Source: Candidatus Uhrbacteria bacterium RIFCSPLOWO2_01_FULL_47_25 (lineage in GTDB: Bacteria > Patescibacteriota > Patescibacteriia > GWA2-46-9). From it: 64,000 nt of DNA. The DNA lies in NCBI GenBank assembly GCA_001791325.1, contig MGEK01000004.1, positions 8,566 to 72,565 of the forward strand. Direction: 5' to 3'. A program made the translations under genes and the position numbers. Shown here piece after piece: positions 1 to 64,000 of this stretch. The notes beneath the pieces were generated by a model, which was not told the origin of the DNA, ran no database searches, and saw only the letters and a program-made list of their open reading frames with translations. Every line of letters starts with the position of its first letter. Positions within the stretch are counted from its first letter, which is position 1.

Positions 1-339
1 CCAGCCGTTGCCAGTGACTTGCTGACGCCGTCGCCTCAAGAGGCAGTTCTCATGCCGGCATCTTCAAAGAGTCAATTGGAAAAGGAAATAGAGGACGTAC
101 TAGCCGAAGATCTTGAAAAATTGTATTGGGAACTGCCGGAACCGGAACGTTTTATTTTTAAGTACAAAGGAGAAGAAACCGCTTCAAAAATTCGTCTGCT
201 TTTAGGAGAAACGGTTGTACGCGCGCAAGAGATATTCCGCTTAATAGTGGAATGGCTTAAACTTTTACCCGGTGTAAATAATTTTTTTATTGAACAGGAA
301 GCAAAGATTAAGACTGATAAATTGTTAAAATTTCGCTAG
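1..339 (+). CDS. hypothetical protein, probably 5'-truncated at window edge (frame open from position 1; listed ORF starts at TTG 19)
   Basis: Open frame 1..339 with no upstream stop; no recognisable motifs. Confidence 0.3.
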   Translation, partial: PAVASDLLTPSPQEAVLMPASSKSQLEKEIEDVLAEDLEKLYWELPEPERFIFKYKGEETASKIRLLLGETVVRAQEIFRLIVEWLKLLPGVNNFFIEQEAKIKTDKLLKFR

Positions 340-357
340 CTTTTTGGTTTTTCTGAA

Positions 358-2916
358 ATGTTAGAAACTATTGTACCGCCACCACCGTCATTGCCGGATG
401 ATTTAACCGGTTCGTTTATGACTTTGGTCTTAATTGTATTGCCCTGGCTTTTGGCGGGAATTGTTTTGGCCGCGCTGTTCATGATTGGGCTATGGATAAT
501 ATATAAGCGCTTACACCATCGTTGGCTGTCAGCTTTTGGACAAGTCATTTTATTAGTAACCGTTCCTAAAGATAGCGCGAAAGAAAAGGAGCGGCAGGAA
601 ACACAGGAAGCAGTGAGGGAAGATATTTCAGTGGCCGAAACCTTTTTTTCTGCCATCGGCGGTATGCGGGCTGAACGGGGCTTAGGGGCTATATTTTTTG
701 GCCGACAGGATCATCTTGCTTTGGAAATAGTGGCGGCCAAGGGGCTTATTTCATTCTACGCGGCTGTGCCAAAACATTTACAGCGATTGATTGAGCAGCA
801 AATAGAAGCGCAATATCCGGAAGCGCAGATTGAAGAAGTGCATGACTATAATATGTTTGTGCCGCGCGGCGCGGCAGTTGGCGCAGTATTGAAATTCCGT
901 CGCCCTTATATTTTCCCCATTAAAACATACCGTGAAATTGAATCTGATCCAATGTCCGCGATAACGAACGCCATGAGCCGGCTGGGGGATGCTGGCGCGG
1001 CTATTCAAATTATCGTGCGTTCGGCCAAGCGTCGTTGGCACTGGTACGGCAAAAAGGTGGCTTCAGAAATGCATCAAGGCAAAACCGTGCTGGAGGCCCT
1101 GCGCCTTGGCCATCCCAACGCTTTTGTGAGAGGATGGTGGGCTGTCATTAAAACCTTGACCGCCAAACCAAAAAAGAAAGAAGAAGCGGAAAATATAAAG
1201 TCGCATCAACTGACCGCTCTTGAGCAAGAGATGGCTAAACGTTTGGAAGAAAAAACCAGTAAAGCCGGCATGGATGCCAATATCAGAGTTATTGTTTCAG
1301 CTGGCACTAAATCGGAGGCGGAACACAATCTTCGCAACATTTTAAACAGCTTTACTCAATATAATCTTTATCAATACGGTAACAGCTTTACCATACAGCG
1401 TCCCCGTAATCAGAAAAAATTGATGCAAGATTTCATTTACCGGCATTATGCAAAGCGACAGCGAGTATTATTGAATACGGAAGAACTTGCCAGTCTGTTT
1501 CATTTTCCTCTGCCCAAGACAGAAACACCAAATATTCGCTGGTTGCGGGCCAAAAAAGCGCCAGCCCCCTTGAATCTTTGTGCCGATGGAGCGATTTTGG
1601 GGCGCAATACTTATCGCGGCGTGACCCAAGCTGTACGCATTGGCCGCGATGACCGCCGCCGCCACGCTTATATTATCGGTACAACCGGTTCAGGTAAGTC
1701 AGTTTTAATGGGAGAGATGGCCAAACAGGATATTGCCGCCGGACATGGTGTTTGCGTGGTAGATCCGCACGGTTCTTTGGTTGACGACATTCTGGAATGT
1801 ATTCCCAAAGAGCGGACCGAAGATGTAATTTATTTTGATCCCTCTGACACGGAGCGCCCCATTGGTCTCAATATGTTGGAAGCGCGGACTGACGCGGAAA
1901 TGGATTTTGTCACTCAAGAAATGATTTCTATTTTCTATAAATTAGTGACTGATCCAGCTATGATTGGGCCGATGTTTGAACATAATATGCGAAACGCGAT
2001 GCTAACGTTAATGGCTGATAAAGAATATCCAGGAACCATTGCCGAAATTCCGCGGATGTTTACTGATCAGGCTTTCCAGAAGTATAAAGTCGACAAGCTT
2101 ACTGATCCTGTGGTCAGAGCCTTTTGGGAAAAAGAAATGGCTAAAACAACCGATTTTCACAAATCAGAAATGCTTGGTTACTTAATTTCAAAAGTTGGTC
2201 GCTTTGTGGAAAACACTATGATGCGCAACATCATCGGCCAGCCGGTTTCCGGTTTCAATGTTCGGCAGATTATGGATAACGGTAAAATATTATTGGTGAA
2301 TTTATCAAAGGGCAAAGTAGGGGAGATAAACAGCAATCTTTTGGGGCTTATTATTGTGAGTAAATTACAAATGGCCGCTTTTGGCCGCGCCGACCGGCCA
2401 GCCAATGAGATTAGCGATTTTTATCTGTATATTGATGAATTTCAGAATTTTATTACGGACTCTATCGCCGTTATTTTGTCTGAAGCTCGTAAATATCGTT
2501 TGAACTTAGTAATGGCTCACCAGTATCTCGGCCAGCTCTCGCAAGGGCAAGATACTAAGATTCGTGACGCTGTTTTGGGTAACGTTGGAACGATGGTGGC
2601 GTTTCGCATCGGGGTGGAAGATGCCGAGGTTTTGGCTAAACAGTTTGATCCGGTTTTTAATGAGTATGATTTGGTGAACATAGATCGGTATCATGCCTAT
2701 GTTCGTCTGCTTGTCAATAATTCAGTAGCTCGGCCGTTTGACATTGATACCTTGCCGCCAACTATCGGGCGGCGAGATCGTGCGGCGCTCTTAAAACAGA
2801 TTTCCCGCTTAAAATACGGCCGTGATCGGGCTATCGTGGAGGCCGAAATTCTTGAGCGCAGTAATTTAGGCGAGGTTAATAGGGCGCCCCAACTCACCAC
2901 GGAGAGCCGTTTATAG
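358..2916 (+). CDS. membrane-anchored P-loop ATPase, TraG/TraD/VirD4 (type IV coupling protein)-like
   Basis: N-terminal TM helix; Walker A IIGTTGSGKS; Walker B-like FYLYIDEFQNF; C-terminal AHQYLGQL...GNVGTMVAFRIG resembles the T4CP Q-x-x-QL / TraM-recognition region. Confidence 0.5.
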   Translation: MLETIVPPPPSLPDDLTGSFMTLVLIVLPWLLAGIVLAALFMIGLWIIYKRLHHRWLSAFGQVILLVTVPKDSAKEKERQETQEAVREDISVAETFFSAIGGMRAERGLGAIFFGRQDHLALEIVAAKGLISFYAAVPKHLQRLIEQQIEAQYPEAQIEEVHDYNMFVPRGAAVGAVLKFRRPYIFPIKTYREIESDPMSAITNAMSRLGDAGAAIQIIVRSAKRRWHWYGKKVASEMHQGKTVLEALRLGHPNAFVRGWWAVIKTLTAKPKKKEEAENIKSHQLTALEQEMAKRLEEKTSKAGMDANIRVIVSAGTKSEAEHNLRNILNSFTQYNLYQYGNSFTIQRPRNQKKLMQDFIYRHYAKRQRVLLNTEELASLFHFPLPKTETPNIRWLRAKKAPAPLNLCADGAILGRNTYRGVTQAVRIGRDDRRRHAYIIGTTGSGKSVLMGEMAKQDIAAGHGVCVVDPHGSLVDDILECIPKERTEDVIYFDPSDTERPIGLNMLEARTDAEMDFVTQEMISIFYKLVTDPAMIGPMFEHNMRNAMLTLMADKEYPGTIAEIPRMFTDQAFQKYKVDKLTDPVVRAFWEKEMAKTTDFHKSEMLGYLISKVGRFVENTMMRNIIGQPVSGFNVRQIMDNGKILLVNLSKGKVGEINSNLLGLIIVSKLQMAAFGRADRPANEISDFYLYIDEFQNFITDSIAVILSEARKYRLNLVMAHQYLGQLSQGQDTKIRDAVLGNVGTMVAFRIGVEDAEVLAKQFDPVFNEYDLVNIDRYHAYVRLLVNNSVARPFDIDTLPPTIGRRDRAALLKQISRLKYGRDRAIVEAEILERSNLGEVNRAPQLTTESRL

Positions 2917-2919
2917 TCA

Positions 2920-2945
2920 CCCCGCTCGGCGGGGCAATTTCTTGC
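2920..2945 (+). terminator. putative intrinsic terminator after the ATPase gene
   Basis: GC hairpin CCCCGC-tcg-GCGGGG followed by caatttctt. Confidence 0.35.
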
Positions 2946-3044
2946 AGAAGCTCAGATACACATTCTGGACTTAGTCGGCAGTTTGTTTTATACTGCTTTG
3001 GCGTAATTTATTAACTAAAATGAAGCACACATGGATTTACGCCC

Positions 3045-3893
3045 ATGGCATCCTTCATTTTTTCGGCGGAATCCGCCGAAGCACCCTCCTTTGCTCATCA
3101 GTGTCGGAGGGTCCGCCATTCGCATTCATCCACGGCTTTACAGCCTTGGTCTTCTGCAAAGGCGGATAAATTAAACAAAAAGCGTATGGTTAGCCAAAAA
3201 ACACAAAGCAACGAGGAAACAAACATTTTACAGAACACGAATTCATCGGACGAATCAGTGGATAGTCCTGATGCTAATACTAATAGCGAAATAACAGCTA
3301 AGACGGCTAGTGCTAAATTGGCTCTTGTTGTGGAACTCATGACGCAAGCCGAGAATATGCTTGTTCAGGCGCGTCAGCTTATTCAAACAACGGTATCATT
3401 GCCGTTGCCTAAAATTGGCCGAACTATTGAGTCCGCTGATATAGGCAACGACGATTCTCCTGTGATTGAAGGAGTTTTTGACGGTCAGCAAATGATCGGC
3501 CCGGACGGCAAGCATTATTCCGTGCCAGCCAATTATGCTTCTAAGTCCAAACTGGTTGAGGGCGATCTCATGAAATTAACTATTACTCCCAAGGGAGCTT
3601 TTGTTTATAAACAAATTGGGCCGATTGCTCGTCGCCGCTTGCGCGGTATTTTAGTGTGCAATCAAGGGGGGAACGATTATTCAGCAAAAGTCAATGATCG
3701 CCTTTATCGTATTTTGACAGCCAGCGTCACTTATTTTCATGGGCGTGAAGGTGATGAAGTCATTATTTTAGTACCGGAAAACGGAGAGAGCAAATGGGCC
3801 GCGGTGGAAAATATAGTCAAGTCGTCAGAGCAGCTGGGGACCACGTTGGCTACTGGACAAGCAGTGTCCGATGAAGAAATAGATGGTATTTAA
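3045..3893 (+). CDS. hypothetical protein (low-complexity N-terminus; real start possibly ATG 3186)
   Basis: 282-aa ORF, no recognisable motifs. Confidence 0.45.
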   Translation: MASFIFSAESAEAPSFAHQCRRVRHSHSSTALQPWSSAKADKLNKKRMVSQKTQSNEETNILQNTNSSDESVDSPDANTNSEITAKTASAKLALVVELMTQAENMLVQARQLIQTTVSLPLPKIGRTIESADIGNDDSPVIEGVFDGQQMIGPDGKHYSVPANYASKSKLVEGDLMKLTITPKGAFVYKQIGPIARRRLRGILVCNQGGNDYSAKVNDRLYRILTASVTYFHGREGDEVIILVPENGESKWAAVENIVKSSEQLGTTLATGQAVSDEEIDGI

Positions 3894-3984
3894 TTAAATC
3901 CCGCGCCACCCCTGCCTGACGGCAGTCAGGGGTGGCGCGGTACTCCGGACGGATGACTTTCTAGAATACGGGACAAACATGTCA

Positions 3985-4020
3985 TATCACCTTTTGTCGC
4001 AATTGCGACAAAAGGTGATA
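3985..4020. repeat. perfect 36-bp palindrome TATCACCTTTTGTCGCAATTGCGACAAAAGGTGATA
   Basis: Checked base by base; sits upstream of the dnaX region. Confidence 0.8.
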
Positions 4021-4059
4021 ATTAATCGCCATTGACTCGTTTTATAGCCTAGTGCTAGG

Positions 4060-4330
4060 ATTATATCGGCTTCTGGAACGGATGCGATTGCGTAGCGCAC
4101 GAACCCCACGAACGTGGGGAGTGGGGCGTCCGCTCAAGAAGCGAAGGGGGGTTCGTTGGTTTGCCCCAACGGCAGCACCGCTCGACGGGGCGTCGCGCAA
4201 CACGCAACACGCGACACCAACGCAATCCTCTGGCCCGGCACCATTCTCTTCCTCTGGTGCCGGGCCCCTTCATTTTGGACATTCCTTCGCTTTTCATAGT
4301 AATATAATGGAGCTTAATCATTATAGTTAA
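4060..4330. ncRNA. GC-rich structured intergenic region; candidate small RNA (SRP RNA/ffs is one possibility given its position upstream of dnaX)
   Basis: About 60% GC in an otherwise AT-rich genome. Several hairpins (CCCCACGAACGTGGGG; GGCCCGGCACCA...TGGTGCCGGGCC). The 5' GAAGGGGGG can pair with 3' CCCCTTC. Only overlapping both-strand ORFs without protein features. Weak resemblance of GGGGGGUUCGUUGGUUUGCCCCAACGGCAGCACC to the 4.5S RNA 5' region. Confidence 0.25.
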
Positions 4331-4333
4331 TTT

Positions 4334-5449
4334 ATGCCAACGGCAATTTATCAAAAATATCGTCCTCGCGTTTGGGCCGAGCTGGCTGATCAAAACCATA
4401 TTAAGACCACGCTGGAACATGAAATTTCCCGCGGTCAAATTACTCACGCCTATTTGTTCGTTGGACCGCGCGGCGTAGGCAAAACAACAGCCGCGCGGCT
4501 GCTGGCCAAATCCGTAAACTGCCAGAATCGCAAGCCGGGCGTTGCTGAACCGTGCAATGAGTGTGAAGTATGCGGTCGCATTCAGGCCGGTCGATCTTTT
4601 GACATTATTGAGATAGACGCCGCTTCGCATACAGGCGTTGATCACGTTCGTGAGCATATTTTGGAAAGCGCCGAGGTGTCCGCCGGGCATGGGACTTATC
4701 GTATTTTTATTATTGACGAAGTGCATATGCTCTCTACGGCGGCTTTTAACGCCATGCTCAAAATTTTAGAAGAACCGCCAGCGCACGTCATTTTTATATT
4801 AGCCACGACCGAAGTGCACAAAGTGCCAGCTACCATTATTTCCCGTTGTCAGCGTTTTAATTTCAAAAAAATTCCGGCTGACGCCATTCGCCAACGTTTG
4901 CGCTCAATCACGCAGGCGGAAAAAATGAACGTTGACGAAGAGGTGCTAAATGTTATTGCCGAACATTCAGACGGCTCATTGAGAGATGCCGAGAGTATGT
5001 TGGGGCAGGTGCTTGCTCTGGGCGGCAAAAAAATTACCATGCTGGAAGCTTCGCTCGTGATTCCTCGCTCCAATCTTAATGAAGCGGCAAATTTAGTAGG
5101 ATTAATTTTGAAAAACGACGCGGCTGGCGCTTTGTCATTGGCCAATAACTTAGTTGAGCAGGGGATATCAGTTTCGGTGTTTATGCAAGATATTATTGTC
5201 TGGTTAAGAAATATGCTTCTGGCTAAAGTAGGGGAACGATTGGATCTTTTTTCTCGCGACACTTTAGGAGAGTTGCAGAGTCGTCTGTTAAAAGACGCGG
5301 TTGGCGTTTCGGCGCGTGAGGCGCAGGAGCTAATAGACATTTTTTTGAGGCGACGACAGAATCTGGGAGAATCGCCCTTGCCGCAGCTGCCCCTGGAGCT
5401 TGCCATTATTGAGGCCTGTACTTTGAAGGCTGATGGAATGGAGTCATAA
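4334..5449 (+). CDS. dnaX: DNA polymerase III subunit gamma/tau (N-terminal ATPase part)
   Basis: YRPRVWAELADQ...LFVGPRGVGKTTAARLLAKSVNC...CNECEVC...IIDEVHML, the canonical DnaX Walker A/zinc module/Walker B. Confidence 0.9.
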   Translation: MPTAIYQKYRPRVWAELADQNHIKTTLEHEISRGQITHAYLFVGPRGVGKTTAARLLAKSVNCQNRKPGVAEPCNECEVCGRIQAGRSFDIIEIDAASHTGVDHVREHILESAEVSAGHGTYRIFIIDEVHMLSTAAFNAMLKILEEPPAHVIFILATTEVHKVPATIISRCQRFNFKKIPADAIRQRLRSITQAEKMNVDEEVLNVIAEHSDGSLRDAESMLGQVLALGGKKITMLEASLVIPRSNLNEAANLVGLILKNDAAGALSLANNLVEQGISVSVFMQDIIVWLRNMLLAKVGERLDLFSRDTLGELQSRLLKDAVGVSAREAQELIDIFLRRRQNLGESPLPQLPLELAIIEACTLKADGMES

Positions 5450-5483
5450 CCGAGCTCTTCTTCTTTTTTCATAAGGTGTTTGA

Positions 5484-5610
5484 GCTGGGAGATCGTCTAA
5501 CTGGCCCCGTTAGAATTTACAAGGACTTCCTCCTAAAGCTGCCGGGTCGTCTAACGGTAGGACGCCAGGTTCTGGCCCTGGTAATCTAGGCCCGCCCCCA
5601 CACTAATAAG
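5484..5610 (+). pseudogene. tRNA-Gln-like 5' fragments. A 5'-fragment CTGGGAGATCGTCTAA is interrupted by a CCCCGTTAGAA element end. B is the 5' two-thirds of a tRNA-Gln(CTG)-like gene ending in the T-stem, followed by stem arm CCCGCCCCCACACTAAT
   Basis: Sequence identity to the intact tRNA-Gln at 5792; anticodon arm CCAGG-TTCTGGC-CCTGG. Confidence 0.5.
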
Positions 5611-5652
5611 ATCATCTCATAAATTTGTGGTGAAATGTAATAATGTAATGTT

Positions 5653-5726
5653 GTACATATGCCTGCGGGGTCGTCTAATGGTAGGACACGACGCTCTGGA
5701 CGTCGGTATCTAGGCACGCCCCGCAC
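5653..5726 (+). pseudogene. tRNA-Gln(CTG) 5' part (acceptor, D and anticodon arms, T-stem 5' strand) followed by stem arm CACGCCCCGCACC. Its 3' partner is at 5881-5920
   Basis: CTGCGGGG...CGACG-CTCTGGA-CGTCG...CTAGG; acceptor complement CCCCGCAG is found at 5901-5908. Confidence 0.5.
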
Positions 5727-5791
5727 CAATTTAACTTTGTCTAGATGTTATTGTATTATACTTTTACATAAAAAGATCTAAGAAGCCGATC

Positions 5792-5863
5792 TGGGAGATC
5801 GTCTAATGGTAGGACACGACGCTCTGGACGTCGGTATCTAGGTTCGAATCCTAGTCTCCCAGA
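5792..5863 (+). tRNA. tRNA-Gln(CTG), intact
   Basis: TGGGAGA/TCTCCCA acceptor, D-arm TCTAATGGTAGGAC, anticodon arm CGACG-CTCTGGA-CGTCG, T-arm CTAGG-TTCGAAT-CCTAG. Confidence 0.8.
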
Positions 5864-5880
5864 TTGGTTTCTTAGAAATT

Positions 5881-5979
5881 GGTGCGGGGTGAAAGTCCTA
5901 GCCCCGCAGGCATGTGTACAATTTGAGAAAGTTGTTAATCTGAACGATTAGTGTGGGGGTGAAAGTCCTAGTCTCCCAG
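5881..5979 (+). pseudogene. tRNA-Gln 3' fragments: GGTGCGGGGTG-AAAGT-CCTAG-CCCCGCAGG (5881-5910) and AGTGTGGGGGTG-AAAGT-CCTAG-TCTCCCAG (5950-5979)
   Basis: Each is a T-stem 3' strand plus acceptor 3' strand, preceded by the complement of the stem arms at 5713-5726 and 5591-5607. Confidence 0.5.
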
Positions 5980-6251
5980 CTTAGCCACTTTATGAACAGT
6001 TAATTAGTGCTGGGTAAGATAGTCTGATTTCAAAAAATAAAAATGAAAGGGCTTGGCTAGAAAATGATATTTTGCTAAAATAGTCGCAGTAATTATTAAT
6101 CGTATAACGTAATCTTTATGGGTGGAAACAGCGCCAAGCGCGCGAGAATGAAGCAGGAAGCAAAACGAGCCAAAAAGCGGCGAGCCAAAAAGTAGTTTTT
6201 GATTATTTTTTTAAATGTCATTGACCACAGAATCAATGGCAAAATTGACTT

Positions 6252-7304
6252 ATGCTATATAATCCTAACCTCTATTCCGTAGAAAGCGTTACCGACGGTC
6301 ATCCTGATAAAATTTGCGATCAAATTTCTGACGCTATTCTTGACGAATGTTTGCGTCAAGATGCCAATAGCCGTGTAGCCATTGAAGCTTTTGGCAGTCA
6401 TGGCATTATTATTGTGGGCGGTGAATTAACGACAAAAGCATGGGTTGATGCGCCAGCGATAGTTAATGGGGTATTGAAAGACATAGGATATGATGATCAT
6501 TATGGCGTAATTTCAAATATCGTTGGCCAATCGCCAGATATAGCAATGGGCGTTGATACTGGCGGCGCTGGTGATCAGGGAATAATGTATGGATATGCCA
6601 CCAATGAAACGCCGGAGTATCTACCTATCGGCGTTGTGCTGGCGCACAAATTGACCAAAGGGCTGGCGGAACTTCGCCAGAGCGGGAAATTGAAATGGTT
6701 ACGGCCGGATGGCAAAGCAGAGGTCATCATACAAAACGGACGAGCGCATAAAGTATTGGTCAGCTGTCAGCACGATGAAGGTGTAAAACAAGAAGAGCTC
6801 AAAAAAGCTTTGATTGAAAATTTAATCATACCCACAATCCGTGATTCATCCGGCGTTGATATTTTTGTAAATCCAACTGGTAAATTTGTGCGCGGCGGTT
6901 TTGACGCGGATACGGGCCTGACTGGTAGAAAAATTATGGTTGATACTTATGGAGGTCTCATTCCGCATGGCGGAGGGTGTTTCTCTGGCAAGGATCCTAC
7001 AAAAGTTGACCGTTCTGCCGCCTATATGGCGAGATTCGCGGCAAAAAATATTGTCGCGAATGGCATGGCGAAAGAATGTTTAGTGTCGGTTGCTTATGCC
7101 ATCGGCATGGCCGATCCTCTAATGCTTGAGGCCGTGAATGAAAAAGGAGAAAGCGTGGTAAAATTGCTTAATCATAAATTTGATTTTCGCCCCTTGGCCA
7201 TTATTGAGCGGCTGAACCTTAGACGGCCGATTTATCGTCAAACCGCGGCTTATGGCCATTTTGGCAAAGCAGGTTTTCCTTGGGAAGAAATAATTAATCT
7301 TTAG
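6252..7304 (+). CDS. metK: S-adenosylmethionine synthetase
   Basis: SVESVTDGHPDKICDQISDAILD, GLTGRKIMVDTYGG, GGGCFSGKDPTKVDRSAAY: MetK signature motifs. Confidence 0.9.
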   Translation: MLYNPNLYSVESVTDGHPDKICDQISDAILDECLRQDANSRVAIEAFGSHGIIIVGGELTTKAWVDAPAIVNGVLKDIGYDDHYGVISNIVGQSPDIAMGVDTGGAGDQGIMYGYATNETPEYLPIGVVLAHKLTKGLAELRQSGKLKWLRPDGKAEVIIQNGRAHKVLVSCQHDEGVKQEELKKALIENLIIPTIRDSSGVDIFVNPTGKFVRGGFDADTGLTGRKIMVDTYGGLIPHGGGCFSGKDPTKVDRSAAYMARFAAKNIVANGMAKECLVSVAYAIGMADPLMLEAVNEKGESVVKLLNHKFDFRPLAIIERLNLRRPIYRQTAAYGHFGKAGFPWEEIINL

Positions 7305-7387
7305 TTCGGAATCTTGGGCGAATCCCGCACTGCGGGGCGAAGAGCATATAGAGTGACCTTGGTTATAATTTAGTTGATGAAACGTCA

Positions 7388-7425
7388 TATATACAAATTG
7401 TGACGATCGTCACAATTTGTATATA
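7388..7425. repeat. perfect 38-bp palindrome TATATACAAATTGTGACGA|TCGTCACAATTTGTATATA
   Basis: Checked base by base; lies between metK and the giant gene. Confidence 0.8.
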
Positions 7426-7542
7426 AATGATTTTGTCTGGAATAATAGAATAGTAAAAATGGAGGAGTTTTTATCCCTATCCCCCGGGGCGGACTGGTTC
7501 GGCGGCAAAGTGCTGGATAAACAAAAAATATGTTATAATATA

Positions 7543-7663
7543 CCCCGTTAGAAGTCTGACTTAGCATAATAATTGCGGCTCTAGTCATGAATAAATACAT
7601 CAACCAGTTAAACACTATAATCATCACAGCCCCGCATAGCGGGGCCGAGGACTTCTAACGGGG
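7543..7663. mobile_element. MITE/RPE-like palindromic element, family 1 (TIR CCCCGTTAGAAG...CTTCTAACGGGG), copy 1
   Basis: 12-bp perfect terminal inverted repeats; internal GCCCCGCATAGCGGGGC hairpin. It is the reverse-orientation relative of copy 3. Confidence 0.65.
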
Positions 7664-7685
7664 TAGATTTTTAAGGTTAGTTCTA

Positions 7686-10600
7686 TTGGTGAAAATGTCT
7701 AAATTATTGGGGGCAAAAAAAAGAAAAAACCCCGCACATCACGGACGCAATAAGCCAGTGGCGCGGGGCCAAAGACAAGAAACTCGCGCAAAAAAACGCC
7801 TCAAAGAACGTGTTTTGGGCGTTATTCAGCGTCAGGTCAAATTAAGGGAACTAAAAGTTTTGGCGCGGCGCGGCGTCATAGGTACGGTAGTGGTCGTTTT
7901 GTTTATTTCCAGTCTTTTTGTCAGAGCCGAGCCCAATCCGTTGCTTGTTCATGAAGTAATTTATCCGCAGTCTTGCCGTGGCACTTGGCAGGGGATGAAT
8001 AATATTTTTACGCAGGAGCTTGATGCCAGAGCCGAGGCCGATGATTTTAATAAGACCAATAGCGCCATGCCCGCCTTGGGCGAACCAACTGTTGCGGCAG
8101 TGCCGGGCAAGGAAGAGTACAACGCTTTCACGGTGTCATTGCCAATTCTTGACCAGCAGTCAAATGTTGATACGTTGATGGATCAGCCGTCAGATACAGA
8201 TCAGGATTTACAATTGATTATTCCACCCATTATTCCTTCTCAAGAGGAGTCGCCCGTTGAAAACGCGCCTTCTCAAAATACACCCATTGAAGATAATGAC
8301 AATAATAGTGAAAATAAGAGTTTAGAAAACGCTCCTTCAGAACAAGTTCTTGGGGAAGAGGACAAAGCAGATGATTCCAGTCAGCCGGTAACAGACGAAC
8401 AGCTGTCAACGGAGAAATCCAATGAGGAACAGGAACAGCCGTTATCGCCACCCTCACAACCTCAACCCCAAGAGCCGCTAGATACTCAATTATTTCCAGA
8501 ACCTGAAACAAAGCCATTGGCGCCACCCGACGATACGTTGCCAATGCCGACAGAACCGCCGGCAACAGAACCGTCAGGAGCGGAACCGTCGTCAACAGAC
8601 CAGCCGATAATCAATTTCAACAATTTGTTGGATAAACTGATTAATAAAGCTTTGGCCGAGGAAGACGCTATCCTGAATACAGATACCAACGCGAGTACGG
8701 CAGATACAAATGGCGCCGAAACTAAAGTTGATTCTAATAGCGAGGCAGACGGCTTTAGTGTTGAAGACATAGTGAAATCAGTGGCGGAAAAGATTGGAGA
8801 TATTGTTAGCGATTCTGCCGATAAGGTGAGTGAAATCATCGCGCCAATTACGGCGGAGCCAGTGGATATACAAAATTTAACACCCGGCACCCCGTCCCTA
8901 GAAACAAAACCGGAGGCTGAAGATTCGCCGTCTTTGCTCGGCACTTTATTTGATGCGGTGGGGCAGGCAATATCTGCAATTACGGATTTAATTTCGCCAT
9001 TGCCGCCGTCAGTTTTAGAGGCTCCATCATTCGCGATACAGGATAGTAATATCTTAAAAACGGAAAATGGCACAATGGCCTGTGCAGACTTCACCCCTCC
9101 TGCCACCACGCAAATTGAACAGGCGTCGCTCGGTCTATCATATACTTTAAAAGATCAATCGCCATTGCCAAACGAGCAGTCTGGATTTCTATGGGCTGAA
9201 TATACTCAAGATAGACAGAATTGGATGATATTAAGTTCCATTGAAGACACGAACTCATCAGTTGAATCGGCTTATCATTTATTTAATTTTCCTCCCGACT
9301 TTGACGCTGGACGCATAAGCGAGACCATTGTTCGTTTGCGCTGGTTTGGCAAATATGATGAGCCGGAAATTTTTATAGATAGTTTATGGCTAGATGTTGC
9401 TCGCCTTGGCGACAGTGAGCAGGAAAAGCCTTCGGAATTAAAAACCGCTAAAAAAGATTTTGCCGCTTTTGAGGACCCGGTTTTTAATTTAAGCTTTGAT
9501 CCGCAAGTGCCCCTATCAGCAAAGAGAGGCGTCATATTTGATAACAGCCAGTCGCAATCAATCATAGAAAAGTATAAAGAAAGATATAAGCAGTGGCTGG
9601 AATCATGGGCGAATTTTATTATTCAAAAACCATTGTCATTCGCGCGTAACGCGCTGGCGCAATCTCCGTCGGCTGATCAAGCGACGCCAAACGACGCGGC
9701 TCTATGGCATGAGACTAATCTGGATATTTCCGCGCGTCTATTGACTAAGGATTATGGACCCACTGACATTGTTCCAGAATTATTGCGCTTAAATTCCGGG
9801 CAATTCAAAATATCGCTTGCCGCGCGCGCCTTCCGCCCTGGCGCCTATATTTTACAAACAACAATTCAAAAAGGGGAGAGTGTCCAAACCCTAGAACAAG
9901 ATTTCACTTGGGGGGTACTCGTCGTAAATACTGACCAGTCGGTTTATAAAACCGGCGACGAAGCTTCATTCTTCTTTGGGGTCTTGAACGATAAGGGAGA
10001 GACTGCCTGCGACGCGACGCTTGAAGCGAAAATTACGGATCCTGCAGGACAGGCGGTGACACTAGCCACGGCTGACGGCACCATCAAGTCCTCTAGTTCA
10101 TGCGCGAAAAACAGCGTCACTGATACGCCTGACTATGGGGCGACTTATCATACAACCACGGCAGGCACCTATGCACTGGCAGTGACGGCTACGACGGTTG
10201 AGGGGAGCCACACCATCACTGACACTTTTTCAGCACAAGATGACCTTCCGTACCGCGTTCGTCGCAGAGGCGCGAGTCGTATTTATCCTTTGGCCAAGTA
10301 CGAGATGTCAATTGAAGTTACGGCACGCAATGATTTTAAGGGAACTGTTACCGAGCGCGTTCCGTTAGATTTTATTGTCACGCCGTCGTCGAATTTTGTA
10401 ATTACTGCAGTAGAAGACGCCCAAGCATTAACGTGGGATGTTGCGCTTCAAGCAGGAGAGAGCCAAAACTTCACGTACGAGTATAACGCACCTGACATTT
10501 CTCCAGCCATTTTTCATCTGGGAGAATTTTCTTTAACCGCTTCCGGCGCCGATCAGCCGATATTTATTGAACCCAATCAGTGGGAAATAGCGAGCGACGG

Positions 10601-13600
10601 ACTTGACCCAGTTATTATCCACGCGCCAGAGGTGGCGCTCCGTCCAGAAGTGCGCGGAAAGGCCGAGCGATTAGCAAGAGAGGTGCCGCTTCCCGAGAAC
10701 GTTCCGCATCACACCCGTTCAATGGAAGGAAATTTTGAAAGCCGGAAAATGAATAGACCCGTCAGTCTTGCTCTGGCTCGCGAGCAGGTGCCGCCAAACG
10801 CAAAGATTTCTGTTGTTGACGCTTATGGTAAAGAAATTACTGACGGTATCGTAGTAAATACAGAAGAAGATACTATGACCGTGGATATTAACCCCGATGC
10901 TAAAGGTATGCGCCCGGGAAAATATACTCTTTATGTGACGGATCCTGACACCGAAGAAGTGCTGGCTGAACAGGATTACACTTGGGGAGTGTTGGCTTTC
11001 AACCCTGATTATGCCGTGTATCCGCCTAACACAACAGCCAATCTCTCCTTTGGCGTGCTTGATGATGCCGGGCGGGTGCTTTGCGATGCGGCCTTGGTCG
11101 CTATTATTGCCGATCCTAGCGGGAATGAAACAGTGCTTGGCACTGGCGATGGTTCGATACGGGTAAACGAGGAATGCTATCAAATGGAAGATACGCAGAA
11201 ACCAGATTATGAAGCCAACTTTGACACAACTATTCCCGGTATCTATCAAATGACCATCATCGCCAAAAGTAAAAACGGCGAGCGGACGCTCAATGATTCG
11301 TTTTCTGTTGATCCAAACGCCGCGTTTTACCTCAAGCGCACAGGGCCGACCCGCACATATCATCCAGCCACTTACAATTATTCCCTCGACTTTACCGCCA
11401 AAGAGGCTGGCACTTATGACATAACGGAAAAAGTTCCTGCTTCATTTACTATAACGGGTGATGGTTTTACCGTAACCGAACAAGACCAAACAAAAATTTT
11501 ACACTGGCAAGTAACGGCCGTGGCGGGGGAAACTAAAACACTGGCTTATCGTTTCAAAGGACCGCCGCTCTCGCCGTATCTTTTTTTACTGGGAGCGGCG
11601 GAAGTAAAAACATCCAGCCCAAATCAAACATGGGTTGAGCCCAGAGAGTGGATGCTGGCCTCTGACAACGCTTGCTCTTCCGACGTTGATCCTTCTGGAA
11701 ACTGGAATACAGCTGGTTCATGGACCTCATGCGGTGGCGTGGTACCGACGACAACTGACACCGTCGCCATTGTTGACGGCGATACTATCACGATCGACTC
11801 CGCGCCTAATTCTGTCATTTCCGTCAACATCAATCTCGGTGGTACGTTAAATGGCGGCTCGGCGACTCTCAATATCAACAATACCGCCGCATCTGGCACT
11901 TCTTTTACCAATAGCGGTACGTGGACCTCCTCAACCGGCACCGTTAATTTTGGCAGCGACGTTGCGTTAACAATGCTTTCAGGAAGCTTTATTGGTTCTA
12001 ATAATTTCAATAACATTACCCATACTTTTACTCCCACTGCTGCAAGAACATACACCGTGGGCGCGGCAGTTGAGATTGGTGGTAATTGGACGTCAACTCC
12101 GGGGTCTACCAGTAACGCCCGCGATTTAACCATTAATTTAAGTGGAGCAACTACTGTTACTGGGACACTAACTCTTGATGGTCGAGGTTGTAATAATGGC
12201 GCTGCTGATGGCACCGCTTCTACCACGCAATTTTCTACCAATGGCCAGAACTTAACAGTTCGCGCGATAGTTGTTGATGGTATTACGAATGGGGATGGTT
12301 GCCGATTTACCACAGCTAACTCTTCTGTTGTTACGTTTACGGGGACGGGTACTACGACGCTTTTCACTTTAGGTCAGACAGGTAGCACCGCCTTGATGAC
12401 TACCGGGACTACTACTGAATGGGATGTTACTTCCGTGTCAGGCACCCCGACGCTTTTTTCCACTTCCGGGACAACAATTACCGTCCACATTTTAAAAATC
12501 GCTGCCTCCGCAACCATTGTCAACCTTGGCGCAGCCTTTACGATTGACGCCAATTCTGGAAATAAATTATGGATTAATTCTGGCATTTTAAATCAGGAAA
12601 ACAGAACTATTACCGCCGGAGCTAGCGCAACTCTGCAGATTGATTCTGGCGGCACTTTGTGCTTGGGCGGGACAACTGCTTCCACCACGGCTAATTGTGC
12701 GTCAGGCGCGACTCAAGCTACGGCTCAAGCAATGCCTTCGTTTACCACCTATACTTTTGACGCCGCCTCAACCGTTTCCTACCTTTCTAACGCTAACGTC
12801 GTGTTTTCCAGTACCCCGAACTATGGCAACTTAACGCTCAACCCGGTCTTGATCAGCACCAACCGTACCTATACACCTGGAGGAGCCATGACCATTAACG
12901 GTGATTTCACTATCAACCCTAATGAGTCGTTTACCGATACTCCCTCGCTCACCGTCGATCCACTTAATAACTATACCGTGGCCTCTGGTAAAACCACTAC
13001 CATTACGAAGACCAATGCCGCCACTTCTGTTCTTATTCTGCCGTTAGCAGTGAGCCAATACCTGTCAACAGGTAAGTTAGTCATTGCCAGTGGTGGAACA
13101 CTCAATGGTGCTATCAGTTCTGCCACGATTATCATTAAGGACACCGGCGCGGCTTTTACCAATAGCGGCACTTATACTTATGGCCTCACAAAAGTGTCTT
13201 ATACGAACACCACTAGCTCCACTGTGTTAGGCATGACCGGCACCAGTGGCACGAATGGATATTATGATTTAGACATAAATGGCACTGGAGGAACCCATAC
13301 GCTGGGGGCCAACACCACGGCCAATAATGCCACCACCATTACCGCCGGCACCTTAAACACTTCGGCAGCCAGCAGCTTCACTTTGACCACTAGCACCTTG
13401 AGCATCACGGGCGGTCTAACGGCCAATGCCTCGTTTATCAATATAACCGGAGCCGGCGCGGCTTTTACTAAGTCTGGCACATTTACTTATGGTACTTCAA
13501 CAGTTGAATATACTAATGCTACGGGAGCGACTGTTTTGTCTATGAACAATGTTGGCAGCACCAACGCCTATTACACTATTTGGGTTGCCAATGGCTCTCA

Positions 13601-16600
13601 TACTCTCGGAGGGGATATCCGAGTTTATGGCGATTTAGCATCAGTATCTGGCACCCTTTCTGACGCGACTGATAGCGTAACGGTAGTTGGTAGTGTTACT
13701 TGTTTTGCTGCGTTTGCGTGTGGAACCATTACATTTACGGGCGGCACTTTTACCCAGATCGTCGCTGCTAATCAGACTTTTGGCACGAATGCATCAGATA
13801 GTACTATAGATTGGACTTTTAATAACCTGACTTTTGATAGTTCTTCTGGATCAAACACTATTACTTTAGGTAATATAGGTTTGACTGGTACCGGTCAAAT
13901 TATTGTTAATGGAACATTAACAATTGGCACAGGGGGCACAATGACCACTCTGCAGGCTGATACCTATGACCGCATCATTGACGCGAACATCGTGACCATT
14001 ACCTCAAAAGGAATCTTGTTCGCCTCGTCTTCGGCGTTGTTCACCGTTGCCGGAGCATTTACTCATACTTCCGGCGGCACTTTCACTCACAGCAACGGCA
14101 TTGTCACATTTGACGGCACCGCGGCCTTGAATTTTGTAAATAATACAACGACTTTTTATGATGTGGTGGTTGCTACCGGGGTAACAAGAACAATTACCGC
14201 AGGAGCCAGCAATGTTCTTACTATAGCCAATACTCTGACAATTAATGGAACAGGAAGAATGGTCTCATTTTCTTCCGAACAATTGTATCTTACAAAAAAT
14301 GGTGAAACGCCGCTCATTGTGGGCGGGGCAACAGCAGTGAATGGACTAACCCTTGTTGTATATAGGCCAGCTGGCACGGCCACTAACGTCGCCGCCACGA
14401 CTTATAATTACCTCTATATATTACCGACCGCGGCGACGACATTAACCCTTCTCGGCGCAACCACAGTCAACGTCAACCTTTTAGTGACAGGTCCTGGTGC
14501 CGGTATAGTTGCCACTCTGGACACGAATGGCCAAACCCTCAATGTCGTCGGCGCTGTCGTCGCCGGTTTTGGTACACCGGGTGCTGTTATTATAGGCGCG
14601 AGCACAGTGGATGTGGACGGGGATGTATTAATTTGGGATGTTTCCGGAAGCTATATCAGCATGACTTCGGGCAGCTTGAATGTTGGCGGCAACTGGTCTA
14701 ATGGAGCGAATTCAGTCTTTACTGCCGGCACTGGCACCGTTACTTTTGACGCCGCGGACGCCGGTAACACCATCGCCACGGGCGGAACTGACAGTAACCA
14801 TGATTTTTACGATGTCATCTTTGATAATTCAGCCGGCTCTTGGATATTCCAGACAAACGACGTCTTAATCTCCAATAATTTAACCGTCACAAATACATCG
14901 GCCACAGGAGTTAACGCCTCGGTGAATGTGACGGTCAACGGCAGTGTTACTGGAGCGGGTGTAATTAACATTACTAATAGCGTGACCTTTACCCAAAAAG
15001 TGGCAGCCGTCAGTAAGACTTTCGGCACCACCTCTGGTGCCAATGATTGGACATTTTATAACTTAGCCTTTGAAAACTCCTCGGGACCCCGGACCATTGA
15101 TACTAATGGAGGGTCGGGACAAATTATCGTTTCCAATACCCTAACTATTGGTAATGCCGATGATTCCACGGTGACCACTCTTGACAACAACACTACTAAT
15201 GACCGCATCATTGACGCGAACATCGTGACTATTACCTCTAAAGGAAGCTTGACCGCTTCTTCCTCGGCTTTATTCACCATTGCCGGCGATTTCACCAATA
15301 ACGGCACCTTCACGCATAGTAGCGGCACAGTTACTTTTGACGGCGCGAGCGCCAACATTAACATACCAGACGCGGGCATAACATTTTATAAGGTTATTAT
15401 TGATATCAGTAGCCCCAATGCTAAAACCTTAGTGAACGGTGCCACGATTGCCGTGATGACTGTGGCTAACACCCTCACCGTTAATGGCACTGGCGCCTTG
15501 ACTTCCGGAGGAGGCAATGAACAGGTTAAGCTCACCAAAGACGGCGATACCGGAGGAGTGCCTTTAACGGTTGGCGGTGCCACAGCCGTTTCGGGGGTGG
15601 CCGCTTTTATTTACGCTCCGGCCGGCGCCGCCACCACGGTTACCGGAACTACTTACAGCTCTCTTACTATTAACCCTACTGCGGCTACCACGTTGACGTT
15701 AGGCGAGGCTGTCATAACAAGTGGCGCTTTGTATGTCTTTGGTCCCAATAGCACTACCGCCGCCACTCTAAATACAAATAACTACGACCTGACAGTTGGT
15801 GGAGCCTTGTTTGTCGGTGCATGGTATTTGGGTTATGCCGATGGAGTGGTTAATTTGGGAAGCAGTACGGTTACGGTGAGTGGGGACGTTTGGATAATGC
15901 AAGATACGGGATCCGAACTTGATGCCGGCTCATCTACCCTGACGGTTGGCGGAAACTGGGTTTGGTTTTCCGCCTTTAGCTCCGGCGGTATTTTTACGGC
16001 GGGCACGAGTACCGTCAAATTTAATGCCGGTGATGCAGGGAATACCATTGATGCCGGCGCCGGCGCGTTTAACAACGTTATATTTGACAACGCCGCCGGC
16101 TCCTGGACGTTTCAGACCACGGCGGCGACAATTTCTGGAGATCTCACCATGACCGCGGCCACGCAGGTTAACGCTTCGGTTAATGTTACAGTGAACGGCA
16201 ATGTATCGTGCGGTGTGACATGCGGAACGATTAATATCACAAACGCTGTTACGTTTACCCAATCCGTTGACGCGGCTAAGAATTTTGGCACCAGCGTTGT
16301 CGATGACGCAACAGTCTGGACATTTAGCAGTCTGACCTTTACAGCCACTACAGATACCATAACTACTAGCTCCAATGGCACCGGCAATATAAATGTTACT
16401 GGCACCTTAACTATTTCCGGCTCAACTACTCTGGATGCCGGCGATCGTAATTGGGTTCTATCCGGCGCTGGCACGCCCTTCGCGCGAACCGGAACTTTCA
16501 CCGGAAACACATCCACTTTTAATTATACTTCAACCACCGGAGTTGACGCCCTTTCCTCGGCCGCCATGACCGGTTCTAATGCCTACTACAATCTCACTAT

Positions 16601-19600
16601 CAACTCTTCCGGCGACACCTTCACGGCTGGTGTGGCTGTTGCGGCTACTAACAAAGTGCTCGTAACCGCCGGTATCCTTGCCATGGGTGCCAATGCTTTG
16701 ACCGCAGGCTCCACAGGTGTCACTGACTCTGGCCAAATTAGTGTGGCTTCCGGTCATTCTCTAACCTCAAGTGGCACCGTCACCATCGTTAGCTCGGCCG
16801 CAAGTACAGCGAGTTGCCTTGGCGGAACAACCCTGCCGGGGTGCACTGGCGCAGTGGGCACACTCACTTTATCCACTCTTGTTATCGGTGACGGAGCCAC
16901 CACCATGACCACGGCTTTTGGTGGTACCACTCCGAGCATGGCCATTTCTACGCTTCTCAATATCACTACGAACGCCACCTTCACCGCCGGTACGGGAAGT
17001 ACTATTACTTTGTCAGCGGCTGGCACTCCCATTACTCGAGACGGGAACTTCAGATGCGGTACAAGCACGGTTGCTTATACTTCCTCCACCGGAGTTGACG
17101 CCCTGTCTTCGGCCGCCATGACCGGTGACTGCACAACCGGAAACGCCTTCTACAACCTAGTTATAAACGGTACAAACAATTTTCCCGTTACTAACGATAT
17201 TATTGTTACTAATAATTTAACCGTGACGGCAGGGTCACTTACTGGTACAAGCAATGTAACCGCCAACAGTAATGTTGCCTGTGGCGTTACTTGCGGCTCG
17301 ATTACTTTGACCGGCGGCACGTTTCTCCAATCAGTAGGGGATGCCAAAAATTTTGGCACAAATGTAGACGAAGACGATACTTGGACATTTAACAATCTTA
17401 CTTTTACAGCCACCACAGATACCATAACCACGAGTTCCAATGGTACTGGCAACATAAATGTTACTGGCGACTTAACTATTTCCGGCTCAACCACTCTGGA
17501 CGCAGGAGACAGAACATTCGTTTTGTCAGGTAGTTCCGGCTCGCCGTTCGTGAAAACAGGCACTTTCACTTACAATACTTCCACGATTAAATATACTGGT
17601 ACGACAGTAACGGTATTATCTATGACCGGCACCGGTGGTAGTGATGGGTACTATAATCTCACGGTGGACGGCACCGGGCCATTTAACGCCGGCGGAGCAA
17701 TTGTAGCAAATAACGATGTCACGGTAACGTCCGGCACACTGGCTATGGGGGCGAACGCCCTCACAGTGAACGGCGGCGACATCTCGGTCAGCGGTATCTT
17801 CTCGCAAACCGCGGGCAGCGCCACCACAGTTGTCACTACTGGCTCCATTGGAGGCGCGGGTACTACGACCTTTGGCGAGCTTAACATTGGCACTGGTTCA
17901 AGTGACCAAACTACTACGGCTGGCGGCGACTTCACTGTCTCCGGCGTTCTGACCACTGTCTCATCTTCCAGCACCAACAATTTTGACGCTTCTTCTAAGA
18001 CCATCACCCTCTCGGGCACAGGCACGCCGTTTGTGAATAACGAGACGTTTACTTATGGGACTTCCACTATAAAATACACTGGCAGTGATACCACCACAGT
18101 TCTTGCGATGACTGGCACCGGTGGGACAAATGGATATTATAAATTGATAACTCAAGGCACAGGTCCGTTTAACGCTGGCGGAAGTATCACAGCCAACAAC
18201 AATATCAACATTACGAGCGGCACTTTTGCCGTTGGCGGAAACACCTTAATTGGTGCCAATATCACTGTTGACGGCGGTTCGTTGTCGGCAACAACGAGCG
18301 GCGGAAAAATTAAAATTTCCGGCGGCGGAGATTTGTCCGTCACGAGCGGAAGCATTGTTACGGCTGATGTGGCGACCCCGGTTGAAATCACAAGTTCTGA
18401 TACCGCTACGCCAACCTATGTTGGCGTGAGCGTTACTGGCGCTTCCAGTACAATAAATATCCCCGAATTGGATATTGATTATTTAAAGAGCACGGGATTT
18501 GTCGTTGGCGCGAGCGTTACCGTCACGGCCATGGATAAGGTGAGATGGGGCGGGAGCGGTGGAACATGGAATGGACAGGCGGCGGTGGGCGAAGTGCTGT
18601 TAGACGCCACGAGTTTAACTAAGACGCTTGATGGTCATGTTTTTCCAAATACATGGGCGAGCCAAGGCGGTTCTGATTGCAACGTCAGAGCGAATACTGA
18701 TGGTACTGTCACCATGACAAATTTTTCCGGAACATATAGTGGCGAAGACTATGATTGCGATAATGGCGGTACGGTAACATGGGTCAGCGGGCTCTCGATA
18801 GCCGGCACGGTTTATACTGACGAAGGGTCAACTCGTATGACCACTGGACCGACCGTGCGCGTAAAAGTTGATGGAGCAGGGGACTTCAGTGATGTGGCAG
18901 ATACTACCAATTGCCCGGGGAGTAGCCCCTGCGGTGAATACCTTATCACAGGTGTCACTCCTACGGACAGCGGAGCAGTGCTTACGATTTATCTTGATGA
19001 TGAAACAGAGAATGCCACCACTGTCACCATATCGAGCGGCTTGGATTTAACGGGCATAGACCTTTACCAAAATCGTGTCATCGTGCGATACGAAACCGGC
19101 AGCAGTATTACTAATACCAATTTAGACCAATATGACTGGGTTAACGAAGGTGATGCGAATATTGATGGAGACATTGGTTTCCAGGTGACAGCCGGCGCTT
19201 TGACAGTCTCTAAAGACAGAGAACTCCACATCTGGACAGGCAAGACTTTCACGCCGGGCGGAAGCGTTACCACAAATACCGGAGGCAGTGGAGTTGGTGG
19301 AGACGTCCATATTGTGGGAATTTTTACAGCCACGACTACCGAGAGTCATTCGGTCGGCGGCTCCTGGACTGATACTGGCACGTTCAATCCCGCCAGCTCA
19401 ACGGTCACGTTTGCCGCCACCTCTGGCACGAAAACCATCACTTCAACCGGCTCGTCATTTTATAATTTGATTATCAACGGTTCGGGCGGCGAGTTTCAGC
19501 CACAAGACGCCATGGTTGTTACAAACGACCTTACTATAACCGCGGGCACGCTGTCGGGAACGCAAAACGTGACGGTTAACGGCCATGCTGTAGGTACCGC

Positions 19601-21356
19601 CGGAATAATCAGTCTTACGGGGGGCACATTTGAGCAGCGAGTAATCGCTAACAAAAATTTTGGTCCAACGACCGCCAGCACCAGCTGGACGTTTAGCACG
19701 CTCATTTTTTCTAACAGCAATGCTGGAGCCACGGAAATTATGATTTTTACTGAACCCTGTAGTACTTGCGGCGTGACCGTTAGCAGTATTCTTTATATTG
19801 GAAAATCTGGCGATGCGGTTGACGCGACAACTACTCTAAATGCTGAAGACAAAATTTGGACACTATCGGGCACGGGCGGCGATCCTTTCCAGATTTTGGC
19901 CTCACCAGCGGGCGATTTAGCGCCAGCTGCTGCCACTTTTGTTTACACTGGCAATAACGAGGCGGGTAATACCACAGTGCAGTCCGAAACCTACATTGGG
20001 TTAGAGTTTAACAACGGTTCAGAAATATATGCCTTGGAAGGGGAAACTAGTGGCAGCACGACAGTGACAATTACTGCCGGCACTTTGAATCTTAATGGAC
20101 AAACATTAACTTCTAACGGCAATCTCATTGTCAATGGTACGTTGTCAGGAGCAACTGATGTTATGGTGAATGGCAATGTTACTGGCAGTGGCATAGTAAC
20201 CTTGACCGGCGGTACGTTTGAGCAGGTTGTGTTTACCGACAAAACGTTTGGCTCAAGCTCTGGTACGAATACGTGGACTTTTAGTGGTTTGAAATTTAAT
20301 AACTCTAGCGGTGCGGCTGGCCGCACGATTACGCCAAACGCCGGTACGGGCGATGTAGTGGTTTCTGGAACACTGACGCTTGGCGACAGCGGAACGCAGA
20401 TAATTACCTTTAATAATGATACTAATGATAGAGTCTTTGACTTGAATGGCGCGATTCTTATATCAACCCAAGGCTCCTTTACTGCTTCAAATAGTGTCGC
20501 GTTCTCTGTAGCAAGTAATTTTACCAATAACGGCGCCTTTGCCCATTCCAGCGGTACCGTGACATTTGACACGACAGGCATAAGCATTCTCGCTGGCACC
20601 GGTTCGCCCGCCATAACTTTTTTCAATTTCACTTCAACCACGGCCGGAAAAACAATCAATTTTACAGCCGGACAAACTTTTAGAATAAACGGCAAATTGA
20701 CTATTTTGGGCGCTGACCTAAATCCGGTTAATCTTCATTCAACTTCATCTCCGACGCTATGGACAATAAATCATCAAGGAACAGAAAGCGTGCAATACGC
20801 CGATATAGACGATAGCGCTTGCGACGGTAGTAGCAACATCAGTCTTGATAGCACGTCCACCGGCACTAACGATGGGACTTGTTGGCTTTTCCCGAGTTTG
20901 TCTTTCACCATCAGTCCGACAAGCGTTAGTCTTAATTTAACATCCCCGACTTTTACTACGACGGCCACTAATACATTGACCGTGACCGCGCGAGCTGAAT
21001 TTGGCTATACTTTGACTGCGTATGAAACTGGCGTGCTAACACATACGGCATATCCGAGCAAGACCATAGATGATTGGACTGGCATCCATCCAACTGGTTC
21101 GGCTTGGTCAAGTACTTGTATCGCGGCAAGTGAATGCGGTTTTGGTTATAATACGAGCGACGCTGATATTGGCATGAGTACTAATTATTCCGCTTTTGCC
21201 GGTTTATTAGACGCGCCCGGCGACGCCGTGGCGAGTTCCTCGGGACCAGTCACTGGCGAGGCCACCACCATCACCTACCGCTCTTCAGTTAGCGCCATTC
21301 AAGCCGCTGGGCCATATCAGACGACCATTATATATATAGTGACGCCACAGTTCTAG
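7686..21356 (+). CDS. giant (4556 aa) cell-surface protein: basic N-terminus plus signal-anchor TM, acidic linker, Ig-like domains, long Thr/Gly-rich parallel beta-helix-type repeats, WxL-like C-terminal domain (likely ATG start at 7695)
   Basis: Single uninterrupted ORF. TM GVIGTVVVVLFISSLF; repeated DFTWGVLVVN.../DYTWGVLAFN... domains; many repeats of ...TFTxxGTxTxSGTVTFDG...; C-terminus shares W...GFGY...AGxYxxTIxYIxTPxF with ORF 23614..24882. Confidence 0.8.
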   Translation: MVKMSKLLGAKKRKNPAHHGRNKPVARGQRQETRAKKRLKERVLGVIQRQVKLRELKVLARRGVIGTVVVVLFISSLFVRAEPNPLLVHEVIYPQSCRGTWQGMNNIFTQELDARAEADDFNKTNSAMPALGEPTVAAVPGKEEYNAFTVSLPILDQQSNVDTLMDQPSDTDQDLQLIIPPIIPSQEESPVENAPSQNTPIEDNDNNSENKSLENAPSEQVLGEEDKADDSSQPVTDEQLSTEKSNEEQEQPLSPPSQPQPQEPLDTQLFPEPETKPLAPPDDTLPMPTEPPATEPSGAEPSSTDQPIINFNNLLDKLINKALAEEDAILNTDTNASTADTNGAETKVDSNSEADGFSVEDIVKSVAEKIGDIVSDSADKVSEIIAPITAEPVDIQNLTPGTPSLETKPEAEDSPSLLGTLFDAVGQAISAITDLISPLPPSVLEAPSFAIQDSNILKTENGTMACADFTPPATTQIEQASLGLSYTLKDQSPLPNEQSGFLWAEYTQDRQNWMILSSIEDTNSSVESAYHLFNFPPDFDAGRISETIVRLRWFGKYDEPEIFIDSLWLDVARLGDSEQEKPSELKTAKKDFAAFEDPVFNLSFDPQVPLSAKRGVIFDNSQSQSIIEKYKERYKQWLESWANFIIQKPLSFARNALAQSPSADQATPNDAALWHETNLDISARLLTKDYGPTDIVPELLRLNSGQFKISLAARAFRPGAYILQTTIQKGESVQTLEQDFTWGVLVVNTDQSVYKTGDEASFFFGVLNDKGETACDATLEAKITDPAGQAVTLATADGTIKSSSSCAKNSVTDTPDYGATYHTTTAGTYALAVTATTVEGSHTITDTFSAQDDLPYRVRRRGASRIYPLAKYEMSIEVTARNDFKGTVTERVPLDFIVTPSSNFVITAVEDAQALTWDVALQAGESQNFTYEYNAPDISPAIFHLGEFSLTASGADQPIFIEPNQWEIASDGLDPVIIHAPEVALRPEVRGKAERLAREVPLPENVPHHTRSMEGNFESRKMNRPVSLALAREQVPPNAKISVVDAYGKEITDGIVVNTEEDTMTVDINPDAKGMRPGKYTLYVTDPDTEEVLAEQDYTWGVLAFNPDYAVYPPNTTANLSFGVLDDAGRVLCDAALVAIIADPSGNETVLGTGDGSIRVNEECYQMEDTQKPDYEANFDTTIPGIYQMTIIAKSKNGERTLNDSFSVDPNAAFYLKRTGPTRTYHPATYNYSLDFTAKEAGTYDITEKVPASFTITGDGFTVTEQDQTKILHWQVTAVAGETKTLAYRFKGPPLSPYLFLLGAAEVKTSSPNQTWVEPREWMLASDNACSSDVDPSGNWNTAGSWTSCGGVVPTTTDTVAIVDGDTITIDSAPNSVISVNINLGGTLNGGSATLNINNTAASGTSFTNSGTWTSSTGTVNFGSDVALTMLSGSFIGSNNFNNITHTFTPTAARTYTVGAAVEIGGNWTSTPGSTSNARDLTINLSGATTVTGTLTLDGRGCNNGAADGTASTTQFSTNGQNLTVRAIVVDGITNGDGCRFTTANSSVVTFTGTGTTTLFTLGQTGSTALMTTGTTTEWDVTSVSGTPTLFSTSGTTITVHILKIAASATIVNLGAAFTIDANSGNKLWINSGILNQENRTITAGASATLQIDSGGTLCLGGTTASTTANCASGATQATAQAMPSFTTYTFDAASTVSYLSNANVVFSSTPNYGNLTLNPVLISTNRTYTPGGAMTINGDFTINPNESFTDTPSLTVDPLNNYTVASGKTTTITKTNAATSVLILPLAVSQYLSTGKLVIASGGTLNGAISSATIIIKDTGAAFTNSGTYTYGLTKVSYTNTTSSTVLGMTGTSGTNGYYDLDINGTGGTHTLGANTTANNATTITAGTLNTSAASSFTLTTSTLSITGGLTANASFINITGAGAAFTKSGTFTYGTSTVEYTNATGATVLSMNNVGSTNAYYTIWVANGSHTLGGDIRVYGDLASVSGTLSDATDSVTVVGSVTCFAAFACGTITFTGGTFTQIVAANQTFGTNASDSTIDWTFNNLTFDSSSGSNTITLGNIGLTGTGQIIVNGTLTIGTGGTMTTLQADTYDRIIDANIVTITSKGILFASSSALFTVAGAFTHTSGGTFTHSNGIVTFDGTAALNFVNNTTTFYDVVVATGVTRTITAGASNVLTIANTLTINGTGRMVSFSSEQLYLTKNGETPLIVGGATAVNGLTLVVYRPAGTATNVAATTYNYLYILPTAATTLTLLGATTVNVNLLVTGPGAGIVATLDTNGQTLNVVGAVVAGFGTPGAVIIGASTVDVDGDVLIWDVSGSYISMTSGSLNVGGNWSNGANSVFTAGTGTVTFDAADAGNTIATGGTDSNHDFYDVIFDNSAGSWIFQTNDVLISNNLTVTNTSATGVNASVNVTVNGSVTGAGVINITNSVTFTQKVAAVSKTFGTTSGANDWTFYNLAFENSSGPRTIDTNGGSGQIIVSNTLTIGNADDSTVTTLDNNTTNDRIIDANIVTITSKGSLTASSSALFTIAGDFTNNGTFTHSSGTVTFDGASANINIPDAGITFYKVIIDISSPNAKTLVNGATIAVMTVANTLTVNGTGALTSGGGNEQVKLTKDGDTGGVPLTVGGATAVSGVAAFIYAPAGAATTVTGTTYSSLTINPTAATTLTLGEAVITSGALYVFGPNSTTAATLNTNNYDLTVGGALFVGAWYLGYADGVVNLGSSTVTVSGDVWIMQDTGSELDAGSSTLTVGGNWVWFSAFSSGGIFTAGTSTVKFNAGDAGNTIDAGAGAFNNVIFDNAAGSWTFQTTAATISGDLTMTAATQVNASVNVTVNGNVSCGVTCGTINITNAVTFTQSVDAAKNFGTSVVDDATVWTFSSLTFTATTDTITTSSNGTGNINVTGTLTISGSTTLDAGDRNWVLSGAGTPFARTGTFTGNTSTFNYTSTTGVDALSSAAMTGSNAYYNLTINSSGDTFTAGVAVAATNKVLVTAGILAMGANALTAGSTGVTDSGQISVASGHSLTSSGTVTIVSSAASTASCLGGTTLPGCTGAVGTLTLSTLVIGDGATTMTTAFGGTTPSMAISTLLNITTNATFTAGTGSTITLSAAGTPITRDGNFRCGTSTVAYTSSTGVDALSSAAMTGDCTTGNAFYNLVINGTNNFPVTNDIIVTNNLTVTAGSLTGTSNVTANSNVACGVTCGSITLTGGTFLQSVGDAKNFGTNVDEDDTWTFNNLTFTATTDTITTSSNGTGNINVTGDLTISGSTTLDAGDRTFVLSGSSGSPFVKTGTFTYNTSTIKYTGTTVTVLSMTGTGGSDGYYNLTVDGTGPFNAGGAIVANNDVTVTSGTLAMGANALTVNGGDISVSGIFSQTAGSATTVVTTGSIGGAGTTTFGELNIGTGSSDQTTTAGGDFTVSGVLTTVSSSSTNNFDASSKTITLSGTGTPFVNNETFTYGTSTIKYTGSDTTTVLAMTGTGGTNGYYKLITQGTGPFNAGGSITANNNINITSGTFAVGGNTLIGANITVDGGSLSATTSGGKIKISGGGDLSVTSGSIVTADVATPVEITSSDTATPTYVGVSVTGASSTINIPELDIDYLKSTGFVVGASVTVTAMDKVRWGGSGGTWNGQAAVGEVLLDATSLTKTLDGHVFPNTWASQGGSDCNVRANTDGTVTMTNFSGTYSGEDYDCDNGGTVTWVSGLSIAGTVYTDEGSTRMTTGPTVRVKVDGAGDFSDVADTTNCPGSSPCGEYLITGVTPTDSGAVLTIYLDDETENATTVTISSGLDLTGIDLYQNRVIVRYETGSSITNTNLDQYDWVNEGDANIDGDIGFQVTAGALTVSKDRELHIWTGKTFTPGGSVTTNTGGSGVGGDVHIVGIFTATTTESHSVGGSWTDTGTFNPASSTVTFAATSGTKTITSTGSSFYNLIINGSGGEFQPQDAMVVTNDLTITAGTLSGTQNVTVNGHAVGTAGIISLTGGTFEQRVIANKNFGPTTASTSWTFSTLIFSNSNAGATEIMIFTEPCSTCGVTVSSILYIGKSGDAVDATTTLNAEDKIWTLSGTGGDPFQILASPAGDLAPAAATFVYTGNNEAGNTTVQSETYIGLEFNNGSEIYALEGETSGSTTVTITAGTLNLNGQTLTSNGNLIVNGTLSGATDVMVNGNVTGSGIVTLTGGTFEQVVFTDKTFGSSSGTNTWTFSGLKFNNSSGAAGRTITPNAGTGDVVVSGTLTLGDSGTQIITFNNDTNDRVFDLNGAILISTQGSFTASNSVAFSVASNFTNNGAFAHSSGTVTFDTTGISILAGTGSPAITFFNFTSTTAGKTINFTAGQTFRINGKLTILGADLNPVNLHSTSSPTLWTINHQGTESVQYADIDDSACDGSSNISLDSTSTGTNDGTCWLFPSLSFTISPTSVSLNLTSPTFTTTATNTLTVTARAEFGYTLTAYETGVLTHTAYPSKTIDDWTGIHPTGSAWSSTCIAASECGFGYNTSDADIGMSTNYSAFAGLLDAPGDAVASSSGPVTGEATTITYRSSVSAIQAAGPYQTTIIYIVTPQF

Positions 21357-21360
21357 TGAA

Positions 21361-21516
21361 GAATATGGAATATTGAATATGGAATATAGGGATGTGCTGT
21401 GAAGAATATGGAATATTGAATATGGAATATAGGGATCGTTGATTTGAGAAAATTAATTGAAGAATATAAAATTTAGAATATAGGGATCGAACGGTGGAGA
21501 ATATTGAATATACATT
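21361..21516 (+). repeat. promoter-proximal block: (GAATATN)4 - 15 bp - (GAATATN)4 - spacer - GAATATAAAATTTAGAATATA - GGGATCGAACGGTGGAGAATATTGAATATACATT. It is near-identical to 26901..27056
   Basis: Direct comparison: 21389-21516 is identical to 26929-27056; the first heptamer arrays differ at 2 positions. Confidence 0.85.
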
Positions 21517-22953
21517 ATGAAAAGTGAGATTAAGTCATTTAGAGATTTGGTGGTATGGCAAAAAGCATCTGCTTTGGCAACTTTGCTGTATAAAGTTACG
21601 GAAAATTTTCCTAAAACAGAAATATATGGAATAACAAGTCAGATGCGACGGGCAGCGGTATCGGTTTCTTCTAATATTGCCGAGGGATTTAAAAGAAATT
21701 CAAAAAAAGAAAAAGTGCAGTTTTATTCAATGGCTTATGGGTCTCTTTCGGAATTGGAAAGTCAAATAGAAATTTCTTTTCGTCTGGAATATTTAACAAT
21801 TACTAACTACGATCAAATTTTATCCGCAATCAACGAAGTTTCTCGACTCCTAGACGGTATTATTAGGTCCACTAATAGAAATTATCAAAGTAGGTTTGAT
21901 GTTCTCGTTGCTGTATCTATATTCTATATTCTATATTCTATATTCCCAATCTCACCGGCTAATGCTGGTGAAATTGGTCTGGCTGTCACAAGAAACCGCT
22001 TTGATATTGAGATGCTCTCGGGCGACACATACAAGGGTGATTTAGCCGTGTATAATAAATCAGCAGACGCCGCCTTGCCTGTGCACGTGGAATTGGCGCT
22101 CTGGAACATTAAAGAGGATTCTGAAGATATTGAGTTTGTTCAAGCGGAGTCATTGCTTAATGCCACACGTTGGTTTGAGGTTCAGCCGAAAGATTTTATT
22201 TTAGACCAAGGCGGCGATAGGCAAATTAAGTTTGAGATCACGGCTCCCAAAGACGCTTCGCCCGGAGCGTACTTGGTAATGATGCGTTTTCAGGCGGTTT
22301 TGCCGGAACATTATTTTTTGAAAGAAGGTCCAAGATTTTTGCCCGAGATTGGCGTTTTGTTTTTCATCAATGTCAGAACACTGGCCATTGACAGCGCGGC
22401 AGAAAATAATCGCTTAAATATCGTTTCATTTGAACCCGAAGGGACGCATCGCTTAACTTTTATTGACCGTTACGTGGTAAGTCCTGCCAATGCTGGCGTA
22501 TTTGACGAAGCAGTAAAAAAATTAGTGGCTAAAATTGAAAATAAAAGCATCTATTATTTTAAAGCCTCCGGCTTTGTCGTTATTAAAAACTTGTTTGGCC
22601 AGACAGTGTCACTCATTAAAATTCCCGAAAAATTTTTACTTCCCAACCGTACTCGCAGCATCCCCATCACCGTTATCACACCACCAACGGAACAATCAAA
22701 ATCCAATATTCTATATTCCATATTCTATATTCTTCAACAACAAACATACCTCGGCCCCTACACCGCGACACTAACGCTCAACGTTCCATCAAGCAATGGG
22801 GGAGTAGAGCCAATTTCAGAATCAATCAATTTCTGGATTATCCCATGGAAGTTTTGGTCGGCCGTTATTATTATAGCGTTGTTAATCGCGTTCATTATAT
22901 TAAAATTGCGGCGTCGGCTTCGGCCGGCACTAAGTGCGCTGATCGGACGCTGA
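21517..22953 (+). CDS. four-helix-bundle (23S rRNA IVS protein / Avd-like) domain fused to TM segment, DUF916-like surface domain and C-terminal TM anchor
   Basis: N-terminus FRDLVVWQKA...FPKTEIYGITSQMRRAAVSVSSNIAEGFKRNS matches the TIGR02436/PF05635 signature. Downstream WFEVQPKDF...VPKDASPGAYLVMMRF and the terminal hydrophobic helix + RRRLR resemble CscA/DUF916 proteins. Confidence 0.7.
   Translation: MKSEIKSFRDLVVWQKASALATLLYKVTENFPKTEIYGITSQMRRAAVSVSSNIAEGFKRNSKKEKVQFYSMAYGSLSELESQIEISFRLEYLTITNYDQILSAINEVSRLLDGIIRSTNRNYQSRFDVLVAVSIFYILYSIFPISPANAGEIGLAVTRNRFDIEMLSGDTYKGDLAVYNKSADAALPVHVELALWNIKEDSEDIEFVQAESLLNATRWFEVQPKDFILDQGGDRQIKFEITAPKDASPGAYLVMMRFQAVLPEHYFLKEGPRFLPEIGVLFFINVRTLAIDSAAENNRLNIVSFEPEGTHRLTFIDRYVVSPANAGVFDEAVKKLVAKIENKSIYYFKASGFVVIKNLFGQTVSLIKIPEKFLLPNRTRSIPITVITPPTEQSKSNILYSIFYILQQQTYLGPYTATLTLNVPSSNGGVEPISESINFWIIPWKFWSAVIIIALLIAFIILKLRRRLRPALSALIGR
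21918..21945 (+). repeat. (TATATTC)4 heptamer array inside the CDS at the 4HB/TM junction (inverted relative to the upstream GAATATN arrays)
   Basis: Read directly; encodes IFYILYSIF. Confidence 0.85.
22705..22732 (+). repeat. second (NATATTC)4 heptamer array inside the same CDS, just before the C-terminal TM anchor
   Basis: AATATTC TATATTC CATATTC TATATTC. Confidence 0.8.
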
Positions 22954-23030
22954 ATATGTGGAACGCTGAATTTACGCTGATAACGACGCTGATCGGACGC
23001 TGAATATGTGGAACGCTGATATTTACGCCG
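22936..23030 (+). repeat. array of about 8 ACGCTGA/ACGCCGA heptamer units (two 45-bp direct repeats) overlapping the last codons of the preceding CDS and ending 1 bp before the GxxExxY start
   Basis: GCGCTGATCGG ACGCTGAATATGTGGA ACGCTGAATTT ACGCTGATAACG ACGCTGATCGG ACGCTGAATATGTGGA ACGCTGATATTT ACGCCGAATGG. Confidence 0.85.
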
Positions 23031-23031
23031 A

Positions 23032-23463
23032 ATGGATATGAACAAGGTTAAGGATTTCTTGTATGAAAAGGAGTCGTATCAGATTAGAGGAGCGTGTTTT
23101 GATGTTTATAAAGCATTTGGTGGAGCATTTAAGGAAAAAATAGTGGATCGGGCGCTTACTAAATCTCTGGCTAAACGCGGATTAAAAGTGGACGAACAAA
23201 AACGTATAAACATTTTGTATGATGGTGAAAAAATTGGTACCTATATTCCCGACAAAATCGTAAATGATGCTATTATTTTAGAAGTGAAGGCAAAAAGTTT
23301 TATCACCAAAGATGATATAGATCAATTTTGGAAATATTTGAAAGGGTCAGACTATAAATTAGGATTCCTTGTAAATTTCGGTCCGGCAAAATTAGAAATA
23401 AAAAGAGTGGTATATGATTCAGCCAGACCAGTTCGGCGTGTTTCGGCGTCCTTATCGGCGTGA
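23032..23463 (+). CDS. GxxExxY family protein (PD-(D/E)XK nuclease-like)
   Basis: YEKESYQIRGACFDVYKAFGGAF...LEVKA...FLVNFGPAKLEIKRV: the family's diagnostic motifs. Confidence 0.75.
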   Translation: MDMNKVKDFLYEKESYQIRGACFDVYKAFGGAFKEKIVDRALTKSLAKRGLKVDEQKRINILYDGEKIGTYIPDKIVNDAIILEVKAKSFITKDDIDQFWKYLKGSDYKLGFLVNFGPAKLEIKRVVYDSARPVRRVSASLSA

Positions 23464-23506
23464 ATCAGCGTTTATATCAGCGTATTCATCAGCGTAAGTC
23501 GGCGGT
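23428..23506 (+). repeat. array of TCGGCGT x3 + TCAGCGT x3 + TCGGCGG (reverse complement of the upstream ACGCTGA/ACGCCGA array), overlapping the GxxExxY 3' end
   Basis: TTCGGCGTG TTTCGGCGTC CTTATCGGCGTG AATCAGCGT TTATATCAGCGT ATTCATCAGCGT AAGTCGGCGG. Confidence 0.85.
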
Positions 23507-23613
23507 ATTATGGTTATCCACAGGCGGGCTTGTGTCAATTCTATTACTTTTATGATATAATTCATTCAATATTAATAAGTCCTAATTATTAAAAATCGTA
23601 ATTCATTCTAAAT

Positions 23614-24882
23614 ATGGTCAAAAAACTACGCAAATATCAACGATTTACAGTAGTTTACGTTTTAATTTTTTCAATAATAACTTTCTTTTCGGGCGCGCAT
23701 ATTTGGGGGCTGTTGCCGCCAGCTCGTGCGGCTGCTCTCACCAGTGTGAAAGACGTGCTCTCGACGTCAGAGTCGGGCGCCAACGCGAACCATACAATTC
23801 AGTTCGTAACTCCTTCAGGAGTACTACTCTCAACCCATACAGTGACACTCACATTTGACGGCTCACCATTGTTTGACGTTAGCGGCCTTGATGAAGATGA
23901 TGTGGATATGAGCGAAGACACTACGGGTGATATTGGCGATTGTGGCTCATTTGCTACGGCTAAGACCACTATAGCTGGAGCACCTGACGGCACCAACTGG
24001 GGTGTTACTTTCTCCGGTCAGACCATTGTATTCACACATCCTTCTGGTGATGATAACCAAGACATTGCCGCCGGTGCGTGTGTTCAGATAAGGATCGGCG
24101 ATGGTACTGTGGCTATGGACTCAGGCACGGGCGATGCTCAGATTAATAATCCGGCTGGTAACGGCGATGGTGTGGCTGAAATTGAAACAATTGACATTGC
24201 CACCGATAGCACCGTAGACGACAGCGGCACAGCTATGACCGCCACCGTAGAGGGTGTGGCCGTGAGTGTTACTGTTGATGAAAGTTTAGCCTTCTCTATA
24301 GCGGTCGTAACATCCGGTAACTGTACAGAAGGCGGAGGCGGGACCGCGGTTACCACGACAGCAACAACCGTGCCGTTTGATAGTATCGCGCTTGCCGTGA
24401 ACACTTTTTATAGAGGTTGCCATGATTTGACGGTGAGCACTAATGCGGCAAACGGCTATACCACAACTGTCGAAGAAAATAAAAGTTTAATTCGCACCGG
24501 TACTGATGGGGGCGACAAGACAATCAATGATGCTATTTGTGATGCGGGTGACGACTGTACCTCGGCCATTGGTGCTGGGACGACGTCGCCTTGGGCCACG
24601 GCCACTGCCAATCACGGTTTTGGCTATACATGCAGTGGCAGCGCTTGTGACGCTGCTTTCGCTACAGCTGCTGAATTTAATGCCTTTCCTTGCCGTAGTT
24701 CAACAGCGTCAGATTGTGATCCTGTTGATGGACCACTGGCTCTGGCTACCCCGATTTCGTCAGGAGGAGTTCCCGTCAGTGCTCAAACTTCAAGAATTGT
24801 ATACAAGCTTTCGTTTTCCGCCACTCAACCGGCTGGAACTTACGGTAACACTATTACCTATATAACAACCCCGACATTTTAG
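23614..24882 (+). CDS. secreted surface protein with WxL-like C-terminal domain (CscB/CscC-like)
   Basis: Signal peptide/TM at N-terminus; C-terminal ~100 aa align with the giant protein's C-terminus (HGFGY...AGTYGNTITYITTPTF vs CGFGY...AGPYQTTIIYIVTPQF). Confidence 0.55.
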   Translation: MVKKLRKYQRFTVVYVLIFSIITFFSGAHIWGLLPPARAAALTSVKDVLSTSESGANANHTIQFVTPSGVLLSTHTVTLTFDGSPLFDVSGLDEDDVDMSEDTTGDIGDCGSFATAKTTIAGAPDGTNWGVTFSGQTIVFTHPSGDDNQDIAAGACVQIRIGDGTVAMDSGTGDAQINNPAGNGDGVAEIETIDIATDSTVDDSGTAMTATVEGVAVSVTVDESLAFSIAVVTSGNCTEGGGGTAVTTTATTVPFDSIALAVNTFYRGCHDLTVSTNAANGYTTTVEENKSLIRTGTDGGDKTINDAICDAGDDCTSAIGAGTTSPWATATANHGFGYTCSGSACDAAFATAAEFNAFPCRSSTASDCDPVDGPLALATPISSGGVPVSAQTSRIVYKLSFSATQPAGTYGNTITYITTPTF

Positions 24883-24959
24883 TTGAGCATTGGACGGTAT
24901 TGAATAATTTAATATCATTATCAACTCCGCCCACATGATACTATAGCGGTAATGTTGTC

Positions 24960-25904
24960 ATGAAAATTCGCTACTCGCCATCATCCTTTATTGCTTTTTT
25001 AGTCGGTGGATTAACGGTGGGCGTGATCATGTCGCCAACCGCAGTGATGGCGCAAGCAGTAAAAACTCTCACTATCTCACCCCTCACTTTTGAACTAACC
25101 GCCAATGCGGGCGAGACTATATCTAATGTCTTAAAGATATATAACAATAACGATTTTAATATATCAGCCAACATTGATGTTGAAGATTTTGCTCCGGCCG
25201 GAGAGACCGGTCAAGCAGTGGTTACCGAACCGCAGGAGGATAATACCTATTCTTTGGCTCGTTGGATTACGGTTGAGGAAGAAACATTTGAAATAGAGGC
25301 ACAAAATTTTCGGCCGATTACTTTTCATGTTAACGTTCCCCTGAACGCCGAGCCGGGAGGGCACTACGGAACAGTACTTGCTTCTATCGCCGATGGTGGT
25401 GGCGAGGGCGGAGTTAGCGTGGCATCTAAAGTAGGCGCGCTTTTACTGCTTCAGGTGGCTGGTACGGCTAAAGAGTCTCTAAACGTCGCCAGTATGGGAG
25501 CGCCGAATTTTTCCGAATACGGGCCCGTAACCATTGCCACGAGATTCCAAAATACTGGCACTGTCCATTTAAAGCCGCGGGGGTTTATTTTAGTGCAAAA
25601 TATGTTTGGCCAAGAAACAGCCAAATTAAATTTAGACCAGAAAAATGTGTTGCCTAACTCGGTGCGTAGGATAGAATCAAAATTAGACGAGAAATGGCTA
25701 TGGGGTAAATATACGGCGACCTTGACGGCGATTTACGGTTCAACCAATGAGCCACTTTCTTACACCACAACTTTTTGGGTGATCCCTTGGCGGGTGAGTT
25801 TGGCTGTCGGCCTCATACTATTGATCGTTTTCATTATTCTTTATCGGGCTCGTCGGCGGATATTTTTGGCGCTCAAAATTCTCTTAAAGGGTGAACATAG
25901 TTGA
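24960..25904 (+). CDS. DUF916/DUF3324-like cell-surface protein with C-terminal membrane anchor (CscA-like)
   Basis: Signal peptide; WITVEEETFEIEAQNFRPITFHVNVPLNAEPGGHYGTVLAS; C-terminal TM LAVGLILLIVFIILY + RARRR. Paralogous to the C-terminal half of 21517..22953. Confidence 0.55.
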   Translation: MKIRYSPSSFIAFLVGGLTVGVIMSPTAVMAQAVKTLTISPLTFELTANAGETISNVLKIYNNNDFNISANIDVEDFAPAGETGQAVVTEPQEDNTYSLARWITVEEETFEIEAQNFRPITFHVNVPLNAEPGGHYGTVLASIADGGGEGGVSVASKVGALLLLQVAGTAKESLNVASMGAPNFSEYGPVTIATRFQNTGTVHLKPRGFILVQNMFGQETAKLNLDQKNVLPNSVRRIESKLDEKWLWGKYTATLTAIYGSTNEPLSYTTTFWVIPWRVSLAVGLILLIVFIILYRARRRIFLALKILLKGEHS

Positions 25905-25974
25905 AGAATATAGAATACAGAATCTAGAATAGAGAACTTGGAACATGGAATTTAAAACATGGAATTTAAAACAC
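25905..25974 (+). repeat. ten tandem 7-bp units (AGAATAT AGAATAC AGAATCT AGAATAG AGAACTT GGAACAT GGAATTT AAAACAT GGAATTT AAAACAC) between the CscA-like gene and the dockerin gene. The dockerin gene start codon lies within the array
   Basis: Strict 7-bp periodicity read directly. Confidence 0.8.
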
Positions 25975-26894
25975 AGATTATCATTTTTTGCGGTTGTGTT
26001 GTCGTTGGTTCATTTTTCGTCATAGCGAGCAACCACGTTATTGCGCAATCAAATTCGCAGGGCGTAGGCGTTTCCATTACTATTGAGCAAACAACAACGC
26101 CGCCTCCCACTCCGCCGCCTAGCGGTGGCGGAGGAGGTGGTGGTGGAAGTACAGTTATTGTTCCATCGCCAACGGATATCGCCACATTTGTAATGAAAGG
26201 TAAGGCTTATCCAAAAGCGATAATAACGATACTGCGCAACGGCGCAGTTACTAAAACGCTGATTGCTGGAAACGACGGATTATTTGAAGCGACCATCTCC
26301 GGATTGCCTGCTGGTTTGCAGACTTTTGGCGTGTACGCGCAAGATACTGAAGGGAAAAAATCCGTCACTTTAAGTTTTACCTTAAGCCTATTGGCTAATA
26401 TGACGACCACGCTGGAGGGCTTAATTATACCGGTAACCATAGAAATATCTTCGCCGGTCGTAAATCAAGGTAATCCATTATTTATATATGGTCAGTCGTT
26501 TCCGGAAAGCAATATCAGTCTTTTTATTCAATCAAAAGAAGTAGTTAAAACGACAGCCACTAAGCCGAGCGGCAATTGGCGATATGAATTGGATACGGCG
26601 CCATTGGATTTGGGCGATCACGCGGTTCGCGCGAAAGCGCAGGCCTTAACCGGCGAGCAGAGTGAGTTTTCAGAAACCAAATTTTTTCGGGTAATACCGA
26701 AAGGAGCTCATGGGACGCCCGGCAGTTGTCCTGCGGATTTGAATGATGATAATCGTGTAGATATTACTGATTTAAGTATTTTATTGTATAATTGGGGCAC
26801 GCCAAAGAATACTCGCGCTGATTATAATAAGGATGGCAGGGTTGATATCGTTGACTTTTCAATTCTGCTTTACTATTGGGGAACGTGTGTATAG
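25959..26894 (+). CDS. secreted Ig-like-domain protein with C-terminal type-I dockerin module
   Basis: Signal peptide; Pro/Gly linker; duplicated calcium-binding segments DLNDDNRVDITDLSILLYNWG and DYNKDGRVDIVDFSILLYYWG. Confidence 0.7.
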   Translation: MEFKTQIIIFCGCVVVGSFFVIASNHVIAQSNSQGVGVSITIEQTTTPPPTPPPSGGGGGGGGSTVIVPSPTDIATFVMKGKAYPKAIITILRNGAVTKTLIAGNDGLFEATISGLPAGLQTFGVYAQDTEGKKSVTLSFTLSLLANMTTTLEGLIIPVTIEISSPVVNQGNPLFIYGQSFPESNISLFIQSKEVVKTTATKPSGNWRYELDTAPLDLGDHAVRAKAQALTGEQSEFSETKFFRVIPKGAHGTPGSCPADLNDDNRVDITDLSILLYNWGTPKNTRADYNKDGRVDIVDFSILLYYWGTCV

Positions 26895-26900
26895 TTGTAA

Positions 26901-27056
26901 GAATATGGAATATAGAATATTGAATATAGGGATGTGCTGTGAAGAATATGGAATATTGAATATGGAATATAGGGATCGTTGATTTGAGAAAATTAATTGA
27001 AGAATATAAAATTTAGAATATAGGGATCGAACGGTGGAGAATATTGAATATACATT
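26901..27056 (+). repeat. second copy of the promoter-proximal block (heptamer arrays + 128 bp identical to 21389-21516)
   Basis: Direct comparison with 21361-21516. Confidence 0.85.
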
Positions 27057-28595
27057 ATGAAAAGTGAAATTAAGTCATTTCGAGATTTGATAGTTTGGCA
27101 AAAATCTTCCAATTTAGCAACTTTAATATATGGCATTACTAACGATTTTCCCAAGAGCGAAATGTATGGTTTGACCAGTCAAATGCGCCGAGCTGTTGTA
27201 TCAGTTTCATCTAACATTGCAGAAGGCTTCAAACGAAACTCTAGAAAGGAGAAGGTACAATTCTACACAATGGCCTATGGTTCTCTTTCAGAATTAGAAA
27301 GCCAGATTGATATTTCAAAAAATCTTCACTATTTATTGGAAAGCCAATACCAAACAATAATTGAGGCAATTAACGAGGCGTCAAGGCTTTTGGACGGTAT
27401 TATTAGAGCCACTAACAGAACTCACAACGATCGTTTTTTTTCGCCTGCCATCTCTGTACTACTTGCCGTTGCGATCTCTGTATTCTATATTCAATATTCT
27501 ATATTCCCAACAGCGCCTGCCGGCGCTGTTTCGTCCGTGCGGCTTTTTTTTATTCCGGAAAATTCCGAGGTCGTTGCCGGTGATATTATAAAAAGTGACA
27601 TTTGGGTAGACACGCAGGGAAATACTATCAATGCGGTGGATATTAGTGTTTCTTATGATTCAATGGTTGAGCTTTTAAGCGCGGAGAAAAATGATTCAAT
27701 TTTGAATTTATGGGTTGAGGAACCGAGCTTTTCCGATACTACGCGCCGCGCTAAATTTACCGGCGGCCGTACTGGCGGGTTTGAGGGTCGGGGAATAATT
27801 GGGCAGTTGTATTGGAGAAATGAAAACGCCGGGGGAAAAGCAACTTTAGGCTTTGATGAGTCGTCTGTTGTTTTATTAAATGATGGATTGGGTACTCCAG
27901 CGGAGCTAGAGAGACGACAATCGGATTATAATATATTGGCCAAGGGAGAGGGTTTATTGAATTTATCTTCGGCCTCGCACCCGGATGAAAATAAATGGTA
28001 TAATCAGCCGTTTGTGCGTTTAAGTTGGCCGACAATAGAAGGCGCGATTTACAGCTATTTAGTTACGAGGGATCCGGCTCAACTACCAGATGACACGTTG
28101 GACGAGCCAGTAGGCAATATTAAGCTAAGCGACCTGACGGACGGCGTATATTATTTTAAGCTTAAACAAAAAAAACTCGGCGAAGAAGGGTGGTCCAGTG
28201 TTGTTTCCAGACAAATTAAAATTGACAAAACGCCGCCGGAATTTATTGAGGCAAAGATTTCACGTGATTCGGAACTTGTTCAAAATAAGTATTTCGCGAG
28301 CTTTGCCGCTAACGACAAGGCATCTATAGCTCGTTATGAAATAATTGAAGGGGATAGCGCTCCGGAGCCGATATTGCAGCCGCCATTTATTTTAAAAAAT
28401 CAAGATAGAAGCGTGGCCGTTACAATTAGAGCCATTGACGCGGCCGGTAATTACAAGGACATAATTATACCGGCCCTGACTTGGTGGCAAAGGCCGTCAA
28501 TTATTTTATATGTGAAAATAGGGCTTATTGTCGGGCTAGCTCTAATTGCAGCGGTGATAATAATTGTGATTATCAGGAGAAAAAAATCAATATAA
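27057..28595 (+). CDS. four-helix-bundle (Avd/23S-IVS-like) domain fused to TM, cohesin-like domain, Ig-like domains and C-terminal TM anchor
   Basis: N-terminus FRDLIVWQKSSNLATLIYGITNDFPKSEMYGLTSQMRRAVVSVSSNIAEGFKRNS. Cohesin-like INAVDISVSYDSMVELLSAE...LWVEEPSFSD. (TATATTC)4 at 27479-27506. Terminal TM + RRKKSI. Confidence 0.65.
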   Translation: MKSEIKSFRDLIVWQKSSNLATLIYGITNDFPKSEMYGLTSQMRRAVVSVSSNIAEGFKRNSRKEKVQFYTMAYGSLSELESQIDISKNLHYLLESQYQTIIEAINEASRLLDGIIRATNRTHNDRFFSPAISVLLAVAISVFYIQYSIFPTAPAGAVSSVRLFFIPENSEVVAGDIIKSDIWVDTQGNTINAVDISVSYDSMVELLSAEKNDSILNLWVEEPSFSDTTRRAKFTGGRTGGFEGRGIIGQLYWRNENAGGKATLGFDESSVVLLNDGLGTPAELERRQSDYNILAKGEGLLNLSSASHPDENKWYNQPFVRLSWPTIEGAIYSYLVTRDPAQLPDDTLDEPVGNIKLSDLTDGVYYFKLKQKKLGEEGWSSVVSRQIKIDKTPPEFIEAKISRDSELVQNKYFASFAANDKASIARYEIIEGDSAPEPILQPPFILKNQDRSVAVTIRAIDAAGNYKDIIIPALTWWQRPSIILYVKIGLIVGLALIAAVIIIVIIRRKKSI

Positions 28596-28601
28596 ACATA
28601 T

Positions 28602-29996
28602 ATGCGAGGGTGGGCGCTTAAATTATTCGTTTCAATTTGCCTAATAACGCTAACGAGTGTCACTGAAGTAAATGCTGCTGGCACCGCTTCTCTATCCCTC
28701 TCGCCGTCACAGGGCGCGTTTATTGTTGGCAACTCTTTTGATGTTTCCATATTTGTTAATACCAATGGCAATGATATTAATACGATAGAGGTTAATGTAA
28801 AATTTTCGCCAGATACCTTGCAAATAGTCAGTCCCAGCGCCGGTCAATCATTTATTTCGGTATGGATTACCCAACCTACGTTTTCCAATGAGCAGGGGAC
28901 TATTCATTTTGCCGGAGGGCTTCCTTCGCCAGGCATTAATACCACGGCTGGACTTGTTTCCACTATAACATTTAGGGCAAAAGCTCCGGGCACTGGCACC
29001 ATAGAAATTTTACCTAACTCAAAAGTTCTCTTGAACGACGGAAAGGGAACAAATATTTTAACTTCAGTTACCAAGGGCTCATACAGTCTAACTTTAGCGG
29101 CTCCTGGCGGTCCAGAAATTTCGTCCTCTACTCATCCTGACCAAAACGCCTGGTATAAAAACAATAATCCGGTTTTTAGCTGGACACGAGGTTTAAGCGC
29201 GGCGCAACCGGTTGAAAATATGACGGAATTTAGCTGGTGGTTTGATCAGGATCCAAGAGGGTATGCTGATAATAAAGCTGACGGAACGGGCTTAAACGCT
29301 TCATATAGCGACGTTCAGAGTGGTATTTGGTATTTCCACGTAAAAGGCAAAATTAGCGATTTATGGGGGCAACAAAGCTCATACGCGGTGCGTATAGATA
29401 ACACGCCGCCAGCCGCTTTTACGCCAAACATATCGCCGGACGGATCAAAGCCAAATGAGCGGCGCATCGTGTCATTTACTACTACTGATCAGCATTCCGG
29501 CCTTGATCATTACGAAGTTAAAGTATTGCCGCTTGATGAAAATACTGGCGCGGAGCCATTTTTTACTGAACATACGAGTCCGTGGCTGACCACTTCTTTG
29601 GGTATTGGTCGCTATCAAATAATTGTGCGCGCTTTTGACAAGGCTGGGAACTGGCAGGATGGGACTTTGACAATCACGAATGAACCGCCGCCGCCAACCT
29701 TAAAAGAGAAATTCAATCAGGGTATTATAGTGAATGGAAGATTCATTGCCTGGTGGATGATTCTTACCGGCAGTATTATTTTATTGCTGTTACTGCTGCT
29801 CATTTTGATATTGTGGCGCCGCGCGCATGAGGATGTTTCAGAGCAAATACAAGAGACTTTGGAAAAAGCGCACGAGCGCTTGCGGCGCCAGCATGGAAAA
29901 ATTGCCGCTGAACTTAAAGAAGAAGAGGAGGTTAAAGAAGTGTTAAGTCAGGAATTAAAAGATTTAGAAAAGGACGATCACGATAAGGGAGAGTAG
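28602..29996 (+). CDS. cohesin-like-domain surface protein with C-terminal TM anchor and charged coiled-coil tail
   Basis: Signal peptide; IEVNVKFSPDTLQIVSPSAGQSFISVWITQPTFSNEQGTIHFAGGLPSPG...TITFRAKAPGTGTIEI resembles the cohesin fold signature; THPDQNAWY domain; TM LTGSIILLLLLLLILILW. Confidence 0.55.
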   Translation: MRGWALKLFVSICLITLTSVTEVNAAGTASLSLSPSQGAFIVGNSFDVSIFVNTNGNDINTIEVNVKFSPDTLQIVSPSAGQSFISVWITQPTFSNEQGTIHFAGGLPSPGINTTAGLVSTITFRAKAPGTGTIEILPNSKVLLNDGKGTNILTSVTKGSYSLTLAAPGGPEISSSTHPDQNAWYKNNNPVFSWTRGLSAAQPVENMTEFSWWFDQDPRGYADNKADGTGLNASYSDVQSGIWYFHVKGKISDLWGQQSSYAVRIDNTPPAAFTPNISPDGSKPNERRIVSFTTTDQHSGLDHYEVKVLPLDENTGAEPFFTEHTSPWLTTSLGIGRYQIIVRAFDKAGNWQDGTLTITNEPPPPTLKEKFNQGIIVNGRFIAWWMILTGSIILLLLLLLILILWRRAHEDVSEQIQETLEKAHERLRRQHGKIAAELKEEEEVKEVLSQELKDLEKDDHDKGE

Positions 29997-30020
29997 CGGG
30001 TAGTGGCAGTTTTGAGTTGA

Positions 30021-30126
30021 AGAATATAGAATATTGAATATGGAATATGGGTATTGAACCGCGAAGAATATAGAATTTAGAATATGGGTTTGAAATTAGA
30101 AGATATAGAATTCAGAATATAGGTGT
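30021..30126 (+). repeat. heptamer arrays (AGAATAT AGAATAT TGAATAT GGAATAT; AGAATAT AGAATTT AGAATAT; AGAATTC AGAATAT) upstream of 30127
   Basis: Read directly; same family as 21361-21431. Confidence 0.8.
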
Positions 30127-31527
30127 ATGAAAAGCGAAATTAAATCGTTTAGAGATTTGATTGTGTGGCAGAAGGCAGCCGCCCTTGTGTTGATCGCTAT
30201 ATTCTATATTCTATATTCTATATTCCCAATCTCGCCAGCTAACGCTGGCTCTGCCTCACTCTCATTGGTTTCCTCAAAGCGAACTTACACCGTCGGCGAA
30301 AATGTCGCGGTTAGCGTTATTTTGAGCACGGGAGATGTTAGCATTAACGCGGCAAGCGCTACGATTACGTTTGACCAAAAGAAGCTCTCAGTAGTAAGCG
30401 TTTCTCGTTCCGGTTCAGTCTTCACTTTATGGGCGGAAGAACCAACCTTTTCAAATTCTCAAGGAGTAATTAGTTTGGGCGGAGGGTTGCCAACGCCGGG
30501 TTTTTCCGGTAGGGGAGCGATTATTATCAGAATTACTTTTCGGGCAAAAGAAGAAGGCACAACGGCTGTCAGATTTGCCGGCGGAACGGTTTTGGCGAAT
30601 GACGGACTGGGCACTAATGTTTTAGCAGGACTCACTGGTCTTGATTTAACTATTCAGGGAAGGGCGGTCGTTACAACGCCGCCGGAGAAACCCCTAGAAA
30701 GAGCGCCGGTTGTTACCCCACCAGGTCAAGTGCCGTTGGCGCCGGTTATTTTGTCGCGTACGCATCCTGACGAGTCTGGTTGGTATCGCAATGCCCAGCC
30801 GGGTATTATTTGGGAATTACCGTCTGATGCTAAGGGAGTAAGTGTTAGTATTGATCAAAACGCGAATGGTGATCCCGGCACAACCTCTGAAGGGCTATTT
30901 AACTTTTACAGCGCCAAGGAGCCGCTTAAAGATGGCGTTTGGTACGCCCATGTCAGGGTAAGCAATAGTCGCGGTTGGGGGGCGATTGGTCATTACCGCT
31001 TAGCTATTGATACCGCGCCGCCGATGATTACAACGGCAAAATTGGTGTTTGAAGCAGCCAGAACCAAGGCCATAGAATTTGCCACTAGCGACCCCTTATC
31101 ATCAACCGACTATGTATCTATTTTAGTCAATGGAGAACAGGTCGCCTCGCAAGCTAGCTCGCCATACACCTTACCGTCATTAATTCCCGGCAATCATGTG
31201 ATTACAGTAATAGCCTATGATAAAGCAGGCAATAAAGCGTCCCAGGATCTCTATTTGAGCATTTTGAGCCAAGAAATATCAAGCGCGCCAAGAACAAGTC
31301 TTTTAATCATTATCATTCTTATTCTCGCCTTGATTTTGCTGGTTATATTTATCATCTGGCACTTCTATGAACGCCATCATCGCCGGGCCATTTTGGAAGA
31401 ATTAGCCAAAACCAGGCGAGAGCTTAAAGGAATGTCGCAAAAGTTACGCTCACTGGAGGGTAAATTAAATGCCCATGCTAATGCAAATGTCAGTGAAAAG
31501 TCCCAAACAACAATTAAAAAAATATAG
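30127..31527 (+). CDS. cohesin-like-domain surface protein whose N-terminus retains only the first ~19 codons of the 4HB module (MKSEIKSFRDLIVWQKAAA) joined directly to the (TATATTC)4-encoded TM segment
   Basis: Compare MKSEIKSFRDLIVWQKAAALVLIAIFYILYSIFPISPANAG with the 21517 protein; heptamer array at 30198-30225; cohesin-like ATITFDQKKLSVVSVSRSG...LWAEEPTFSNSQG. Confidence 0.65.
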   Translation: MKSEIKSFRDLIVWQKAAALVLIAIFYILYSIFPISPANAGSASLSLVSSKRTYTVGENVAVSVILSTGDVSINAASATITFDQKKLSVVSVSRSGSVFTLWAEEPTFSNSQGVISLGGGLPTPGFSGRGAIIIRITFRAKEEGTTAVRFAGGTVLANDGLGTNVLAGLTGLDLTIQGRAVVTTPPEKPLERAPVVTPPGQVPLAPVILSRTHPDESGWYRNAQPGIIWELPSDAKGVSVSIDQNANGDPGTTSEGLFNFYSAKEPLKDGVWYAHVRVSNSRGWGAIGHYRLAIDTAPPMITTAKLVFEAARTKAIEFATSDPLSSTDYVSILVNGEQVASQASSPYTLPSLIPGNHVITVIAYDKAGNKASQDLYLSILSQEISSAPRTSLLIIIILILALILLVIFIIWHFYERHHRRAILEELAKTRRELKGMSQKLRSLEGKLNAHANANVSEKSQTTIKKI

Positions 31528-31578
31528 GTCGTAAGATGTCAGATAGTAGTTAGGAGTGTTTGTAATTAATATCAACCA

Positions 31579-31610
31579 GAAACTATCATACTATATAGTA
31601 TGATAGTTTC
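31579..31610. repeat. perfect 32-bp palindrome GAAACTATCATACTAT|ATAGTATGATAGTTTC, with an imperfect second copy at 51294-51325
   Basis: Checked base by base. Confidence 0.75.
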
Positions 31611-31698
31611 CGCACAAGAGGTGCTAGAAACACCCACAATGAACATGGGCATTCGCGTGCCTTGACTGTATCGTTAGGTTTTTGTAATATGTATGAAT

Positions 31699-31802
31699 CC
31701 CGCACCATGGCTTAACGGCCATGGTATCTGATTAACACTCTTCGGGAATTTTTTAGACATTATGACCCACGCTGATGCGTGGGGTATCCTGCATGGTGCT
31801 GG
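31699..31802. mobile_element. MITE-like element family 2 (TIR ATCCCGCACCATG / CATGGTGCTGGAT), copy E1
   Basis: Terminal inverted repeats; internal CACGCTGATGCGTGG hairpin shared with the copy at 52163. Confidence 0.55.
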
Positions 31803-31833
31803 ATGAACTTAAACTCGCATTATAAATAAAGAT

Positions 31834-32148
31834 ATGAATACAGCCGTCATCAAAACTGGGGGTAAACAATATTTGGTTAAGCCTGACCAACGACTTAAGG
31901 TTGAAAAACTAACCGGTGAAGTCGGCGCGGAGGTAGTTTTTAGCGACGTTTTGTTGGTTGCCAATAATGATCAGCTTATAGTCGGTCAACCAGTGGTAAA
32001 AGAGGCAAAAGTGACAGCCACGATTGCCAAGCAGGGTAGAGGCAAAAAAATTATCGTGCAAAAATATAAACCCAAAGTTCGTTATCAAAGGAAGCGCGGT
32101 CATCGTCAACCGTTCACAGAGATCGTTATTGGAAATATAGAGTATTAA
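31834..32148 (+). CDS. rplU: 50S ribosomal protein L21
   Basis: AVIKTGGKQYLV...KVTATIAKQGRGKKIIVQKYKPKVRYQRKRGHRQPFTEI. Confidence 0.9.
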   Translation: MNTAVIKTGGKQYLVKPDQRLKVEKLTGEVGAEVVFSDVLLVANNDQLIVGQPVVKEAKVTATIAKQGRGKKIIVQKYKPKVRYQRKRGHRQPFTEIVIGNIEY

Positions 32149-32253
32149 CCCCATTAGAGAATGCCCCGCCCCGCTACGCCACGGCGGGGTGCGGGGTGCA
32201 ATTTTCCCATACGAGCACGGGGTCTAATGCCCCGTGCGAGTTCTCTAACGGGG
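32149..32253. mobile_element. MITE/RPE-like element family 1, copy 2 (CCCCATTAGAGAATGCCCCGC...CTCTAACGGGG)
   Basis: TIRs; flanked by TTAA / TTAAC direct repeat; begins immediately after the rplU TAA. Confidence 0.65.
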
Positions 32254-32259
32254 TTAACT

Positions 32260-32319
32260 TACGAAAATACGAAATAATACGAAAGTACGAAATTGATCTT
32301 GACTTACGAAAGTACGAAA
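32260..32319 (+). repeat. six TACGAAA units with 8-10 bp spacing
   Basis: Units at 32260, 32268, 32278, 32286, 32305, 32313. Confidence 0.7.
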
Positions 32320-32322
32320 AGA

Positions 32323-32970
32323 TTAGATTTCTTTTCTATTAAGGAAAGCGCTTTGCAATGTTGCTTCATCCGCGTATTCCAGCCGTGAGCCAGTGGGCAG
32401 GCCTCTGGCTAGACGCGTAATTTTGATTTTAGTTGGTTTTAATAGTTTGGCTAAGTATAAGGCCGTGGCGTCTCCTTCTAAATTGTTATTAAGCGCTAAA
32501 ATAATCTCAATAATTCCGTCTGATTTAATTCTTTCATAAAGCTCTTTAAATCTAAGCTGTTTAGGATTAATGCCCTCAATTGGGTTAAGTAGGCCCCCTA
32601 GCACAAAGTATAGCCCGTGGTAAAGATTTGTTTGTTCAATGGGAAAAATATCGCGCCCTTCGGCAACCACGCATAATTCCATCTTGTTTCTTTTGACATT
32701 ACCGCATATAGAGCAGATTGATTTCTCGCTAAATTGTCCGCATTGTTTACAGGCAGTGACTTGTTTGTGAAGATTTAAAATTGAAGTAGCCAACAGCGCG
32801 GCTGTTTCTTGTTTGCCTTGCAACAGCGAAAAGGCAAATCTTTCCGCGGTACGGCGTCCAATGCCGGGTAAAACCATAAAGGCTTCAATGGCGCGACGTA
32901 ATGGTTCTGGATAGCGAGACATACCCCGTATATCAACATTCATAGGCAAACACTGCACGGCGTTTGCCAA
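32323..32970 (-). CDS. recR: recombination protein RecR (probable true start at Met 17, near 32922)
   Basis: YPEPLRRAIEAFMVLPGIGRRTAERFAF; C4 zinc finger CKQCGQFSEKSICSIC; Toprim domain. Confidence 0.85.
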   Translation of the reverse strand: MANAVQCLPMNVDIRGMSRYPEPLRRAIEAFMVLPGIGRRTAERFAFSLLQGKQETAALLATSILNLHKQVTACKQCGQFSEKSICSICGNVKRNKMELCVVAEGRDIFPIEQTNLYHGLYFVLGGLLNPIEGINPKQLRFKELYERIKSDGIIEIILALNNNLEGDATALYLAKLLKPTKIKITRLARGLPTGSRLEYADEATLQSAFLNRKEI

Positions 32971-33093
32971 TCAATATAAGCTGATACCCAATGTTTATTA
33001 GATATTGGTAATCAGCAAAGAAGTTCATATGATAACAATTTTGTAATGAATGTTGTATTACGGGGCATAGCAGTTGGAGCTATAAGCCGTAAG

Positions 33094-34479
33094 CTAAAAT
33101 ACCGGCACTCCTTGATCCTGCTGCCGCTCAAGATTTTGGAAGCTTACTCGGCCTTCGTCAAAGTATAATTCCACGACACCAGTCGGTCCATTACGGTGTT
33201 TTTCTATTCTAATTTGAGCAATATTACGTTCCTCTGGCGATACATCGCGAACGCTGCGATCCATGGCCTTCCTGTATATAAATAAAACAACGTCCGCGTC
33301 TTGCTCTATGGTTCCAGAATCGCGCAAGTCGGCGAGTTTAGGAATGGCCGGACTACGAGCTTCCACCGCCCTAGACAGTTGCGACAACGCTAATATCGGT
33401 ATATTTAACTCACGCGCCAAGCTTTTAAGGGCTCTGGTGATTTCAGATATTTCTTGCACGCGGTTGTCTGATTTGGTGCGCGATTCCATAAGTTGTAAAT
33501 AATCAATTATCAGTAGCCCCAGTCCTTTTTCCATCTGTAAACGGCGGGCTCTGGCGCGTATTTCCATAATATTAGCCGTGGCTCCGTCGTCAATATATAT
33601 TGGAGCATTAGATAAAACATCCATAGCGTGACCAATTCGGCTAAAATCATTATCGTCGCCTTTGTCAGAAAGACGACCAGTGCGCATTCGCCAGAGATCA
33701 ACGCCCGCCTCAGCGCACAGCATTCTATCCACAAGCTGTTCTTTAGACATTTCCAGACTAAAAATACCAACCGGTATTTTTGACTGAATAGCGGCATGGC
33801 GAGCTATATCCAGAGCTAATGAGGTTTTACCAACCGAGGGCCGCGCGGCAAGTATAATTAAATCTGATTTTTGCATACCAGCCAGCTTAGCGTCCAACTC
33901 TTTAAATTGCGTTGGTATTCCCCTGAGCTTCCCTCCTTCATGATGTAATTCATCAATGCGTTCAAATGCTTCGTTGAGCAGTGATTTTATTGATATGAAG
34001 ACATGGCGAAGATATTTTTGAGTGACAGAAAACAATGTTCGTTCGGCTTGATCTAAAGTGTTATCAATATCTGGTTCCTCTTCGTATCCTAGACCAGTAA
34101 TTTTTACACCCGCTTCCAGTAGCCGCCGAAGAGTCGCCTTCCGTTGAACAATACCAGCATAGTTATCCGCATGGGCGGCCGTGGGCACGGCGTTTACCAA
34201 GCTGACTAGGTAACTTTGACCGCCTATAATTTGAAGTTGCTTTTTTTCATCCAGACGGTTGCTGATGCTTAGTATATCTATTGGTTCATGTTTTAAGAAA
34301 AGATCCATCATGGCCTCATAAATAAAGCGATGAGCATCCCTGTAAAAATCTTCTGCCGTGACAAGATCAATAACCCTAAAGACCGCTTCTTTGTCCAGCA
34401 ATAGGGCGCCCAGTAAGGACTGTTCAGCCTCCAAATTTTGGGGCGGTACTTTGATTACTTCATTTGTATCTGCGGGCAT
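33094..34479 (-). CDS. dnaB: replicative DNA helicase DnaB
   Basis: N-terminal DnaB domain; Walker A LIILAARPSVGKTSLALD; RecA-like C-terminal domain. Confidence 0.9.
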   Translation of the reverse strand: MPADTNEVIKVPPQNLEAEQSLLGALLLDKEAVFRVIDLVTAEDFYRDAHRFIYEAMMDLFLKHEPIDILSISNRLDEKKQLQIIGGQSYLVSLVNAVPTAAHADNYAGIVQRKATLRRLLEAGVKITGLGYEEEPDIDNTLDQAERTLFSVTQKYLRHVFISIKSLLNEAFERIDELHHEGGKLRGIPTQFKELDAKLAGMQKSDLIILAARPSVGKTSLALDIARHAAIQSKIPVGIFSLEMSKEQLVDRMLCAEAGVDLWRMRTGRLSDKGDDNDFSRIGHAMDVLSNAPIYIDDGATANIMEIRARARRLQMEKGLGLLIIDYLQLMESRTKSDNRVQEISEITRALKSLARELNIPILALSQLSRAVEARSPAIPKLADLRDSGTIEQDADVVLFIYRKAMDRSVRDVSPEERNIAQIRIEKHRNGPTGVVELYFDEGRVSFQNLERQQDQGVPVF

Positions 34480-34480
34480 A

Positions 34481-34602
34481 CCCCGTTAGAAGCCCTCGGC
34501 CCCGCTATGCGGGGCTGTGGTGATTAAAATATTTAATTGGTTGATAGATTGTACCATAACTATAAGGATTGATGATTATATTAAATTAGGCTTCTAACGG
34601 GG
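34481..34602. mobile_element. MITE/RPE-like element family 1, copy 3, abutting the dnaB start codon (element...GGGG-T-ATG on the minus strand)
   Basis: TIRs CCCCGTTAGAAG / CTTCTAACGGGG; CATA direct repeats at both flanks. Confidence 0.65.
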
Positions 34603-34713
34603 CATACTGTTAACTTTATAACGGGCTTATGCTTTGGGCAAGAGGAAAGAATGGGGGCTGTCTGTGGATTATTGCGTTTATGTGCCTTATGCTATCATAT
34701 AAAGCAGTAATAT

Positions 34714-35397
34714 ATGTATGAACACACATTGGGGCAAGTGCTTTGGTTGGCCTTTCGAGATACAATTGAAAGCCTGCTTATATATTTGCCTTTAGTTTTT
34801 GGGGGATTATTGATATTTGTAGGCGGATGGGTGGCGGCTGGATTGATTGGCCGAGGGGTAGAGCGTTTAGGGGAATATTTGGGGCTAGATTACGTTTGGG
34901 AAAGGTTACGACTGAATGAGCCATTGATGTATATATGGCCAAAGCAGGCCATATCTCACGCTTTGGGGATGCTTGTTCGCTGGCTTTTGATCTTTTTATT
35001 GCTATCGGCCGTAGCTGAGGCGTTACATTTGTCTGCCGTGACAGGCTTCCTGCAATCACTAGTTAGTTATCTGCCGCACCTCGTGTCGGCTATAGTAATT
35101 TTAATGATCGGCGTGCTAGCAGCCGGTGTTTTGGATAAATTGACGACCATTGGCGTGGTGGCTACTCGCTTTGGGCCGAGTGATTTGCTTGGGGCTGTTA
35201 TTCGCTGGAGTGTTTTGATTTTTTCTTTCTTGGCCGCCGCTAGAGAACTGGGCGTTTCTAATGATTTAATCCAAACGGTAATAACAGGATTTGTGGCTAT
35301 GTTGGCTATAGCCGGAGGCATTGCTTTTGGTCTTGGCGGTAAAGATTATGTGACTGGTCTTATCAGTAAAATTAATCGTGACTTCACGCGCCAATAA
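34714..35397 (+). CDS. small membrane protein with two 'conserved TM helix' (MscS N-terminal-like) repeats
   Basis: Two hydrophobic repeat units; no channel domain. Confidence 0.4.
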   Translation: MYEHTLGQVLWLAFRDTIESLLIYLPLVFGGLLIFVGGWVAAGLIGRGVERLGEYLGLDYVWERLRLNEPLMYIWPKQAISHALGMLVRWLLIFLLLSAVAEALHLSAVTGFLQSLVSYLPHLVSAIVILMIGVLAAGVLDKLTTIGVVATRFGPSDLLGAVIRWSVLIFSFLAAARELGVSNDLIQTVITGFVAMLAIAGGIAFGLGGKDYVTGLISKINRDFTRQ

Positions 35398-35431
35398 TTA
35401 AAACTAAAGCTTATCTTTATGCGCTTAATTT

Positions 35432-35533
35432 ACCCCGTTAGAGAATGCCCCGCTCCGCCCCGCCGCGGCGGGGTGCAATTTCCCCGTACGAGCACGACGG
35501 GGTCTAATGCCCCGTGCGAGTTCTCTAACGGGG
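35432..35533. mobile_element. MITE/RPE-like element family 1, copy 4
   Basis: CCCCGTTAGAGAATGCCCCGC...GTGCGAGTTCTCTAACGGGG. One frame translates without stops to NPVRELARGIRP...GAFSNGV (spurious ORF 35425..35649). Confidence 0.65.
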
Positions 35534-35571
35534 TTTGCTAGATTATTGGCATCTGTTTTATATTCAGATCC

Positions 35572-35647
35572 GTGGGTCCGTAGCTCAATGGTAGAGCAAG
35601 AGCCTTTTAAGCTCGAGGTTCTGGGTTCGAGTCCCAGCGGACCCACC
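35572..35647 (+). tRNA. tRNA-Lys(TTT)
   Basis: GTGGGTC/GACCCAC acceptor; anticodon loop CTTTTAA; T-arm CTGGG-TTCGAGT-CCCAG. Confidence 0.8.
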
Positions 35648-35771
35648 ATAGATAGAGATATAAATAAAATAAAAAGTTCTAGTTGTGATATTATTTTTTA
35701 TAATATGACACTATGGGGCGGGCATAGGGTATTCTGGAAGGTGCGGGATAAATCTATTTAGTAATTATCAA

Positions 35772-36446
35772 ATGGCATTTCTTGATAAGCTTATTCTTAA
35801 TGAAGGCGAGGAGCTTGTCAGCGTCACCAGAGCGCATTGGTTGGCGGTGCTTGCGCCTTATGTGATTATCGCGCTAATTTTCTTAGCGCCGTTCTTTTTT
35901 CTCTGGCCATTGTTTCAATTTGGCTCTATTGGAGTTTATGTTTTTTTCGTTATTATTTTTATTGCTATATTTTTGGCGGCGCGAGAAAATCGTCGCTGGC
36001 AACGCAGTATGCTAGTTTTAACATCAACCCGCCTTTTATGGTTTGAACAAAAAGGCTTTTTTGATCGTACGGTAACTGAAACTTTTTATCAAAACATCCA
36101 GGATATATCTTATCGCATTAAAGGATTTTTTCAGACTATGGCTCATTTCGGGTCATTGCGCGTTCAGATTGCCGGAGCTAGTGGGCCGCTTGAAATCAAA
36201 TATTTGCCCAATCCTGATAAAATTCAACATGTGATTCTTGATTTTCGGGAACAAAAAAGAGCAGTTGTATCTGGCGCCGATAATGAATGGTGGGAGGATC
36301 GTATATCAGCTATGAGTAAGGAGGAGCGGCAAATTTTTTTTAGCAATATTCGCAATCAAATTGGCGAGGAGGCTTGGTATAATTTATTCAGACCAAAAAC
36401 TCAAAGCAGTGTTAAAGACAGAAACTTGCCCGAGGCGCTCCTCTAA
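35772..36446 (+). CDS. membrane protein with bacterial PH (bPH_2, YdbS/YdbT-like) domain
   Basis: Two TM helices then LVLTSTRLLWFEQKGFFDRTVTETFYQNIQDISYRIKGF. Confidence 0.5.
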   Translation: MAFLDKLILNEGEELVSVTRAHWLAVLAPYVIIALIFLAPFFFLWPLFQFGSIGVYVFFVIIFIAIFLAARENRRWQRSMLVLTSTRLLWFEQKGFFDRTVTETFYQNIQDISYRIKGFFQTMAHFGSLRVQIAGASGPLEIKYLPNPDKIQHVILDFREQKRAVVSGADNEWWEDRISAMSKEERQIFFSNIRNQIGEEAWYNLFRPKTQSSVKDRNLPEALL

Positions 36447-36460
36447 AGTAAAATATCCGT

Positions 36461-36874
36461 ATGCATGTGGTCAATCGCCTAGGCGATCTTAAATCGTGGC
36501 TACCGTGGATTATAGGTATTTTGATAGCCTTAATGTCGCTGGCGATTGGAAAACTGGCGGTTAAGAGGTATAGTATACAGCAGGAAATTAAGGCCGAGCA
36601 ACGGGAAATATCCTTAGCGGGCGCTAGGAATGACGAGCTGTTAACGCTTTTGCAATACGTTCAATCGCCGATTTATGCCGAGGAGCAGGCGCGACTGAAG
36701 TTCGGTTTGGCTAAACCGGGCGAGAAGGCAGCTGTTGTGCCAGATGTTAATAGCGGAAATACTGATAATGGCGCGGGAACCCTGTTTGAGAAATCAAATG
36801 GCGACATTGAATCAGGGCAACCAAATTATCAAAAATGGTGGAATTATTTTTTTGCAAGTTATGAATGGCAATAA
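36461..36874 (+). CDS. septum formation initiator (FtsB/DivIC-like)
   Basis: Single TM + coiled coil + EEQARLKFGLAKPGEKAAVV. Confidence 0.6.
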   Translation: MHVVNRLGDLKSWLPWIIGILIALMSLAIGKLAVKRYSIQQEIKAEQREISLAGARNDELLTLLQYVQSPIYAEEQARLKFGLAKPGEKAAVVPDVNSGNTDNGAGTLFEKSNGDIESGQPNYQKWWNYFFASYEWQ

Positions 36875-37853
36875 AGTAACGGAAGATATAAATAAGGCCA
36901 GTGAATCATTTGATTCAAATAAAACTGCGGATAAAGAGAAAAGCCGAGAGGCCATGCGCTCAATAGTTTTACGATGGATTGAAAGCGAGGATGAAAAAAT
37001 AAAAAAACATAATATAGAAGAAGAATCCGTTGTTAAAGATGATAGGGGAAAAAGAATAATTGAAGCGCGGTCATTTGATATCGCCACCGTAGAAAAAACC
37101 GAAAGGGAAAAAGAAACTATTCACAAAGCTCGTCAGCCAAAAGCGTTGTCGGTCAAGAAAAGAGAGCAACCATCAGGAGAAATGGTGGATCGCCGAGAGC
37201 GCGACATTCCGGAATTCCATGTTACTCCCTCATTGCTACCGCGCCGTAAAGTGACCAACGGATTGGCAGTGCTGTATTCTTTTATATGGGTTACGTTTAT
37301 CGCGGGTATAATGATTTTAAGTTTTGGTGTTTACAAACTAGGGTGGAATGACCCTTTGACCAATCAATTATTGAACTACGTGCCATTGCCGTATGGTTTT
37401 GTTCGTTATCATCCAATTTGGTACAGTATTTATCGTCAGGAATACCAAGCCATTAGTCGTTTTCGCGGTCAACAAGCAGTAAGCACTCGTTTAACTGTTT
37501 CGCCCGAAGAGATTGAAGGGATTTTATTAAGGCGAACGATTGCCAATGATTTAGCGTGGAGTAATGGTTTATGGGTTACTAGCGAAGAAGTAGAGGGTGA
37601 ATTTGACAGTATTGCATCAAGGGCTGGATCAACAGAAGAGGTTGAACGTGCCATACAATCATTATGGGGATACAGCCTTGATGAATATAAGCAACGTGTA
37701 ATTAGACCGTATTTGCTCAAAAAGAAATTATTCGCTGTTTTGGCCGCCAACAATTTATTGCGTCGTAAAACCAGTGAGGCTAACGATTTACAAGTACTTG
37801 ACGCCTATCTTGATGGGCTTAGGGCATCAACGCCAGTGGTACTGTTTCGCTAA
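36861..37853 (+). CDS. hypothetical membrane protein with SurA-N/PpiD-like C-terminal region (start set at ATG 36861 overlapping the FtsB stop; the longer listed ORF starts inside ftsB)
   Basis: TM GLAVLYSFIWVTFIAGIMILSF; no strong motifs. Confidence 0.4.
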   Translation: MNGNKVTEDINKASESFDSNKTADKEKSREAMRSIVLRWIESEDEKIKKHNIEEESVVKDDRGKRIIEARSFDIATVEKTEREKETIHKARQPKALSVKKREQPSGEMVDRRERDIPEFHVTPSLLPRRKVTNGLAVLYSFIWVTFIAGIMILSFGVYKLGWNDPLTNQLLNYVPLPYGFVRYHPIWYSIYRQEYQAISRFRGQQAVSTRLTVSPEEIEGILLRRTIANDLAWSNGLWVTSEEVEGEFDSIASRAGSTEEVERAIQSLWGYSLDEYKQRVIRPYLLKKKLFAVLAANNLLRRKTSEANDLQVLDAYLDGLRASTPVVLFR

Positions 37854-37884
37854 TCCCGTTAAAGCCCAAAGATAAAAATTTATA

Positions 37885-38011
37885 TGGAGCTGGAGGCGAG
37901 ATTTGAACTCGCGACCCATCGCTTACGAAGCGATTGCCCCGCCTGCCATCGCCTAAGCTTCCTGTTAGAATTGAACTGACGTCCGCGGTTTACCTGCCCG
38001 CCATTTGCCTA
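37885..38011 (-). pseudogene. tRNA-derived fragments: 3' two-thirds of a tRNA (anticodon arm ATCGC-TTCGTAA-GCGAT, T-arm GCGAG-TTCAAAT-CTCGC, CTCCAGC-T-CCA) without a matching 5' acceptor strand, plus palindromic stem arms
   Basis: Reverse complement read directly; required acceptor 5' strand GCTGGAG is absent. Confidence 0.45.
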
Positions 38012-38083
38012 AGCCAGCGGTGAGATTTGAACTCACGACCTCTGCTTTACGAAAGCATTGCTCTACCTCTGAGCTACGCTGGC
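38012..38083 (-). tRNA. tRNA-Thr(CGT)
   Basis: Reverse complement GCCAGCG-TA-GCTC-AGAGGTA-GAGC-A-ATGCT-TTCGTAA-AGCAG-AGGTC-GTGAG-TTCAAAT-CTCAC-CGCTGGC-T. Confidence 0.8.
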
Positions 38084-38190
38084 AAATCGCGATGGCAGGC
38101 GGGCGATACCGCTGTTCTACCACTGAACTAAGGAGGCTCGGGACATGGCGGGCAGGTCTACCGTTGAGCTACTCCGGCATGCTTTAATAA
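38084..38190 (-). pseudogene. tRNA 5'-half-like fragment (GCCTCCTTAGTTCAGTGGTAGAACAGCGG) plus stem arms complementary to 37937-37954 / 37985-38009
   Basis: D-arm recognisable; no cognate 3' half. Confidence 0.4.
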
Positions 38191-38194
38191 AATA

Positions 38195-38265
38195 AGCGGG
38201 ATACCGGGATCGAACCGGTGCTCTCAGCTTGGGAAGCTGATGTAATGCCACTATACTAATCCCGC
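38195..38265 (-). tRNA. tRNA-Gly(CCC)
   Basis: Reverse complement GCGGGAT-TA-GTAT-AGTGGC-ATTAC-A-TCAGC-TTCCCAA-GCTGA-GAG-CACCGG-TTCGATC-CCGGT-ATCCCGC-T. Confidence 0.8.
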
Positions 38266-38269
38266 AAAA

Positions 38270-38340
38270 GATACGGGTAACCCCGCTTAGCGGGGTGTTC
38301 CTAGCTTGGGAAGCTAGTGTACTGCCATTGTACTACACCC
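38270..38340 (-). pseudogene. tRNA-Gly(CCC)-like 5' two-thirds (acceptor GCGGGTG, D-arm, anticodon arm CTAGC-TTCCCAA-GCTAG) followed by a CCCCGC-TAA-GCGGGG hairpin instead of a T-arm
   Basis: Reverse complement read directly. Confidence 0.45.
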
Positions 38341-38540
38341 GCACGATACACGACCATAGCCAATCGGTTCTTCTTTTGATATAATAAAAAACAAAACTTG
38401 TCAGAATACGTTATACGTTTCTAGAGTATAGAAAATGGAGCATTTATTGGCAAGGTGTTGGGTGATATTTGCCAGTCTGCCGCTCTTTTTTATTAAATTT
38501 CACGAATTCCCGAGCATAAGTTCGGAGATTATTTAGAAGA

Positions 38541-39221
38541 ATGATTCATCTAAAAGGCGTTACCAAACAATATCCCGGCAACATAGTTGCCATCCGTAAT
38601 ATAACCCTGCACATTGAACCGGGTGAGTTTGTTTCCGTAGTTGGTCAGTCGGGCGCCGGCAAAAGCACGATAGTGCGCCTATTGATGGCCGAAGAAGCGG
38701 CTAGCCGCGGTCGTATTATTGTGGGAGGCTGGGATATCACCGGCATTAAAAGACGAGAAATACCAGTTCTAAGACGCCAGATCGGCGTTGTGTTTCAAGA
38801 TTATAAGCTGCTGCGCAAGAAGACAATTTTTGAAAATGTTTCCTTTGCCCTAGAAGTATGCGGGGAGCCGCGCCAAAAAATTAAGACTCTCGTGCCGCAA
38901 CTCTTAAAAATAGTTGGGCTTGAAAATCAGCAGAGAAGATTCCCAGATCAACTATCTGGCGGAGAACAGCAAAGAGTGAGCATTGCGCGAGCGTTAGCCC
39001 ACAGACCCAAGCTTCTTTTGGCGGATGAACCAACGGGCAATCTTGATTCGCTTAATGCTCAAGAGATTGTTGACGTATTACGTAAAATCAATGAACTCGG
39101 CACCACTATTATGTTAGTGACGCACAATCGTGACATCGTTAACGCTTTAAAAAAGCGGGTAATTACGCTTGATCACGGCGAAATAATATCTGATCAAGCA
39201 GTAGGCCGTTATGTTTTATAG
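38541..39221 (+). CDS. ftsE: cell division ATP-binding protein FtsE
   Basis: ABC ATPase with [35 protein letters not shown]. Confidence 0.85.
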
Positions 39222-40128
39222 CATCTGGCGTATTATAAAATTTAGCAGCACAAATATCTGGAGAAATTTTTGGCTGTCTTTTATTACTACCAGTACGATC
39301 ATCATCACCCTCATGAGTGTTAGTCTGGTCTGGGCACTGCAGATTGGGTTAAAACAAATTATTAGCTCGGCCGAAAAACGAATTGATATGTCCGTGTATT
39401 TTTATCCATCAATCACTGATGCCCAGGCCAATAGCGTGATTACTGCCCTAAAGACTATCCCCGGTGTTCAAGAAATTGCTTTTGTGACAAAAGAACAGGC
39501 CCTAGCCAATTATGAAAAAATGGCCAAGGACTCTCCGGAGTTATTGGACCCGCTTTCTGCGATCGGTCAAAATCCTTTTGGTTCATCAATTATTATTAAA
39601 ACCAATGAACCATCGGCGTACTCCGGCGTCATTGAGGAATTAAACAAGCCGCAGTACAAGGATTTAATTGAAGGGCAGAAAAAAGACTATGAGGAGAACC
39701 GACTATTTATTGATTCATTCTCCGCATTTACAAATAAGGTTAGACTATCAGGATTAATCATAAGTTTCATTTTTGCTATTATAGCCGTGCTCTTAATTTT
39801 TAACGCGATCAGAGTGGCTATTTACACGCAACGCGAGGAAATCGCTATTATGAAACTGGTTGGCGCTTCCAACTGGTTTGTCCGCGTGCCATTCTTAATA
39901 GAAACCGCGATTTATAGCGCCATTGCCATTATCATAAGCGGGGGTTTATTCTTTGCTCTTTTATATTTTGTACAGCCATATTTAGGGATCTATTTTGGCG
40001 GAGATGTTGACCTTCTGGGTTATTTCACTGATAATGCAGTAACTTTTTTGGGGCTTGAATTTATAGTCCTAGCATCGTTGAATGTTTTAGTGGGCAGTTT
40101 GGCTCTGCGGCGTTATCTTAAAGTTTAG
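39211..40128 (+). CDS. ftsX: cell division permease FtsX
   Basis: FtsX topology; extracellular domain; IAIMKLVGASNWFVRVPF. Confidence 0.8.
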   Translation: MFYSIWRIIKFSSTNIWRNFWLSFITTSTIIITLMSVSLVWALQIGLKQIISSAEKRIDMSVYFYPSITDAQANSVITALKTIPGVQEIAFVTKEQALANYEKMAKDSPELLDPLSAIGQNPFGSSIIIKTNEPSAYSGVIEELNKPQYKDLIEGQKKDYEENRLFIDSFSAFTNKVRLSGLIISFIFAIIAVLLIFNAIRVAIYTQREEIAIMKLVGASNWFVRVPFLIETAIYSAIAIIISGGLFFALLYFVQPYLGIYFGGDVDLLGYFTDNAVTFLGLEFIVLASLNVLVGSLALRRYLKV

Positions 40129-40160
40129 GTTAGCGGCTGGCGCGAAGTCCCGCCCTCTTC

Positions 40161-40231
40161 TCGGGGGTCGTCTAATGGCAGGACATCACCCTTTGGAGGT
40201 GAGTATGATGGTTCGAATCCATCCCCCCGAG
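40161..40231 (+). tRNA. tRNA-Gln(TTG) embedded in an ~18-bp extended acceptor helix (CCGCCCTCTTCTCGGGGG...CCCCCGAGAAGAGGGCGG)
   Basis: TCGGGGG/CCCCCGA acceptor; anticodon arm TCACC-CTTTGGA-GGTGA; T-arm GATGG-TTCGAAT-CCATC. Confidence 0.8.
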
Positions 40232-40289
40232 AAGAGGGCGGGAGAGCCGTGAACTCAATAGTTTAGAAATGGCATAGAGCTATAAATAG

Positions 40290-40793
40290 ATGAGCATGGT
40301 TAGAAGAAATTATGTTATCGCCGCAAGTATCTGGTTAATTTTAATCTTAGCTGTTTTTTTAATTGCTTTTGCAATGGCCATTAATATCATCGTGTCTAAA
40401 AAACAAAGCAAGGAAATCATTGTTAACGGCGACAAGGCAGTGGTCAGTATTGGCAATACCCAACTGGTTGTTAGAATTGCCGACACACCGGCAAAACAAA
40501 ACAAAGGCTTGGGAGGCCAAACCAATCTGGGCGCAAACGAAGGCATACTTTTCGTTTTTACAAAATCAGATTACTATTCTTTTTGGATGAAAGATATGCT
40601 TTTCCCGATTGATATAATCTGGATAGGGGAGAACGGCCAAGTGATGGGGGTCACTGAACACGTCAAGCCCGATTCATTTCCACGAACGTATCAACCGCCA
40701 ACAGCCGCCCGATATGTTCTTGAGGTTCAAGATGGATGGGCACAACGGTACAAAATTAAAGTTGGTGATTTAGTTACTATTAAAGAAAATTAA
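40290..40793 (+). CDS. DUF192 (COG1430) family protein
   Basis: N-terminal TM; MLFPIDIIWIGENGQVMGV. Confidence 0.65.
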   Translation: MSMVRRNYVIAASIWLILILAVFLIAFAMAINIIVSKKQSKEIIVNGDKAVVSIGNTQLVVRIADTPAKQNKGLGGQTNLGANEGILFVFTKSDYYSFWMKDMLFPIDIIWIGENGQVMGVTEHVKPDSFPRTYQPPTAARYVLEVQDGWAQRYKIKVGDLVTIKEN

Positions 40794-40806
40794 TTTTTAA
40801 GGTATG

Positions 40807-40952
40807 CCCCGTTAAAAGTCTGACTCAATATAATTATCGCATCTTTAACCATGACACTATCTATCAATCAATTAAATATCATCCCGCATGGCGGGACCAC
40901 AGAAGATAAAATTCTTTTGGGAATTTTATCTTCATAAGGACTTCTAACGGGG
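40807..40952. mobile_element. MITE/RPE-like element family 1, copy 5, inserted at the antiporter start codon (TATG duplicated; ...CTTCTAACGGGG-T-ATG)
   Basis: TIRs CCCCGTTAAAAGTC / GACTTCTAACGGGG; flanks AAGGTATG|...|TATGCC. Confidence 0.65.
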
Positions 40953-40953
40953 T

Positions 40954-42651
40954 ATGCCAATTTTTTTGCAATTAAGCGCCATCTTGGGCATTGCTTTGGC
41001 GGTTTCTTTTATTGTTAAACAATTACGTCAGCCTTTGGTAATTGGCTATATCATTACCGGCATTATCGTTGGACCTATGTTTTTGGGATTGGTGCGTCCT
41101 GGCGACACTATTGAGTCATTTGGACAGATAGGCGTAGCGCTTTTGTTGTTTATTGTCGGCCTCGGTCTTAAACCAGAAATAATTAAAGAGGTTGGGCGAA
41201 CATCTGTGGTGACCGGCCTTGGACAAATTATTTTCACCGCCGTTATTGGTTTCGCCATAGGAGTTGCCTTGCATTACGATGTTATTACGGCATTGTATCT
41301 TGCCATCGCTTTTACTTTTTCCAGCACCATTATTGTTTTGCAGCTGCTTTACAGCAAAGATGAGCAGGATACATTATATGGCCGCGTTGCTATCGGTTTT
41401 TTGTTAGTGCAGGATTTTGTCGCTCTTTTGTTATTTTTATTTTTAACCAGCGCTAGCGCAAACGATAGCGGTATTTATGGATTTTTTGCCGCTATGTCTT
41501 TTAAGGTTTTAGCGATTGGCTTAGCCGTTTATTTGTTGAGCCGCGAGTTAGTGCCGCGCATTGATATGGCCTTTGCTCGCAGTCGCGAGGTGTTATTTCT
41601 TTTTGCTTTGACGAGCGCCTTGAGCCTGGCCACGCTTTTTGAGGCTTTGGGATTTTCTTTTCAGCTCGGCGCCTTGTCGGCTGGCGTTATTCTCTCCAGT
41701 TCTCCTTATCAGCGCGAAATTGCCGCTCGTCTGGCTACCTTACGAGATTTTTTTCTTATTATGTTTTTTGTTATTCTTGGCGCGAGCGTATCATTAGACA
41801 TCATTCAAAATTTTTGGCCCGCTATTATAATTTTCTCCCTCTTTATTCTTATTGGGAATCCCTTAATTGTTATTATTTTGATGCGGCATTTGGGTTACAC
41901 TTTGGAGACAAGTTTTTTTGCGGGGTTAACAGTCGCCCAAATCAGTGAATTTTCCTTAATCTTATTAGCCTTAGGAGTGAGTTTAAAGCATATTGCCGCG
42001 CCGGTTATGGGGGCGGCTACCGTAGTTGGGTTAATAACGATTTTTTTCTCTTCTTATTTTATTATTAACAATCGTCGTTTGTTGCGACTAATAGAGCCAT
42101 TGCTCAGGCGTATTTTTGGCGTTGACAAAAATCAAGTCGCGACCATAACGACAGAGCAACCACAAGTGATTTTATTTGGTTGCCACCGACTCGGCGGCGG
42201 GATCGTCGCCACTTTAAAAGAAAGGGAGATATCGTTGCTGGTAATTGATCATGACCCCGATGTTGTGCAAGAGTTGGAAACCGCGCATACTTCCTGCCTT
42301 TTCGGTTCCGCTGACGACATTAATTTTTTGGAAACCCTGCCCGTGTCGCAGTGCCAAACGTTTATTTCAACAATACCAGAGGAGGATGTTAATTTCGTGT
42401 TAGTGGAGTACCTGCGTCGCCGCAATCCCACAGCCATTATTCTATGTATTTCTAATCACCATCACCAGGCTTCTTCTTTGTACACGGCCGGCGCGACTTA
42501 CGTGATTGTGCCCCCGTATCTTGGTCGACGTTATCTGATTGAATTATTGCGCGAACATGGGCTAAACAAGCAAGGGTATTTGGCTGAACGCGAATTGCAC
42601 GAGCGGGAATTAGGCTATATGCAAAACGGCATTAATTCATCTGTGCTATAA
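40954..42651 (+). CDS. monovalent cation:proton antiporter (CPA2/Kef-type) with C-terminal TrkA-N-like domain
   Basis: 12-13 TM helices; Na_H_Exchanger-like N-terminus. Confidence 0.75.
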   Translation: MPIFLQLSAILGIALAVSFIVKQLRQPLVIGYIITGIIVGPMFLGLVRPGDTIESFGQIGVALLLFIVGLGLKPEIIKEVGRTSVVTGLGQIIFTAVIGFAIGVALHYDVITALYLAIAFTFSSTIIVLQLLYSKDEQDTLYGRVAIGFLLVQDFVALLLFLFLTSASANDSGIYGFFAAMSFKVLAIGLAVYLLSRELVPRIDMAFARSREVLFLFALTSALSLATLFEALGFSFQLGALSAGVILSSSPYQREIAARLATLRDFFLIMFFVILGASVSLDIIQNFWPAIIIFSLFILIGNPLIVIILMRHLGYTLETSFFAGLTVAQISEFSLILLALGVSLKHIAAPVMGAATVVGLITIFFSSYFIINNRRLLRLIEPLLRRIFGVDKNQVATITTEQPQVILFGCHRLGGGIVATLKEREISLLVIDHDPDVVQELETAHTSCLFGSADDINFLETLPVSQCQTFISTIPEEDVNFVLVEYLRRRNPTAIILCISNHHHQASSLYTAGATYVIVPPYLGRRYLIELLREHGLNKQGYLAERELHERELGYMQNGINSSVL

Positions 42652-42689
42652 TAGTTTGTATTAATCATTATCTATAAATCTAAAAATAT

Positions 42690-43319
42690 ATGATCAAAGC
42701 TAGCATTATTATCATAACGACCATTATTTTATTATTTATTTTTTTATTTTATGCGCGTCTCAACAAGTCCAAACAAGGCCCTCCTTTATCTAGTGAAAAC
42801 ATTATAGAAAACATATCTGAAGATAATAATATGGTACAATCAACCTCAAAATATACTTTTCCCGGTATACTACCCAACGAACGTATCCATGGCAAACGCG
42901 CGACGATCGCCACTAATAAAGGAAATATCACAATTAAGCTTTTAGACGAGGAAGCGCCCCTAGCGGTAAGTAATTTTGTTTATTTGGTCGAAGCCGGCTT
43001 TTATAATGGTTTAACCTTTCATAGAGTGGTGCCGAATTTTGTGATACAGGGTGGAGACCCTGACGGCGATGGCACTGGCGGACCGGGGTATAAATTTTCT
43101 GACGAGCCGGTTAGCAAAGAATATAAGCGCGGCATTGTGGCCATGGCCAACGCCGGAGCAAATACCAATGGTTCACAATTTTTTATTGTTCTTAAGGATC
43201 AGCCAACATTACCCAAAAACTATACTATATTCGGTGAAGTTATTGATGGCATGGATATTGTTGATAAAATTATTATAGGCGATACAATGCAGACAATATC
43301 ATTAAGTAATAATAATTAG
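42690..43319 (+). CDS. cyclophilin-type peptidyl-prolyl cis-trans isomerase
   Basis: FHRVVPNFVIQGGDP...MANAGANTNGSQFFIV. Confidence 0.85.
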   Translation: MIKASIIIITTIILLFIFLFYARLNKSKQGPPLSSENIIENISEDNNMVQSTSKYTFPGILPNERIHGKRATIATNKGNITIKLLDEEAPLAVSNFVYLVEAGFYNGLTFHRVVPNFVIQGGDPDGDGTGGPGYKFSDEPVSKEYKRGIVAMANAGANTNGSQFFIVLKDQPTLPKNYTIFGEVIDGMDIVDKIIIGDTMQTISLSNNN

Positions 43320-43368
43320 GGTACAAATGTATGGAAAGATCTAAATTATCCTATATCCATCCCGCACC

Positions 43369-43497
43369 ATGCAGGATACCTTCCGCCCGAGGCGCTCGCC
43401 TGCCGGACGGGCAGGGATCGGCGCGGGAGGGAATGCTAAAGAGATTCTTGAAGGGAATTATGCCAGATGCCGAGGTCCACAAGTCATGGTGCGGGAT
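43369..43497. mobile_element. MITE-like element family 2, copy E3 (ATCCCGCACCATG...CATGGTGCGGGAT) lying in the 5' end/leader of the htrA-like gene in an open reading frame
   Basis: 13-bp perfect TIRs; ATCCAT direct flanks; internal GC-rich hairpins. Confidence 0.55.
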
Positions 43498-44632
43498 CCA
43501 TTTAGCGGCGGCTGTTTTAATTATCTCTTTTGTTTTGGGCGGTGTTTCTTTTTCGGCGCCTCCCGGGAATAAATCGCCGGCGGTGTCGGCGCCGTCTAAA
43601 GTAGCTGTCCAAAATACCAAACCGTCTGTGCCAGCGTCCTTACTGCCGGTGGCAACAGTGGATGAGGAAGAAAAAATAATCTCCTTGATTAATAAAGCTT
43701 TGCCCAGTGTTGTGAACATTGTGGGCAGCAAGCTTGACCAAAATGGCAATAAAGAAGTGATTACGAGAGGGACAGGTTTCGTAGTTGATCCAAAAGGACT
43801 TTTGCTAACGAATCGTCATGTGGTTAGTCAAGATAATCTAACCTATACTGTTTTCTTTTCTGATGGTTCTAAATACTTGGCTACTATTCTAGGACGCGAC
43901 CCCTTAAACGATCTTGCCATCGTGCAAATACTGGGCGATAAATTTCCGGCCCTACCGCTTGCCAACTCTGACAAAATTCGTATAGGTCAAACAGTTGTAG
44001 CCATTGGTAATTCACTCGGCCGTTACAGCAATACCGTTACCAAGGGTATTATTAGCGGTCTGGGCCGTTCCGTGGCAGCCAGTGATAACATTACTGGACA
44101 AACCGAAACGCTAGATGATGTTATTCAAACCGACGCGGCGATCAATTTAGGAAATTCCGGCGGCCCTCTCTTGAACTCCAAGGGTGAAGTCTTGGGCATT
44201 AACACCGCCATTGAACAATCTGGCCGCGGCGTTGGATTCGCCATTCCTATTAACGACGCTAAAAAAGTTTTGGAATCATACAGCCATTTTGGTAGAATAG
44301 TGCGACCGTACTTAGGGGTGAGATATGTCACGGTAACTTCCGATATTCAGGATGAATTCAAACTATCATATGATTATGGCGCGTTAATTAACGCCGGGGA
44401 ATTGGCTAGCGGACCGGCGGTAGTTCCCGGCAGTCCGGCCGAAAAAGCTGGCCTCAAAACAGGAGACGTGATCCTTGGGGTAAATGGTGTTTTAGTTCGC
44501 GGTAATATCACGCTCTTGAAACTTATACAGCAAAAAAAGCCAGGTGATTTTATAACCTTGCTAGTGGCAAGAGGCAAGGCCGTTTTAAATATTGAGGCAA
44601 CCATTGTGGAGTTGCCTGCCTATAAGCCATAA
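43433..44632 (+). CDS. HtrA/DegP-family serine protease (trypsin-like domain + PDZ). The longer ORF from 43331 runs through the MITE-like element
   Basis: TM anchor; catalytic triad context LLLTNRHVV, DLAIVQI, GNSGGPLLN; C-terminal PDZ. Confidence 0.8.
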   Translation: MLKRFLKGIMPDAEVHKSWCGIHLAAAVLIISFVLGGVSFSAPPGNKSPAVSAPSKVAVQNTKPSVPASLLPVATVDEEEKIISLINKALPSVVNIVGSKLDQNGNKEVITRGTGFVVDPKGLLLTNRHVVSQDNLTYTVFFSDGSKYLATILGRDPLNDLAIVQILGDKFPALPLANSDKIRIGQTVVAIGNSLGRYSNTVTKGIISGLGRSVAASDNITGQTETLDDVIQTDAAINLGNSGGPLLNSKGEVLGINTAIEQSGRGVGFAIPINDAKKVLESYSHFGRIVRPYLGVRYVTVTSDIQDEFKLSYDYGALINAGELASGPAVVPGSPAEKAGLKTGDVILGVNGVLVRGNITLLKLIQQKKPGDFITLLVARGKAVLNIEATIVELPAYKP

Positions 44633-44713
44633 TCAGCAGTATTAATCGTTGACAATTGAGCATATTTTTGGTATACCTAATCTTATTGTAGTAGGAAGAT
44701 AATAAATAGTTTC

Positions 44714-45193
44714 ATGAATAATTCCAATTTATTTACTAAAAAATATCTGACAACGGAAGGACGTCAAAAGGCAGAGGAAGAATTGTATTATCTTAAAACA
44801 GAGAAACGCCCGTTGATAGCTGAAAAAATAGAAACAGCCAAAGAATTAGGCGATCTTTCAGAAAATGCTGAATACGCTGAGGCTAAAGACGAACAAGCTT
44901 TTGTTGAAGCGCGCATTCTTGAGCTCACTAATCTTATAAAATATGCTGAAGTGGTTCCTCATCAAACTAAAGTTAGCGATATCGTGAACGTTGGTTCAAC
45001 GGTTACCATTGAAGATGAAACGGGACAACGCACCTATATTATTGTGGGTTTTAATGAAGCTAATCCATCGGCGGGGAAAATTTCTAACGAATCACCTTTG
45101 GGACAGGCCTTGCTTGGTCGCCGGGTAGGGGAGATTGTAAGTTTTCAAATCCCGAGTGGTTTTAAGAAACTTACCATAATAGCGATAAAATAA
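44714..45193 (+). CDS. greA: transcription elongation factor GreA
   Basis: LTTEGRQKAEEELYYLKTEKRPLIAEKIETAKELGDLSENAEYAEAKDEQAFVEARILEL. Confidence 0.9.
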   Translation: MNNSNLFTKKYLTTEGRQKAEEELYYLKTEKRPLIAEKIETAKELGDLSENAEYAEAKDEQAFVEARILELTNLIKYAEVVPHQTKVSDIVNVGSTVTIEDETGQRTYIIVGFNEANPSAGKISNESPLGQALLGRRVGEIVSFQIPSGFKKLTIIAIK

Positions 45194-45201
45194 AGCGTCA
45201 T

Positions 45202-46665
45202 ATGGCCACAGACGAGCTAACCGCGAGAAGGCAAAGGCTTGAACAGTTGCGCAAGCAAGGGTTTGATCCTTACCCCAGCACGATTAAGCGTTCGCACAGT
45301 ATTAAGGAAGTACGAGAGCAGTTTGGAGAATTGCAGAAAAAAGTGGAGACGATCACGGTTTGTGGACGAATTATGGCCATAAGGAAACATGGCGGGTCAA
45401 CTTTTTTTACAGTGCGCGACGACGCTCATAATTTACAAGTATACTGCAAGCGTGATGTTATCGGGCAGGATGCATATACTTCTTTGGAAACGCTTGATGG
45501 GGGTGATTTTTTAGAAATTACCGGCACCCTTTTTGTAACCCATGCCGGCGAACAGACCGTTTTAGCTAAAATTGCTCCACGTATTATAGCTAAGGCTTTA
45601 AGACCTTTGCCGGAAAAATGGCATGGCTTAAGCGACGTGGAAACCAGATATCGCAAAAGATATCTTGATCTTTTAATGAATGAAAGTGTGAGAGTCGTTC
45701 ATGAACGTCGCACAGAGATATCAAGTCTTATTAGAAAATTCTTAGAAGAGCGTGGGTTTACTGAAGTGGAAACGCCTATTTTACAGCAAATCCCGGGTGG
45801 CGCTACCGCTCAACCTTTTATGACTCACTTGAATGCCTTGGATCTTGATTTGTATTTGCGTATCGCTCCCGAGCTTTATTTAAAGCGCTTGCTGGTGGGC
45901 GGATTTACTAAAATTTTTGAGATAGCCCGGTGTTTTCGCAACGAAGGTATAGACCATGCCCATAATCCAGAATTCACGAATGTAGAGTTATATCAGGCTT
46001 ATATTGATTATCGTGATTTAATGCGACTGGTAGAAGAGTTAATGGCTGATTTGGTAAGCAAATTAACCGGTTCTTTGGAGTTTAATTTTGAAAAATATCA
46101 CCTTGATTTTACTCCGCCCTACGCGGTCAAGGATTGGATGCTGGTTTTGGAAGAAATATTGGGCGAAACAATAGAGCATATGACTGATGATTCGCTACGG
46201 CTGGTGTTGATAGAACACGGTGTTGAACTGGAAACCGCAGACGGGTATGGGGCAATGCTTGATAAGGCCTACAAAAAATTAGTGCGCCCCAATATCATTC
46301 AGCCAACATTTCTGATAGACCATCCAATTAGATTATCTCCTTTAGCCAAGCGGCATAAAGACAAACCTAATCGGGCGGAAAGATTTCAGCTGGTGTTGGG
46401 CGGAGGCATTGAACTAGTGAACGGCTTCTCTGAATTAAATGATCCGCTTGATCAACGCTCTAGATTTGATGAACAGGAACGTTTAAGGCAGGCTGGCGAC
46501 AAAGAAGCACAACGAATTGATGAAGATTTTTTGGAATGCCTGGAATATGGAATGCCTCCGGCCGCCGGTTTGGGTCTTGGTCTTGATCGCCTGGCCGCTC
46601 TTCTAACTAATAATCATTCGCTAAAAGAGGTTATCCTTTTTCCGACCTTGAGGCCAAAATCGTAA
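45202..46665 (+). CDS. lysS: lysine--tRNA ligase (class II)
   Basis: OB-fold anticodon-binding N-terminus; class II motifs including FRNEGIDHAHNPEFTNVELYQAY and GLGLGLDRL. Confidence 0.9.
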   Translation: MATDELTARRQRLEQLRKQGFDPYPSTIKRSHSIKEVREQFGELQKKVETITVCGRIMAIRKHGGSTFFTVRDDAHNLQVYCKRDVIGQDAYTSLETLDGGDFLEITGTLFVTHAGEQTVLAKIAPRIIAKALRPLPEKWHGLSDVETRYRKRYLDLLMNESVRVVHERRTEISSLIRKFLEERGFTEVETPILQQIPGGATAQPFMTHLNALDLDLYLRIAPELYLKRLLVGGFTKIFEIARCFRNEGIDHAHNPEFTNVELYQAYIDYRDLMRLVEELMADLVSKLTGSLEFNFEKYHLDFTPPYAVKDWMLVLEEILGETIEHMTDDSLRLVLIEHGVELETADGYGAMLDKAYKKLVRPNIIQPTFLIDHPIRLSPLAKRHKDKPNRAERFQLVLGGGIELVNGFSELNDPLDQRSRFDEQERLRQAGDKEAQRIDEDFLECLEYGMPPAAGLGLGLDRLAALLTNNHSLKEVILFPTLRPKS

Positions 46666-46666
46666 T

Positions 46667-47101
46667 TTGTTATTTATGCAAATTAATAATTTAGTAATGG
46701 TATTTGGAACATTTGACGTGCTCCATCCAGGGCATTTGTGGTTTCTTAAAAAAGCGTCTCAATATGGACGATTAATTGTGGCCTTGACGCCGGATAAAAT
46801 GTGCCTCAAATATAAAGATCATTTGCCATGTCATAGTTTTATCCAACGGAAAAGTCATCTAGAGGATATTATTTATTTAGATAAGGTGATTAGCGCTGAT
46901 ACTCGGGCGGGATCTTGGCAAACAGTGCAACAATTGCGCCCATCTATTATCGTTTTGGGTTATGACCAAAAATTATTGAGGCGCCATTTAGAAAAACGTT
47001 TAAGAGAGTTAAATCTAAATCCTAGAATAATCATGTTAAAAGCTTATCGTCAGCATTTTTATCAGTCATCGCGCCTGCGAGCGATAGCCGAAACAGTATG
47101 A
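46667..47101 (+). CDS. cytidylyltransferase-like nucleotidyltransferase (HxGH family)
   Basis: VFGTFDVLHPGHLWFLKKA. Confidence 0.55.
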   Translation: MLFMQINNLVMVFGTFDVLHPGHLWFLKKASQYGRLIVALTPDKMCLKYKDHLPCHSFIQRKSHLEDIIYLDKVISADTRAGSWQTVQQLRPSIIVLGYDQKLLRRHLEKRLRELNLNPRIIMLKAYRQHFYQSSRLRAIAETV

Positions 47102-48342
47102 TTGATCCGATCATTCTTAGAGAAAACTCCAAAATTATTGAAGAAACACTCAAAAAGCGCGGCTGGCGCACAGATATTACTGCCGTTCAATCGGCTGACG
47201 AAAAGTACCGGCAATTGCTTCAGACCGTTGAAAAAATGCGAGCAGCGATCAACGAACGATCAAAAAGTAAGGTGACAATCAAAGAACAGGAAATTTTGCG
47301 TGTCGATAAGCGCAAGTTGAAAGCCAGTGAAACAGCCCTAGCCAAGGCTAAGTTGAAAGCGGAAGCGCTTTTGAGGGAATTACCCAATTTGCTTAAAGAT
47401 GATGTGCCGGCAGGGCAAGATGAAAACGATAACGTGGTCATAAAAGTTGTTGGCAAGCCGCCTCATTTCCCTTTCCCTTTTAAAGATTATTTAACCTTAG
47501 CCGCCGAGCATGATCTTATTGATCTTGAGCGGGCCGCTAAAGTTTCTGGATCCCGTTTTTATTATCTTAAAAACGAAGCAGCTTTGTTAAGCATGGCTTT
47601 AGTGCATTATGGTCTTGATCTGGCGGTCAATGAAGGATTCGTGCCAATTTTACCACCAGTTATGATCGGTGAGGAAGCCATGAGTGGTATGGGCTATCTT
47701 GAGCATGGTGGTGAAGATGAAACGTATCATTTTATAAAAGACAACTTATACTTAGTTGGAACGTCGGAGCAGTCTATAGGGCCTATGCACAAGGATGAAA
47801 TCATTGAAGCCGATCGTCTGCCGCTTCGCTATGTTGCTTTTTCAACATGTTTCAGGCGCGAAGCCGGATCATATGGCAAGGACACGAAGGGCATTTTAAG
47901 AGTCCATCAATTTGATAAGTTGGAAATGTTTTCAATTACTACTCCTGAACGGTCTAACGAAGAACAAGAGTATTTATTGTCATTGCAAGAGAAATTCATG
48001 AACGGACTTGGTCTTGCCTATAGAGTGGTCAAACTTTGCGCTGGAGATTTGGGTGCTCCCAGCGCTCGTACCTATGACATAGAAACATGGATACCATCAC
48101 AGAATCGATATCGCGAAACCCACTCCACCTCAACCACGACAGATTTTCAATCCCGTCGTTTGCGTATTAGGTATCGCCGGCCGGATGGAACAGTCGCGCT
48201 CGTGCATATGCTGAACGGAACCTTGGTGGCGGTTAATCGTCCGTTAATTGCTATTTTAGAATATGGCCAGAAAGAGAATGGAACAATTAATTTGCCGTTG
48301 GTATTGAAGCCCTACCTCTTTGGGAAAGAATATATTGCATAA
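47098..48342 (+). CDS. serS: serine--tRNA ligase
   Basis: N-terminal coiled coil; class II core FRREAGSYGKDTKGILRVHQFDKLEMF. Confidence 0.9.
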   Translation: MIDPIILRENSKIIEETLKKRGWRTDITAVQSADEKYRQLLQTVEKMRAAINERSKSKVTIKEQEILRVDKRKLKASETALAKAKLKAEALLRELPNLLKDDVPAGQDENDNVVIKVVGKPPHFPFPFKDYLTLAAEHDLIDLERAAKVSGSRFYYLKNEAALLSMALVHYGLDLAVNEGFVPILPPVMIGEEAMSGMGYLEHGGEDETYHFIKDNLYLVGTSEQSIGPMHKDEIIEADRLPLRYVAFSTCFRREAGSYGKDTKGILRVHQFDKLEMFSITTPERSNEEQEYLLSLQEKFMNGLGLAYRVVKLCAGDLGAPSARTYDIETWIPSQNRYRETHSTSTTTDFQSRRLRIRYRRPDGTVALVHMLNGTLVAVNRPLIAILEYGQKENGTINLPLVLKPYLFGKEYIA

Positions 48343-48344
48343 GC

Positions 48345-49520
48345 ATGGCTGGTTTAGGTGATACTATTGAGCTATCTCTCATAAAGCAAATGGAGATGCT
48401 GGCTATGAGCCAGCCGGGAGTTATATCATTAGCTCAAGGTATTCCTTCGTTTGATACGCCAGAGCCAATTAAACGCCGTTCTGTTGAGGCTATTAATGAA
48501 GGGCGTGTTGCTCAATATTCATCCAGCTCTGGATTATCGGATTTAAGAGAGGACATTGAGGACGAGCTTGAAAGAGACGGCATGTCGTATGACTTTGCAA
48601 AAGAAATTATCGTGACTGCCGGATCAATTGAGGCTATTTGCGCGACTTTGCTGGCTATTTTAGATCCGGGCGATGAGGTGATATTGCCATCGCCAACCTA
48701 TACTTCATATGTACAAGCTATTTTGGTTGCTCGCGGAGTGCCGATTTTCATTCCGCTTCATGAAGAAAGTGGCTGGACACTTGATTTAGATTGTTTAAAG
48801 AATAAATTAACTTCAAGAACACGCGCCATTCTTTTATGCAACCCCAATAATCCCACGGGCTCTATTTTCTCCAAAAAACAATTATTAGCTATTGGAGCAA
48901 TCGCTGAATCGTATAATTTAATTATTTTGACTGATGAAGTATATAAAGATTTTATATATGATAAAGAGGCAAAAAATAATTTTTTTACCTTAGCCAGCAT
49001 ATCTGCTTTGCGACACCGCGTAGTACGTATTTTTAGTTTTTCTAAGGCCTACGCAATGACCGGATGGCGTATTGGTTATTTGCATACTGACCGCGCTCTA
49101 GCACAACGTATTCTTAGAGTTCATGATAGCTTAATTACTTGCGCTCCCGTGGTCTCGCAACATGCGGCTATGGCCGCTCTGCGGTTAAAGCCGCATGAAC
49201 TACAACATTATATTGACGAATACATGGTAAGGCGACAAATACTTTGCGATGGGCTTAATGCTTTGGACGAGTATTTTAGTCATACTGTTCCGGCGGCGAC
49301 TTATTTTGTTTTTCCGAAAATTAAGATTAAAATGTTTCCTGCCTATAATGGGTCCTTCTCTTTTGCCAAAGAGCTGCTGGAAAAAGTAAACTTGGCTGTT
49401 GTTCCGGGAATCGCTTTTGGTCCAGAAGGGGAGCATCATTTGCGATTATCCTTCGGCCGTTCACGCCATGATATAAACGAGGGGTTGCGAAGATTGAGCG
49501 TATTCATTAAGATGATTTAA
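48345..49520 (+). CDS. class I/II pyridoxal-phosphate aminotransferase (aspartate/aromatic aminotransferase-like)
   Basis: SFSKAYAMTGWRIGYL lysine-PLP region; NPNNPTG. Confidence 0.8.
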   Translation: MAGLGDTIELSLIKQMEMLAMSQPGVISLAQGIPSFDTPEPIKRRSVEAINEGRVAQYSSSSGLSDLREDIEDELERDGMSYDFAKEIIVTAGSIEAICATLLAILDPGDEVILPSPTYTSYVQAILVARGVPIFIPLHEESGWTLDLDCLKNKLTSRTRAILLCNPNNPTGSIFSKKQLLAIGAIAESYNLIILTDEVYKDFIYDKEAKNNFFTLASISALRHRVVRIFSFSKAYAMTGWRIGYLHTDRALAQRILRVHDSLITCAPVVSQHAAMAALRLKPHELQHYIDEYMVRRQILCDGLNALDEYFSHTVPAATYFVFPKIKIKMFPAYNGSFSFAKELLEKVNLAVVPGIAFGPEGEHHLRLSFGRSRHDINEGLRRLSVFIKMI

Positions 49521-49521
49521 T

Positions 49522-50250
49522 ATGCGTATCATGCTAAAAAAATTAGTGGAGCGTTATCTGCGATTTTTGACCGGTATAGTAATTTATCGCCATCAGCCAG
49601 ACATAATAGCGATAGCCGGAATTACCAGCAAAACCACCACAAAAAAATATATTGTTGATCATCTGCGTCAAATTGGTCTGGATGTAAGAGCCAATCCCAA
49701 AAGCTACAATACGGAGATAGGGCTACCCTTGGCGGTTTTATACGTGGAAGTATCAGGATATGCCTGGAAATCCTGGTTAAAAACGATTTGGCAATGTACG
49801 ACAATAGCCTTATTTTCCAAAAGATTTCCTAAAATACTGGTTCTGGAATTCGGGGTAAGCGGGGTGGGGGATATGAAGCACTTACTCAATATCGTTAAGC
49901 CACGCATAGCTGTATTTACGAATATTAGGCCATCTGATTTTAACCCAAACACAACGATTGATGAGCTAAATTCTGAAATGCTTGATCTTATGAAAGTAAT
50001 CCTCAATAACGGGTTGGTTATTTATAATTGGGATGACAATAATTTGCGTGCTTTGGCTAATCAATTTTCAGGGCAAAAGATCAGTTATGGTATCGGAGAA
50101 GGGGCAGATATTCAAGCAACCAATATTCAGCAGCATCTTGATGGGTTGTCCTGGGCTGTCTATGGTCAAAAAAGAAAGACGATAAAGTCCGGTCTGCACC
50201 ATATTTATGCTGAGTTGGCAGCCGATGCGGTGGCTAGAAGTTTTAAGTAA
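49522..50250 (+). CDS. Mur ligase family protein, short (central ATPase domain only; possibly truncated paralog/pseudogene)
   Basis: IIAIAGITSKTTTKKY...NTEIGLPLAVL...ILVLEFGVSGVGDM resembles MurF central domain; only 242 aa. Confidence 0.45.
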   Translation: MRIMLKKLVERYLRFLTGIVIYRHQPDIIAIAGITSKTTTKKYIVDHLRQIGLDVRANPKSYNTEIGLPLAVLYVEVSGYAWKSWLKTIWQCTTIALFSKRFPKILVLEFGVSGVGDMKHLLNIVKPRIAVFTNIRPSDFNPNTTIDELNSEMLDLMKVILNNGLVIYNWDDNNLRALANQFSGQKISYGIGEGADIQATNIQQHLDGLSWAVYGQKRKTIKSGLHHIYAELAADAVARSFK

Positions 50251-50358
50251 CCTATGAATAAAAAATATGCGCGGCAATATCGCGCACTGTGGCTATAATC
50301 TGGCTTCTTCTAGAAGTCTATAAAAATAAAAGGCTCCCTTTAGCTCAAATTTCTGCTT

Positions 50359-51210
50359 ATGCTGGTTTCGCGCTGGGGTCGCCAACCTATAAAGAAAAAA
50401 TGGCCAACTTTGAATTATCCAACAAATAGAAGAAACTATTCAGTAAGAGGCTTTCGGTCATTCAAGAGATATTTTGTGGCGTTATTTCTTTTATTTAGCG
50501 TCTATTTTTTTATTTATTCTTCTATTTTTGACATTAATCGTATCATTATATTGGGTAACGCCACTATAAATGCAAAAATCATAGAAGATATAGTTGATCA
50601 AATAAAAAAAGAAAAAAGATGGTTTATTTTTCCGCAGAAGAATATTTTATTTTTTGACGATAATTTTTTGAAATCTGAATTGATGAACAATATCCATTTA
50701 GATTCTGTACAAATTAAAAAACGTCCATGGGGTACGTTATATATATCTATTTCCGAAAAAACAGCCGTTGCTTTGTGGTTGAATCGTGGTCGTCACTATA
50801 CCCTTGACAAACAGGGAAAAATAATTGATGAAATTGGTTCTGTCTCCAATGATCAAGTTGATAATTTTGTAAAGATTACGAATAACTCATTAATACAAGA
50901 AACTAAAATAGGGGAGAGGGTAATGTCAGACCACGTTCTGGAAACTATCAAAAATATTAATTCCAAACTGCCGCCACAGATTGGAATTAAATTTAATTTA
51001 TTTGATATAAGTGAGGCTGAACAAGGAAAAATTATCGCTCGTACGGCTGAGAATTTTGCGGTTTACTTTAGTACCATTGCTGATGTAGCTCCTGAATTAA
51101 ACAAGCTAATCGCTTTTGTTTTAGAGAAAGATCGAGTTGATCGTAATTGGCGTGATAATATAAGCTATATTGACCTGCGTTTTGGCAGTACGAGAATTTA
51201 TTACAAGTGA
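50359..51210 (+). CDS. FtsQ/DivIB-like cell division protein (TM + POTRA)
   Basis: Basic N-terminus; TM YFVALFLLFSVYFFIY; INRIIILGNATINAKIIEDI POTRA-like start. Confidence 0.5.
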   Translation: MLVSRWGRQPIKKKWPTLNYPTNRRNYSVRGFRSFKRYFVALFLLFSVYFFIYSSIFDINRIIILGNATINAKIIEDIVDQIKKEKRWFIFPQKNILFFDDNFLKSELMNNIHLDSVQIKKRPWGTLYISISEKTAVALWLNRGRHYTLDKQGKIIDEIGSVSNDQVDNFVKITNNSLIQETKIGERVMSDHVLETIKNINSKLPPQIGIKFNLFDISEAEQGKIIARTAENFAVYFSTIADVAPELNKLIAFVLEKDRVDRNWRDNISYIDLRFGSTRIYYK

Positions 51211-51419
51211 ATCTCAGTTTGCGTCGACAGACATAGGGAAGTAACCTTTAAAATAGATTAATTTGTACTAGAATATCCGATATTTATTATGTAAAAACTC
51301 TCATACTACATAGTATGATAGTTTTAGATCATTATAATATTGTACGACACAAAAATTACTGTTAATAATTGATCAATGAGTGCTATACTGAATACAGCCC
51401 ATAATCAAGGAGGGACAAA

Positions 51420-51608
51420 ATGAGACAACAGACGGCGAAAGTTACCCGTCAAAAAACTAAGCTGGCTGGCAAGGAGGCTGATCGTACAGTAAGGCAAGTT
51501 ATGAATCGCATGGTCAAGTTCGTAGGCTGGCCTAAATCAAGGGCAAGGCGTGCCGCCCGAAATTGGGTTAAGGCAATCAATAAGGGTGAGGTGGAATTTG
51601 GCAGTTAA
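51420..51608 (+). CDS. small basic hypothetical protein
   Basis: 62-aa ORF preceded by an imperfect palindrome and followed by hairpin 51634-51662. Confidence 0.3.
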   Translation: MRQQTAKVTRQKTKLAGKEADRTVRQVMNRMVKFVGWPKSRARRAARNWVKAINKGEVEFGS

Positions 51609-51742
51609 CTGGTGCTGTCAGCCGGGCTTGTTCAAGGAAGATACCTCTAGTATCTTCCTTTATCTTCCTTATGATGTCGTAAAAGGTATATTGTGCGACG
51701 CAATATACATATTGTAATAATGTTTTTTTACCTCTCCCCTAG

Positions 51743-52150
51743 TTAAAATCGCTCAACAAACAATCTTTTGCCAGCAAAGAAAGTTATTAGAGCAACTATG
51801 GCTTGCGCTAAACTTATCACAGTGATTCCTGAAGGGGATATTAAGGCCAAGGTTATAATTATTATAAACACAGACCAACCCAATAAATCATATTGCAATT
51901 CAGCCAATGGTGACCACCGTAAGTATGTTTTTGCTTCATTCTCCCCTATTCCGGCGCCTTGCTTGGTTTGTTTGTGATATTTATAGATTGAAAACCAGCC
52001 GCTAAAAATGATGGCGGTTAAGCCCATAATAATCATCGCGGTTTTTGTCAGATTTTCTAGGGCCTCATAATAAGCGATATAAAAAACAAAAAAAGCAACC
52101 AATAAAAATAACCAAAGTAATTGTTTTATCATTTCCGCAAATTGATTCAT
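51743..52150 (-). CDS. hypothetical membrane protein (4 TM)
   Basis: Hydrophobic profile only. Confidence 0.45.
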   Translation of the reverse strand: MNQFAEMIKQLLWLFLLVAFFVFYIAYYEALENLTKTAMIIMGLTAIIFSGWFSIYKYHKQTKQGAGIGENEAKTYLRWSPLAELQYDLLGWSVFIIIITLALISPSGITVISLAQAIVALITFFAGKRLFVERF

Positions 52151-52162
52151 ATTAATTATTTA

Positions 52163-52261
52163 CCTCGCACCATGCCTGCTGAATAGGCAGGGCTTGTGCT
52201 GTGTATTTGAGTATTCCTCCTCACGCTACGCTGACGCGTGGTAATTCTGCATGGTGCGGGG
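52163..52261. mobile_element. MITE-like element family 2, copy E2 (CCTCGCACCATG...CATGGTGCGGGG), 12 bp upstream of the minus-strand membrane-protein start
   Basis: TIRs and shared internal CACGCT..GCGTGG hairpin with E1. Confidence 0.55.
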
Positions 52262-52306
52262 TTCATTTACGGCTTTACAGGCATAATTTTGGTGGTACGG
52301 GGGGTT

Positions 52307-53521
52307 TTACGGCAAAAATGGCAAAGGATCCTGGGGAATTCCGCTGAGACGCGTCTCAAAGTGTAAATGCGGGCCAGTACTAAACGGCCCGGCTCCCGGG
52401 GTGCCTGGAATGCCTCCAGACAAAGCAATTACTTCGCCCTGCGCCACAAATGAATCTTGCTTAACCATTATTTTTGAAACATGGCCATATACGGTGGCCA
52501 GCCCGCCATTGTGAATAATCATGACAAAGCCATAACCTCGCTTGCCGCCGGTTTGGACGCGGGCTACATAACCAGAGGCGGCCGTTCTAATGGGCGTTCC
52601 CTGATAAGCGCGTATATCAATACCAGAATGCTCAAACAGGCGGCGAAATGGGTAATCTGGATCATGAAATAGCGTAGATAATCCGCGATTGCGAGGCACG
52701 GGCCAGATTAAAACCGGTTTCTCGCCGTCCGTGGTTAATCCTTCTTGGCGTAAGCGTTCCCGCACTTCACGTTCAAGATTTGTTATTTCTTGATTGGTTT
52801 GCTCTTGCTCACGACGCGCCTCCTCTAGGAGAGCAGAAAAACGCTGTTCTGATGAACGGGTTTCTTGTAATAAATAAGCTTTGCTCTCTTGTTGTGCCTC
52901 AAATGATAGCTGTTGCTCTTCCAAAATGCTAAGTTCCTCAACCAGTCCTTGCCGTTTATCCTCTAATTGTTTTTTATCATCATTGAGTCTATTTTTTAGA
53001 GCTTCAACATCACTTACTAGACGCCCGATACTGATTTGTACTGTTTTAATTTGTTTCAGTTCTCCATAAAAATCAGCAAACGACGACCGTGTAAATAGGA
53101 TTTGAATTATGCTTCTGCTCTGTTCACGAGCAAGCCATCTCACCAAGGCCCCCAACTGCTCTTTATACTCCGAAATTTGTTTTTCTTTAGCACGAATGCT
53201 GTTTTCTAATCCGCTAATTTCTAAATTAGTAACCTCCACATTAGTTCGCCCCATCTCTATATCAAGAGCTGTTTTATTAAGGCGATCCGTTAGAATAGTA
53301 AGTTGATTTGATAAGGTCAGTCGTTCTTGCCTTTTTTGTTGAAGATTGATTTCGTAAATGGCCGCTTTTTTCTTAAGATCTTCTACTCTTTGCAATTTTT
53401 CTCGCAGAGTGGCTTGCAGGTCATTAACTTCCTCGGCCAAAACAATGGTTGGTAAGATAATAATAAGGGCACTGAAAGTCATTATGAATGTTGTAGAATA
53501 TCTCTGCTTAAAAATACGCAT
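52307..53521 (-). CDS. coiled-coil M23 family metallopeptidase (EnvC/NlpD-like)
   Basis: Long coiled coil then GIDIRAYQGTPIRTAASGYVA...GFVMIIHNGGLATVYGHVS. Confidence 0.8.
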   Translation of the reverse strand: MRIFKQRYSTTFIMTFSALIIILPTIVLAEEVNDLQATLREKLQRVEDLKKKAAIYEINLQQKRQERLTLSNQLTILTDRLNKTALDIEMGRTNVEVTNLEISGLENSIRAKEKQISEYKEQLGALVRWLAREQSRSIIQILFTRSSFADFYGELKQIKTVQISIGRLVSDVEALKNRLNDDKKQLEDKRQGLVEELSILEEQQLSFEAQQESKAYLLQETRSSEQRFSALLEEARREQEQTNQEITNLEREVRERLRQEGLTTDGEKPVLIWPVPRNRGLSTLFHDPDYPFRRLFEHSGIDIRAYQGTPIRTAASGYVARVQTGGKRGYGFVMIIHNGGLATVYGHVSKIMVKQDSFVAQGEVIALSGGIPGTPGAGPFSTGPHLHFETRLSGIPQDPLPFLP

Positions 53522-53522
53522 A

Positions 53523-54989
53523 TTAACTCAATTTTTTTATGGCTTGAGTAATTCTGGATAACGTTTTGGTCTTACCCAAAATAGAGGCGGTGATAAATGG
53601 GCCAGGACTTTCTTTTAAGCCGGTTAAAGCGACTCGCAGAGGCCACAAGGTCTCCCCTACTCCTAATTTTTCTTCATTGATTACCGTCTTAATAATATCT
53701 TCAAGATTGGTTTCGCTAAAATCAGATTCAGGGCAGCTCTCTAAAAGTTTAATCAAGCGCTTTAATTTTTGTAAAGTAACGGCCGGATTAGTGGTTTTCC
53801 AATTTAACAGTTTGGCCTCATAATCCGGTTGGCGAAACAAGAAACCGACGATATCTGGCACTTCGGAAAATTTTTTAGCTCTCTCGGCTACAAGTAAACT
53901 AATTTGCTCAAGCTGGTTATCTGTCAGATTTTTAGCACCAACTTGTTCAAGGTATGGTTTTGCCAAGCGAATGATCTCAAGGGTTGGTAAAGATTTCAAA
54001 TAATGGGCATTAAACCAATCAAGCTTCTGGTTATCAAAAATGGCCCCTGATTTGTTCACGGTGTTAAGATCAAATTTATCAATTAATTCTTCCCGAGTAA
54101 AAAACTCTTTTGATGTTTTTGGATTCCAGCCCAGCAAAGCCAGGTAGTTAATTATGGCCCCTGGCAGATAACCGTCATCACGAAATTTGAGAATATCGGT
54201 GCTACCATGGCGTTTGCTTAATTTGGAACGATCACGGCCTAGGATTAATGGTAAATGAGCGAAGCGGGGGGGTGTCCAGCCAAGAGCTTTGTACATAATC
54301 AGTTGTTTGGGCGTGGAAGGCAGCCATTCTTCGGCACGAATAACTGGATCAATATTCATAAGATGATCGTCAACAACCGAAGCAAGATGATAAGTGGGCC
54401 AACCATCGCTTTTTAAGAGCACCTGGTCATCAATAACGGCATTCTTAAAGTGAACACGTCCGCGTATCAAATCATTAACAGTGGTCTCCCCTATTTTTGG
54501 TATTTTCAAACGAATTATTGATAGTTCTCCAGATTGGACGCGCTTAAATGATTCTTGTGCATTAAGAGATCGACAATGACCATCATAACCTACTGGTTTT
54601 TTTGTTTTTTCTTGTTCCAGTCGTAGTTTTTGCAATCGCTCCGGCGCGCAAAAACAATAATAAGCATCCTCACTCGTCACTAAACGATCAGCGTAATCTT
54701 TATATAATATCAATCGTTCCGATTGACGATATGGGCCGTACGGACCGCCAATATCGGGCCCCTCATCATAATTGATCTGAAACCAGCGTAAAGCCTCAAT
54801 TATTTTGTTCTCAGCGCCCGGCCTCAATCTTGTTTGATCTGTATCTTCAATTCTTAAAATAAAATTGCCGTGATGGTGTTTAGCGTAAAGCCAATTAAAA
54901 AGAGCCGTCCAAATACTGCCAATATGCGGGTCGCCTGTTGGCGAAGGCGCAAAACGGGTACGAACTTTTGTGGGTTTTTTGTTCGGCAT
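53523..54989 (-). CDS. gltX: glutamate--tRNA ligase
   Basis: RFAPSPTGDPHIGSIWTALFNWLYAKHHHGNFILRIEDTD; KLSKR motif LSKRHG. Confidence 0.9.
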   Translation of the reverse strand: MPNKKPTKVRTRFAPSPTGDPHIGSIWTALFNWLYAKHHHGNFILRIEDTDQTRLRPGAENKIIEALRWFQINYDEGPDIGGPYGPYRQSERLILYKDYADRLVTSEDAYYCFCAPERLQKLRLEQEKTKKPVGYDGHCRSLNAQESFKRVQSGELSIIRLKIPKIGETTVNDLIRGRVHFKNAVIDDQVLLKSDGWPTYHLASVVDDHLMNIDPVIRAEEWLPSTPKQLIMYKALGWTPPRFAHLPLILGRDRSKLSKRHGSTDILKFRDDGYLPGAIINYLALLGWNPKTSKEFFTREELIDKFDLNTVNKSGAIFDNQKLDWFNAHYLKSLPTLEIIRLAKPYLEQVGAKNLTDNQLEQISLLVAERAKKFSEVPDIVGFLFRQPDYEAKLLNWKTTNPAVTLQKLKRLIKLLESCPESDFSETNLEDIIKTVINEEKLGVGETLWPLRVALTGLKESPGPFITASILGKTKTLSRITQAIKKLS

Positions 54990-54991
54990 TA

Positions 54992-56236
54992 CTAATTGGT
55001 AATTAAGCCCAGGCGACGTAAATCTTTGATAATAATTTTTGCCAGTGAACGGCGAACCGGATGAATAAAATCTAATAATTTATTTGGTGTTACCCACCGG
55101 AAATCAACCAATTCATGCTGGTCAACCTTGACAGTATCATTCTTGCCATCAAATTTCAAATAAAAAACAGTAACGCTCTGGCCGGCATAACCATGATAAA
55201 GTTTTCGCTTGGCGGTATCACTATCATTTTTAGACCAAATTTTTTGCCAACGGTATTTATATACGTCTGGTTTACTTTGCCCAATAATAGTTAAATTAGT
55301 AAGATTGAGCTCCTCTGCCATTTCTCTTAGCACGGCATTAGACGGCGTCTCATCCGGCTCCCGACCGCCTTGTGGAAATTGCCAATGATTGGGCACCCCA
55401 GCCCTTTCAACCAGAAGTATTTCTCCCTTTTTATTAATTATACAGCCGACCGTTAATGGTCTGTATTTGAATTTCATACTTAATAACCATCCTACCGTTT
55501 TTATCAAAAAAACGATAGTAGCTGTAAAAATTCTTCGCCAGCGACTGGGTGTATAAACGAAACGCCATGACCATTCTAATCCGATGCGTCTCATCCACCA
55601 AGGAGCTCTAACGACGCGATTGGCTAAATAATCAAGAGCGCCGCCCACCCCAATACCAACTTTAACGCTTGGACAGTAGGATAAAAATTTAGCTAACCAT
55701 TTTTCCTGCTGTCCATGTCCCAGGGCCACCACCAAAAAATCTGGTTTAACCTTATTTATGTGTTTGATTAGGCGGTCGTGCAGAGGATGATTAATTATAA
55801 AAATTTCACCCTTCATACTATAGACACCTCCTTTCGGTGGTTCGTTCGTACCGACTATGTTAATGCCATATTTAGCATGCACGTTTTTTGCCGCCTCTTT
55901 GGCCACACCATTCTCTCCGCCCAAAAAGAAAAATGACGTATCCTTTGGCACGCCAGCAAAGATCAAATTTAGAAAATCAGACCCCGTTACTCGTTCCTTT
56001 AAGCGATACCCGGCCAAGCGCAAAGCCAAGATTAAACCAAAACCGTCTACTAGCGCTAAATTAGCTCGCAGAAGAGCATCTCTGAAAGTTAAATCTTTAC
56101 TTGCTAAAACAACCATCTCTGGATTGGGAGTGACAATATAATGTTGTTTGCCGTCATTAAGAAATTTTTGTACTAATTTCAGCGCTTCATCTTGTGATAC
56201 GTTATCAACGGCTATGTTAAAACAATAAATCCGCAT
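54992..56236 (-). CDS. fusion protein: WecB/TagA/CpsF-family glycosyltransferase (N-terminal) + NUDIX hydrolase (C-terminal)
   Basis: TPNPEMVV...LALVDGFGL (WecG/TagA); NUDIX box GGREPDETPSNAVLREMAEELNL. Confidence 0.7.
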   Translation of the reverse strand: MRIYCFNIAVDNVSQDEALKLVQKFLNDGKQHYIVTPNPEMVVLASKDLTFRDALLRANLALVDGFGLILALRLAGYRLKERVTGSDFLNLIFAGVPKDTSFFFLGGENGVAKEAAKNVHAKYGINIVGTNEPPKGGVYSMKGEIFIINHPLHDRLIKHINKVKPDFLVVALGHGQQEKWLAKFLSYCPSVKVGIGVGGALDYLANRVVRAPWWMRRIGLEWSWRFVYTPSRWRRIFTATIVFLIKTVGWLLSMKFKYRPLTVGCIINKKGEILLVERAGVPNHWQFPQGGREPDETPSNAVLREMAEELNLTNLTIIGQSKPDVYKYRWQKIWSKNDSDTAKRKLYHGYAGQSVTVFYLKFDGKNDTVKVDQHELVDFRWVTPNKLLDFIHPVRRSLAKIIIKDLRRLGLITN

Positions 56237-56237
56237 A

Positions 56238-56843
56238 TCAGTTTAAACGTGCCGATTCAACGATACTGTAAATTGGGCCAGAAGCGCGTAATTTGCTTTC
56301 CATAAGATGAATTTCGTTAACTGACCAAGATATCGGTCTCGAAACATACCATTCGGTTGTCAGGGATTTTGTTTGCCGCAGGCGTCCAAGCGTGATATGA
56401 GGCACAAAACGTCGCTCATCTATAACAAAACCCAATGATTTTAGCTGATTAGATAGATTTTTATGCAGGGTATTCAAGACATGGCTCTTAATCTCTTCTA
56501 CGTTAATATACACAACTCTGGCGTTAGACGGTTGAGGAAAAGTCCCAAGACCCTTTAGTACCAATAAAAAAGGCCTTACCTTTATCGTACTCTCTTTTAT
56601 AATCTTAATAATCTCCGGCACTGTCCCCTCTTCCGTGTCGCCAAGAAAATGTAATGTTAGATGAGCTTGTTCAGGATTAACCCATTTAACATCATGGCCC
56701 GCCAACTTTTCCCATTCATGTTCTATCTCGCTGATAATCTTTTGGATAGTTATTGGCGACGGCACAGCAATAAAAAGACGTTTCATAATTCTGTTATTGT
56801 GATATATTTTTTTCATTTTGGCAAATCCAGGGATGCTTGACAT
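56238..56843 (-). CDS. 2H phosphoesterase (RNA 2',3'-cyclic phosphodiesterase ThpR/LigT-like)
   Basis: Two H-x-T-x motifs: AHLTLHFLG and PHITLGRL. Confidence 0.75.
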   Translation of the reverse strand: MSSIPGFAKMKKIYHNNRIMKRLFIAVPSPITIQKIISEIEHEWEKLAGHDVKWVNPEQAHLTLHFLGDTEEGTVPEIIKIIKESTIKVRPFLLVLKGLGTFPQPSNARVVYINVEEIKSHVLNTLHKNLSNQLKSLGFVIDERRFVPHITLGRLRQTKSLTTEWYVSRPISWSVNEIHLMESKLRASGPIYSIVESARLN

Positions 56844-56896
56844 CTATTTGGGCATTTGATAATCTAGCATTAGCACTCAAAGTATGAGAGTGCTAA

Positions 56897-57101
56897 CCCC
56901 GCACCTTTCGGCGTTACGAACGCCAGTACTAAAGCATATTTTTCTTTATGACTTATTATAATACCTATTCAATTCAACCAAGCGTTAATGCCAGCGTTCG
57001 TCATGAAGGCCGTGGCCTTGCAGTTTCAGTTATTGATTCTTTGTGGTCACCCGCGCTAGTGCGGTCAAGCCAAAGAACGCTAACGCCGTAAAGGTGCGGG
57101 G
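56897..57101. mobile_element. palindromic element family 3 (TIR CCCCGCACCTTTCGGCGTTACGAACGC / GAACGCTAACGCCGTAAAGGTGCGGGG) ending ...GGGG-T-ATG at the clpB start
   Basis: About 25-bp imperfect TIRs read directly. Confidence 0.5.
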
Positions 57102-57102
57102 T

Positions 57103-59754
57103 ATGCCGGTGAATAATTTTACGACAAAATCACAAGAGGCTCTTCAGCGCGCTTATCAATTAGCCAGCGAGCGTAACCATCAGCAAATAGAACCATTGCA
57201 CCTGTTGGCGGCTCTGCTTAGTCAAGAAGAGGGCATTGTTTTGCCGGTTTTAAAGCAATTAGAGGGACCCACAGCGACGATCAAGGAGGCCATCGCGACA
57301 GCTTTGGAATCCTTGCCGCATGTTCAATCGGGGGGTCTTTTGCAGGTTTACTTGAGTCCAGAAATGGCAGAAGTCTTGAAGCGGGCGGACGTTGAAGCCG
57401 GTCGTCTTAATGATGAATTTATCAGTACTGAACATCTGTTTTTGGCTATCTCTGAGGTTTCAAGTTCAGCCGCCGATATATTGCGGCGTTTTAAAATATC
57501 CTACGATAAAATTCTGCAGGTTTTGGTAAGTGTGCGCGGCACGCAGCGTATCACTGACGCTGAACCAGAATCAAAGTTTCAGGCCATGGAAAAATACGCG
57601 CGCAACCTGACTGCTCTGGCTCGTCAAAAAAAGTTGGATCCGGTGATCGGCCGTGATGATGAAATACGCAGAGTCATGCAAGTTTTGTCTCGGCGCACAA
57701 AAAATAATCCGGTGCTAATTGGCGAAGCGGGCACGGGTAAAACCGCCATCGTAGAGGGCTTAGCTCAGCGTATCACCGACGGTGATGTTCCAGAATCGCT
57801 GAAAGACAAAGAATTAATCGCGCTTGACCTTGGTTCCGTGCTGGCTGGCGCCAAATTTCGCGGTGAATTTGAAGATAGATTGAAGGCCGTATTGAAAGAA
57901 ATCAGCAACGCCGCTGGCAAAGTAATTTTATTTATTGATGAACTTCATACGTTGGTTGGCGCCGGCGCGGCCGAAGGAGCGATTGACGCTTCTAACATGC
58001 TAAAGCCCCCCTTGGCGCGTGGCGAACTGCATGCTATTGGCGCCACGACCTTGAAGGAGTATCAAAAATATATTGAAAAAGATCCGGCTCTAGAGAGACG
58101 TTTCCAGCCGGTTTATGTGGGCGAGCCGACGTTGGAAGATACGATCGCTATCCTGCGCGGGATTAAAGAAAGATATGAAGTTCATCACGGCGTCCGCATC
58201 ACGGACGCGGCCATTATCGCAGCGGCCAATTTGTCGGCGCGCTATATAACGGATAGATTTCTTCCAGACAAAGCAATTGACCTGATTGATGAAGCTGCTT
58301 CGTCGCTTCGTATGGAAATTGACAGCATGCCAACAGAGCTAGATAAACTCAAACGGCGAATTATTCAATTGGAGATAGAAAAACAGGCCATGCTAAACGA
58401 AACGGACGCGTCTTCATTGGAGCGTCGTCGCACCCTAGAGACAGAATTAGCTTCTTTACAGGAGAAAAATAATCAATTGGCGGTTCATTGGAAAAACGAA
58501 AAGGAAGCAATCGGTAAAATACGTGAAGCCAAAAAGAAAATTAACGCTTTCAAACAAGAGGCCGATATTGCCGAGCGACAGGCACAGTTTCAGCGTGTGG
58601 CTGAAATACGCTATGGTCTAATTCCCGATTTAGAAAAGGAAGTGAAAAAACAAGAGAACAAGCTTCTCTCTATCCAAAAAGAAAGCGGACAAAGCATACT
58701 GAAGGAAGAAATCACAGAACGCGACATCGCCCTTGTGGTGGCGCGCTGGACAGGTATACCTGTCGCTAAAATGCTTGAGGAAGAAACTCAAAAACTTGCG
58801 CGTGCCGAAGAAGAGCTGGGCCGACGAGTAGTTGGTCAAGAACCCGCTATTATATCGGTCGCTAATGCGCTCAGGCGTTCACGCGTAGGCATTAGTGAAG
58901 AAAATAGGCCGATTGGTAGTTTTATGTTTGTTGGGCCAACTGGTGTTGGCAAAACAGAATTGGCTAAAGCTTTGGCAGAATTCATGTTTAATGACGAGCA
59001 AGCGTTGGTGCGCGTGGATATGTCCGAATACATGGAAAAGCACAGTGTGGCCAAATTAATTGGCTCGCCGCCAGGATATGTTGGCTATGAGGAAGGAGGA
59101 CAATTAACGGAAAAAATCAGGCGTCGACCATATGCCGTTATTTTATTTGATGAGATAGAAAAAGCGCATCCAGATGTATTTAATATACTCTTACAAATAC
59201 TTGATGATGGCCGCCTGACTGACGCCAAGGGTCGCGTTACTAATTTCAAAAACACCATTATTATTATGACTTCTAATCTTGGCAATCAGATTATTCAAGA
59301 ATACACTTTGGGGTTTGCTGCGGCCGCTAAAAGCGATACGATGGCAAGCAAAGAAGACGAAATGGAACAAAAAATTATGACTATCATTAAAGAGCATTTT
59401 AAGCCGGAATTCTTAAACCGCGTTGATGATATTATTGTTTTTCATCATTTAACAGAAAAGCATCTCAGAGAAATAGTTGAAAAACAGCTTATAAAGGTTC
59501 AGGAACGGCTGCAGGGCAAGGGCATAATGCTCAAATTTACCGAGCAGGCTAAAATATTATTAAGTAGGGAAGGTTTTAATCCAGAATATGGAGCTCGACT
59601 ACTAAAGCGAGCTATTCAAACTCATCTGCTCGACCCTTTGGCTAAAAAAATCGTTGAAGGAAAGATGCATGAAAATATGACCATAATTGTTGATAGTGAT
59701 GGTAAAAAAATTACGATCAAGGCAGAGAACAAAAAAGCCATGGCCAATATCTAA
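57103..59754 (+). CDS. clpB: ATP-dependent chaperone ClpB (start set at ATG 57103; the listed ORF begins upstream inside the repeat element)
   Basis: Clp N-domain; two AAA+ modules ([15 protein letters not shown]; [15 protein letters not shown]); long middle coiled coil. Confidence 0.9.
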
Positions 59755-59906
59755 CTCACGTGTCTTGAATTATTAACCGTCATGGCTTTATCCCTGCCGG
59801 CCGCCTACCTGCCGCAGGCAGGGTTGGTGCGGCGCCCGAGGCGGATGGCTTTCTCAAGGCGTGGGGTAAATTTAACTTGGCAGGTGGCTTTTAATCAACT
59901 ATAATA

Positions 59907-61295
59907 TTGAGCATGAAAACCGGGATATATTATCTATTGATGTGCTTATTTATTTTTTCTGCAGCACTACATGGTGCGCAAGCGCAAGAATTGAATAATC
60001 ATACTCAAGCCAGGCCATTTAATCCAAATTTTATCATTGATGATTATGAATTTATCGACGTTAGTTCAATGTCGGTGGAAGCAATTAGAAGATTTCTTAA
60101 CAGCAAAAGCGGTATTTTAAAATCATATAGCGTAATTGACATAGACGGGGTAGAGCGCGATGCTGCAGAAATCATTGGACGCGCCGCCCTTAATTACTCT
60201 ATAAATCCAAAATTCATCCTTGCCCTCCTGCAAAGGGAACAAAGTTTAATTGAAGATTCCAATCCCTCCACTCGCGATCTTGATTGGGCTACGGGTTATG
60301 CGGTTTGCGATAGTTGCAGTACGGATGATCCGGGTATTCAAAAGTTTAAGGGCTTTGCCATTCAAGTTGATCGCGCCGCTTGGAGGCAACGATATTATTA
60401 TGAACATCCTTTTGAATTTGGGGTTCGCGTCGGCGGAACGAGTCTTATTGATAATACGCTTATCACGCCCGTCAACCAGGCAACGGCCAACCTTTACATT
60501 TACACGCCACATCTTAACGGAAACCGAAATTTTTGGACTATTTGGAATGATTATTTTTCTAGAAATTATCCCGACGGCACTATTCTAAAAGAGCGAGACA
60601 CTGACAATATCTGGCTTTTAACAAATGGGAAATTGCGATTAGTTACTTCGCGCGCCACTATGATGGCAGACTATGATCCTAATAAAATTATAATCGTTTC
60701 CACGAACGATATCATGCGTTATGACATTGGTGTCCCTATAAAATTTCCTAACTATTCACTCCTACGTTCGCCCCGGGGGACAGTTTACTTATTAGTGAAT
60801 GACGTTCGCCGAGGTATTACCTCGCGCGAAATATTCCGAGGCTTGGGTTTTAACCCAGAAGAAATCATTGATGCCTCATGGGAAGATCTAAACCTATATA
60901 GCGAGGGGGTACCAATCACTTCCACTGAAGCTCAACCGCTTGGAGAATTACTGCAAAATAAAATAACAGGCGGCGTTTATTACGTGGCTTATGGCGTACG
61001 TCATCCGATTAAATCACGAGAAATATTGCGCAATCGCTTCTCCCGCTATCCCATAAAACCTGTATCTCCAGAAATGTTGTCAAAATATTATCTTGGAGAT
61101 GCTGTAAAATTTAAGGACGGCGAGCTGGTAACTACGTCTGGTGAGACAACCGTTTACGTTATATCCAACGGACAAAAAAGACCAGTAGTATCAAGCGAAG
61201 TATTCACCGAGCTTGGCTACAGATGGTCTAATATTATCCATACGACTCCCGATGCTGTAGCAGTTCATCCTGATGGAGCGCCCATAACAGGTTAA
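59907..61295 (+). CDS. secreted hypothetical protein
   Basis: Signal peptide MSMKTGIYYLLMCLFIFSAALHGAQAQ. Confidence 0.5.
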   Translation: MSMKTGIYYLLMCLFIFSAALHGAQAQELNNHTQARPFNPNFIIDDYEFIDVSSMSVEAIRRFLNSKSGILKSYSVIDIDGVERDAAEIIGRAALNYSINPKFILALLQREQSLIEDSNPSTRDLDWATGYAVCDSCSTDDPGIQKFKGFAIQVDRAAWRQRYYYEHPFEFGVRVGGTSLIDNTLITPVNQATANLYIYTPHLNGNRNFWTIWNDYFSRNYPDGTILKERDTDNIWLLTNGKLRLVTSRATMMADYDPNKIIIVSTNDIMRYDIGVPIKFPNYSLLRSPRGTVYLLVNDVRRGITSREIFRGLGFNPEEIIDASWEDLNLYSEGVPITSTEAQPLGELLQNKITGGVYYVAYGVRHPIKSREILRNRFSRYPIKPVSPEMLSKYYLGDAVKFKDGELVTTSGETTVYVISNGQKRPVVSSEVFTELGYRWSNIIHTTPDAVAVHPDGAPITG

Positions 61296-61306
61296 TCTAA
61301 ACATCT

Positions 61307-62113
61307 ATGGCTCTGGTTTTTGCTGCTATTGTTCCCCACTCACCTATTTTTATTCCCGATATCGGTAAAGATAACCTTGCGGAGCTTCAACATACTATTC
61401 AGGCCCTCCAACAAATCAGTAAACAACTAGTTATGGCTAGCCCAGAAACGATTATATGCATAACTAATCATCCCGTCGGTAAAGACAATTTAAACAATGC
61501 TCTCGTTTTTAATTTAAATTCACACTACCAAACAAATTTTGAAGAATTCGGCGAATATGGTAATACTTTTATGATTCCCGGAGACCCGGCTCTAACTTAT
61601 CATTTGAAGCATCGCTTTGATTCAGAGCGTGATAAATACCCTATCGCTGTGACCAGCGAACAAAAATTGGATGGCAGCATAAGCTCTCCGCTTTTTTATC
61701 TTTTGAAAGGACAGCCCAATATACATCTGGTGCCAATGAGCGACACCATAGAGGATGATCGTCCAGAATTTGTGCTTGGCGGGAGGCTGCGGCGACCTAT
61801 TTATCAGGAAAAAAAAAGAATTGGGCTTTTCGCTATAATGAACTTATCTCATCGCCTGAACGATAAATCTCCGGCTGGTTATTCGCCAAAAGCTAAATCG
61901 TTTGATCAACGCGTGATCGCGGCTATTACTAAGAATAAAGTTACTACACTTCTTCGCCTCAAGAAAGAAACCTTGCTGGAAGTCAAAGAATGTGCTGTGC
62001 GTCCCCTATTGTTATTGTTCGGTATATTGAAAAATACCAATTACACACCGGATTTATTATCTTATGAAAGTCCTTTTGGCATAGGCCACGCTGTAATAAA
62101 TCTTAAACTCTAA
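61307..62113 (+). CDS. LigB/MEMO-like (class III extradiol dioxygenase fold) protein
   Basis: AAIVPHSPIF...NLSHRL resembles LigB-family metal-binding motifs; weak. Confidence 0.35.
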   Translation: MALVFAAIVPHSPIFIPDIGKDNLAELQHTIQALQQISKQLVMASPETIICITNHPVGKDNLNNALVFNLNSHYQTNFEEFGEYGNTFMIPGDPALTYHLKHRFDSERDKYPIAVTSEQKLDGSISSPLFYLLKGQPNIHLVPMSDTIEDDRPEFVLGGRLRRPIYQEKKRIGLFAIMNLSHRLNDKSPAGYSPKAKSFDQRVIAAITKNKVTTLLRLKKETLLEVKECAVRPLLLLFGILKNTNYTPDLLSYESPFGIGHAVINLKL

Positions 62114-62131
62114 TGTAGAAAACAGTGAGCT

Positions 62132-64000
62132 ATGTCAATCAGGCGTTCGTCTAATGATCAATTTGCCAGCATAGTTCCGTTAGTTTATATACCTCGCGGA
62201 TTTGATCAGGAGTTTATTTATCGCATACCACGAACAGTGGTAAACCCCGTTAGAGAACTGGCACGGGGCATTAGACCCAGTGCTCGTACTGGTAAATTAC
62301 ACCCCGCGGAATCCACCAGCTGGCGGAGTGGGGCATTCTCTAACGGGGTAAATATAGTCGCCGGTCAGCCGGTCACGGTTAATTTTCGCAAAAAAACAAT
62401 TCAAGGAATAGTGCGTCGCACGTTTAATAAGCCGGCATCTTTAAAAACAATACTAGATATTAAATCAGTACTTCCATATCTCCCGTTAACAAAGGGGCAA
62501 TTGGCGATCATAGATACATTAGAAAATTATTATGGCGCTAGCAGGACTTTAGCCTATAAGACGGTGGTTGTAAAATTCGCTATGAATCTAAGGTTGGAGC
62601 ATAAGCGATCTCATCAAAAAATTAAATATCCAGCGCTTACTGAAACAAATCAACAAACGCTCCTTTTACTTCTTCGGGCTAAACCCAAACTTACCATCAG
62701 CGGCGCGCTTTATGATCCGCGCCATTCTTTATTTATTGAGTATATACGCCAACGCATCAAAAACAAGGGCCAGATCCTTTTGCTTTTTCCAGATAATGAG
62801 TCAGCAGAAATTGTTAAAGAGTCTTATGAAAAATATTTTAATGAGGCCGCTTTGGTAATTTGGTCATCTCAAGCGCCTATTGGTCAGCTCAGTCGAGACT
62901 GGATGCGCATTAGCACGGGAGAGGCTAGCATCATATTAGCCACGCGGAGCGGGCCATTTTTACCATTTAAATCTTTGCGAGCGATCATCCTTTTTGATGA
63001 AGCCGACAATAATTATAAATCATGGGATCAACAGCCATATTACGATACAAGGCTACTTGCCGAAAAGTTATCGGAGACTGAACAAATACCTTTGCTGACA
63101 ACACGGCTTTTGCCGCCCTTACAATCACGTCACCAAGTGCTTAGTATAATTTCCAGAAAAAAAGCTGCTTTAGTAACTATTTTTGATCGTCAAACGCTTT
63201 ATAAAGAAAACCCCAAGGCTATTATCCCCGAAGAAGTAATGACCTTCATTGGAAAATCGTCGCCAAGCGAGCAGAGCTTGGTTTTTATTAATCGTCTCGG
63301 TTACGCGGCTCTTTTTTGTCGCGATTGCGGCTATATTTTTCGCTGCCAGAATTGCGATACACCGTTAATACATGTTTCAAACCAATCCAATGGAGCGAAT
63401 ATACGATGTTACAAATGCAGTCACGTTGCCATAACACCTGTCTTTTGTCCACAGTGTCGTTGTGTCCACCTGCGATATTTTGGCGTCGGAGTAGAAAGAA
63501 TACACGAAGAGTTAATTAAACAATTCCCCCATAAACGTATTCAACGCCTAGACCGCGCTTATTTAAAAACCGGCCCCAGTCTTCAGCAGTTGCTTGATAA
63601 TATTAGAAACCATCGCGTTGATATTACAATAGCTACCTCTATTATTCTGCCGCGTCTGTGGTCTTTACCTTTATTCAACACGACAGTGGTCTTACAGGCC
63701 GAAAGCTTATTTTTGACAACGGGTTGGCGGGCTTATGAAAATGGATTAACCGCTCTTCGTCAACTGCGAACAGCTACTAAAGGGCATTTTTACGTTGAAA
63801 CAAGTTTGCCCAATCATCCAGTGATTAAATCTTTGCAGTCAACAAATCTAAAAAACTTTTTCACTAGTGAGCTTGCTGAAAGAAAAAGATTTAACTATCC
63901 TCCATATTCCAGGTTGATCAAATTAATTGCCAAAAGAAGTGACGCTGGCATAAGCTCTAATGAAATTGGCAGATTGGGCAATATTGAAACGATTGAAATA
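62132..64000 (+). CDS. priA: primosomal protein N' (PriA), 3'-truncated by window end, carrying an in-frame 108-nt insertion (MITE family-1 copy 6 + target duplication) in its N-terminal domain
   Basis: Frame 2 open from ATG 62132 to the window end (not in the ORF track because no stop is reached). IPRTVV[insert]IVAGQPVTVNFRKKTIQGIVRR is a PriA 3'-DNA-binding-domain pattern. Downstream Cys4-Cys4 zinc module CRDCGYIFRCQNCDTPL...CYKCSHV...CPQCRC. Confidence 0.75.
   Translation, partial: MSIRRSSNDQFASIVPLVYIPRGFDQEFIYRIPRTVVNPVRELARGIRPSARTGKLHPAESTSWRSGAFSNGVNIVAGQPVTVNFRKKTIQGIVRRTFNKPASLKTILDIKSVLPYLPLTKGQLAIIDTLENYYGASRTLAYKTVVVKFAMNLRLEHKRSHQKIKYPALTETNQQTLLLLLRAKPKLTISGALYDPRHSLFIEYIRQRIKNKGQILLLFPDNESAEIVKESYEKYFNEAALVIWSSQAPIGQLSRDWMRISTGEASIILATRSGPFLPFKSLRAIILFDEADNNYKSWDQQPYYDTRLLAEKLSETEQIPLLTTRLLPPLQSRHQVLSIISRKKAALVTIFDRQTLYKENPKAIIPEEVMTFIGKSSPSEQSLVFINRLGYAALFCRDCGYIFRCQNCDTPLIHVSNQSNGANIRCYKCSHVAITPVFCPQCRCVHLRYFGVGVERIHEELIKQFPHKRIQRLDRAYLKTGPSLQQLLDNIRNHRVDITIATSIILPRLWSLPLFNTTVVLQAESLFLTTGWRAYENGLTALRQLRTATKGHFYVETSLPNHPVIKSLQSTNLKNFFTSELAERKRFNYPPYSRLIKLIAKRSDAGISSNEIGRLGNIETIEI
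62245..62348. mobile_element. MITE/RPE-like element family 1, copy 6 (reverse orientation of copies 2/4), inside priA, in frame, without stop codons
   Basis: CCCCGTTAGAGAACTGGCACGGGG...GGGGCATTCTCTAACGGGG; flanked by GTAAA direct repeats; encodes NPVRELARGIRPSARTGKLHPAESTSWRSGAFSNGV. Confidence 0.7.

Follow-up and report, generated by a model that had tools for sequence, protein, structure and literature searches.

ORF 30127 (30127-31527, + strand) is a cohesin-like surface-protein gene of Candidatus Uhrbacteria that lies in the 64,000-nt stretch of DNA analysed here, referred to below as the window. The whole gene encodes 466 aa, comprising a leader, a Cohesin-like domain, an Ig-like domain, a C-terminal TM segment and a charged tail. 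A Pfam search placed Cohesin (PF00963) at residues 53-160 with 36.4 bits (E = 7e-9), above the gathering score of 24.1 that we used to call Cohesin-domain surface proteins, and also returned a Big_13 match (E = 2.5e-7). By eye, the leader carries positive charges at K2, K6, R9 and K16 and a hydrophobic stretch of ~20 residues from A17 to P37, followed by A38-N-A40|G41, which puts ANA at positions -3 to -1.

The leader is built from several pieces. The start codon and codons 2-20 (30127-30186, + strand; MKSEIKSFRDLIVWQKAAAL) are a remnant of a 4HB gene that now forms the n-region. A perfect (TATATTC)4 array (30197-30225, + strand; 4.1 copies) is the core of a 3' hairpin arm and is translated as IFYILYSIF, the hydrophobic h-region. 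The distal part of that arm (30226-30248, + strand) encodes PISPANA|G, the c-region with its AxA motif, with predicted cleavage between 30246 and 30247. The direct run from 4HB codons into a (TATATTC)4-encoded TM segment and a cohesin-like domain had been pointed out in the original prediction and is borne out. Thus what is left of 4HB, together with one hairpin arm, now appears to encode the export signal of ORF 30127. Cleavage at ANA|G is predicted from the motif, and the mature N-termini of orthologs and of paralog 28602 align with ORF 30127 from G/A-S/T-ASLSL onward. Translation probably begins at the 4HB ATG, with alternative in-frame GTG/TTG starts possible at positions 11, 13, 21 and 22; Shine-Dalgarno spacing is atypical in all cassette copies, and we therefore draw no start-codon argument from it.

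The boundary repeats are inverted, with GAATATN arrays 5' of the ATG and complementary TATATTC arrays on the 3' side. The 5' arm A1 (30005-30058, + strand) consists of (GAATATN)4 at 30022-30050, as identified by TRF, and flanks that pair with c-region coding sequence; its duplex with 30189-30244 has 45 pairs (29 AU, 10 GC, 6 GU; dG -43.1 kcal/mol). Two degenerate copies of the 5' array, A2 and A3 (30059-30126, + strand), end at the start codon and are alternative partners for the 3' arm (alternative duplex dG -39.5 kcal/mol), within a higher-order 37-nt period that TRF reports over 30028-30132. Folded as the + strand, 30005-30245 reaches -65.9 kcal/mol (z -4.1), against -45.1 for the - strand. 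Across the window, the heptamer pattern GAATATNGAATAT occurs 32 times vs. 0.69 expected. Stems in three window copies have 44-50 pairs, -38 to -67 kcal/mol and 6-8 G-U pairs each, and the + strand folds better than the - strand in the window copies. G-U asymmetry holds in these copies but fails as proof of an RNA-level stem, as no consistent G-U strand bias was found across 80 loci from other genomes. The stem may act in RNA or in DNA. No Rfam family, rRNA included, matched 20500-33000 at E <= 1, and the sigma-70-like consensus matches (53 vs. 23 expected), many of them weak in this AT-rich region, include none tied specifically to the arrays.

Homology of the N-terminus to 4HB rests on several comparisons. 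The original prediction had ORF 30127 opening with the first ~19 codons of the domain, and codons 1-20 are indeed homologous: the two 4HB domains used as tblastn queries against the window matched 30127 (E = 1e-8 and 5e-8), and blastp-short aligned its N-terminus with the 27057 domain at 79% identity over 24 residues (E = 2e-17). The DNA had also been described as near-identical to that of ORFs 21517 and 27057, which overstates the match: identity over 57 nt between the start of ORF 30127 and 21516-21572 (ORF 21517) is only 81%, and the 27057 copy is 82% identical to the same reference, clear homology nonetheless. Because the match falls on FRDLxVWQK, among the best-conserved motifs of the 4HB family (L11 and W14 invariant; S7, F8, V13, Q15 and K16 nearly so), we take the N-terminus to be a piece of a 4HB gene. 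A chance N-terminal motif, otherwise unrelated to the 4HB genes, is ruled out by the E-values and the flanking homology. So is insertion of 4HB into an older 20-codon leader, since those 20 codons are the family's conserved first helix. ORF 30127 has no PF05635/TIGR02436 match at E <= 0.01 and its homology is limited to residues 1-20; by these comparisons it is a remnant of a family member, not a member.

The arrangement is not an assembly artifact. All 24 contigs examined (32 blocks indexed; NCBI, ENA and JGI assemblies) encode an identical ORF 30127 protein, and five of the six loci compared (L001, L002, L003, L005 and L006) match the window here at 99.97-100% without indels, which rules out assembly collapse. 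The sixth, L004 (GCA_001002965.1), also matches here; its deletions, at several unrelated places elsewhere, look like assembly gaps of that draft and were therefore not counted as evidence of polymorphism. None of the six contigs compared shows a copy-number change in the 3' arrays (30197-30225, 21916-21945 and 27477-27506), the sole variation being one 58-nt unit difference in the 5' arrays upstream of ORF 27057 in assembly L001.

Two intact paralogous cassettes lie in the same window. One (21342-21971, + strand) sits on the WxLIP-like protein ORF 21517-22953, with 5' arrays at 21357-21511, 4HB at 21517-21891 and a (TATATTC)4 3' arm at 21916-21945 that is followed by ISPANA|G coding sequence (duplexes -38.6 to -45.8 kcal/mol). 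The other (26880-27533, + strand) sits on the cohesin-like protein ORF 27057-28595, with 5' arrays at 26897-27051, 4HB at 27057-27431, a 3' arm at 27470-27522 and 50-nt inverted arms; its A2 duplex has 46 pairs (dG -67.3 kcal/mol). Both 4HB domains score far above the PF05635 cut-off of 33.8 (128.9 bits for ORF 21517 and 124.9 bits for ORF 27057) and the TIGR02436 cut-off of 24 (119 and 116). The segments 21917-21968 and 30197-30248 are 94% identical over 52 nt, and the similarity stops at Gly+1: despite this common cassette boundary, the mature proteins are unrelated (WxLIP-like in ORF 21517, cohesin-like in ORF 30127). Purifying selection acts on the intact 4HB copies (pN 0.16, pS 0.78), which marks the full state as functional and that of 30127 as derived. 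ORFs 21517 and 27057 place a folded domain of 125 residues before the Sec signal, an unusual order that could block export.

A second type of cargo has the same architecture. The GxxExxY (PDDEXK_3) gene at 23032-23463, assigned by Pfam and NCBIfam, belongs to a cassette (22925-23505, + strand) in which TRF finds ACGCTGA arrays (22937-23020) on one side and complementary TCAGCGT arrays (23432-23496) on the other, with a duplex of 72 pairs (dG -94.8 kcal/mol). The window also holds two orphan arrays on the + strand. A 3'-type TATATTC array inside ORF 21517 (22703-22736), translated as NILYSIFYIL, has no counterpart at this position of paralog 24960 and is 88% complementary to the arrays at 21357/21400 (duplex dG -49.1 kcal/mol). 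A 5'-type GAATATN array (25902-25973) reaches into ORF 25959 and includes its start codon; the search for a 3' partner gave nothing convincing, and the duplex of this array with the following leader reaches only -16.3 kcal/mol.

Alignment of ORF 30127 with ORF 21517 puts the deletion junction zone at 30175-30196 (+ strand; codons 17-23, AAALVLI). Relative to ORF 21517, 110 codons are missing, and relative to ORF 27057, 117. Aligning the three 5' regions, as had been proposed for defining the junctions, gave this zone and a microhomology of a few bases at most, not an exact endpoint. The 5' parent (WQKA-SAL) and the 3' parent, for which we considered ...VLLAVA and, in P0005, ...ALALCIT, can both encode A-x-A-L (GCN-YTN) and hence A-L, so the junction is ambiguous by a few bases and is not exactly placeable without the direct ancestor. 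In ORFs 21517 and 27057, the stretch that links the 4HB domain to the mature protein contains no in-frame ATG, GTG or TTG. The surface protein thus relies on the start codon of 4HB, and a deletion must keep the frame if the gene is to stay functional. Because the 3' boundary is the leader/mature junction and no canonical start lies between, the cassette would supply both start codon and signal peptide. The in-frame "cleanness" of the deletion is thus better explained by selection. The direction and number of deletion events we infer rather than observe.

Orthologous loci in relatives form a graded series of cassette states: empty loci, a different partial 4HB deletion, a GxxExxY remnant and solo hairpins without an ORF. 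The syntenic relative L093 has a 381-aa ortholog of ORF 27057 that lacks 4HB. P0005/L007 keeps 4HB residues 1-21 and 104-125, a different partial deletion that has a similar 5' endpoint to that of 30127 but another 3' endpoint, and P0003/L094 has the same array type as P0005/L007 with only an FR.L trace. Arrays of CACTAAT/ATTAGTG type enclose a GxxExxY-gene remnant in P0002/L008 and no ORF remnant in P0004/L093; solo hairpins without any ORF sit on three leaders of L093 and on two of L008. The leaders of P0007 and P0008 are plain and lack repeats altogether, and the start codons of these genes overlap the upstream gene. Comparison with orthologous loci had been suggested as a check for presence or absence of 4HB, and both states occur, in agreement with the view of 4HB as a separable cassette gained or lost in frame. 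The arms co-vary, being GAATATN/TATATTC in the window, GAACNNN/NNNGTTC in L007 and L094, and TACGAAA/TTTCGTA and CACTAAT/ATTAGTG in L093 and L008; both arms change together at every locus compared.

The same association recurs far outside this group. Sixty of 82 4HB genes from other genomes, spanning many phyla, are bracketed by complementary arms that differ between loci, and among the 46 strongest stems the repeat period is 7 nt in 42 and 8 nt in 4. Arms of this kind also flank free-standing 4HB genes of other phyla that do not adjoin secreted-protein genes. Of the closest 4HB relatives, about 9% carry an in-frame fusion to a hydrophobic leader, which is pilin-like in most cases. Members of the same 4HB clade form in-frame fusions with type IV pilin-like proteins in which a translated array, SKSYILNS, stands immediately ahead of G|FTxxE; the pilus operons concerned also encode prepilin peptidase. 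The 120 closest GxxExxY homologs are 130-150 aa long except for two (179 and 184 aa) with non-leader extensions. These sizes rule out leader fusion as a general habit of GxxExxY, which is almost never fused; fusion is therefore mainly a 4HB trait.

Given the homology, inverted arms, boundaries, ortholog states and purifying selection on intact 4HB copies, all of which are directly seen, we consider it probable that ORF 30127 carries an internally deleted "gene-in-a-hairpin" cassette in the leader of a surface protein. An intact cassette would consist of purine-rich (GAATATN)n arrays, a 4HB gene (23S-rRNA-IVS-protein family) that brings its own start codon and lacks a stop, and a complementary pyrimidine-rich (TATATTC)n array that continues into coding sequence for an AxA signal-peptidase-type site. 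Placed in frame at the 5' end of a surface-protein gene, it would give the leader its start codon, its cleavage region and, through translation of the 3' arm, its hydrophobic core; the cassette would for that reason end where the mature protein begins. At 30127, 4HB codons ~21 to ~130 would have been lost by a deletion of about 330-351 nt that kept the frame. The arrays, the start codon and 20 codons are still there and now look like a normal n-h-c signal peptide; since the host protein brings no start codon, it would tolerate no deletion that shifts the frame. ORF 30127 would accordingly stand between cassettes that still bear an ORF and the ORF-less solo hairpin leaders of relatives, and it suggests how hairpin-enclosed genes settle in secreted-protein leaders and then decay there.

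The order of events could be the reverse, although we regard this as unlikely. Heptamer hairpins that pair the 5' UTR with the signal-peptide region would then be an intrinsic regulatory feature acting on translation or stability of surface-protein mRNAs, and 4HB and GxxExxY genes would have invaded the loop later, as IVS elements invade rRNA helix loops, with ORF 30127 having purged most of its invader. The solo hairpins at the five leaders of L093 and L008 fit this sequence, as do the better folding of the + strand and the G-U pairs of the window stems, both expected for RNA structure. However, more distant orthologs have neither arrays nor intergenic spacer, so the hairpin is not ancestral to the gene, and the arms around free-standing 4HB genes in other phyla mean that arms travel with the cargo. 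Remnants in ORF 30127, P0005 and P0002 further indicate that at least some near-solo hairpins descend from ORF-bearing ones.

Less probable still is precise excision of the 4HB module by recombination between its boundary repeats, with a mobile cassette leaving a clean footprint, which is how the original prediction read a module "cleanly deleted" between those repeats. Repeats do flank the module, the frame is kept, and 4HB is present or absent at orthologous genes. The rest of that reading is contradicted by the orientation of the repeats and the place of the deletion ends. The deletion ends lie inside the 4HB ORF, after ~codon 20 and ~5 codons before the 3' array, so that 20 4HB codons remain, and both arrays survive intact; as the repeats are inverted, recombination between them would invert the segment, not delete it. 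The differing internal deletion of P0005 fits piecemeal decay rather than site-specific excision, and no recombinase, transposase or reverse transcriptase was found among the scanned window ORFs of >=140 aa (the Pfam scan covered 28 of the 44 listed).

We give almost no credence to a phase-variation switch, in which the leader heptamer tract (7 not being a multiple of 3) would be a slipped-strand contingency locus like the CTCTT repeats of the Neisseria opa leader and the 4HB remnant incidental: a perfect 4-unit tract in the coding region of three surface-protein genes and the 58-nt unit difference in L001 speak for it, but the tract is short (4 units) and imperfect in ORF 27057 and relatives, its 3'-array copy number does not differ in six contigs, and slippage leaves the complementary 5' arrays and arm covariation unexplained. 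The 7-bp repeats of H. influenzae hmw are a further parallel for such a switch (PMC8262952).

A broader form of the cassette reading, which we put forward only tentatively and hold to be possible rather than likely, is that a class of "gene-in-a-hairpin" elements, widespread and so far undescribed, carries 4HB and GxxExxY genes as cargo and would colonise leader regions in Patescibacteria. The arms would be locus-specific tandem heptamer arrays and might explain many unexplained bacterial heptanucleotide arrays, such as the Xanthomonas GGGAATC pairs and cyanobacterial STRR. The Patescibacteria hosts would be Sec-type surface proteins and type IV pilins; the T-rich arm would be translatable as a hydrophobic leader, and signal or prepilin peptidase would cut off the element-encoded part, which would be comparable, at the level of protein, to the removal of an IVS from rRNA or to intein splicing. 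On this view ORF 30127 is a decaying copy halfway to a solo hairpin leader.

Thousands of proteins belong to the 4HB "23S rRNA IVS protein" family, whose function is still given as uncharacterised (PMC11270868). If the cassette reading holds, its genes would be recognisable everywhere by their heptamer-array hairpin context, and orphan heptamer arrays would have a possible explanation. A cassette that reads through into the host protein and replaces its signal peptide would give a selfish or accessory gene a novel means of inhabiting a coding region with the mature product undamaged, and would also be a new route by which the leader peptides of CPR surface proteins and pilins diversify. For annotation, "4HB-cohesin" and "4HB-pilin" fusions, and odd N-termini like that of ORF 30127, would be leader cassettes or their remnants rather than new architectures. 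We found no published link of 4HB genes to heptamer arrays or leader peptides, nor a published description of locus-specific heptamer arms around 4HB genes or of leader fusions, in a literature coverage that was incomplete, so that a prior description is possible.

Several known systems resemble the cassette in part. The DGR accessory protein Avd belongs to a related fold family, but scores stay below cut-off (34-36 bits vs. 40 for bAvd PF22296; 36-39 bits vs. 80 for NF033474), and with no RT or TR/VR pair found in the window a DGR/Avd context is ruled out. In the Neisseria opa leader, too, a short tandem repeat encodes the hydrophobic core of a signal peptide, but without a complementary upstream partner or an embedded gene. 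The known role of the opa repeats is frameshift phase variation, whereas the six contigs compared hold no evidence of slipped-strand variation of the TATATTC tracts. MITEs are transposon derivatives shaped by internal deletion, and they share the graded series of full cargo, partial cargo and arms alone, the terminal inverted repeats staying the same. The inverted arms are present here as well, but they are made of tandem heptamers, no recognisable target-site duplication is evident as a direct repeat at the cassette edges in our alignments, the window ORFs scanned include no transposase, and translation makes the derivative a piece of the host protein.

Among repeat arrays, cyanobacterial STRR are heptanucleotide simple-sequence arrays. 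TAACTGA heptanucleotide repeats occur in Beggiatoaceae and cyanobacteria (PMC4679880), and Xanthomonas has 70-75 inverted GGGAATC pairs able to form stem-loops (PMC4692102). The Xanthomonas pairs are convergent. All these arrays resemble ours in their tandem 7-nt units, typically ~4 per array, mostly intergenic and next to hypothetical genes. Neither paper contains the terms "helix bundle" or "23S" or ties the arrays to 4HB, GxxExxY or leaders. Here each array pair brackets a 4HB or GxxExxY gene or its remnant.

Another close system is the ORF-containing 23S rRNA IVS of Leptospira and Coxiella, which shares the cargo family (PF05635/TIGR02436) and the long inverted repeats able to form a stem, and whose copies are, as here, sporadically present or absent and in some cases without an ORF. 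To our knowledge, accounts of the IVS do not include arms with a heptamer period. IVS ORF insertions have been reported in CPR rRNA (PMC11270868). As in an IVS, a cargo ORF is bracketed by inverted repeats forming a long stem in three window copies; the copies differ in lying at the 5' ends of protein-coding genes, not in an rRNA gene helix, and in having an ORF that is in frame with its host and lacks a stop codon. Since RNase III removal without religation would destroy the host message, the cassette would be removed only at the protein level or not at all.

The N-terminus of ORF 30127-31527, a cohesin-like surface protein, reads MKSEIKSFRDLIVWQKAAAL and corresponds to codons 1-20 of the N-terminal four-helix-bundle (4HB; PF05635/TIGR02436, 23S rRNA IVS protein family) domains of ORFs 21517 and 27057. 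The match (tblastn E = 1e-8 within the window; blastp-short E = 2e-17) takes in FRDLxVWQK, which ranks with the family's most conserved motifs. Over 57 nt, this start and that of ORF 21517 share 81% of their nucleotides. The original prediction that the ORF begins with 4HB codons is borne out. Past codon 20 the reading frame passes through a five-codon linker, a perfect (TATATTC)4 array (30197-30225) and PISPANA/G before it reaches the Cohesin domain, with 110 codons absent relative to ORF 21517 and 117 relative to ORF 27057. Examination of the junction for microhomology bounded it to codons 17-23, but because A-x-A-L can be encoded by both parental sides, microhomology spans a few bases at most and the exact endpoint is irrecoverable. 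The most likely reading is that the ORF derives, by internal deletion, from a 4HB cassette bracketed by a hairpin and used as the gene's leader.

Each cassette carries two to four GAATATN heptamer arrays 5' of its start codon and a complementary TATATTC array 3' of the 4HB domain; heptamer pattern matches in the window number 32, against 0.69 expected. The arms pair over 44-50 bp in the window copies, with duplex energies of -43 kcal/mol for ORF 30127 and up to -46 and -67 kcal/mol for ORFs 21517 and 27057, and pairing reaches past the heptamers into the signal-peptidase-region coding sequence. With 6-8 G-U pairs in each stem, folding of 30005-30245 favours the sense strand (-65.9 kcal/mol, z = -4.1) over the antisense strand (-45.1 kcal/mol). 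The boundary repeats between which the 4HB module had seemed cleanly deleted are inverted, a point the first reading missed, and this orientation leaves little support for loss of the 4HB segment by site-specific excision.

The cassette boundaries bear on the clean appearance of the deletion. The ORF 21517 and ORF 30127 copies are 94% identical over 52 nt (21917-21968 vs. 30197-30248), up to the Gly codon that follows ANA and no further, and the mature proteins are of different families; at the 5' end, the copies become similar a few bases ahead of the first array. Neither ORF 21517 nor ORF 27057 has an ATG, GTG or TTG in frame after the 4HB domain and ahead of the mature part, from which we infer that start codon, hydrophobic core and predicted cleavage region of the leader all come from the cassette, the core being its 3' arm in translation (IFYILYSIF). 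A deletion within it would then persist only if the frame were kept, a constraint that would account for the clean look with no site-specific mechanism required.

Divergence between the two intact 4HB domains is 16% at non-synonymous sites, against 78% at synonymous ones (pS 0.78, saturated), which indicates that the domains are old and under purifying selection. Despite this saturation, 176 of 180 nt agree across the 5' arrays and the opening ~30 nt of the reading frame (21370-21549 vs. 26910-27089), a pattern indicating that gene conversion between cassettes has recently acted on the arrays alone. The ORF 30127 protein was identical on all 24 contigs read (NCBI, ENA and JGI assemblies). In assembly GCA_001791385.1 (L001) the 5' arrays of the ORF 27057 ortholog are longer by one 58-nt unit (L001 6814-6837 vs. 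window 26940-27021), which reflects variation in copy number or a difference in assembly. None of the 3' arrays differs in unit number among the six contigs compared, and phase variation of the ORF 30127 leader tract has little support.

Reading ORF 30127 as a deleted cassette fits a wider range of states at orthologous loci, where the suggested search for presence or absence of the 4HB segment found every state. Two orthologs, P0007 (66% identity) and P0008 (46%), are empty sites: their signal peptides are ordinary, arrays are lacking, and the upstream gene is overlapped by their start codons. P0005 (63%) has a different partial deletion, keeping residues 1-21 and 104-125 between upstream GAACNNN and downstream NNNGTTC arrays, and P0003 (67%) has GAAC-type arrays and retains only an FR.L motif. 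The closest ortholog, P0002 (88%), holds other cargo, namely what remains of a GxxExxY N-terminus, flanked by CACTAAT and ATTAGTG arrays; P0004 (69%) has the same arrays and no ORF remnant, i.e., a solo hairpin. In the relative L008, the CACTAAT type is found on all three cohesin-like leaders. On the syntenic contig L093, the ORF 27057 ortholog (381 aa) lacks the 4HB domain and has a leader made of TACGAAA/TTTCGTA arrays, and the ORF 28602 ortholog has a GAATAT/TATATTC solo hairpin vs. a plain leader in the window. The arms of each pair always change jointly across loci, i.e., whole heptamers covary. ORF 30127 would represent an intermediate towards the solo hairpin leaders of its relatives. 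A distant 4HB-cohesin-like fusion, P0065 (726 aa; L009 4540-5140), has ACAAGGA/TCCTTGT arrays, including a long 5'-type array between 4HB and signal peptide, and the host keeps its own ATG (…KKQGTR-MSLLFF…).

The window holds further arrays. A GxxExxY (PDDEXK_3) gene (23032-23463) has the architecture of the 4HB cassettes with a different heptamer, ACGCTGA, and complementary TCAGCGT arrays (whole element 22925-23505; 72 pairs, -94.8 kcal/mol); its 5' arrays overlap the ORF 21517 stop, and the C-terminal tail of its protein is translated array. An orphan TATATTC array (22703-22736) lies in frame within ORF 21517 (…SNILYSIFYILQQQ…), at a position where paralog 24960 has KWLWGKY; its complementarity to the GAATAT arrays farther upstream is 88% (-49 kcal/mol). 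Another orphan, of GAATATN type (25902-25973), extends into the ORF 25959 start codon; its last part is a 14-nt tandem duplication (AACATGGAATTTAA x2.3) in which the ATG is repeated, and no array that pairs with it convincingly was detected. Between rplU and recR (32150-32330), nested GC-rich palindromes precede TACGAAA arrays with no complement nearby, and this heptamer and its flanking words (TACGAAATTGATCT) also make the leader hairpin of the L093 ORF 27057 ortholog (3302-3470).

The cassettes lie in a cell-surface gene cluster (7.7-31.5 kb) encoding a 4556-aa protein, two WxLIP-like proteins, Ig/dockerin-like proteins and three cohesin-like proteins, bordered by housekeeping genes (metK, dnaX, rplU, recR, dnaB, tRNA synthetases, clpB). 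A Pfam scan of 28 window ORFs (of 44 with at least 140 aa) detected no reverse transcriptase, transposase or integrase. A TrwB/VirD4-like coupling-protein ATPase (852 aa) occupies the left edge (358-2916). The 4556-aa ORF (7686-21356, …TIIYIVTPQF) and a 422-aa ORF (23614-24882, …TITYITTPTF) share a C-terminal motif; on the related contig L007 a cassette directly follows a gene ending in this motif, and the sequence immediately 5' of the ORF 30127 arrays (GGCAGTTTTGAGTTGAAG) resembles the end of such a gene.

Similar arrays flank 4HB genes in other genomes. Across 80 loci from many phyla (82 ORFs), complementarity between the region just upstream of the start and that at the stop codon exceeded 95% of cross-locus pairings for 60 ORFs. 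Of the 46 strongest stems, 42 had an arm period of 7 nt and four a period of 8 nt; arms had a median of ~31 nt, with the end of the 5' arm ~12 nt before the start and the beginning of the 3' arm ~7 nt past the ORF end, and the heptamer was specific to each locus. Eleven of the 120 closest 4HB relatives are long (225-293 aa). All 10 of the long ones read run in frame into a hydrophobic leader, and six match the N_methyl prepilin motif (one above the Pfam cut-off) directly after SKSYILNS, a translated array. In two, the 4HB reading frame continues into a minor type IV pilin-like protein (L090 2940-3420 and L092 2940-3420; …SLNSKSYILNS..G/FTxVEL), with no canonical start codon between 4HB and pilin motif; both have the expected arms and occupy equal positions in type IV pilus operons encoding PilC, pilins and prepilin peptidase.

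A full-text literature search found no description of the association between 4HB genes and heptamer arrays, and the 4HB protein has been termed uncharacterised (PMC11270868). Papers on heptamer arrays, which in Xanthomonas include 70-75 convergent pairs, leave them unexplained and do not link them to 4HB or GxxExxY genes (PMC4692102, PMC4679880). The locus-specific arrays around 4HB genes may connect to these unexplained heptamer SSRs of Xanthomonas and cyanobacteria.

What the first reader, a model, noticed from the sequence alone, without database searches (positions are those of the whole stretch)
31699..52261. Second MITE-like family (TIR ATCCCGCACCATG / CATGGTGCGGGAT), three copies, one overlapping the htrA-like 5' end
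Copies lie at 31699-31802 (upstream of rplU), 52163-52261 (12 bp upstream of a minus-strand membrane-protein start) and 43369-43497. They share TIRs and an internal CACGCTGA(C/T)GCGTGG hairpin.

The 43369 copy lies within the open reading frame that leads into the HtrA-like protease, without stop codons. It would contribute ...IHPAPCRIPSARGARLPDGQGSAREGMLKRF...HKSWCGIH to a cytoplasmic N-terminal extension if translated from the upstream ATG. Together with family 3 (56897-57101, which shares CCCGCACC), this indicates a genome heavily colonised by small palindromic elements.
Basis: seen in the sequence. Interest (0 to 1): 0.55.

Follow-up and report, generated by a model that had tools for sequence, protein, structure and literature searches.

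The report
Small mobile palindromic elements in Uhrbacteria
A low-copy family of about 100-140-bp inverted-repeat mobile DNA elements in a Candidatus Uhrbacteria genome; one copy inserted in frame into the start of the HtrA protease gene, and a close relative still has the unoccupied site.

Summary
Three full copies lie at 31698-31803, 43360-43496 and 52163-52261. The middle copy is inverted relative to the other two and lacks the CACGCTGAYGCGTGG hairpin. A 3'-end-only copy lies at 35713-35749. Another contig of the same species carries one more full variant and one more half copy.

These are MITE-like mobile elements. They have a 13-bp terminal inverted repeat and a further conserved segment at one end (GGTAYYCTG before the repeat). 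They are flanked by direct repeats (ATGAA, ATCCA, ATAAA) and have no coding capacity for a transposase.

A relative with over 90% identical HtrA has the empty site, MEKHRLSYIH|LAAAV. The window carries an exact 141-bp (47-codon, stop-free) insertion there, so the upstream ATG at 43331 is the ancestral start. The rplU and membrane-gene sites are also unoccupied in relatives.

No Rfam family matches. No transposase was found, so the mobilising enzyme is unknown.

This is a new member of a known kind, similar in behaviour to Rickettsia palindromic elements. Interest is moderate.

A more unusual side observation: the window holds nested tRNA genes whose junctions carry the same CCCGCACC motif.

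The parts
31698..31803 (+). Copy c1, 106 nt (TCCCGCACCATG...CATGGTGCTGGA), in the rplU 5' leader
   Evidence: RNA fold -42.5 kcal/mol, z -4.3. Absent at the equivalent place in ortholog L118.
31693..31697 (.). Left flanking direct repeat ATGAA of c1. The right copy is at 31803-31807.
   Evidence: Read. Without the element, the distance from the -10 box to the ATG is 33 nt, against 34 nt in L118.
31662..31690 (+). Sigma-70-like promoter TTGACT-N17-TAATAT. c1 begins about 7 nt after the -10 box.
   Evidence: The same arrangement, TTGACC-N17-TAAGAT, is present in L118.
43360..43496 (-). Copy c2, 137 nt, inverted relative to c1 and c3, inserted in frame at codon 10 of htrA
   Evidence: The insertion is 141 bp (47 codons) relative to the empty allele in L117.
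43355..43359 (.). Left flanking direct repeat ATCCA of c2. The right copy is at 43496-43500. The empty site in L117 has one copy.
   Evidence: Alignment A3.
43331..44632 (+). htrA (S1C protease with PDZ domain). ATG 43331 is the ancestral start. In-frame ATGs inside the element lie at 43433 and 43460.
   Evidence: P0125 reads MEKHRLSYIHLAAAV. Public annotations use all three starts (433, 399 and 390 aa).
52163..52261 (+). Copy c3, 99 nt, between the M23 peptidase gene and the 135-aa membrane-protein gene, both on the minus strand. Its termini are degenerate.
   Evidence: Orthologous intergenic regions are at most about 10-55 nt and carry no such element. Flanks are TTTA/TTCA, or ATTTAC at 52158-52163 and 52265-52270.
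35713..35749 (+). Half copy c4: hairpin plus GGTATTCTGGAAGGTGCGGGAT only, 22 nt upstream of ORF 35772
   Evidence: I20; nhmmer E 1.8e-6 with the 3'-module profile.
56897..57101 (+). Family 3 element (CCCCGCACCTTTCGGCGTTA...TAACGCCGTAAAGGTGCGGGG) between the CIRCE operator (56870-56896) and the clpB start (57103)
   Evidence: fold -71.3 kcal/mol, z -5.0. Absent in ortholog L128. A CCCCGTTAGA-family element occupies the same site in L124.

Best explanation
The copies belong to a low-copy, lineage-restricted family of non-autonomous DNA transposons (MITEs) in a Candidatus Uhrbacteria genome (GW2011_GWA2_46_9 / RIFCSPLOWO2_12_FULL_46_10).

**Anatomy (shown).** Each element is about 100-140 bp. It starts with a 13-bp terminal inverted repeat, (A)TCCCGCACC+3 nt, followed by a variable hairpin and an AT-richer core. 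A second variable hairpin and the 9-nt segment GGTAYYCTG precede the other terminal repeat.

**Mechanism (inferred).** A transposase encoded elsewhere binds the terminal repeats, cuts the element out or copies it, and inserts it at short AT-N-N-A(T) targets. Repair of the staggered cut duplicates the target. The maximal flanking repeat is 5-6 bp. Its true length is ambiguous between 2 and 6 bp because the target ends mimic the element ends.

**Consequences (partly shown, partly inferred).**
- c1 landed at the predicted first transcribed bases of the rplU leader.
- c3 landed between two co-oriented genes.
- c2 landed in codon 10 of htrA. It added 47 stop-free codons between the charged N-terminus and the membrane anchor, which the protein tolerates as a longer cytoplasmic tail. 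Alternatively, translation restarts at the in-frame ATG 43433 or 43460.
- Where an element is co-transcribed, its repeats should form a long stem that could be a target for double-strand RNases. This was not tested.
For: - **Empty versus filled site for c2.** P0125 (387 aa, same 90% cluster) reads MEKHRLSYIH|LAAAVLIISF. The DNA alignment shows an exact 141-bp insertion with ATCCA(T) duplicated. The start codon position is orthologous in L117 and L001.
- **Matching flanks.** Three elements have matching flanking repeats: ATGAA (c1), ATCCA (c2) and ATAAA (element A in L116).
- **c1 site.** L118 lacks c1, and the distance from promoter to ATG is preserved once c1 is removed.
- **c3 site.** L124, L127 and L128 lack c3.
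- **More copies in the same species.** Another contig carries element A and half copy B. Same-species origin follows from the shared locus-tag prefix A3H10 and KKU accessions.
- **Concerted change in the repeats.** CACC-ATG/CAT-GGTG becomes CACC-TTC/GAA-GGTG in the variant subfamily. Three of the 13 stem pairs show double changes.
- **No known RNA family.** Rfam gives no match even at E<=1.
- **Mixed orientation.** Orientation relative to transcription is mixed, and one copy is intragenic.
Against: - No transposase or autonomous element with matching ends was found in the window or in the 9 kb upstream of it.
- Copy number is low. I saw four full and two half copies. The exact 22-mer found only one further locus in the JGI metagenomes.
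- c3 has only imperfect flanking repeats. Family 3 and the tRNA-associated junctions show none.
- The variable hairpin next to the conserved end is kept as structure, not as sequence. That feature would also fit a single-strand-recognising transposase or an RNA function.
- Both collection scans seem to hide the window's own contigs, so genome-wide counts are incomplete.
Confidence: 0.85

Rival explanations
1. The copies are instances of a structured cis-regulatory or small RNA motif: a multi-stem junction closed by a 13-bp helix that acts in 5' leaders.
For: - Four of six copies (c1, c4, A, B) lie in sense orientation just upstream of a gene start.
- The folds are strong.
- The hairpins vary in sequence but keep their position, and the closing stem shows double changes.
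Against: - The elements are absent from orthologous leaders in relatives.
- They have flanking target duplications.
- c2 and c3 are antisense relative to the other copies, and c2 is inside a coding region.
- No Rfam family matches.
- The downstream genes are functionally unrelated: rplU, htrA, a membrane protein and RNase J.
Confidence: 0.04
2. The elements are moved as single-stranded DNA by a Y1 (HUH) transposase, like REP/RAYT units or the palindrome-associated derivatives of IS200/IS605. On this reading the enzyme recognises the subterminal hairpins, not the terminal repeats.
For: - All six copies have a hairpin of variable sequence directly before the conserved end (alignment).
- Half copies consisting of one end plus its hairpin persist (c4, B).
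Against: - These families do not make target duplications and insert next to a fixed tetra- or pentanucleotide. Here the flanks differ (ATGAA, ATCCA, ATAAA) and are duplicated.
- The 13-bp terminal inverted repeats are not a feature of IS200/IS605.
- No GTAG-type REP motif is present.
Confidence: 0.05
3. The family is one branch of a wider system of inverted-repeat-bounded cassettes ending in CCCGCACC/GGTGCGGG that are tied to tRNA genes. On this reading the elements derive from, or are handled by, the machinery that created the nested tRNA genes of this genome.
For: - The same 8-mer bounds the cassette that carries tRNA-Gln(CTG) inside the T-loop of another tRNA-Gln.
- In relative L117, an insert ending in GGTGCGGGAT follows tRNA-Gln(TTG) and is itself followed by a duplicated tRNA 3' part.
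- The outer 7 bp of the element, ATCCCGC/GCGGGAT, equal the acceptor stem of this genome's tRNA-Gly(CCC) and are followed by ACCA.
- c4 lies about 100 nt after tRNA-Lys.
Against: - The tRNA junctions show no target duplication, while c1, c2 and A do.
- Apart from the 8-10-mer there is no sequence similarity (nhmmer).
- The CCA is not kept in the other subfamilies (CCT in A and family 3).
- The acceptor-stem match was noticed after the fact.
Confidence: 0.06

Closest known systems
Prokaryotic MITEs in general (definition as in the review PMC10969869)
   Same: Size under 500 bp, terminal inverted repeats, flanking direct repeats, no coding capacity, insertion near AT-rich gene starts, and transcripts predicted to form stable stem-loops.
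   Different: Copy number is very low. No related insertion sequence has been identified. The element is asymmetric, with about 22 conserved nt at one end and 13 at the other. The host is a Patescibacteria (CPR) organism, for which my two literature searches found no described MITE family.
Rickettsia palindromic elements (RPEs)
   Same: A palindromic element of about 100-150 bp inserted in frame into a protein-coding gene, which stays open and gains a peptide segment (PMC10969869). The same reading frame is stop-free in all four full copies here.
   Different: Only one of six copies is intragenic here. No conserved peptide exists beyond the 7 residues encoded by the conserved end. The lineage is unrelated. 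The open-frame signal is weak (joint chance about 0.024).
Correia elements of Neisseria
   Same: A short inverted-repeat element often co-transcribed in 5' leaders. Its paired ends form a stem that RNase III cuts in Neisseria (PMC10969869). c1 and c3 should form such a stem if transcribed.
   Different: Correia elements duplicate TA and have roughly 26-bp repeats with an IHF site (from my own knowledge). Here the flanking repeat is ATNNA-like and no processing data exist.
Archaeal split and intron-containing tRNA genes (Nanoarchaeum, Caldivirga; mentioned in PMC10714607)
   Same: This applies only to the side observation. tRNA halves are separated by a sequence bounded by GC-rich complementary segments that could bring the halves together.
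   Different: Here the halves are nested around another complete tRNA in a bacterium, and the break sits in the T-loop or after the D-arm. No bulge-helix-bulge motif and no expression were examined.

Membership tests
MITE (non-autonomous DNA transposon) | Short (<500 bp) with no transposase coding capacity | tested here: met
   Full copies measure 99-137 nt.
MITE (non-autonomous DNA transposon) | Terminal inverted repeats | tested here: met
   A 13-bp repeat is present in all four full copies, with 0-1 unpaired position each.
MITE (non-autonomous DNA transposon) | Flanking target-site duplication | tested here: met
   ATGAA (c1), ATCCA (c2, verified against the empty site) and ATAAA (A). c3 is only 3/4, or offset by 4 nt.
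MITE (non-autonomous DNA transposon) | Presence/absence polymorphism between related genomes | tested here: met
   c2 is filled in the window, P0121, P0124 and P0126, and empty in P0125/L117. The c1 and c3 sites are unoccupied in more distant relatives.
MITE (non-autonomous DNA transposon) | Several dispersed copies in one genome | tested here: met
   Three full copies and one half copy lie in the window. One full and one half copy lie on another contig of the same species. The total count is unknown.
MITE (non-autonomous DNA transposon) | An autonomous insertion sequence with the same ends that mobilises it in trans | tested here: inconclusive
   No transposase domain was found among 20 window ORFs or among the precomputed Pfam assignments of the called genes in the 9 kb upstream of the window. 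nhmmer and motif scans found no further element copy there. The rest of the genome could not be scanned.
Rickettsia palindromic elements | In-frame insertion into ORFs that remain open | tested here: met
   c2 adds 47 stop-free codons to htrA.
Rickettsia palindromic elements | A family-wide reading frame encoding a conserved peptide | tested here: inconclusive
   The same frame is open in 4 of 4 full copies, with a joint chance of 0.024 for the three non-coding copies. Only PAPCRIP is shared.
Rickettsia palindromic elements | Sequence homology to RPE consensus sequences | not tested
   No RPE sequences were available in the tools. The host phylum differs.
REP / IS200-IS605-derived palindromic elements | No target duplication, and insertion next to a fixed short motif | tested here: not met
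   The flanks vary and are duplicated.
Curated structured RNA families (Rfam 15) | Match to a covariance model | tested here: not met
   There are no matches over any copy at gathering score or at E<=1.

The most novel reading that the evidence does not exclude
The CCCGCACC-terminated elements may be part of one system with the nested tRNA genes of this genome. On this reading, inverted-repeat-bounded cassettes, some carrying a whole tRNA gene, insert into genes, including other tRNA genes. Their ends mimic a tRNA acceptor stem plus ACCA (ATCCCGC-A-CCA equals the acceptor 3' strand of the genome's tRNA-Gly(CCC)). The interrupted outer tRNAs would still be made as split or intervened molecules. 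In parallel, the family may be kept translation-compatible in one frame, as Rickettsia palindromic elements are.
Probability: 0.12. Interest if true: 0.7.

Novelty: new member of a known kind. Interest (0 to 1): 0.35.

Why it matters
- **Gene annotation.** Public records give this HtrA three different starts (433, 399 and 390 aa). The comparison shows that the longest form uses the ancestral start and that the extra 47 residues are a recent mobile-element insertion.
- **Mobile DNA in a reduced genome.** The finding documents recently mobile non-autonomous DNA (insertions polymorphic among close relatives) in a small, reduced CPR genome. My two literature searches found no description of such elements in CPR bacteria.
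- **A natural experiment.** It offers a case of a protein tolerating a palindromic insertion in its signal-anchor region.
- **Effects on expression.** The elements sit in leaders of core genes (rplU, clpB, RNase J), so they may affect expression. That would need transcript data.

Tried and rejected
- **GTDB species genomes, two-ended pattern.** The scan gave 110 hits. The 80 listed were single hits in unrelated, mostly high-GC taxa and none were Patescibacteria. I treated them as chance. The source genome seems to be hidden from the scan.
- **Viral contigs.** Two hits, both without a partner repeat. I treated them as chance.
- **Rfam at gathering score and at E<=1.** Nothing matched over any copy.
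- **Pfam on 20 window ORFs.** No transposase or integrase was found.
- **The contig 9 kb beyond the window's left end.** No further copy was found. An apparent 84-nt strain difference in dnaK was a run of N.
- **Strain-level polymorphism of c1 and c3 and of the tRNA-Gln nest.** All same-species contigs carry them.
- **Internal ATGs as the true htrA start, with the upstream frame as chance.** Rejected as the ancestral state, because orthologs start at the upstream ATG. Which start is used today remains open.
- **Hammerhead-like reading of CUGAUG in the c1 hairpin.** Rejected, because it is only a loop and has no Rfam support.
Full report
**Observation**

- c1 has ATCCCGCACCATG at 31697-31709 and CATGGTGCTGGAT at 31792-31804.
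- c2 has the same repeat at 43359-43371 and 43485-43497, not 43369.
- c3 has CCTCGCACCATG at 52163-52174 and CATGGTGCGGGG at 52250-52261, 12 nt from the minus-strand ATG at 52150.

The core 8-mer CCCGCACC occurs 10 times in the window against 1.43 expected, and no shuffle out of 100 reaches 10. c1 and c3 fold far better than shuffles on both strands (z -4.3 to -4.8). c2 is weaker, at -3.0 and -1.8.

Alignment shows that c2 is inverted relative to c1 and c3. It also shows that one end carries a longer conserved block, GGTAYYCTG(C/G)A(T/A)GGTGCGGGAT, always preceded by a hairpin whose sequence differs between copies. Only c1 and c3 share the CACGCTGAYGCGTGG hairpin.

A profile search finds no further full copy in the window. 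It does find a 3'-end-only copy at 35713-35749, 22 nt before ORF 35772.

**Organism**

The HtrA of the window is identical to KKU47583.1 of Parcubacteria group bacterium GW2011_GWA2_46_9 and to proteins of several Candidatus Uhrbacteria RIFCSP assemblies. This is a Patescibacteria (CPR) genome from groundwater.

**The htrA copy is a recent in-frame insertion**

The closest orthologs are 374-392 aa long and begin with a short charged stretch followed directly by the membrane anchor.

Within the same 90% identity cluster, one member (P0125, 387 aa) begins MEKHRLSYIHLAAAVLIISFVLGG. The window protein begins MERSKLSYIH, then 47 residues, then LAAAVLIISFVLGG.

The contig that encodes P0125 (L117) has the same gene order: Na+/H+ exchanger, prolyl isomerase, htrA, greA, and onward. 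In the DNA alignment, the window carries exactly 141 extra bases. ATCCA(T) is present once in L117 and on both sides of the insert in the window. A more distant ortholog (L001) is also empty, and its start codon lies 9 nt after the isomerase stop, against 11 nt in the window.

Three conclusions follow:

- The ATG at 43331 is the ancestral start.
- The element landed in codon 10.
- The insert is a multiple of three and has no stop codon.

The added segment is rich in Arg and Lys and precedes the hydrophobic anchor, so a longer cytoplasmic tail is the simplest outcome. In-frame ATGs at 43433 and 43460 inside the element could also serve as starts. Public annotations use all three (433, 399 and 390 aa). 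One natural variant has GTG at 43433 (P0124), so that ATG is not strictly kept. Which start is used today cannot be settled from sequence.

**The other sites**

*c1 and rplU.* Upstream of rplU, a sigma-70-like promoter (TTGACT-N17-TAATAT, 31662-31690) is matched in the ortholog L118 by TTGACC-N17-TAAGAT. In L118, 34 nt separate the -10 box from the ATG and there is no element. In the window, the -10 box is followed by gtATGAA, then c1, then ATGAAC. Removing c1 and one repeat leaves 33 nt. c1 is therefore an insertion at about the first transcribed base of the rplU leader. That it is transcribed is an inference.

*c3.* c3 lies between the M23 peptidase gene and the 135-aa membrane-protein gene. 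In L127 and L128 these genes are at most about 10 nt apart. In L124 they are 55 nt apart, and the spacer holds a short palindrome of the other family. The c3 termini carry changes and its flanks match only 3 of 4 (TTTA/TTCA). Alternatively, they match 6 of 6 (ATTTAC) with a 4-nt offset. It looks older than the other copies.

**More copies in the same genome**

A scan of JGI metagenomes for the 22-mer found four contigs that all represent a single locus. There, between pth and the RNase J gene, lies a full variant A. It has ATCCCGCACCTTC...CTGGAAGGTACGGGAT and is flanked by ATAAA on both sides. Next to it is a 3'-end-only copy B with the exact 22-mer.

The pth and murD proteins of that contig carry the same assembly locus-tag prefix (A3H10) and the same KKU accession series as the window's proteins. 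It is therefore the same species.

The scan did not return the window's own copies, although a JGI contig of this region exists. The window's own contigs seem to be hidden from the scan, and counts are lower bounds.

About 62 kb of orthologous DNA from relatives holds no copy. The family is therefore low-copy and lineage-restricted.

**Mechanism**

The evidence for a non-autonomous DNA transposon moved by a transposase acting on its ends is:

- terminal inverted repeats;
- matching short flanking repeats at three independent sites, one of them verified against an empty site;
- no coding capacity;
- mixed orientation relative to transcription;
- absence at orthologous sites.

The flanking repeats all read AT-N-N-A, and the element ends read (A)T...A(T). 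The boundary can therefore be drawn to give a duplication of 2, 4, 5 or 6 bp. The maximal repeat is 5-6 bp.

The variant subfamily changes ATG/CAT to TTC/GAA on both ends together. The alignment fold shows double changes at 3 of 13 stem pairs. This fits either recognition of both ends by one protein or selection for pairing.

I found no transposase in the window or upstream of it. The enzyme and its family remain unknown.

The position-conserved but sequence-variable hairpin next to the long end is the one feature that would also suit a hairpin-recognising single-strand transposase. The target duplications and terminal repeats argue against that class.

A regulatory-RNA reading is not supported. 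No Rfam family matches even at E<=1, and the empty sites speak against a conserved motif.

**Comparison with known elements**

The family meets the working definition of prokaryotic MITEs (PMC10969869).

The htrA case behaves like Rickettsia palindromic elements, which often insert in frame into genes (same review). In the orientation that is translated in htrA, the same frame is free of stops in all four full copies, and it is the only open frame of six in c1 and c3. Shuffling the interiors gives a joint chance of 0.024 for the three untranslated copies. That is suggestive but not enough to claim a translation-compatible design.

Two literature searches found no description of MITEs in CPR bacteria.

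**Wider context**

- The CCCCGTTAGA family has six paired copies in the window: 14 motif hits against 2.5 expected. The copy after rplU is absent in L118.
- Family 3 is a 205-nt element with about 21-bp repeats and a strong fold (z -5.0). It sits between the CIRCE operator and the clpB start.
- The ortholog L128 has only 18 nt at that place, and L124 has a CCCCGTTAGA-family element there.
- Family 3 shows no flanking duplication.

**Side observation: nested tRNA genes**

The remaining CCCGCACC hits bound a cassette that carries a complete tRNA-Gln(CTG) and sits inside the T-loop of a second tRNA-Gln. The halves of that second tRNA (5663-5714 and 5890-5912) would still pair. The 266-nt region folds at -127.9 kcal/mol with z = -10.

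A similar nest surrounds tRNA-Thr at 37880-38185.

In relative L117, tRNA-Gln(TTG) is followed by a 104-nt insert ending in GGTGCGGGAT and then a duplicated tRNA 3' part, whereas the window is empty at that site.

These junctions lack target duplications and share only the 8-10-mer with the family studied here. I keep them apart from the main conclusion and record the possible link as the most novel reading not excluded.

**Verdict**

The family is a new member of a known kind, with a cleanly documented in-frame insertion into htrA. Interest is moderate.

Noticed in passing
window 5470-5980: Nested tRNA-Gln genes. A complete tRNA-Gln(CTG) at 5791-5863 sits inside an inverted repeat, CCCCGCACCAATTT/AAATTGGTGCGGGG. 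That repeat in turn sits in the T-loop of a second tRNA-Gln(CTG), split into 5663-5714 and 5890-5912. A third outer layer comprises 5530-5582 and 5959-5978. The fold of 5655-5920 has z = -10. The arrangement is fixed in 10 strain contigs.
   Followed up: partly
window 37880-38360 (minus strand): A second nest. The complete tRNA-Thr(CGT) at 38012-38083 is flanked by 5' and 3' tRNA pieces, joined through the inverted repeats cctgcccgccat/atggcgggcagg and cccgcctgccatcgc/gcgatggcaggcggg (fold z -4.85). A 5' partial tRNA-Gly at 38294-38352 lies next to the complete tRNA-Gly(CCC).
   Followed up: partly
window 40140-40250 and L117 1-180: tRNA-Gln(TTG) has a 12-bp leader/trailer inverted repeat (TCCCGCCCTCTT / AAGAGGGCGGGA) that extends the acceptor stem. 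In relative L117 the tRNA is followed by a 104-nt insert ending in GGTGCGGGAT and then a duplicated tRNA 3' part. A similar insert with a duplicated 3' end follows tRNA-Lys in L118 (7500-7790).
   Followed up: partly
window 7543-7663, 32149-32253, 34481-34602, 35433-35533, 40807-40952, 62245-62348: Six copies of another palindromic element family (ends CCCCGTTAGA...TCTAACGGGG). The copy after rplU is absent in ortholog L118 and is flanked by TTAA.
   Followed up: partly
window 56839-57111: The clpB control region has a promoter (TTGACA-N17-TAATCT) and then a perfect CIRCE operator (TTAGCACTC-N9-GAGTGCTAA, 56870-56896), which the family 3 element directly abuts. The clpB start appears shifted to ATG 57103 or GTG 57109. 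Relatives have 18 nt or a different element at this spot.
   Followed up: partly
window 21350-30250: Dense arrays of GAATATAGAATAT-type repeats flank three paralogous ORFs (21517, 27057, and the repeat-flanked 30127). The first two begin with a 23S rRNA-intervening-sequence-protein / bAvd-like four-helix domain. Cohesin and dockerin domain proteins lie nearby.
   Followed up: no
window 7686-21356: A single ORF of 4556 aa with internally repeated segments. It is probably a giant surface protein.
   Followed up: no
L002 3005-3060: In a relative, the isomerase-htrA spacer holds a 40-nt hairpin, CCCCGCATCGTCCGCCCGAGGCGGACTGGTGCGTCGGG. It shares TCCGCCCGAGGCG with the c2 hairpin, and may be a remnant of or relative to the family at nearly the same site.
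   Followed up: no

Follow-up and report, generated by a model that had tools for sequence, protein, structure and literature searches.

Palindromic elements and their neighbouring genes

The window, by which we mean the whole 64-kb stretch of DNA analysed, contains seven palindromic elements, A to G, all of them with terminal inverted repeats whose arms are 12–27 bp long. They represent two terminal classes: families 1 and 2 share the ends CCCCGTTAGA...TCTAACGGGG, and family 3, to which G belongs, has the ends CCCCGCACCTTT...AAAGGTGCGGGG. The CCCCGTTAGA copies comprise two interior families, A, C and E (family 1) versus B, D and F (family 2), and the interiors of families 3 and 1 have no significant homology. 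An Rfam scan of the window returned tRNAs only. Gene identities and start positions were assigned from NCBIfam alignments and from the N-termini conserved among relatives. Element F is placed on the plus strand and the other six are given without strand.

Among the family 1 copies, element A (7543–7663, 121 bp) lies 22–31 nt 5′ of a gene for a 4556-aa protein, oriented to that gene as C and E are to theirs. Element C (34481–34602, 122 bp; terminal inverted repeat CCCCGTTAGAAGCC/GGCTTCTAACGGGG) adjoins dnaB, which occupies 33094–34479 of the minus strand and encodes a product matching TIGR00665 DnaB with an E value of 5e-164 (residue 12 of the protein falls at position 2 of the profile). The element is flanked by CATA, that is, TATG on the gene strand, at 34477–34480 and 34603–34606, and the dnaB start codon (34477–34479) lies inside the proximal duplication copy. 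The RNA of element C is predicted to fold with −54.9 kcal/mol (z −6.3), and its interior is related to those of A, E and a family 1 copy at clpB in a related contig (L127). Element E (40807–40952, 146 bp; left repeat with one mismatch, CCCCGTTAAAAG) precedes a CPA2/Kef-type antiporter gene (40954–42651, plus strand) and is flanked by TATG at 40803–40806 and 40953–40956.

The family 3 copy, element G (56897–57101, 205 bp; repeat CCCCGCACCTTT(C/AC)GGCGTTA), precedes clpB (57103–59754, plus strand). Gene callers start clpB at GTG 57043, inside element G; the true start is ATG 57103, in agreement with the N-termini of 20 relatives and with TIGR03346, in which protein residue 6 falls at profile position 1. 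The conserved N-termini are MP[VLI]NNFTTKSQE for ClpB and MP(Y)IF(I)QLSAILG for the antiporter. A perfect CIRCE operator (56870–56896, plus strand; TTAGCACTC-N9-GAGTGCTAA) abuts the left end of G, so that the heat-shock operator and the clpB ATG are on opposite sides of the element. In relatives without the element, CIRCE lies 9–10 nt 5′ of the clpB ATG.

Of family 2, element B (32149–32253, 105 bp, with G+C-rich inner hairpins) adjoins rplU, whose product is L21 (TIGR00061), and element D (35433–35533, 101 bp) is intergenic, with the flanks TTTA and TTTG. Element F (62245–62348, plus strand), a sixth CCCCGTTAGA copy beyond those in the initial annotation, lies in frame within priA. Its 104 bp and a TAAA duplication make 108 nt, a stop-free insert of 36 codons in an ORF that runs from 62132 to the window end; priA is uninterrupted in relatives. 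The elements thus mislead annotation, with clpB called 20 codons too long and priA carrying a hidden insert.

Element ends at start and stop codons

Reading of the junctions bore out that elements C, E and G end in GGGG followed by T-ATG of dnaB, the CPA2 antiporter gene and clpB, respectively. The sequences are ...GGCTTCTAACGGGG-T-ATG CCC GCA for C (minus strand), ...GGACTTCTAACGGGG-T-ATG CCA for E, with the start codon at 40954, and ...AAAGGTGCGGGG-T-ATG CCG for G. An ACGGGG end had been ascribed to all three, which is correct for C and E; G ends in GCGGGG. As had also been read, E has TATG on both sides, with the start codon inside the duplicated target, and B adjoins the rplU stop codon: TTAA stands on either side of B, and the left copy holds the TAA at 32146–32148. 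Copy G has no matching target duplication, its flanks being CTAA and TATG. The recurrent GGGG-T-ATG is the end of an element plus the proximal copy of the duplicated TATG target.

Within the window alone, the coincidence with start codons is weak: 25 of the 90 TATG sites compatible with non-coding DNA are start codons, and with TATG taken as the target two copies give P=0.08 and three give 0.02. It is at related loci that the pattern becomes strong.

Distribution, target duplication and empty sites

The CCCCGTTAGA terminal class was found in at least 119 genome DNA stretches from many phyla, and family 3 at 14 unique sites in the Rifle metagenomes. The elements are non-coding, dispersed and 97–212 bp in size, and a 20-bp stem is invariant across 13 copies of family 3. 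Identical 4-bp flanks were present in 72 of the 125 surveyed copies, in B, C, E and F of the window, and in 8 of the 12 start-adjacent copies of family 3; the 53 copies lacking them include element G and a recurrent class with TTTA before and TGAA after the element. Within families the flanks co-vary on both sides (TAAA, TGAA, TATG and others), and since both change together the target duplication is real. Relatives have empty sites at the CPA2 junction (element E), in the clpB leader and at seven ribosomal-protein junctions. At the empty CPA2 site of two relatives (L130 and L131), a DUF192 stop codon is followed by 9–11 nt and ATGCC.

These observations make it probable that the elements are MITEs, non-autonomous cut-and-paste transposons, that insert onto start codons. 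No autonomous element with a transposase was found between end pairs 0.6–3.5 kb apart in about 1 Mb of loci, which, like the 53 copies without identical flanks, counts against this explanation; the long end-pair candidates proved to be neighbouring MITEs or efflux-pump genes, whether or not their flanks matched. Element G and the family 1 copy at clpB in L127 are unlikely to be diverged orthologs, as the two have no similarity and the 27-bp arms of G are intact.

The duplicated 4-bp target, given as T-N-N-A (TAAA, TGAA, TATG and so on), is asymmetric. Most lineages have T-R-A-A preceded by a purine (5′-R, then T-R-A-A), and in this Patescibacteria lineage families 1 and 3 have T-A-T-G; in one and the same genome, families 1 and 3 use TATG and family 2 uses TAAA or TTAA. 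In 85% of the copies a purine immediately precedes the target. The orientation of the element interior matched that of the duplication in 18 of 18 related pairs, showing that the direction of insertion is fixed relative to the asymmetric target. Such polar insertion gives the elements a uniform orientation relative to the gene, as found for family 3 (12/12) and family 1 (9/9). Strict polarity is unusual for DDE transposons and counts against a cut-and-paste MITE.

A start codon is part of TATG, and a stop codon is part of TAAA, TGAA and TAGA, so that duplication of the target provides each flanking gene with one intact copy of the codon. With TGAA preceded by A, the final G of the element and the TG of the target restore a GTG start.

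Association with start and stop codons among related loci

The proposal that the elements target the start/stop context gained more support than it had claimed. In related Rifle contigs, families 1 and 3 have 19 TATG-type copies, 18 of them on true start codons, as against about 28% expected from target-matched sites, an expectation derived from one 64-kb window (P=1.6e-9); the association with start codons is not due to chance. Family 3 has GGGG-T-ATG at 12 of its 14 sites, 11 of which open ORFs of 93–883 codons, and in the same contigs all seven TATG copies of family 1 are on start codons. Most copies are at tight cistron junctions: for family 3, only 2–12 nt separate the end of the upstream ORF from the element at 7 of 12 sites, and 48 nt at an eighth. 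One ribosomal-protein operon (S10-spc) carries seven or eight copies at its junctions.

In the cross-phylum survey, for which genes were modelled crudely, from the first ATG and with a minimum of 80 codons, the target overlapped a start codon in 14 and a stop codon in 11 of the 72 reconstructed sites. The start overlaps compare with 7.3 expected (P=0.002), and among the 53 non-interior sites 10 stop overlaps compare with 4.5 expected (P=0.005); the T-N-N-A targets thus show about a two-fold excess of overlaps with start or stop codons over identical 4-mers at other non-coding positions. Of 38 TGAA flanks, 19 were in frame with an ORF of 80 codons or more, and the alternative frame gave 0. When ten abutted proteins (S6, L2, L22, L14, L5, S5, L15, RecO, an ABC ATPase and a response regulator) were aligned to profiles, the alignment began at residues 1–7 in nine, and at residue 27 in S5.

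Translation does not pass from the old distal ATG through the element, as TATG-type copies stop after three codons (ATG CCC CGT TAG/TAA); in E, the distal ATG at 40804 now opens just ATG CCC CGT TAA. The sum of element length and 4 is a multiple of three no more often than expected by chance.

Alternative explanations

The initial annotation had suggested that the G-rich termini substitute functionally as ribosome-binding or leader structures. In this reading, the G-rich end or a purine motif in the proximal arm would pair with 16S rRNA and drive initiation. The proximal arm of family 3 does place AAGG at −12 to −9 of the ATG in 12 of 12 start-adjacent copies, family 1 arms have [GA]AGG[AG] at about −19 to −15, and conservation within family 3 is highest in the 33 nt adjoining the gene. 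We nevertheless regard such recruitment as very unlikely. The host does not use Shine-Dalgarno sequences: the core motif precedes 5 of 42 genes, as against 5.5% by chance, with two of the five motifs element-derived, and outside the elements it precedes 3 of 40. The spacing to the ATG is only 1 nt for the GGGG and 14 nt for the family 1 motif. Moreover, the 12 terminal bases are identical at both ends and so carry no information on the gene side, and the stem-paired end, including the AAGG of family 3, lies in a predicted stem of about 20 bp that also includes the AUG. Relatives of families 1 and 2 show an equal enrichment on stop codons, and in-frame copies inside genes are also found among them. 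The AAGG upstream of E (40799–40802), which had been taken for a displaced Shine-Dalgarno sequence, is missing from the relatives' empty sites. The element as a whole may have a regulatory role; in family 3 the long stem was invariant and a single compensatory change was seen elsewhere, which gives no evidence for a selected RNA fold.

It is also improbable that the elements are mobile promoters or expression modules, of which only those copies before start codons with an outward promoter facing the gene were kept. The uniform orientation relative to genes would suit such modules, as would a TATAAT-like box, fixed in family 1 (positions 23–28 in C and E) and present in most family 3 copies, and the lack of predicted sense-strand terminators within the elements. 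However, the orientation is already accounted for by polarity to the duplicated target, which holds for copies away from genes as well. A scan by sigma-70 rules, which may not be those of this phylum, found the −10-like box but no −35/−10 pair in any element, and neither the elements nor the ribosomal-protein operon gave a consistent result when scanned for promoters and terminators. One subfamily of family 3 has a degenerate −10-like box, most copies lie within operons that already have a promoter, and CIRCE is kept upstream of clpB.

We give an equally low probability to pure survivorship, in which insertion occurs at any AT-rich T-N-N-A site and the pattern is what purifying selection leaves in a gene-dense genome. 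In its favour, the cross-phylum enrichment over same-4-mer controls is only about two-fold, with crude gene models, and 31 of the 72 copies are plainly intergenic. All four of the 125 copies that lie in frame within genes have lengths divisible by three, a mark of selection. Survivorship does not, however, fit the near-total placement of TATG-type copies on start codons when 65 of the window's 90 tolerated TATG sites are not at start codons, nor the family-specific use of targets within one genome. Different families, furthermore, have hit the same start codon, at clpB (the window versus L127) and at the L24–L5 junction.

Discussion

The habit of inserting at start codons, seen here in an ultra-small groundwater bacterium, is real and unusual, and is very probably not a matter of borrowed ribosome-binding sites. 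The almost exclusive location would result from target choice together with selection for insertions that spare both reading frames. With very short intercistronic spacers and no dependence on Shine-Dalgarno sequences, insertions would leave ribosome binding intact and could survive even in a ribosomal-protein operon. The element would be co-transcribed and fold out as a long hairpin, keeping the new AUG beside the upstream stop codon at the base of the stem, where terminating ribosomes might re-initiate; alternatively, the stem may be cut by a double-strand RNase. The predicted stem, which includes the AUG, should hinder initiation, and this counts against the MITE insertion explanation. A bolder proposal, to which we give a low probability, is that this MITE lineage has specialised for translation starts in ultra-compact, Shine-Dalgarno-less Patescibacteria genomes, homing in one direction onto the T-ATG of cistron junctions, either through re-initiation past the hairpin, akin to ribosome shunting, or as a selected intercistronic processing or stabilising module.

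A strictly polar MITE group almost confined to start codons would represent an unusual target rule, and if the MITEs are so specialised, they report on, and perhaps shape, the choice of start codons in these organisms. Essential, highly expressed genes (dnaB, clpB and those at the S10-spc junctions) start one base after a hairpin of 100–200 nt with the AUG in its stem. These starts make translation initiation and coupling in Shine-Dalgarno-less bacteria of the candidate phyla radiation directly testable.

In the literature searched we found no description of start-codon-specific MITEs or of this element family. Several known systems resemble it in part. The palindrome-associated elements derived from IS200/IS605 insert in an oriented manner by a family-specific tetranucleotide, as do the present ones (TATG at 12 of 14 family 3 sites), but they make no duplication and have subterminal hairpins, whereas here the flanks co-vary and perfect inverted repeats stand at the very ends; the co-varying flanks rule out an IS200/IS605-type mechanism. 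The IS5 group (YTAR targets), IS1380 and IS701 make 4-bp duplications at targets with TA or T..A, like those described here, and IS1380-type ends begin with CC. As no transposase gene was found between ends of the present kind in about 1 Mb of loci, the elements are assigned to none of these families.

Rickettsia palindromic elements insert in frame into coding sequences, as do element F in priA and the other in-frame copies of our survey (PMC3184786). In-frame coding copies make up only about 3% here and the main habit concerns start and stop codons. In the window the likeness applies to F and not to C, E and G. The Correia/NEMIS elements of Neisseria are about 100–150 bp long, have long terminal inverted repeats, duplicate their target and often lie near gene starts; they are co-transcribed as long hairpins, reportedly cut by RNase III, and some carry promoters (Delihas reviews, PMC2229807 and PMC3184786). 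The present elements are like them in size, long terminal inverted repeats, target duplication and proximity to gene starts. Correia elements, however, duplicate TA, have unrelated 24–26-bp repeats and are restricted to Neisseria, whereas here the duplication is of 4 bp and one class spans many phyla; nor have start-codon-exact placement and strict polarity been described for them. The ends found here (CCCCGTTAGA or CCCCGCACCTTT) also differ from the Correia repeat consensus.

The Neisseria REP2 and Borrelia IR repeats are, like the present elements, dispersed in one orientation directly 5′ of many ORFs, with an ATG at the end. Both kinds carry a promoter, a ribosome-binding site and the ATG, and REP2 has neither terminal inverted repeats nor a known target duplication; in the present elements, by contrast, no promoter was detected, the host does not use Shine-Dalgarno sequences, long terminal inverted repeats are present in every copy, and the duplicated target supplies the ATG.

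Palindromic elements of the window are MITEs with empty sites in relatives

The window comes from a genome that was metagenome-assembled from the Rifle aquifer; its nearest relatives with a name belong to the Parcubacteria group and to the Uhrbacteria (Patescibacteria, candidate phyla radiation, CPR). It contains seven palindromic elements, A to G. The ends of A-F (six of the seven) read CCCCGTTAGA(A/G)...(C/T)TCTAACGGGG, and their interior sequences divide them into family 1 (A, at 7543-7663, flanked by TATA and TAGA; C, at 34481-34602, flanked by CATA on both sides; and E, at 40807-40952, flanked by TATG on both sides) and family 2 (B, at 32149-32253, with TTAA on both sides; D, at 35433-35533, with TTTA and TTTG; and F, at 62245-62348, with TAAA on both sides). 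Element G (56897-57101) has other ends, CCCCGCACCTTT(C/AC)GGCGTTA, and is assigned to family 3. In classifying ends, we distinguished the terminal classes CCCCGTTAGA and CCCCGCACCT.

Inverted repeats form the ends of the window elements, which measure 100-205 bp and contain no ORF; their predicted folds are far more stable than those of shuffled sequence (-55 to -79 kcal/mol; z -3.7 to -6.3). Empty sites were found in relatives. At the antiporter junction, which in the window reads TAATTTTTAAGG-TATG-[E]-TATG-CCA, two relatives (70-73% identity) have the DUF192 stop codon, 9-11 nt and ATGCC. Upstream of clpB, the window has a perfect CIRCE heat-shock operator at 56870-56896 (TTAGCACTC-N9-GAGTGCTAA), and element G begins directly after its last base, leaving the operator upstream of the element; in two relatives (73-75% identity), 9-10 nt and no element separate the operator from the clpB ATG.

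We scanned one genome per species across phyla for sequences with both ends of the CCCCGTTAGA class, independently of their flanks. Such elements were present in at least 119 genome stretches, the hosts among the matches listed including Patescibacteria, Omnitrophota, Planctomycetota, Desulfobacterota, Nitrospirota and Elusimicrobia. Across genomes, the copies have only their terminal 11-12 bp in common; the interiors of 128 copies among the matches listed fall into 106 unrelated groups. These observations show that the elements are MITEs (small non-autonomous DNA transposons), the one expected feature not encountered being the autonomous partner: no transposase gene lay between such ends in the loci collected from the surveyed genomes and metagenomes.

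Other short palindromes have CCCCGCACC ends and different interiors (L133:4170-4316, L135:2743-2862 and L148:10227-10559, in surveyed loci), and this terminal class thus also comprises several MITE families; one group of them adjoins tRNA-like sequence. In the window, three tRNA-Gln-like units in tandem (5539, 5663 and 5791; whole stretch 5505-5863) come after a solitary CCCCGTTAGA end (5505-5514); of the three units, the last alone is called as a tRNA. A self-complementary 30-nt sequence, AAACT(A/C)TCATACTA(T/C)ATAGTATGATAGTTT, has two intergenic copies (31580-31609 and 51295-51324) and may represent an operator or a further small repeat. The region 21350-30260 holds three repeated cassettes for four-helix-bundle proteins of the 23S-rRNA-intervening-sequence type, which are fused to cohesin/dockerin proteins or lie next to them; GAATAT-rich repeats, both direct and inverted (families D1-D3, D7 and D9; I3-I25), bracket each cassette.

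Insertion is polar and duplicates a 4-bp target

Identical 4-bp flanks were present in 72 of the 125 complete copies among the matches listed, in which the duplications included TAAA/TTTA (29 copies), TGAA/TTCA (15), TCAA/TTGA (9) and TATG/CATA (4). Since both flanks change together within a family, they represent a real duplication and not element sequence. When these copies were oriented by the duplication, the base before the target was a purine in 85%, which defines the target as R|T-R-A-A. Interior and duplication pointed the same way in 18 of 18 related-copy pairs from different genomes (about 12 independent comparisons; P about 2e-4). Insertion is therefore polar. In 9-10 of the 125 copies among the matches listed, the flanks were inverted instead of direct, TTTA|element|TGAA (for instance L007:2728-2832, L013:1109-1207, L074:1253-1353 and L084:2136-2257); none of these 125 copies showed the mirror class, TAAA|element|TTCA.

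TATG-type copies sit on start codons in the host lineage

The junctions described in the initial annotation proved exact: GGGG-T-ATG precedes dnaB (minus strand), the CPA2 antiporter gene and clpB, and the TTAA adjoining element B contains the rplU stop codon. The identities and starts of the abutting genes agree with NCBIfam profiles and with the N-termini of relatives. Public clpB calls (proteins P0001 and P0002) begin at a GTG within element G (57043) and so carry 20 additional residues from the element arm (57043-57102); as relatives show, the true start is the ATG at 57103.

A metagenome scan with the family 3 ends yielded 24 loci in Rifle samples, making 14 unique sites together with the window. 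Twelve of the 14 read ...AAAGGTGCGGGG-T-ATG, and in all 12 it is the same one of the two arms that faces the gene; the ORF beginning at this ATG has 93-883 codons in 11 and 35 codons in the twelfth, and the far flank is also TATG in eight. A co-directional ORF ends only 2-12 nt upstream in seven of the 12 (48 nt in an eighth), so that most family 3 sites are tight operon junctions. The same contigs, picked irrespective of family 1, contain 11 further CCCCGTTAGA copies. All seven CCCCGTTAGA copies with a TATG duplication (contigs and window) lie on start codons, in a single direction, before ORFs of 123-565 codons. The abutted genes are real, encoding S6, L2, L22, L14, L5, S5, L15, RecO, an ABC ATPase and a response regulator; profile alignments start at residues 1-7 for nine of the ten proteins and at residue 27 for S5.

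In total, 18 of 19 TATG-type copies were on start codons, as compared with 25 of the 90 tolerated TATG sites in the window (P=1.6e-9; 4e-5 if the expectation is set at 50%). TATG-type copies are thus nearly confined to true start codons, most of them at tight junctions, in line with the initial proposal that the elements target this context. A start codon is preserved on the gene either by the duplication or by the terminal G of the element plus TG.

Locus L146 (Ga0209542_10011951, reverse strand), from a related Rifle genome, is a tuf-S10-spc ribosomal-protein operon with seven or eight MITEs at cistron junctions. They precede L2, L22, L14, L5, L18, S5 and L15, and six end exactly one base 5' of the ATG. 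No element occurs at any of the seven junctions compared in a relative with 74% L5 identity (L156), or at four of the five junctions of a 75% relative (L157). Most of the ribosomal-protein junctions compared have a T directly before the start ATG. The fifth L157 junction, L24|L5, bears a family 1 relic (L157:781-921), a decayed interior without recognisable ends, which indicates that old copies erode in place.

Some start codons have been struck more than once. At L24|L5, a decayed family 1 end is followed by a family 3 copy. At clpB, in a relative whose ClpB is 89% identical, a family 1 element (L127:3521-3628, flanks CTAA|...|TATA) occupies exactly the site of the unrelated family 3 element of the window (56897-57101); the ATG beside it is now ATA, and clpB starts two codons later.

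Start and stop contexts across phyla

For the 72 copies with matching flanks, we rebuilt the pre-insertion sequence; any frame with at least 80 codons, counted from its first ATG, was taken as an ORF, a crude gene model. Among these matches listed, 14 of the 72 duplications overlapped a start codon; stop codons were overlapped by 11, and two of the overlaps were of the ATGA stop/start kind. As a control, we counted identical 4-mers at other positions of these loci that lie outside coding interiors. Start overlaps numbered 14 against 7.3 expected (72 copies; P=0.002), and stop overlaps 10 against 4.5 expected (53 non-interior sites; P=0.005). These position statistics reveal a real excess, albeit of only about two-fold and with crude gene models. 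The reading frame at TGAA flanks is a cleaner signal: the last G of the element and TG form a GTG in frame with a long ORF in 19 of 38 cases, and the other possible frame was found in none. In TGAA insertions the original ATG stays on the far side (A|TGAA).

In-frame read-through inside genes was found for four of the 125 copies among the matches listed, and in all four the element length plus 4 is divisible by three. One is element F: with its TAAA duplication it adds 36 codons without a stop (NPVRELARGIRPSARTGKLHPAESTSWRSGAFSNGV) close to the N-terminus of PriA, whose ORF begins at 62132.

Ribosome-binding sites or spared reading frames

The initial annotation had alternatively proposed that the G-rich ends act as ribosome-binding sites or leaders. 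Against this reading, the leaders of roughly 40 window genes are 70% A+T at -18..-5 and show no Shine-Dalgarno enrichment: GGAG, GAGG or AAGGA occurred in five of 42 genes, as compared with 5.5% of random 14-mers, and two of these five motifs lie in element arms. A T precedes the ATG in 27 of the 42, making TATG simply the common start context; many window cistrons overlap or are separated by 1-11 nt. The GGGG, one nucleotide from the ATG, is too close for a Shine-Dalgarno site, and predicted pairing of both UAUG copies and of the terminal repeats puts the AUG at the foot of a stem of roughly 20 bp. The AAGG of family 3 (-12..-9) is the sole motif at a plausible distance; it is part of a repeat found at both ends and is predicted to be paired. 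The empty sites of relatives contain nothing that corresponds to the AAGG upstream of element E, regarded earlier as a displaced Shine-Dalgarno sequence. Nor is the uniform direction relative to genes independent evidence of function, since it follows from polarity towards TATG. No sigma-70-type promoter or sense-strand terminator was predicted in the elements, which fits read-through transcription.

We suggest that location reflects target choice, to which selection for insertions sparing both neighbouring reading frames may add; such insertions would be cheap in a host without Shine-Dalgarno dependence. The hairpin is probably co-transcribed and could loop out, so that the stop codon upstream remains next to the new AUG at the foot of the stem and allows re-initiation. 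Alternatively, the stem might be cleaved, as reported for Correia elements (Delihas reviews PMC2229807, PMC3184786).

Comparison with known systems

MITEs as a kind are already known. Our literature search found no description of start-codon-exact polar insertion repeated through a ribosomal-protein operon, and this feature is apparently new; its interest lies in the target rule and its implications for translation initiation in these bacteria. The polarity resembles that of IS200/IS605-type elements, but the co-varying duplicated flanks of the present elements argue against that mechanism. Correia/NEMIS and ERIC are similar in being co-transcribed hairpins near genes, and element F resembles Rickettsia palindromic elements (PMC2229807, PMC3184786). 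Neisseria REP2 likewise lies directly before ORFs, whereas the present elements have no detectable promoter and are distinguished by terminal repeats and a duplicated target.
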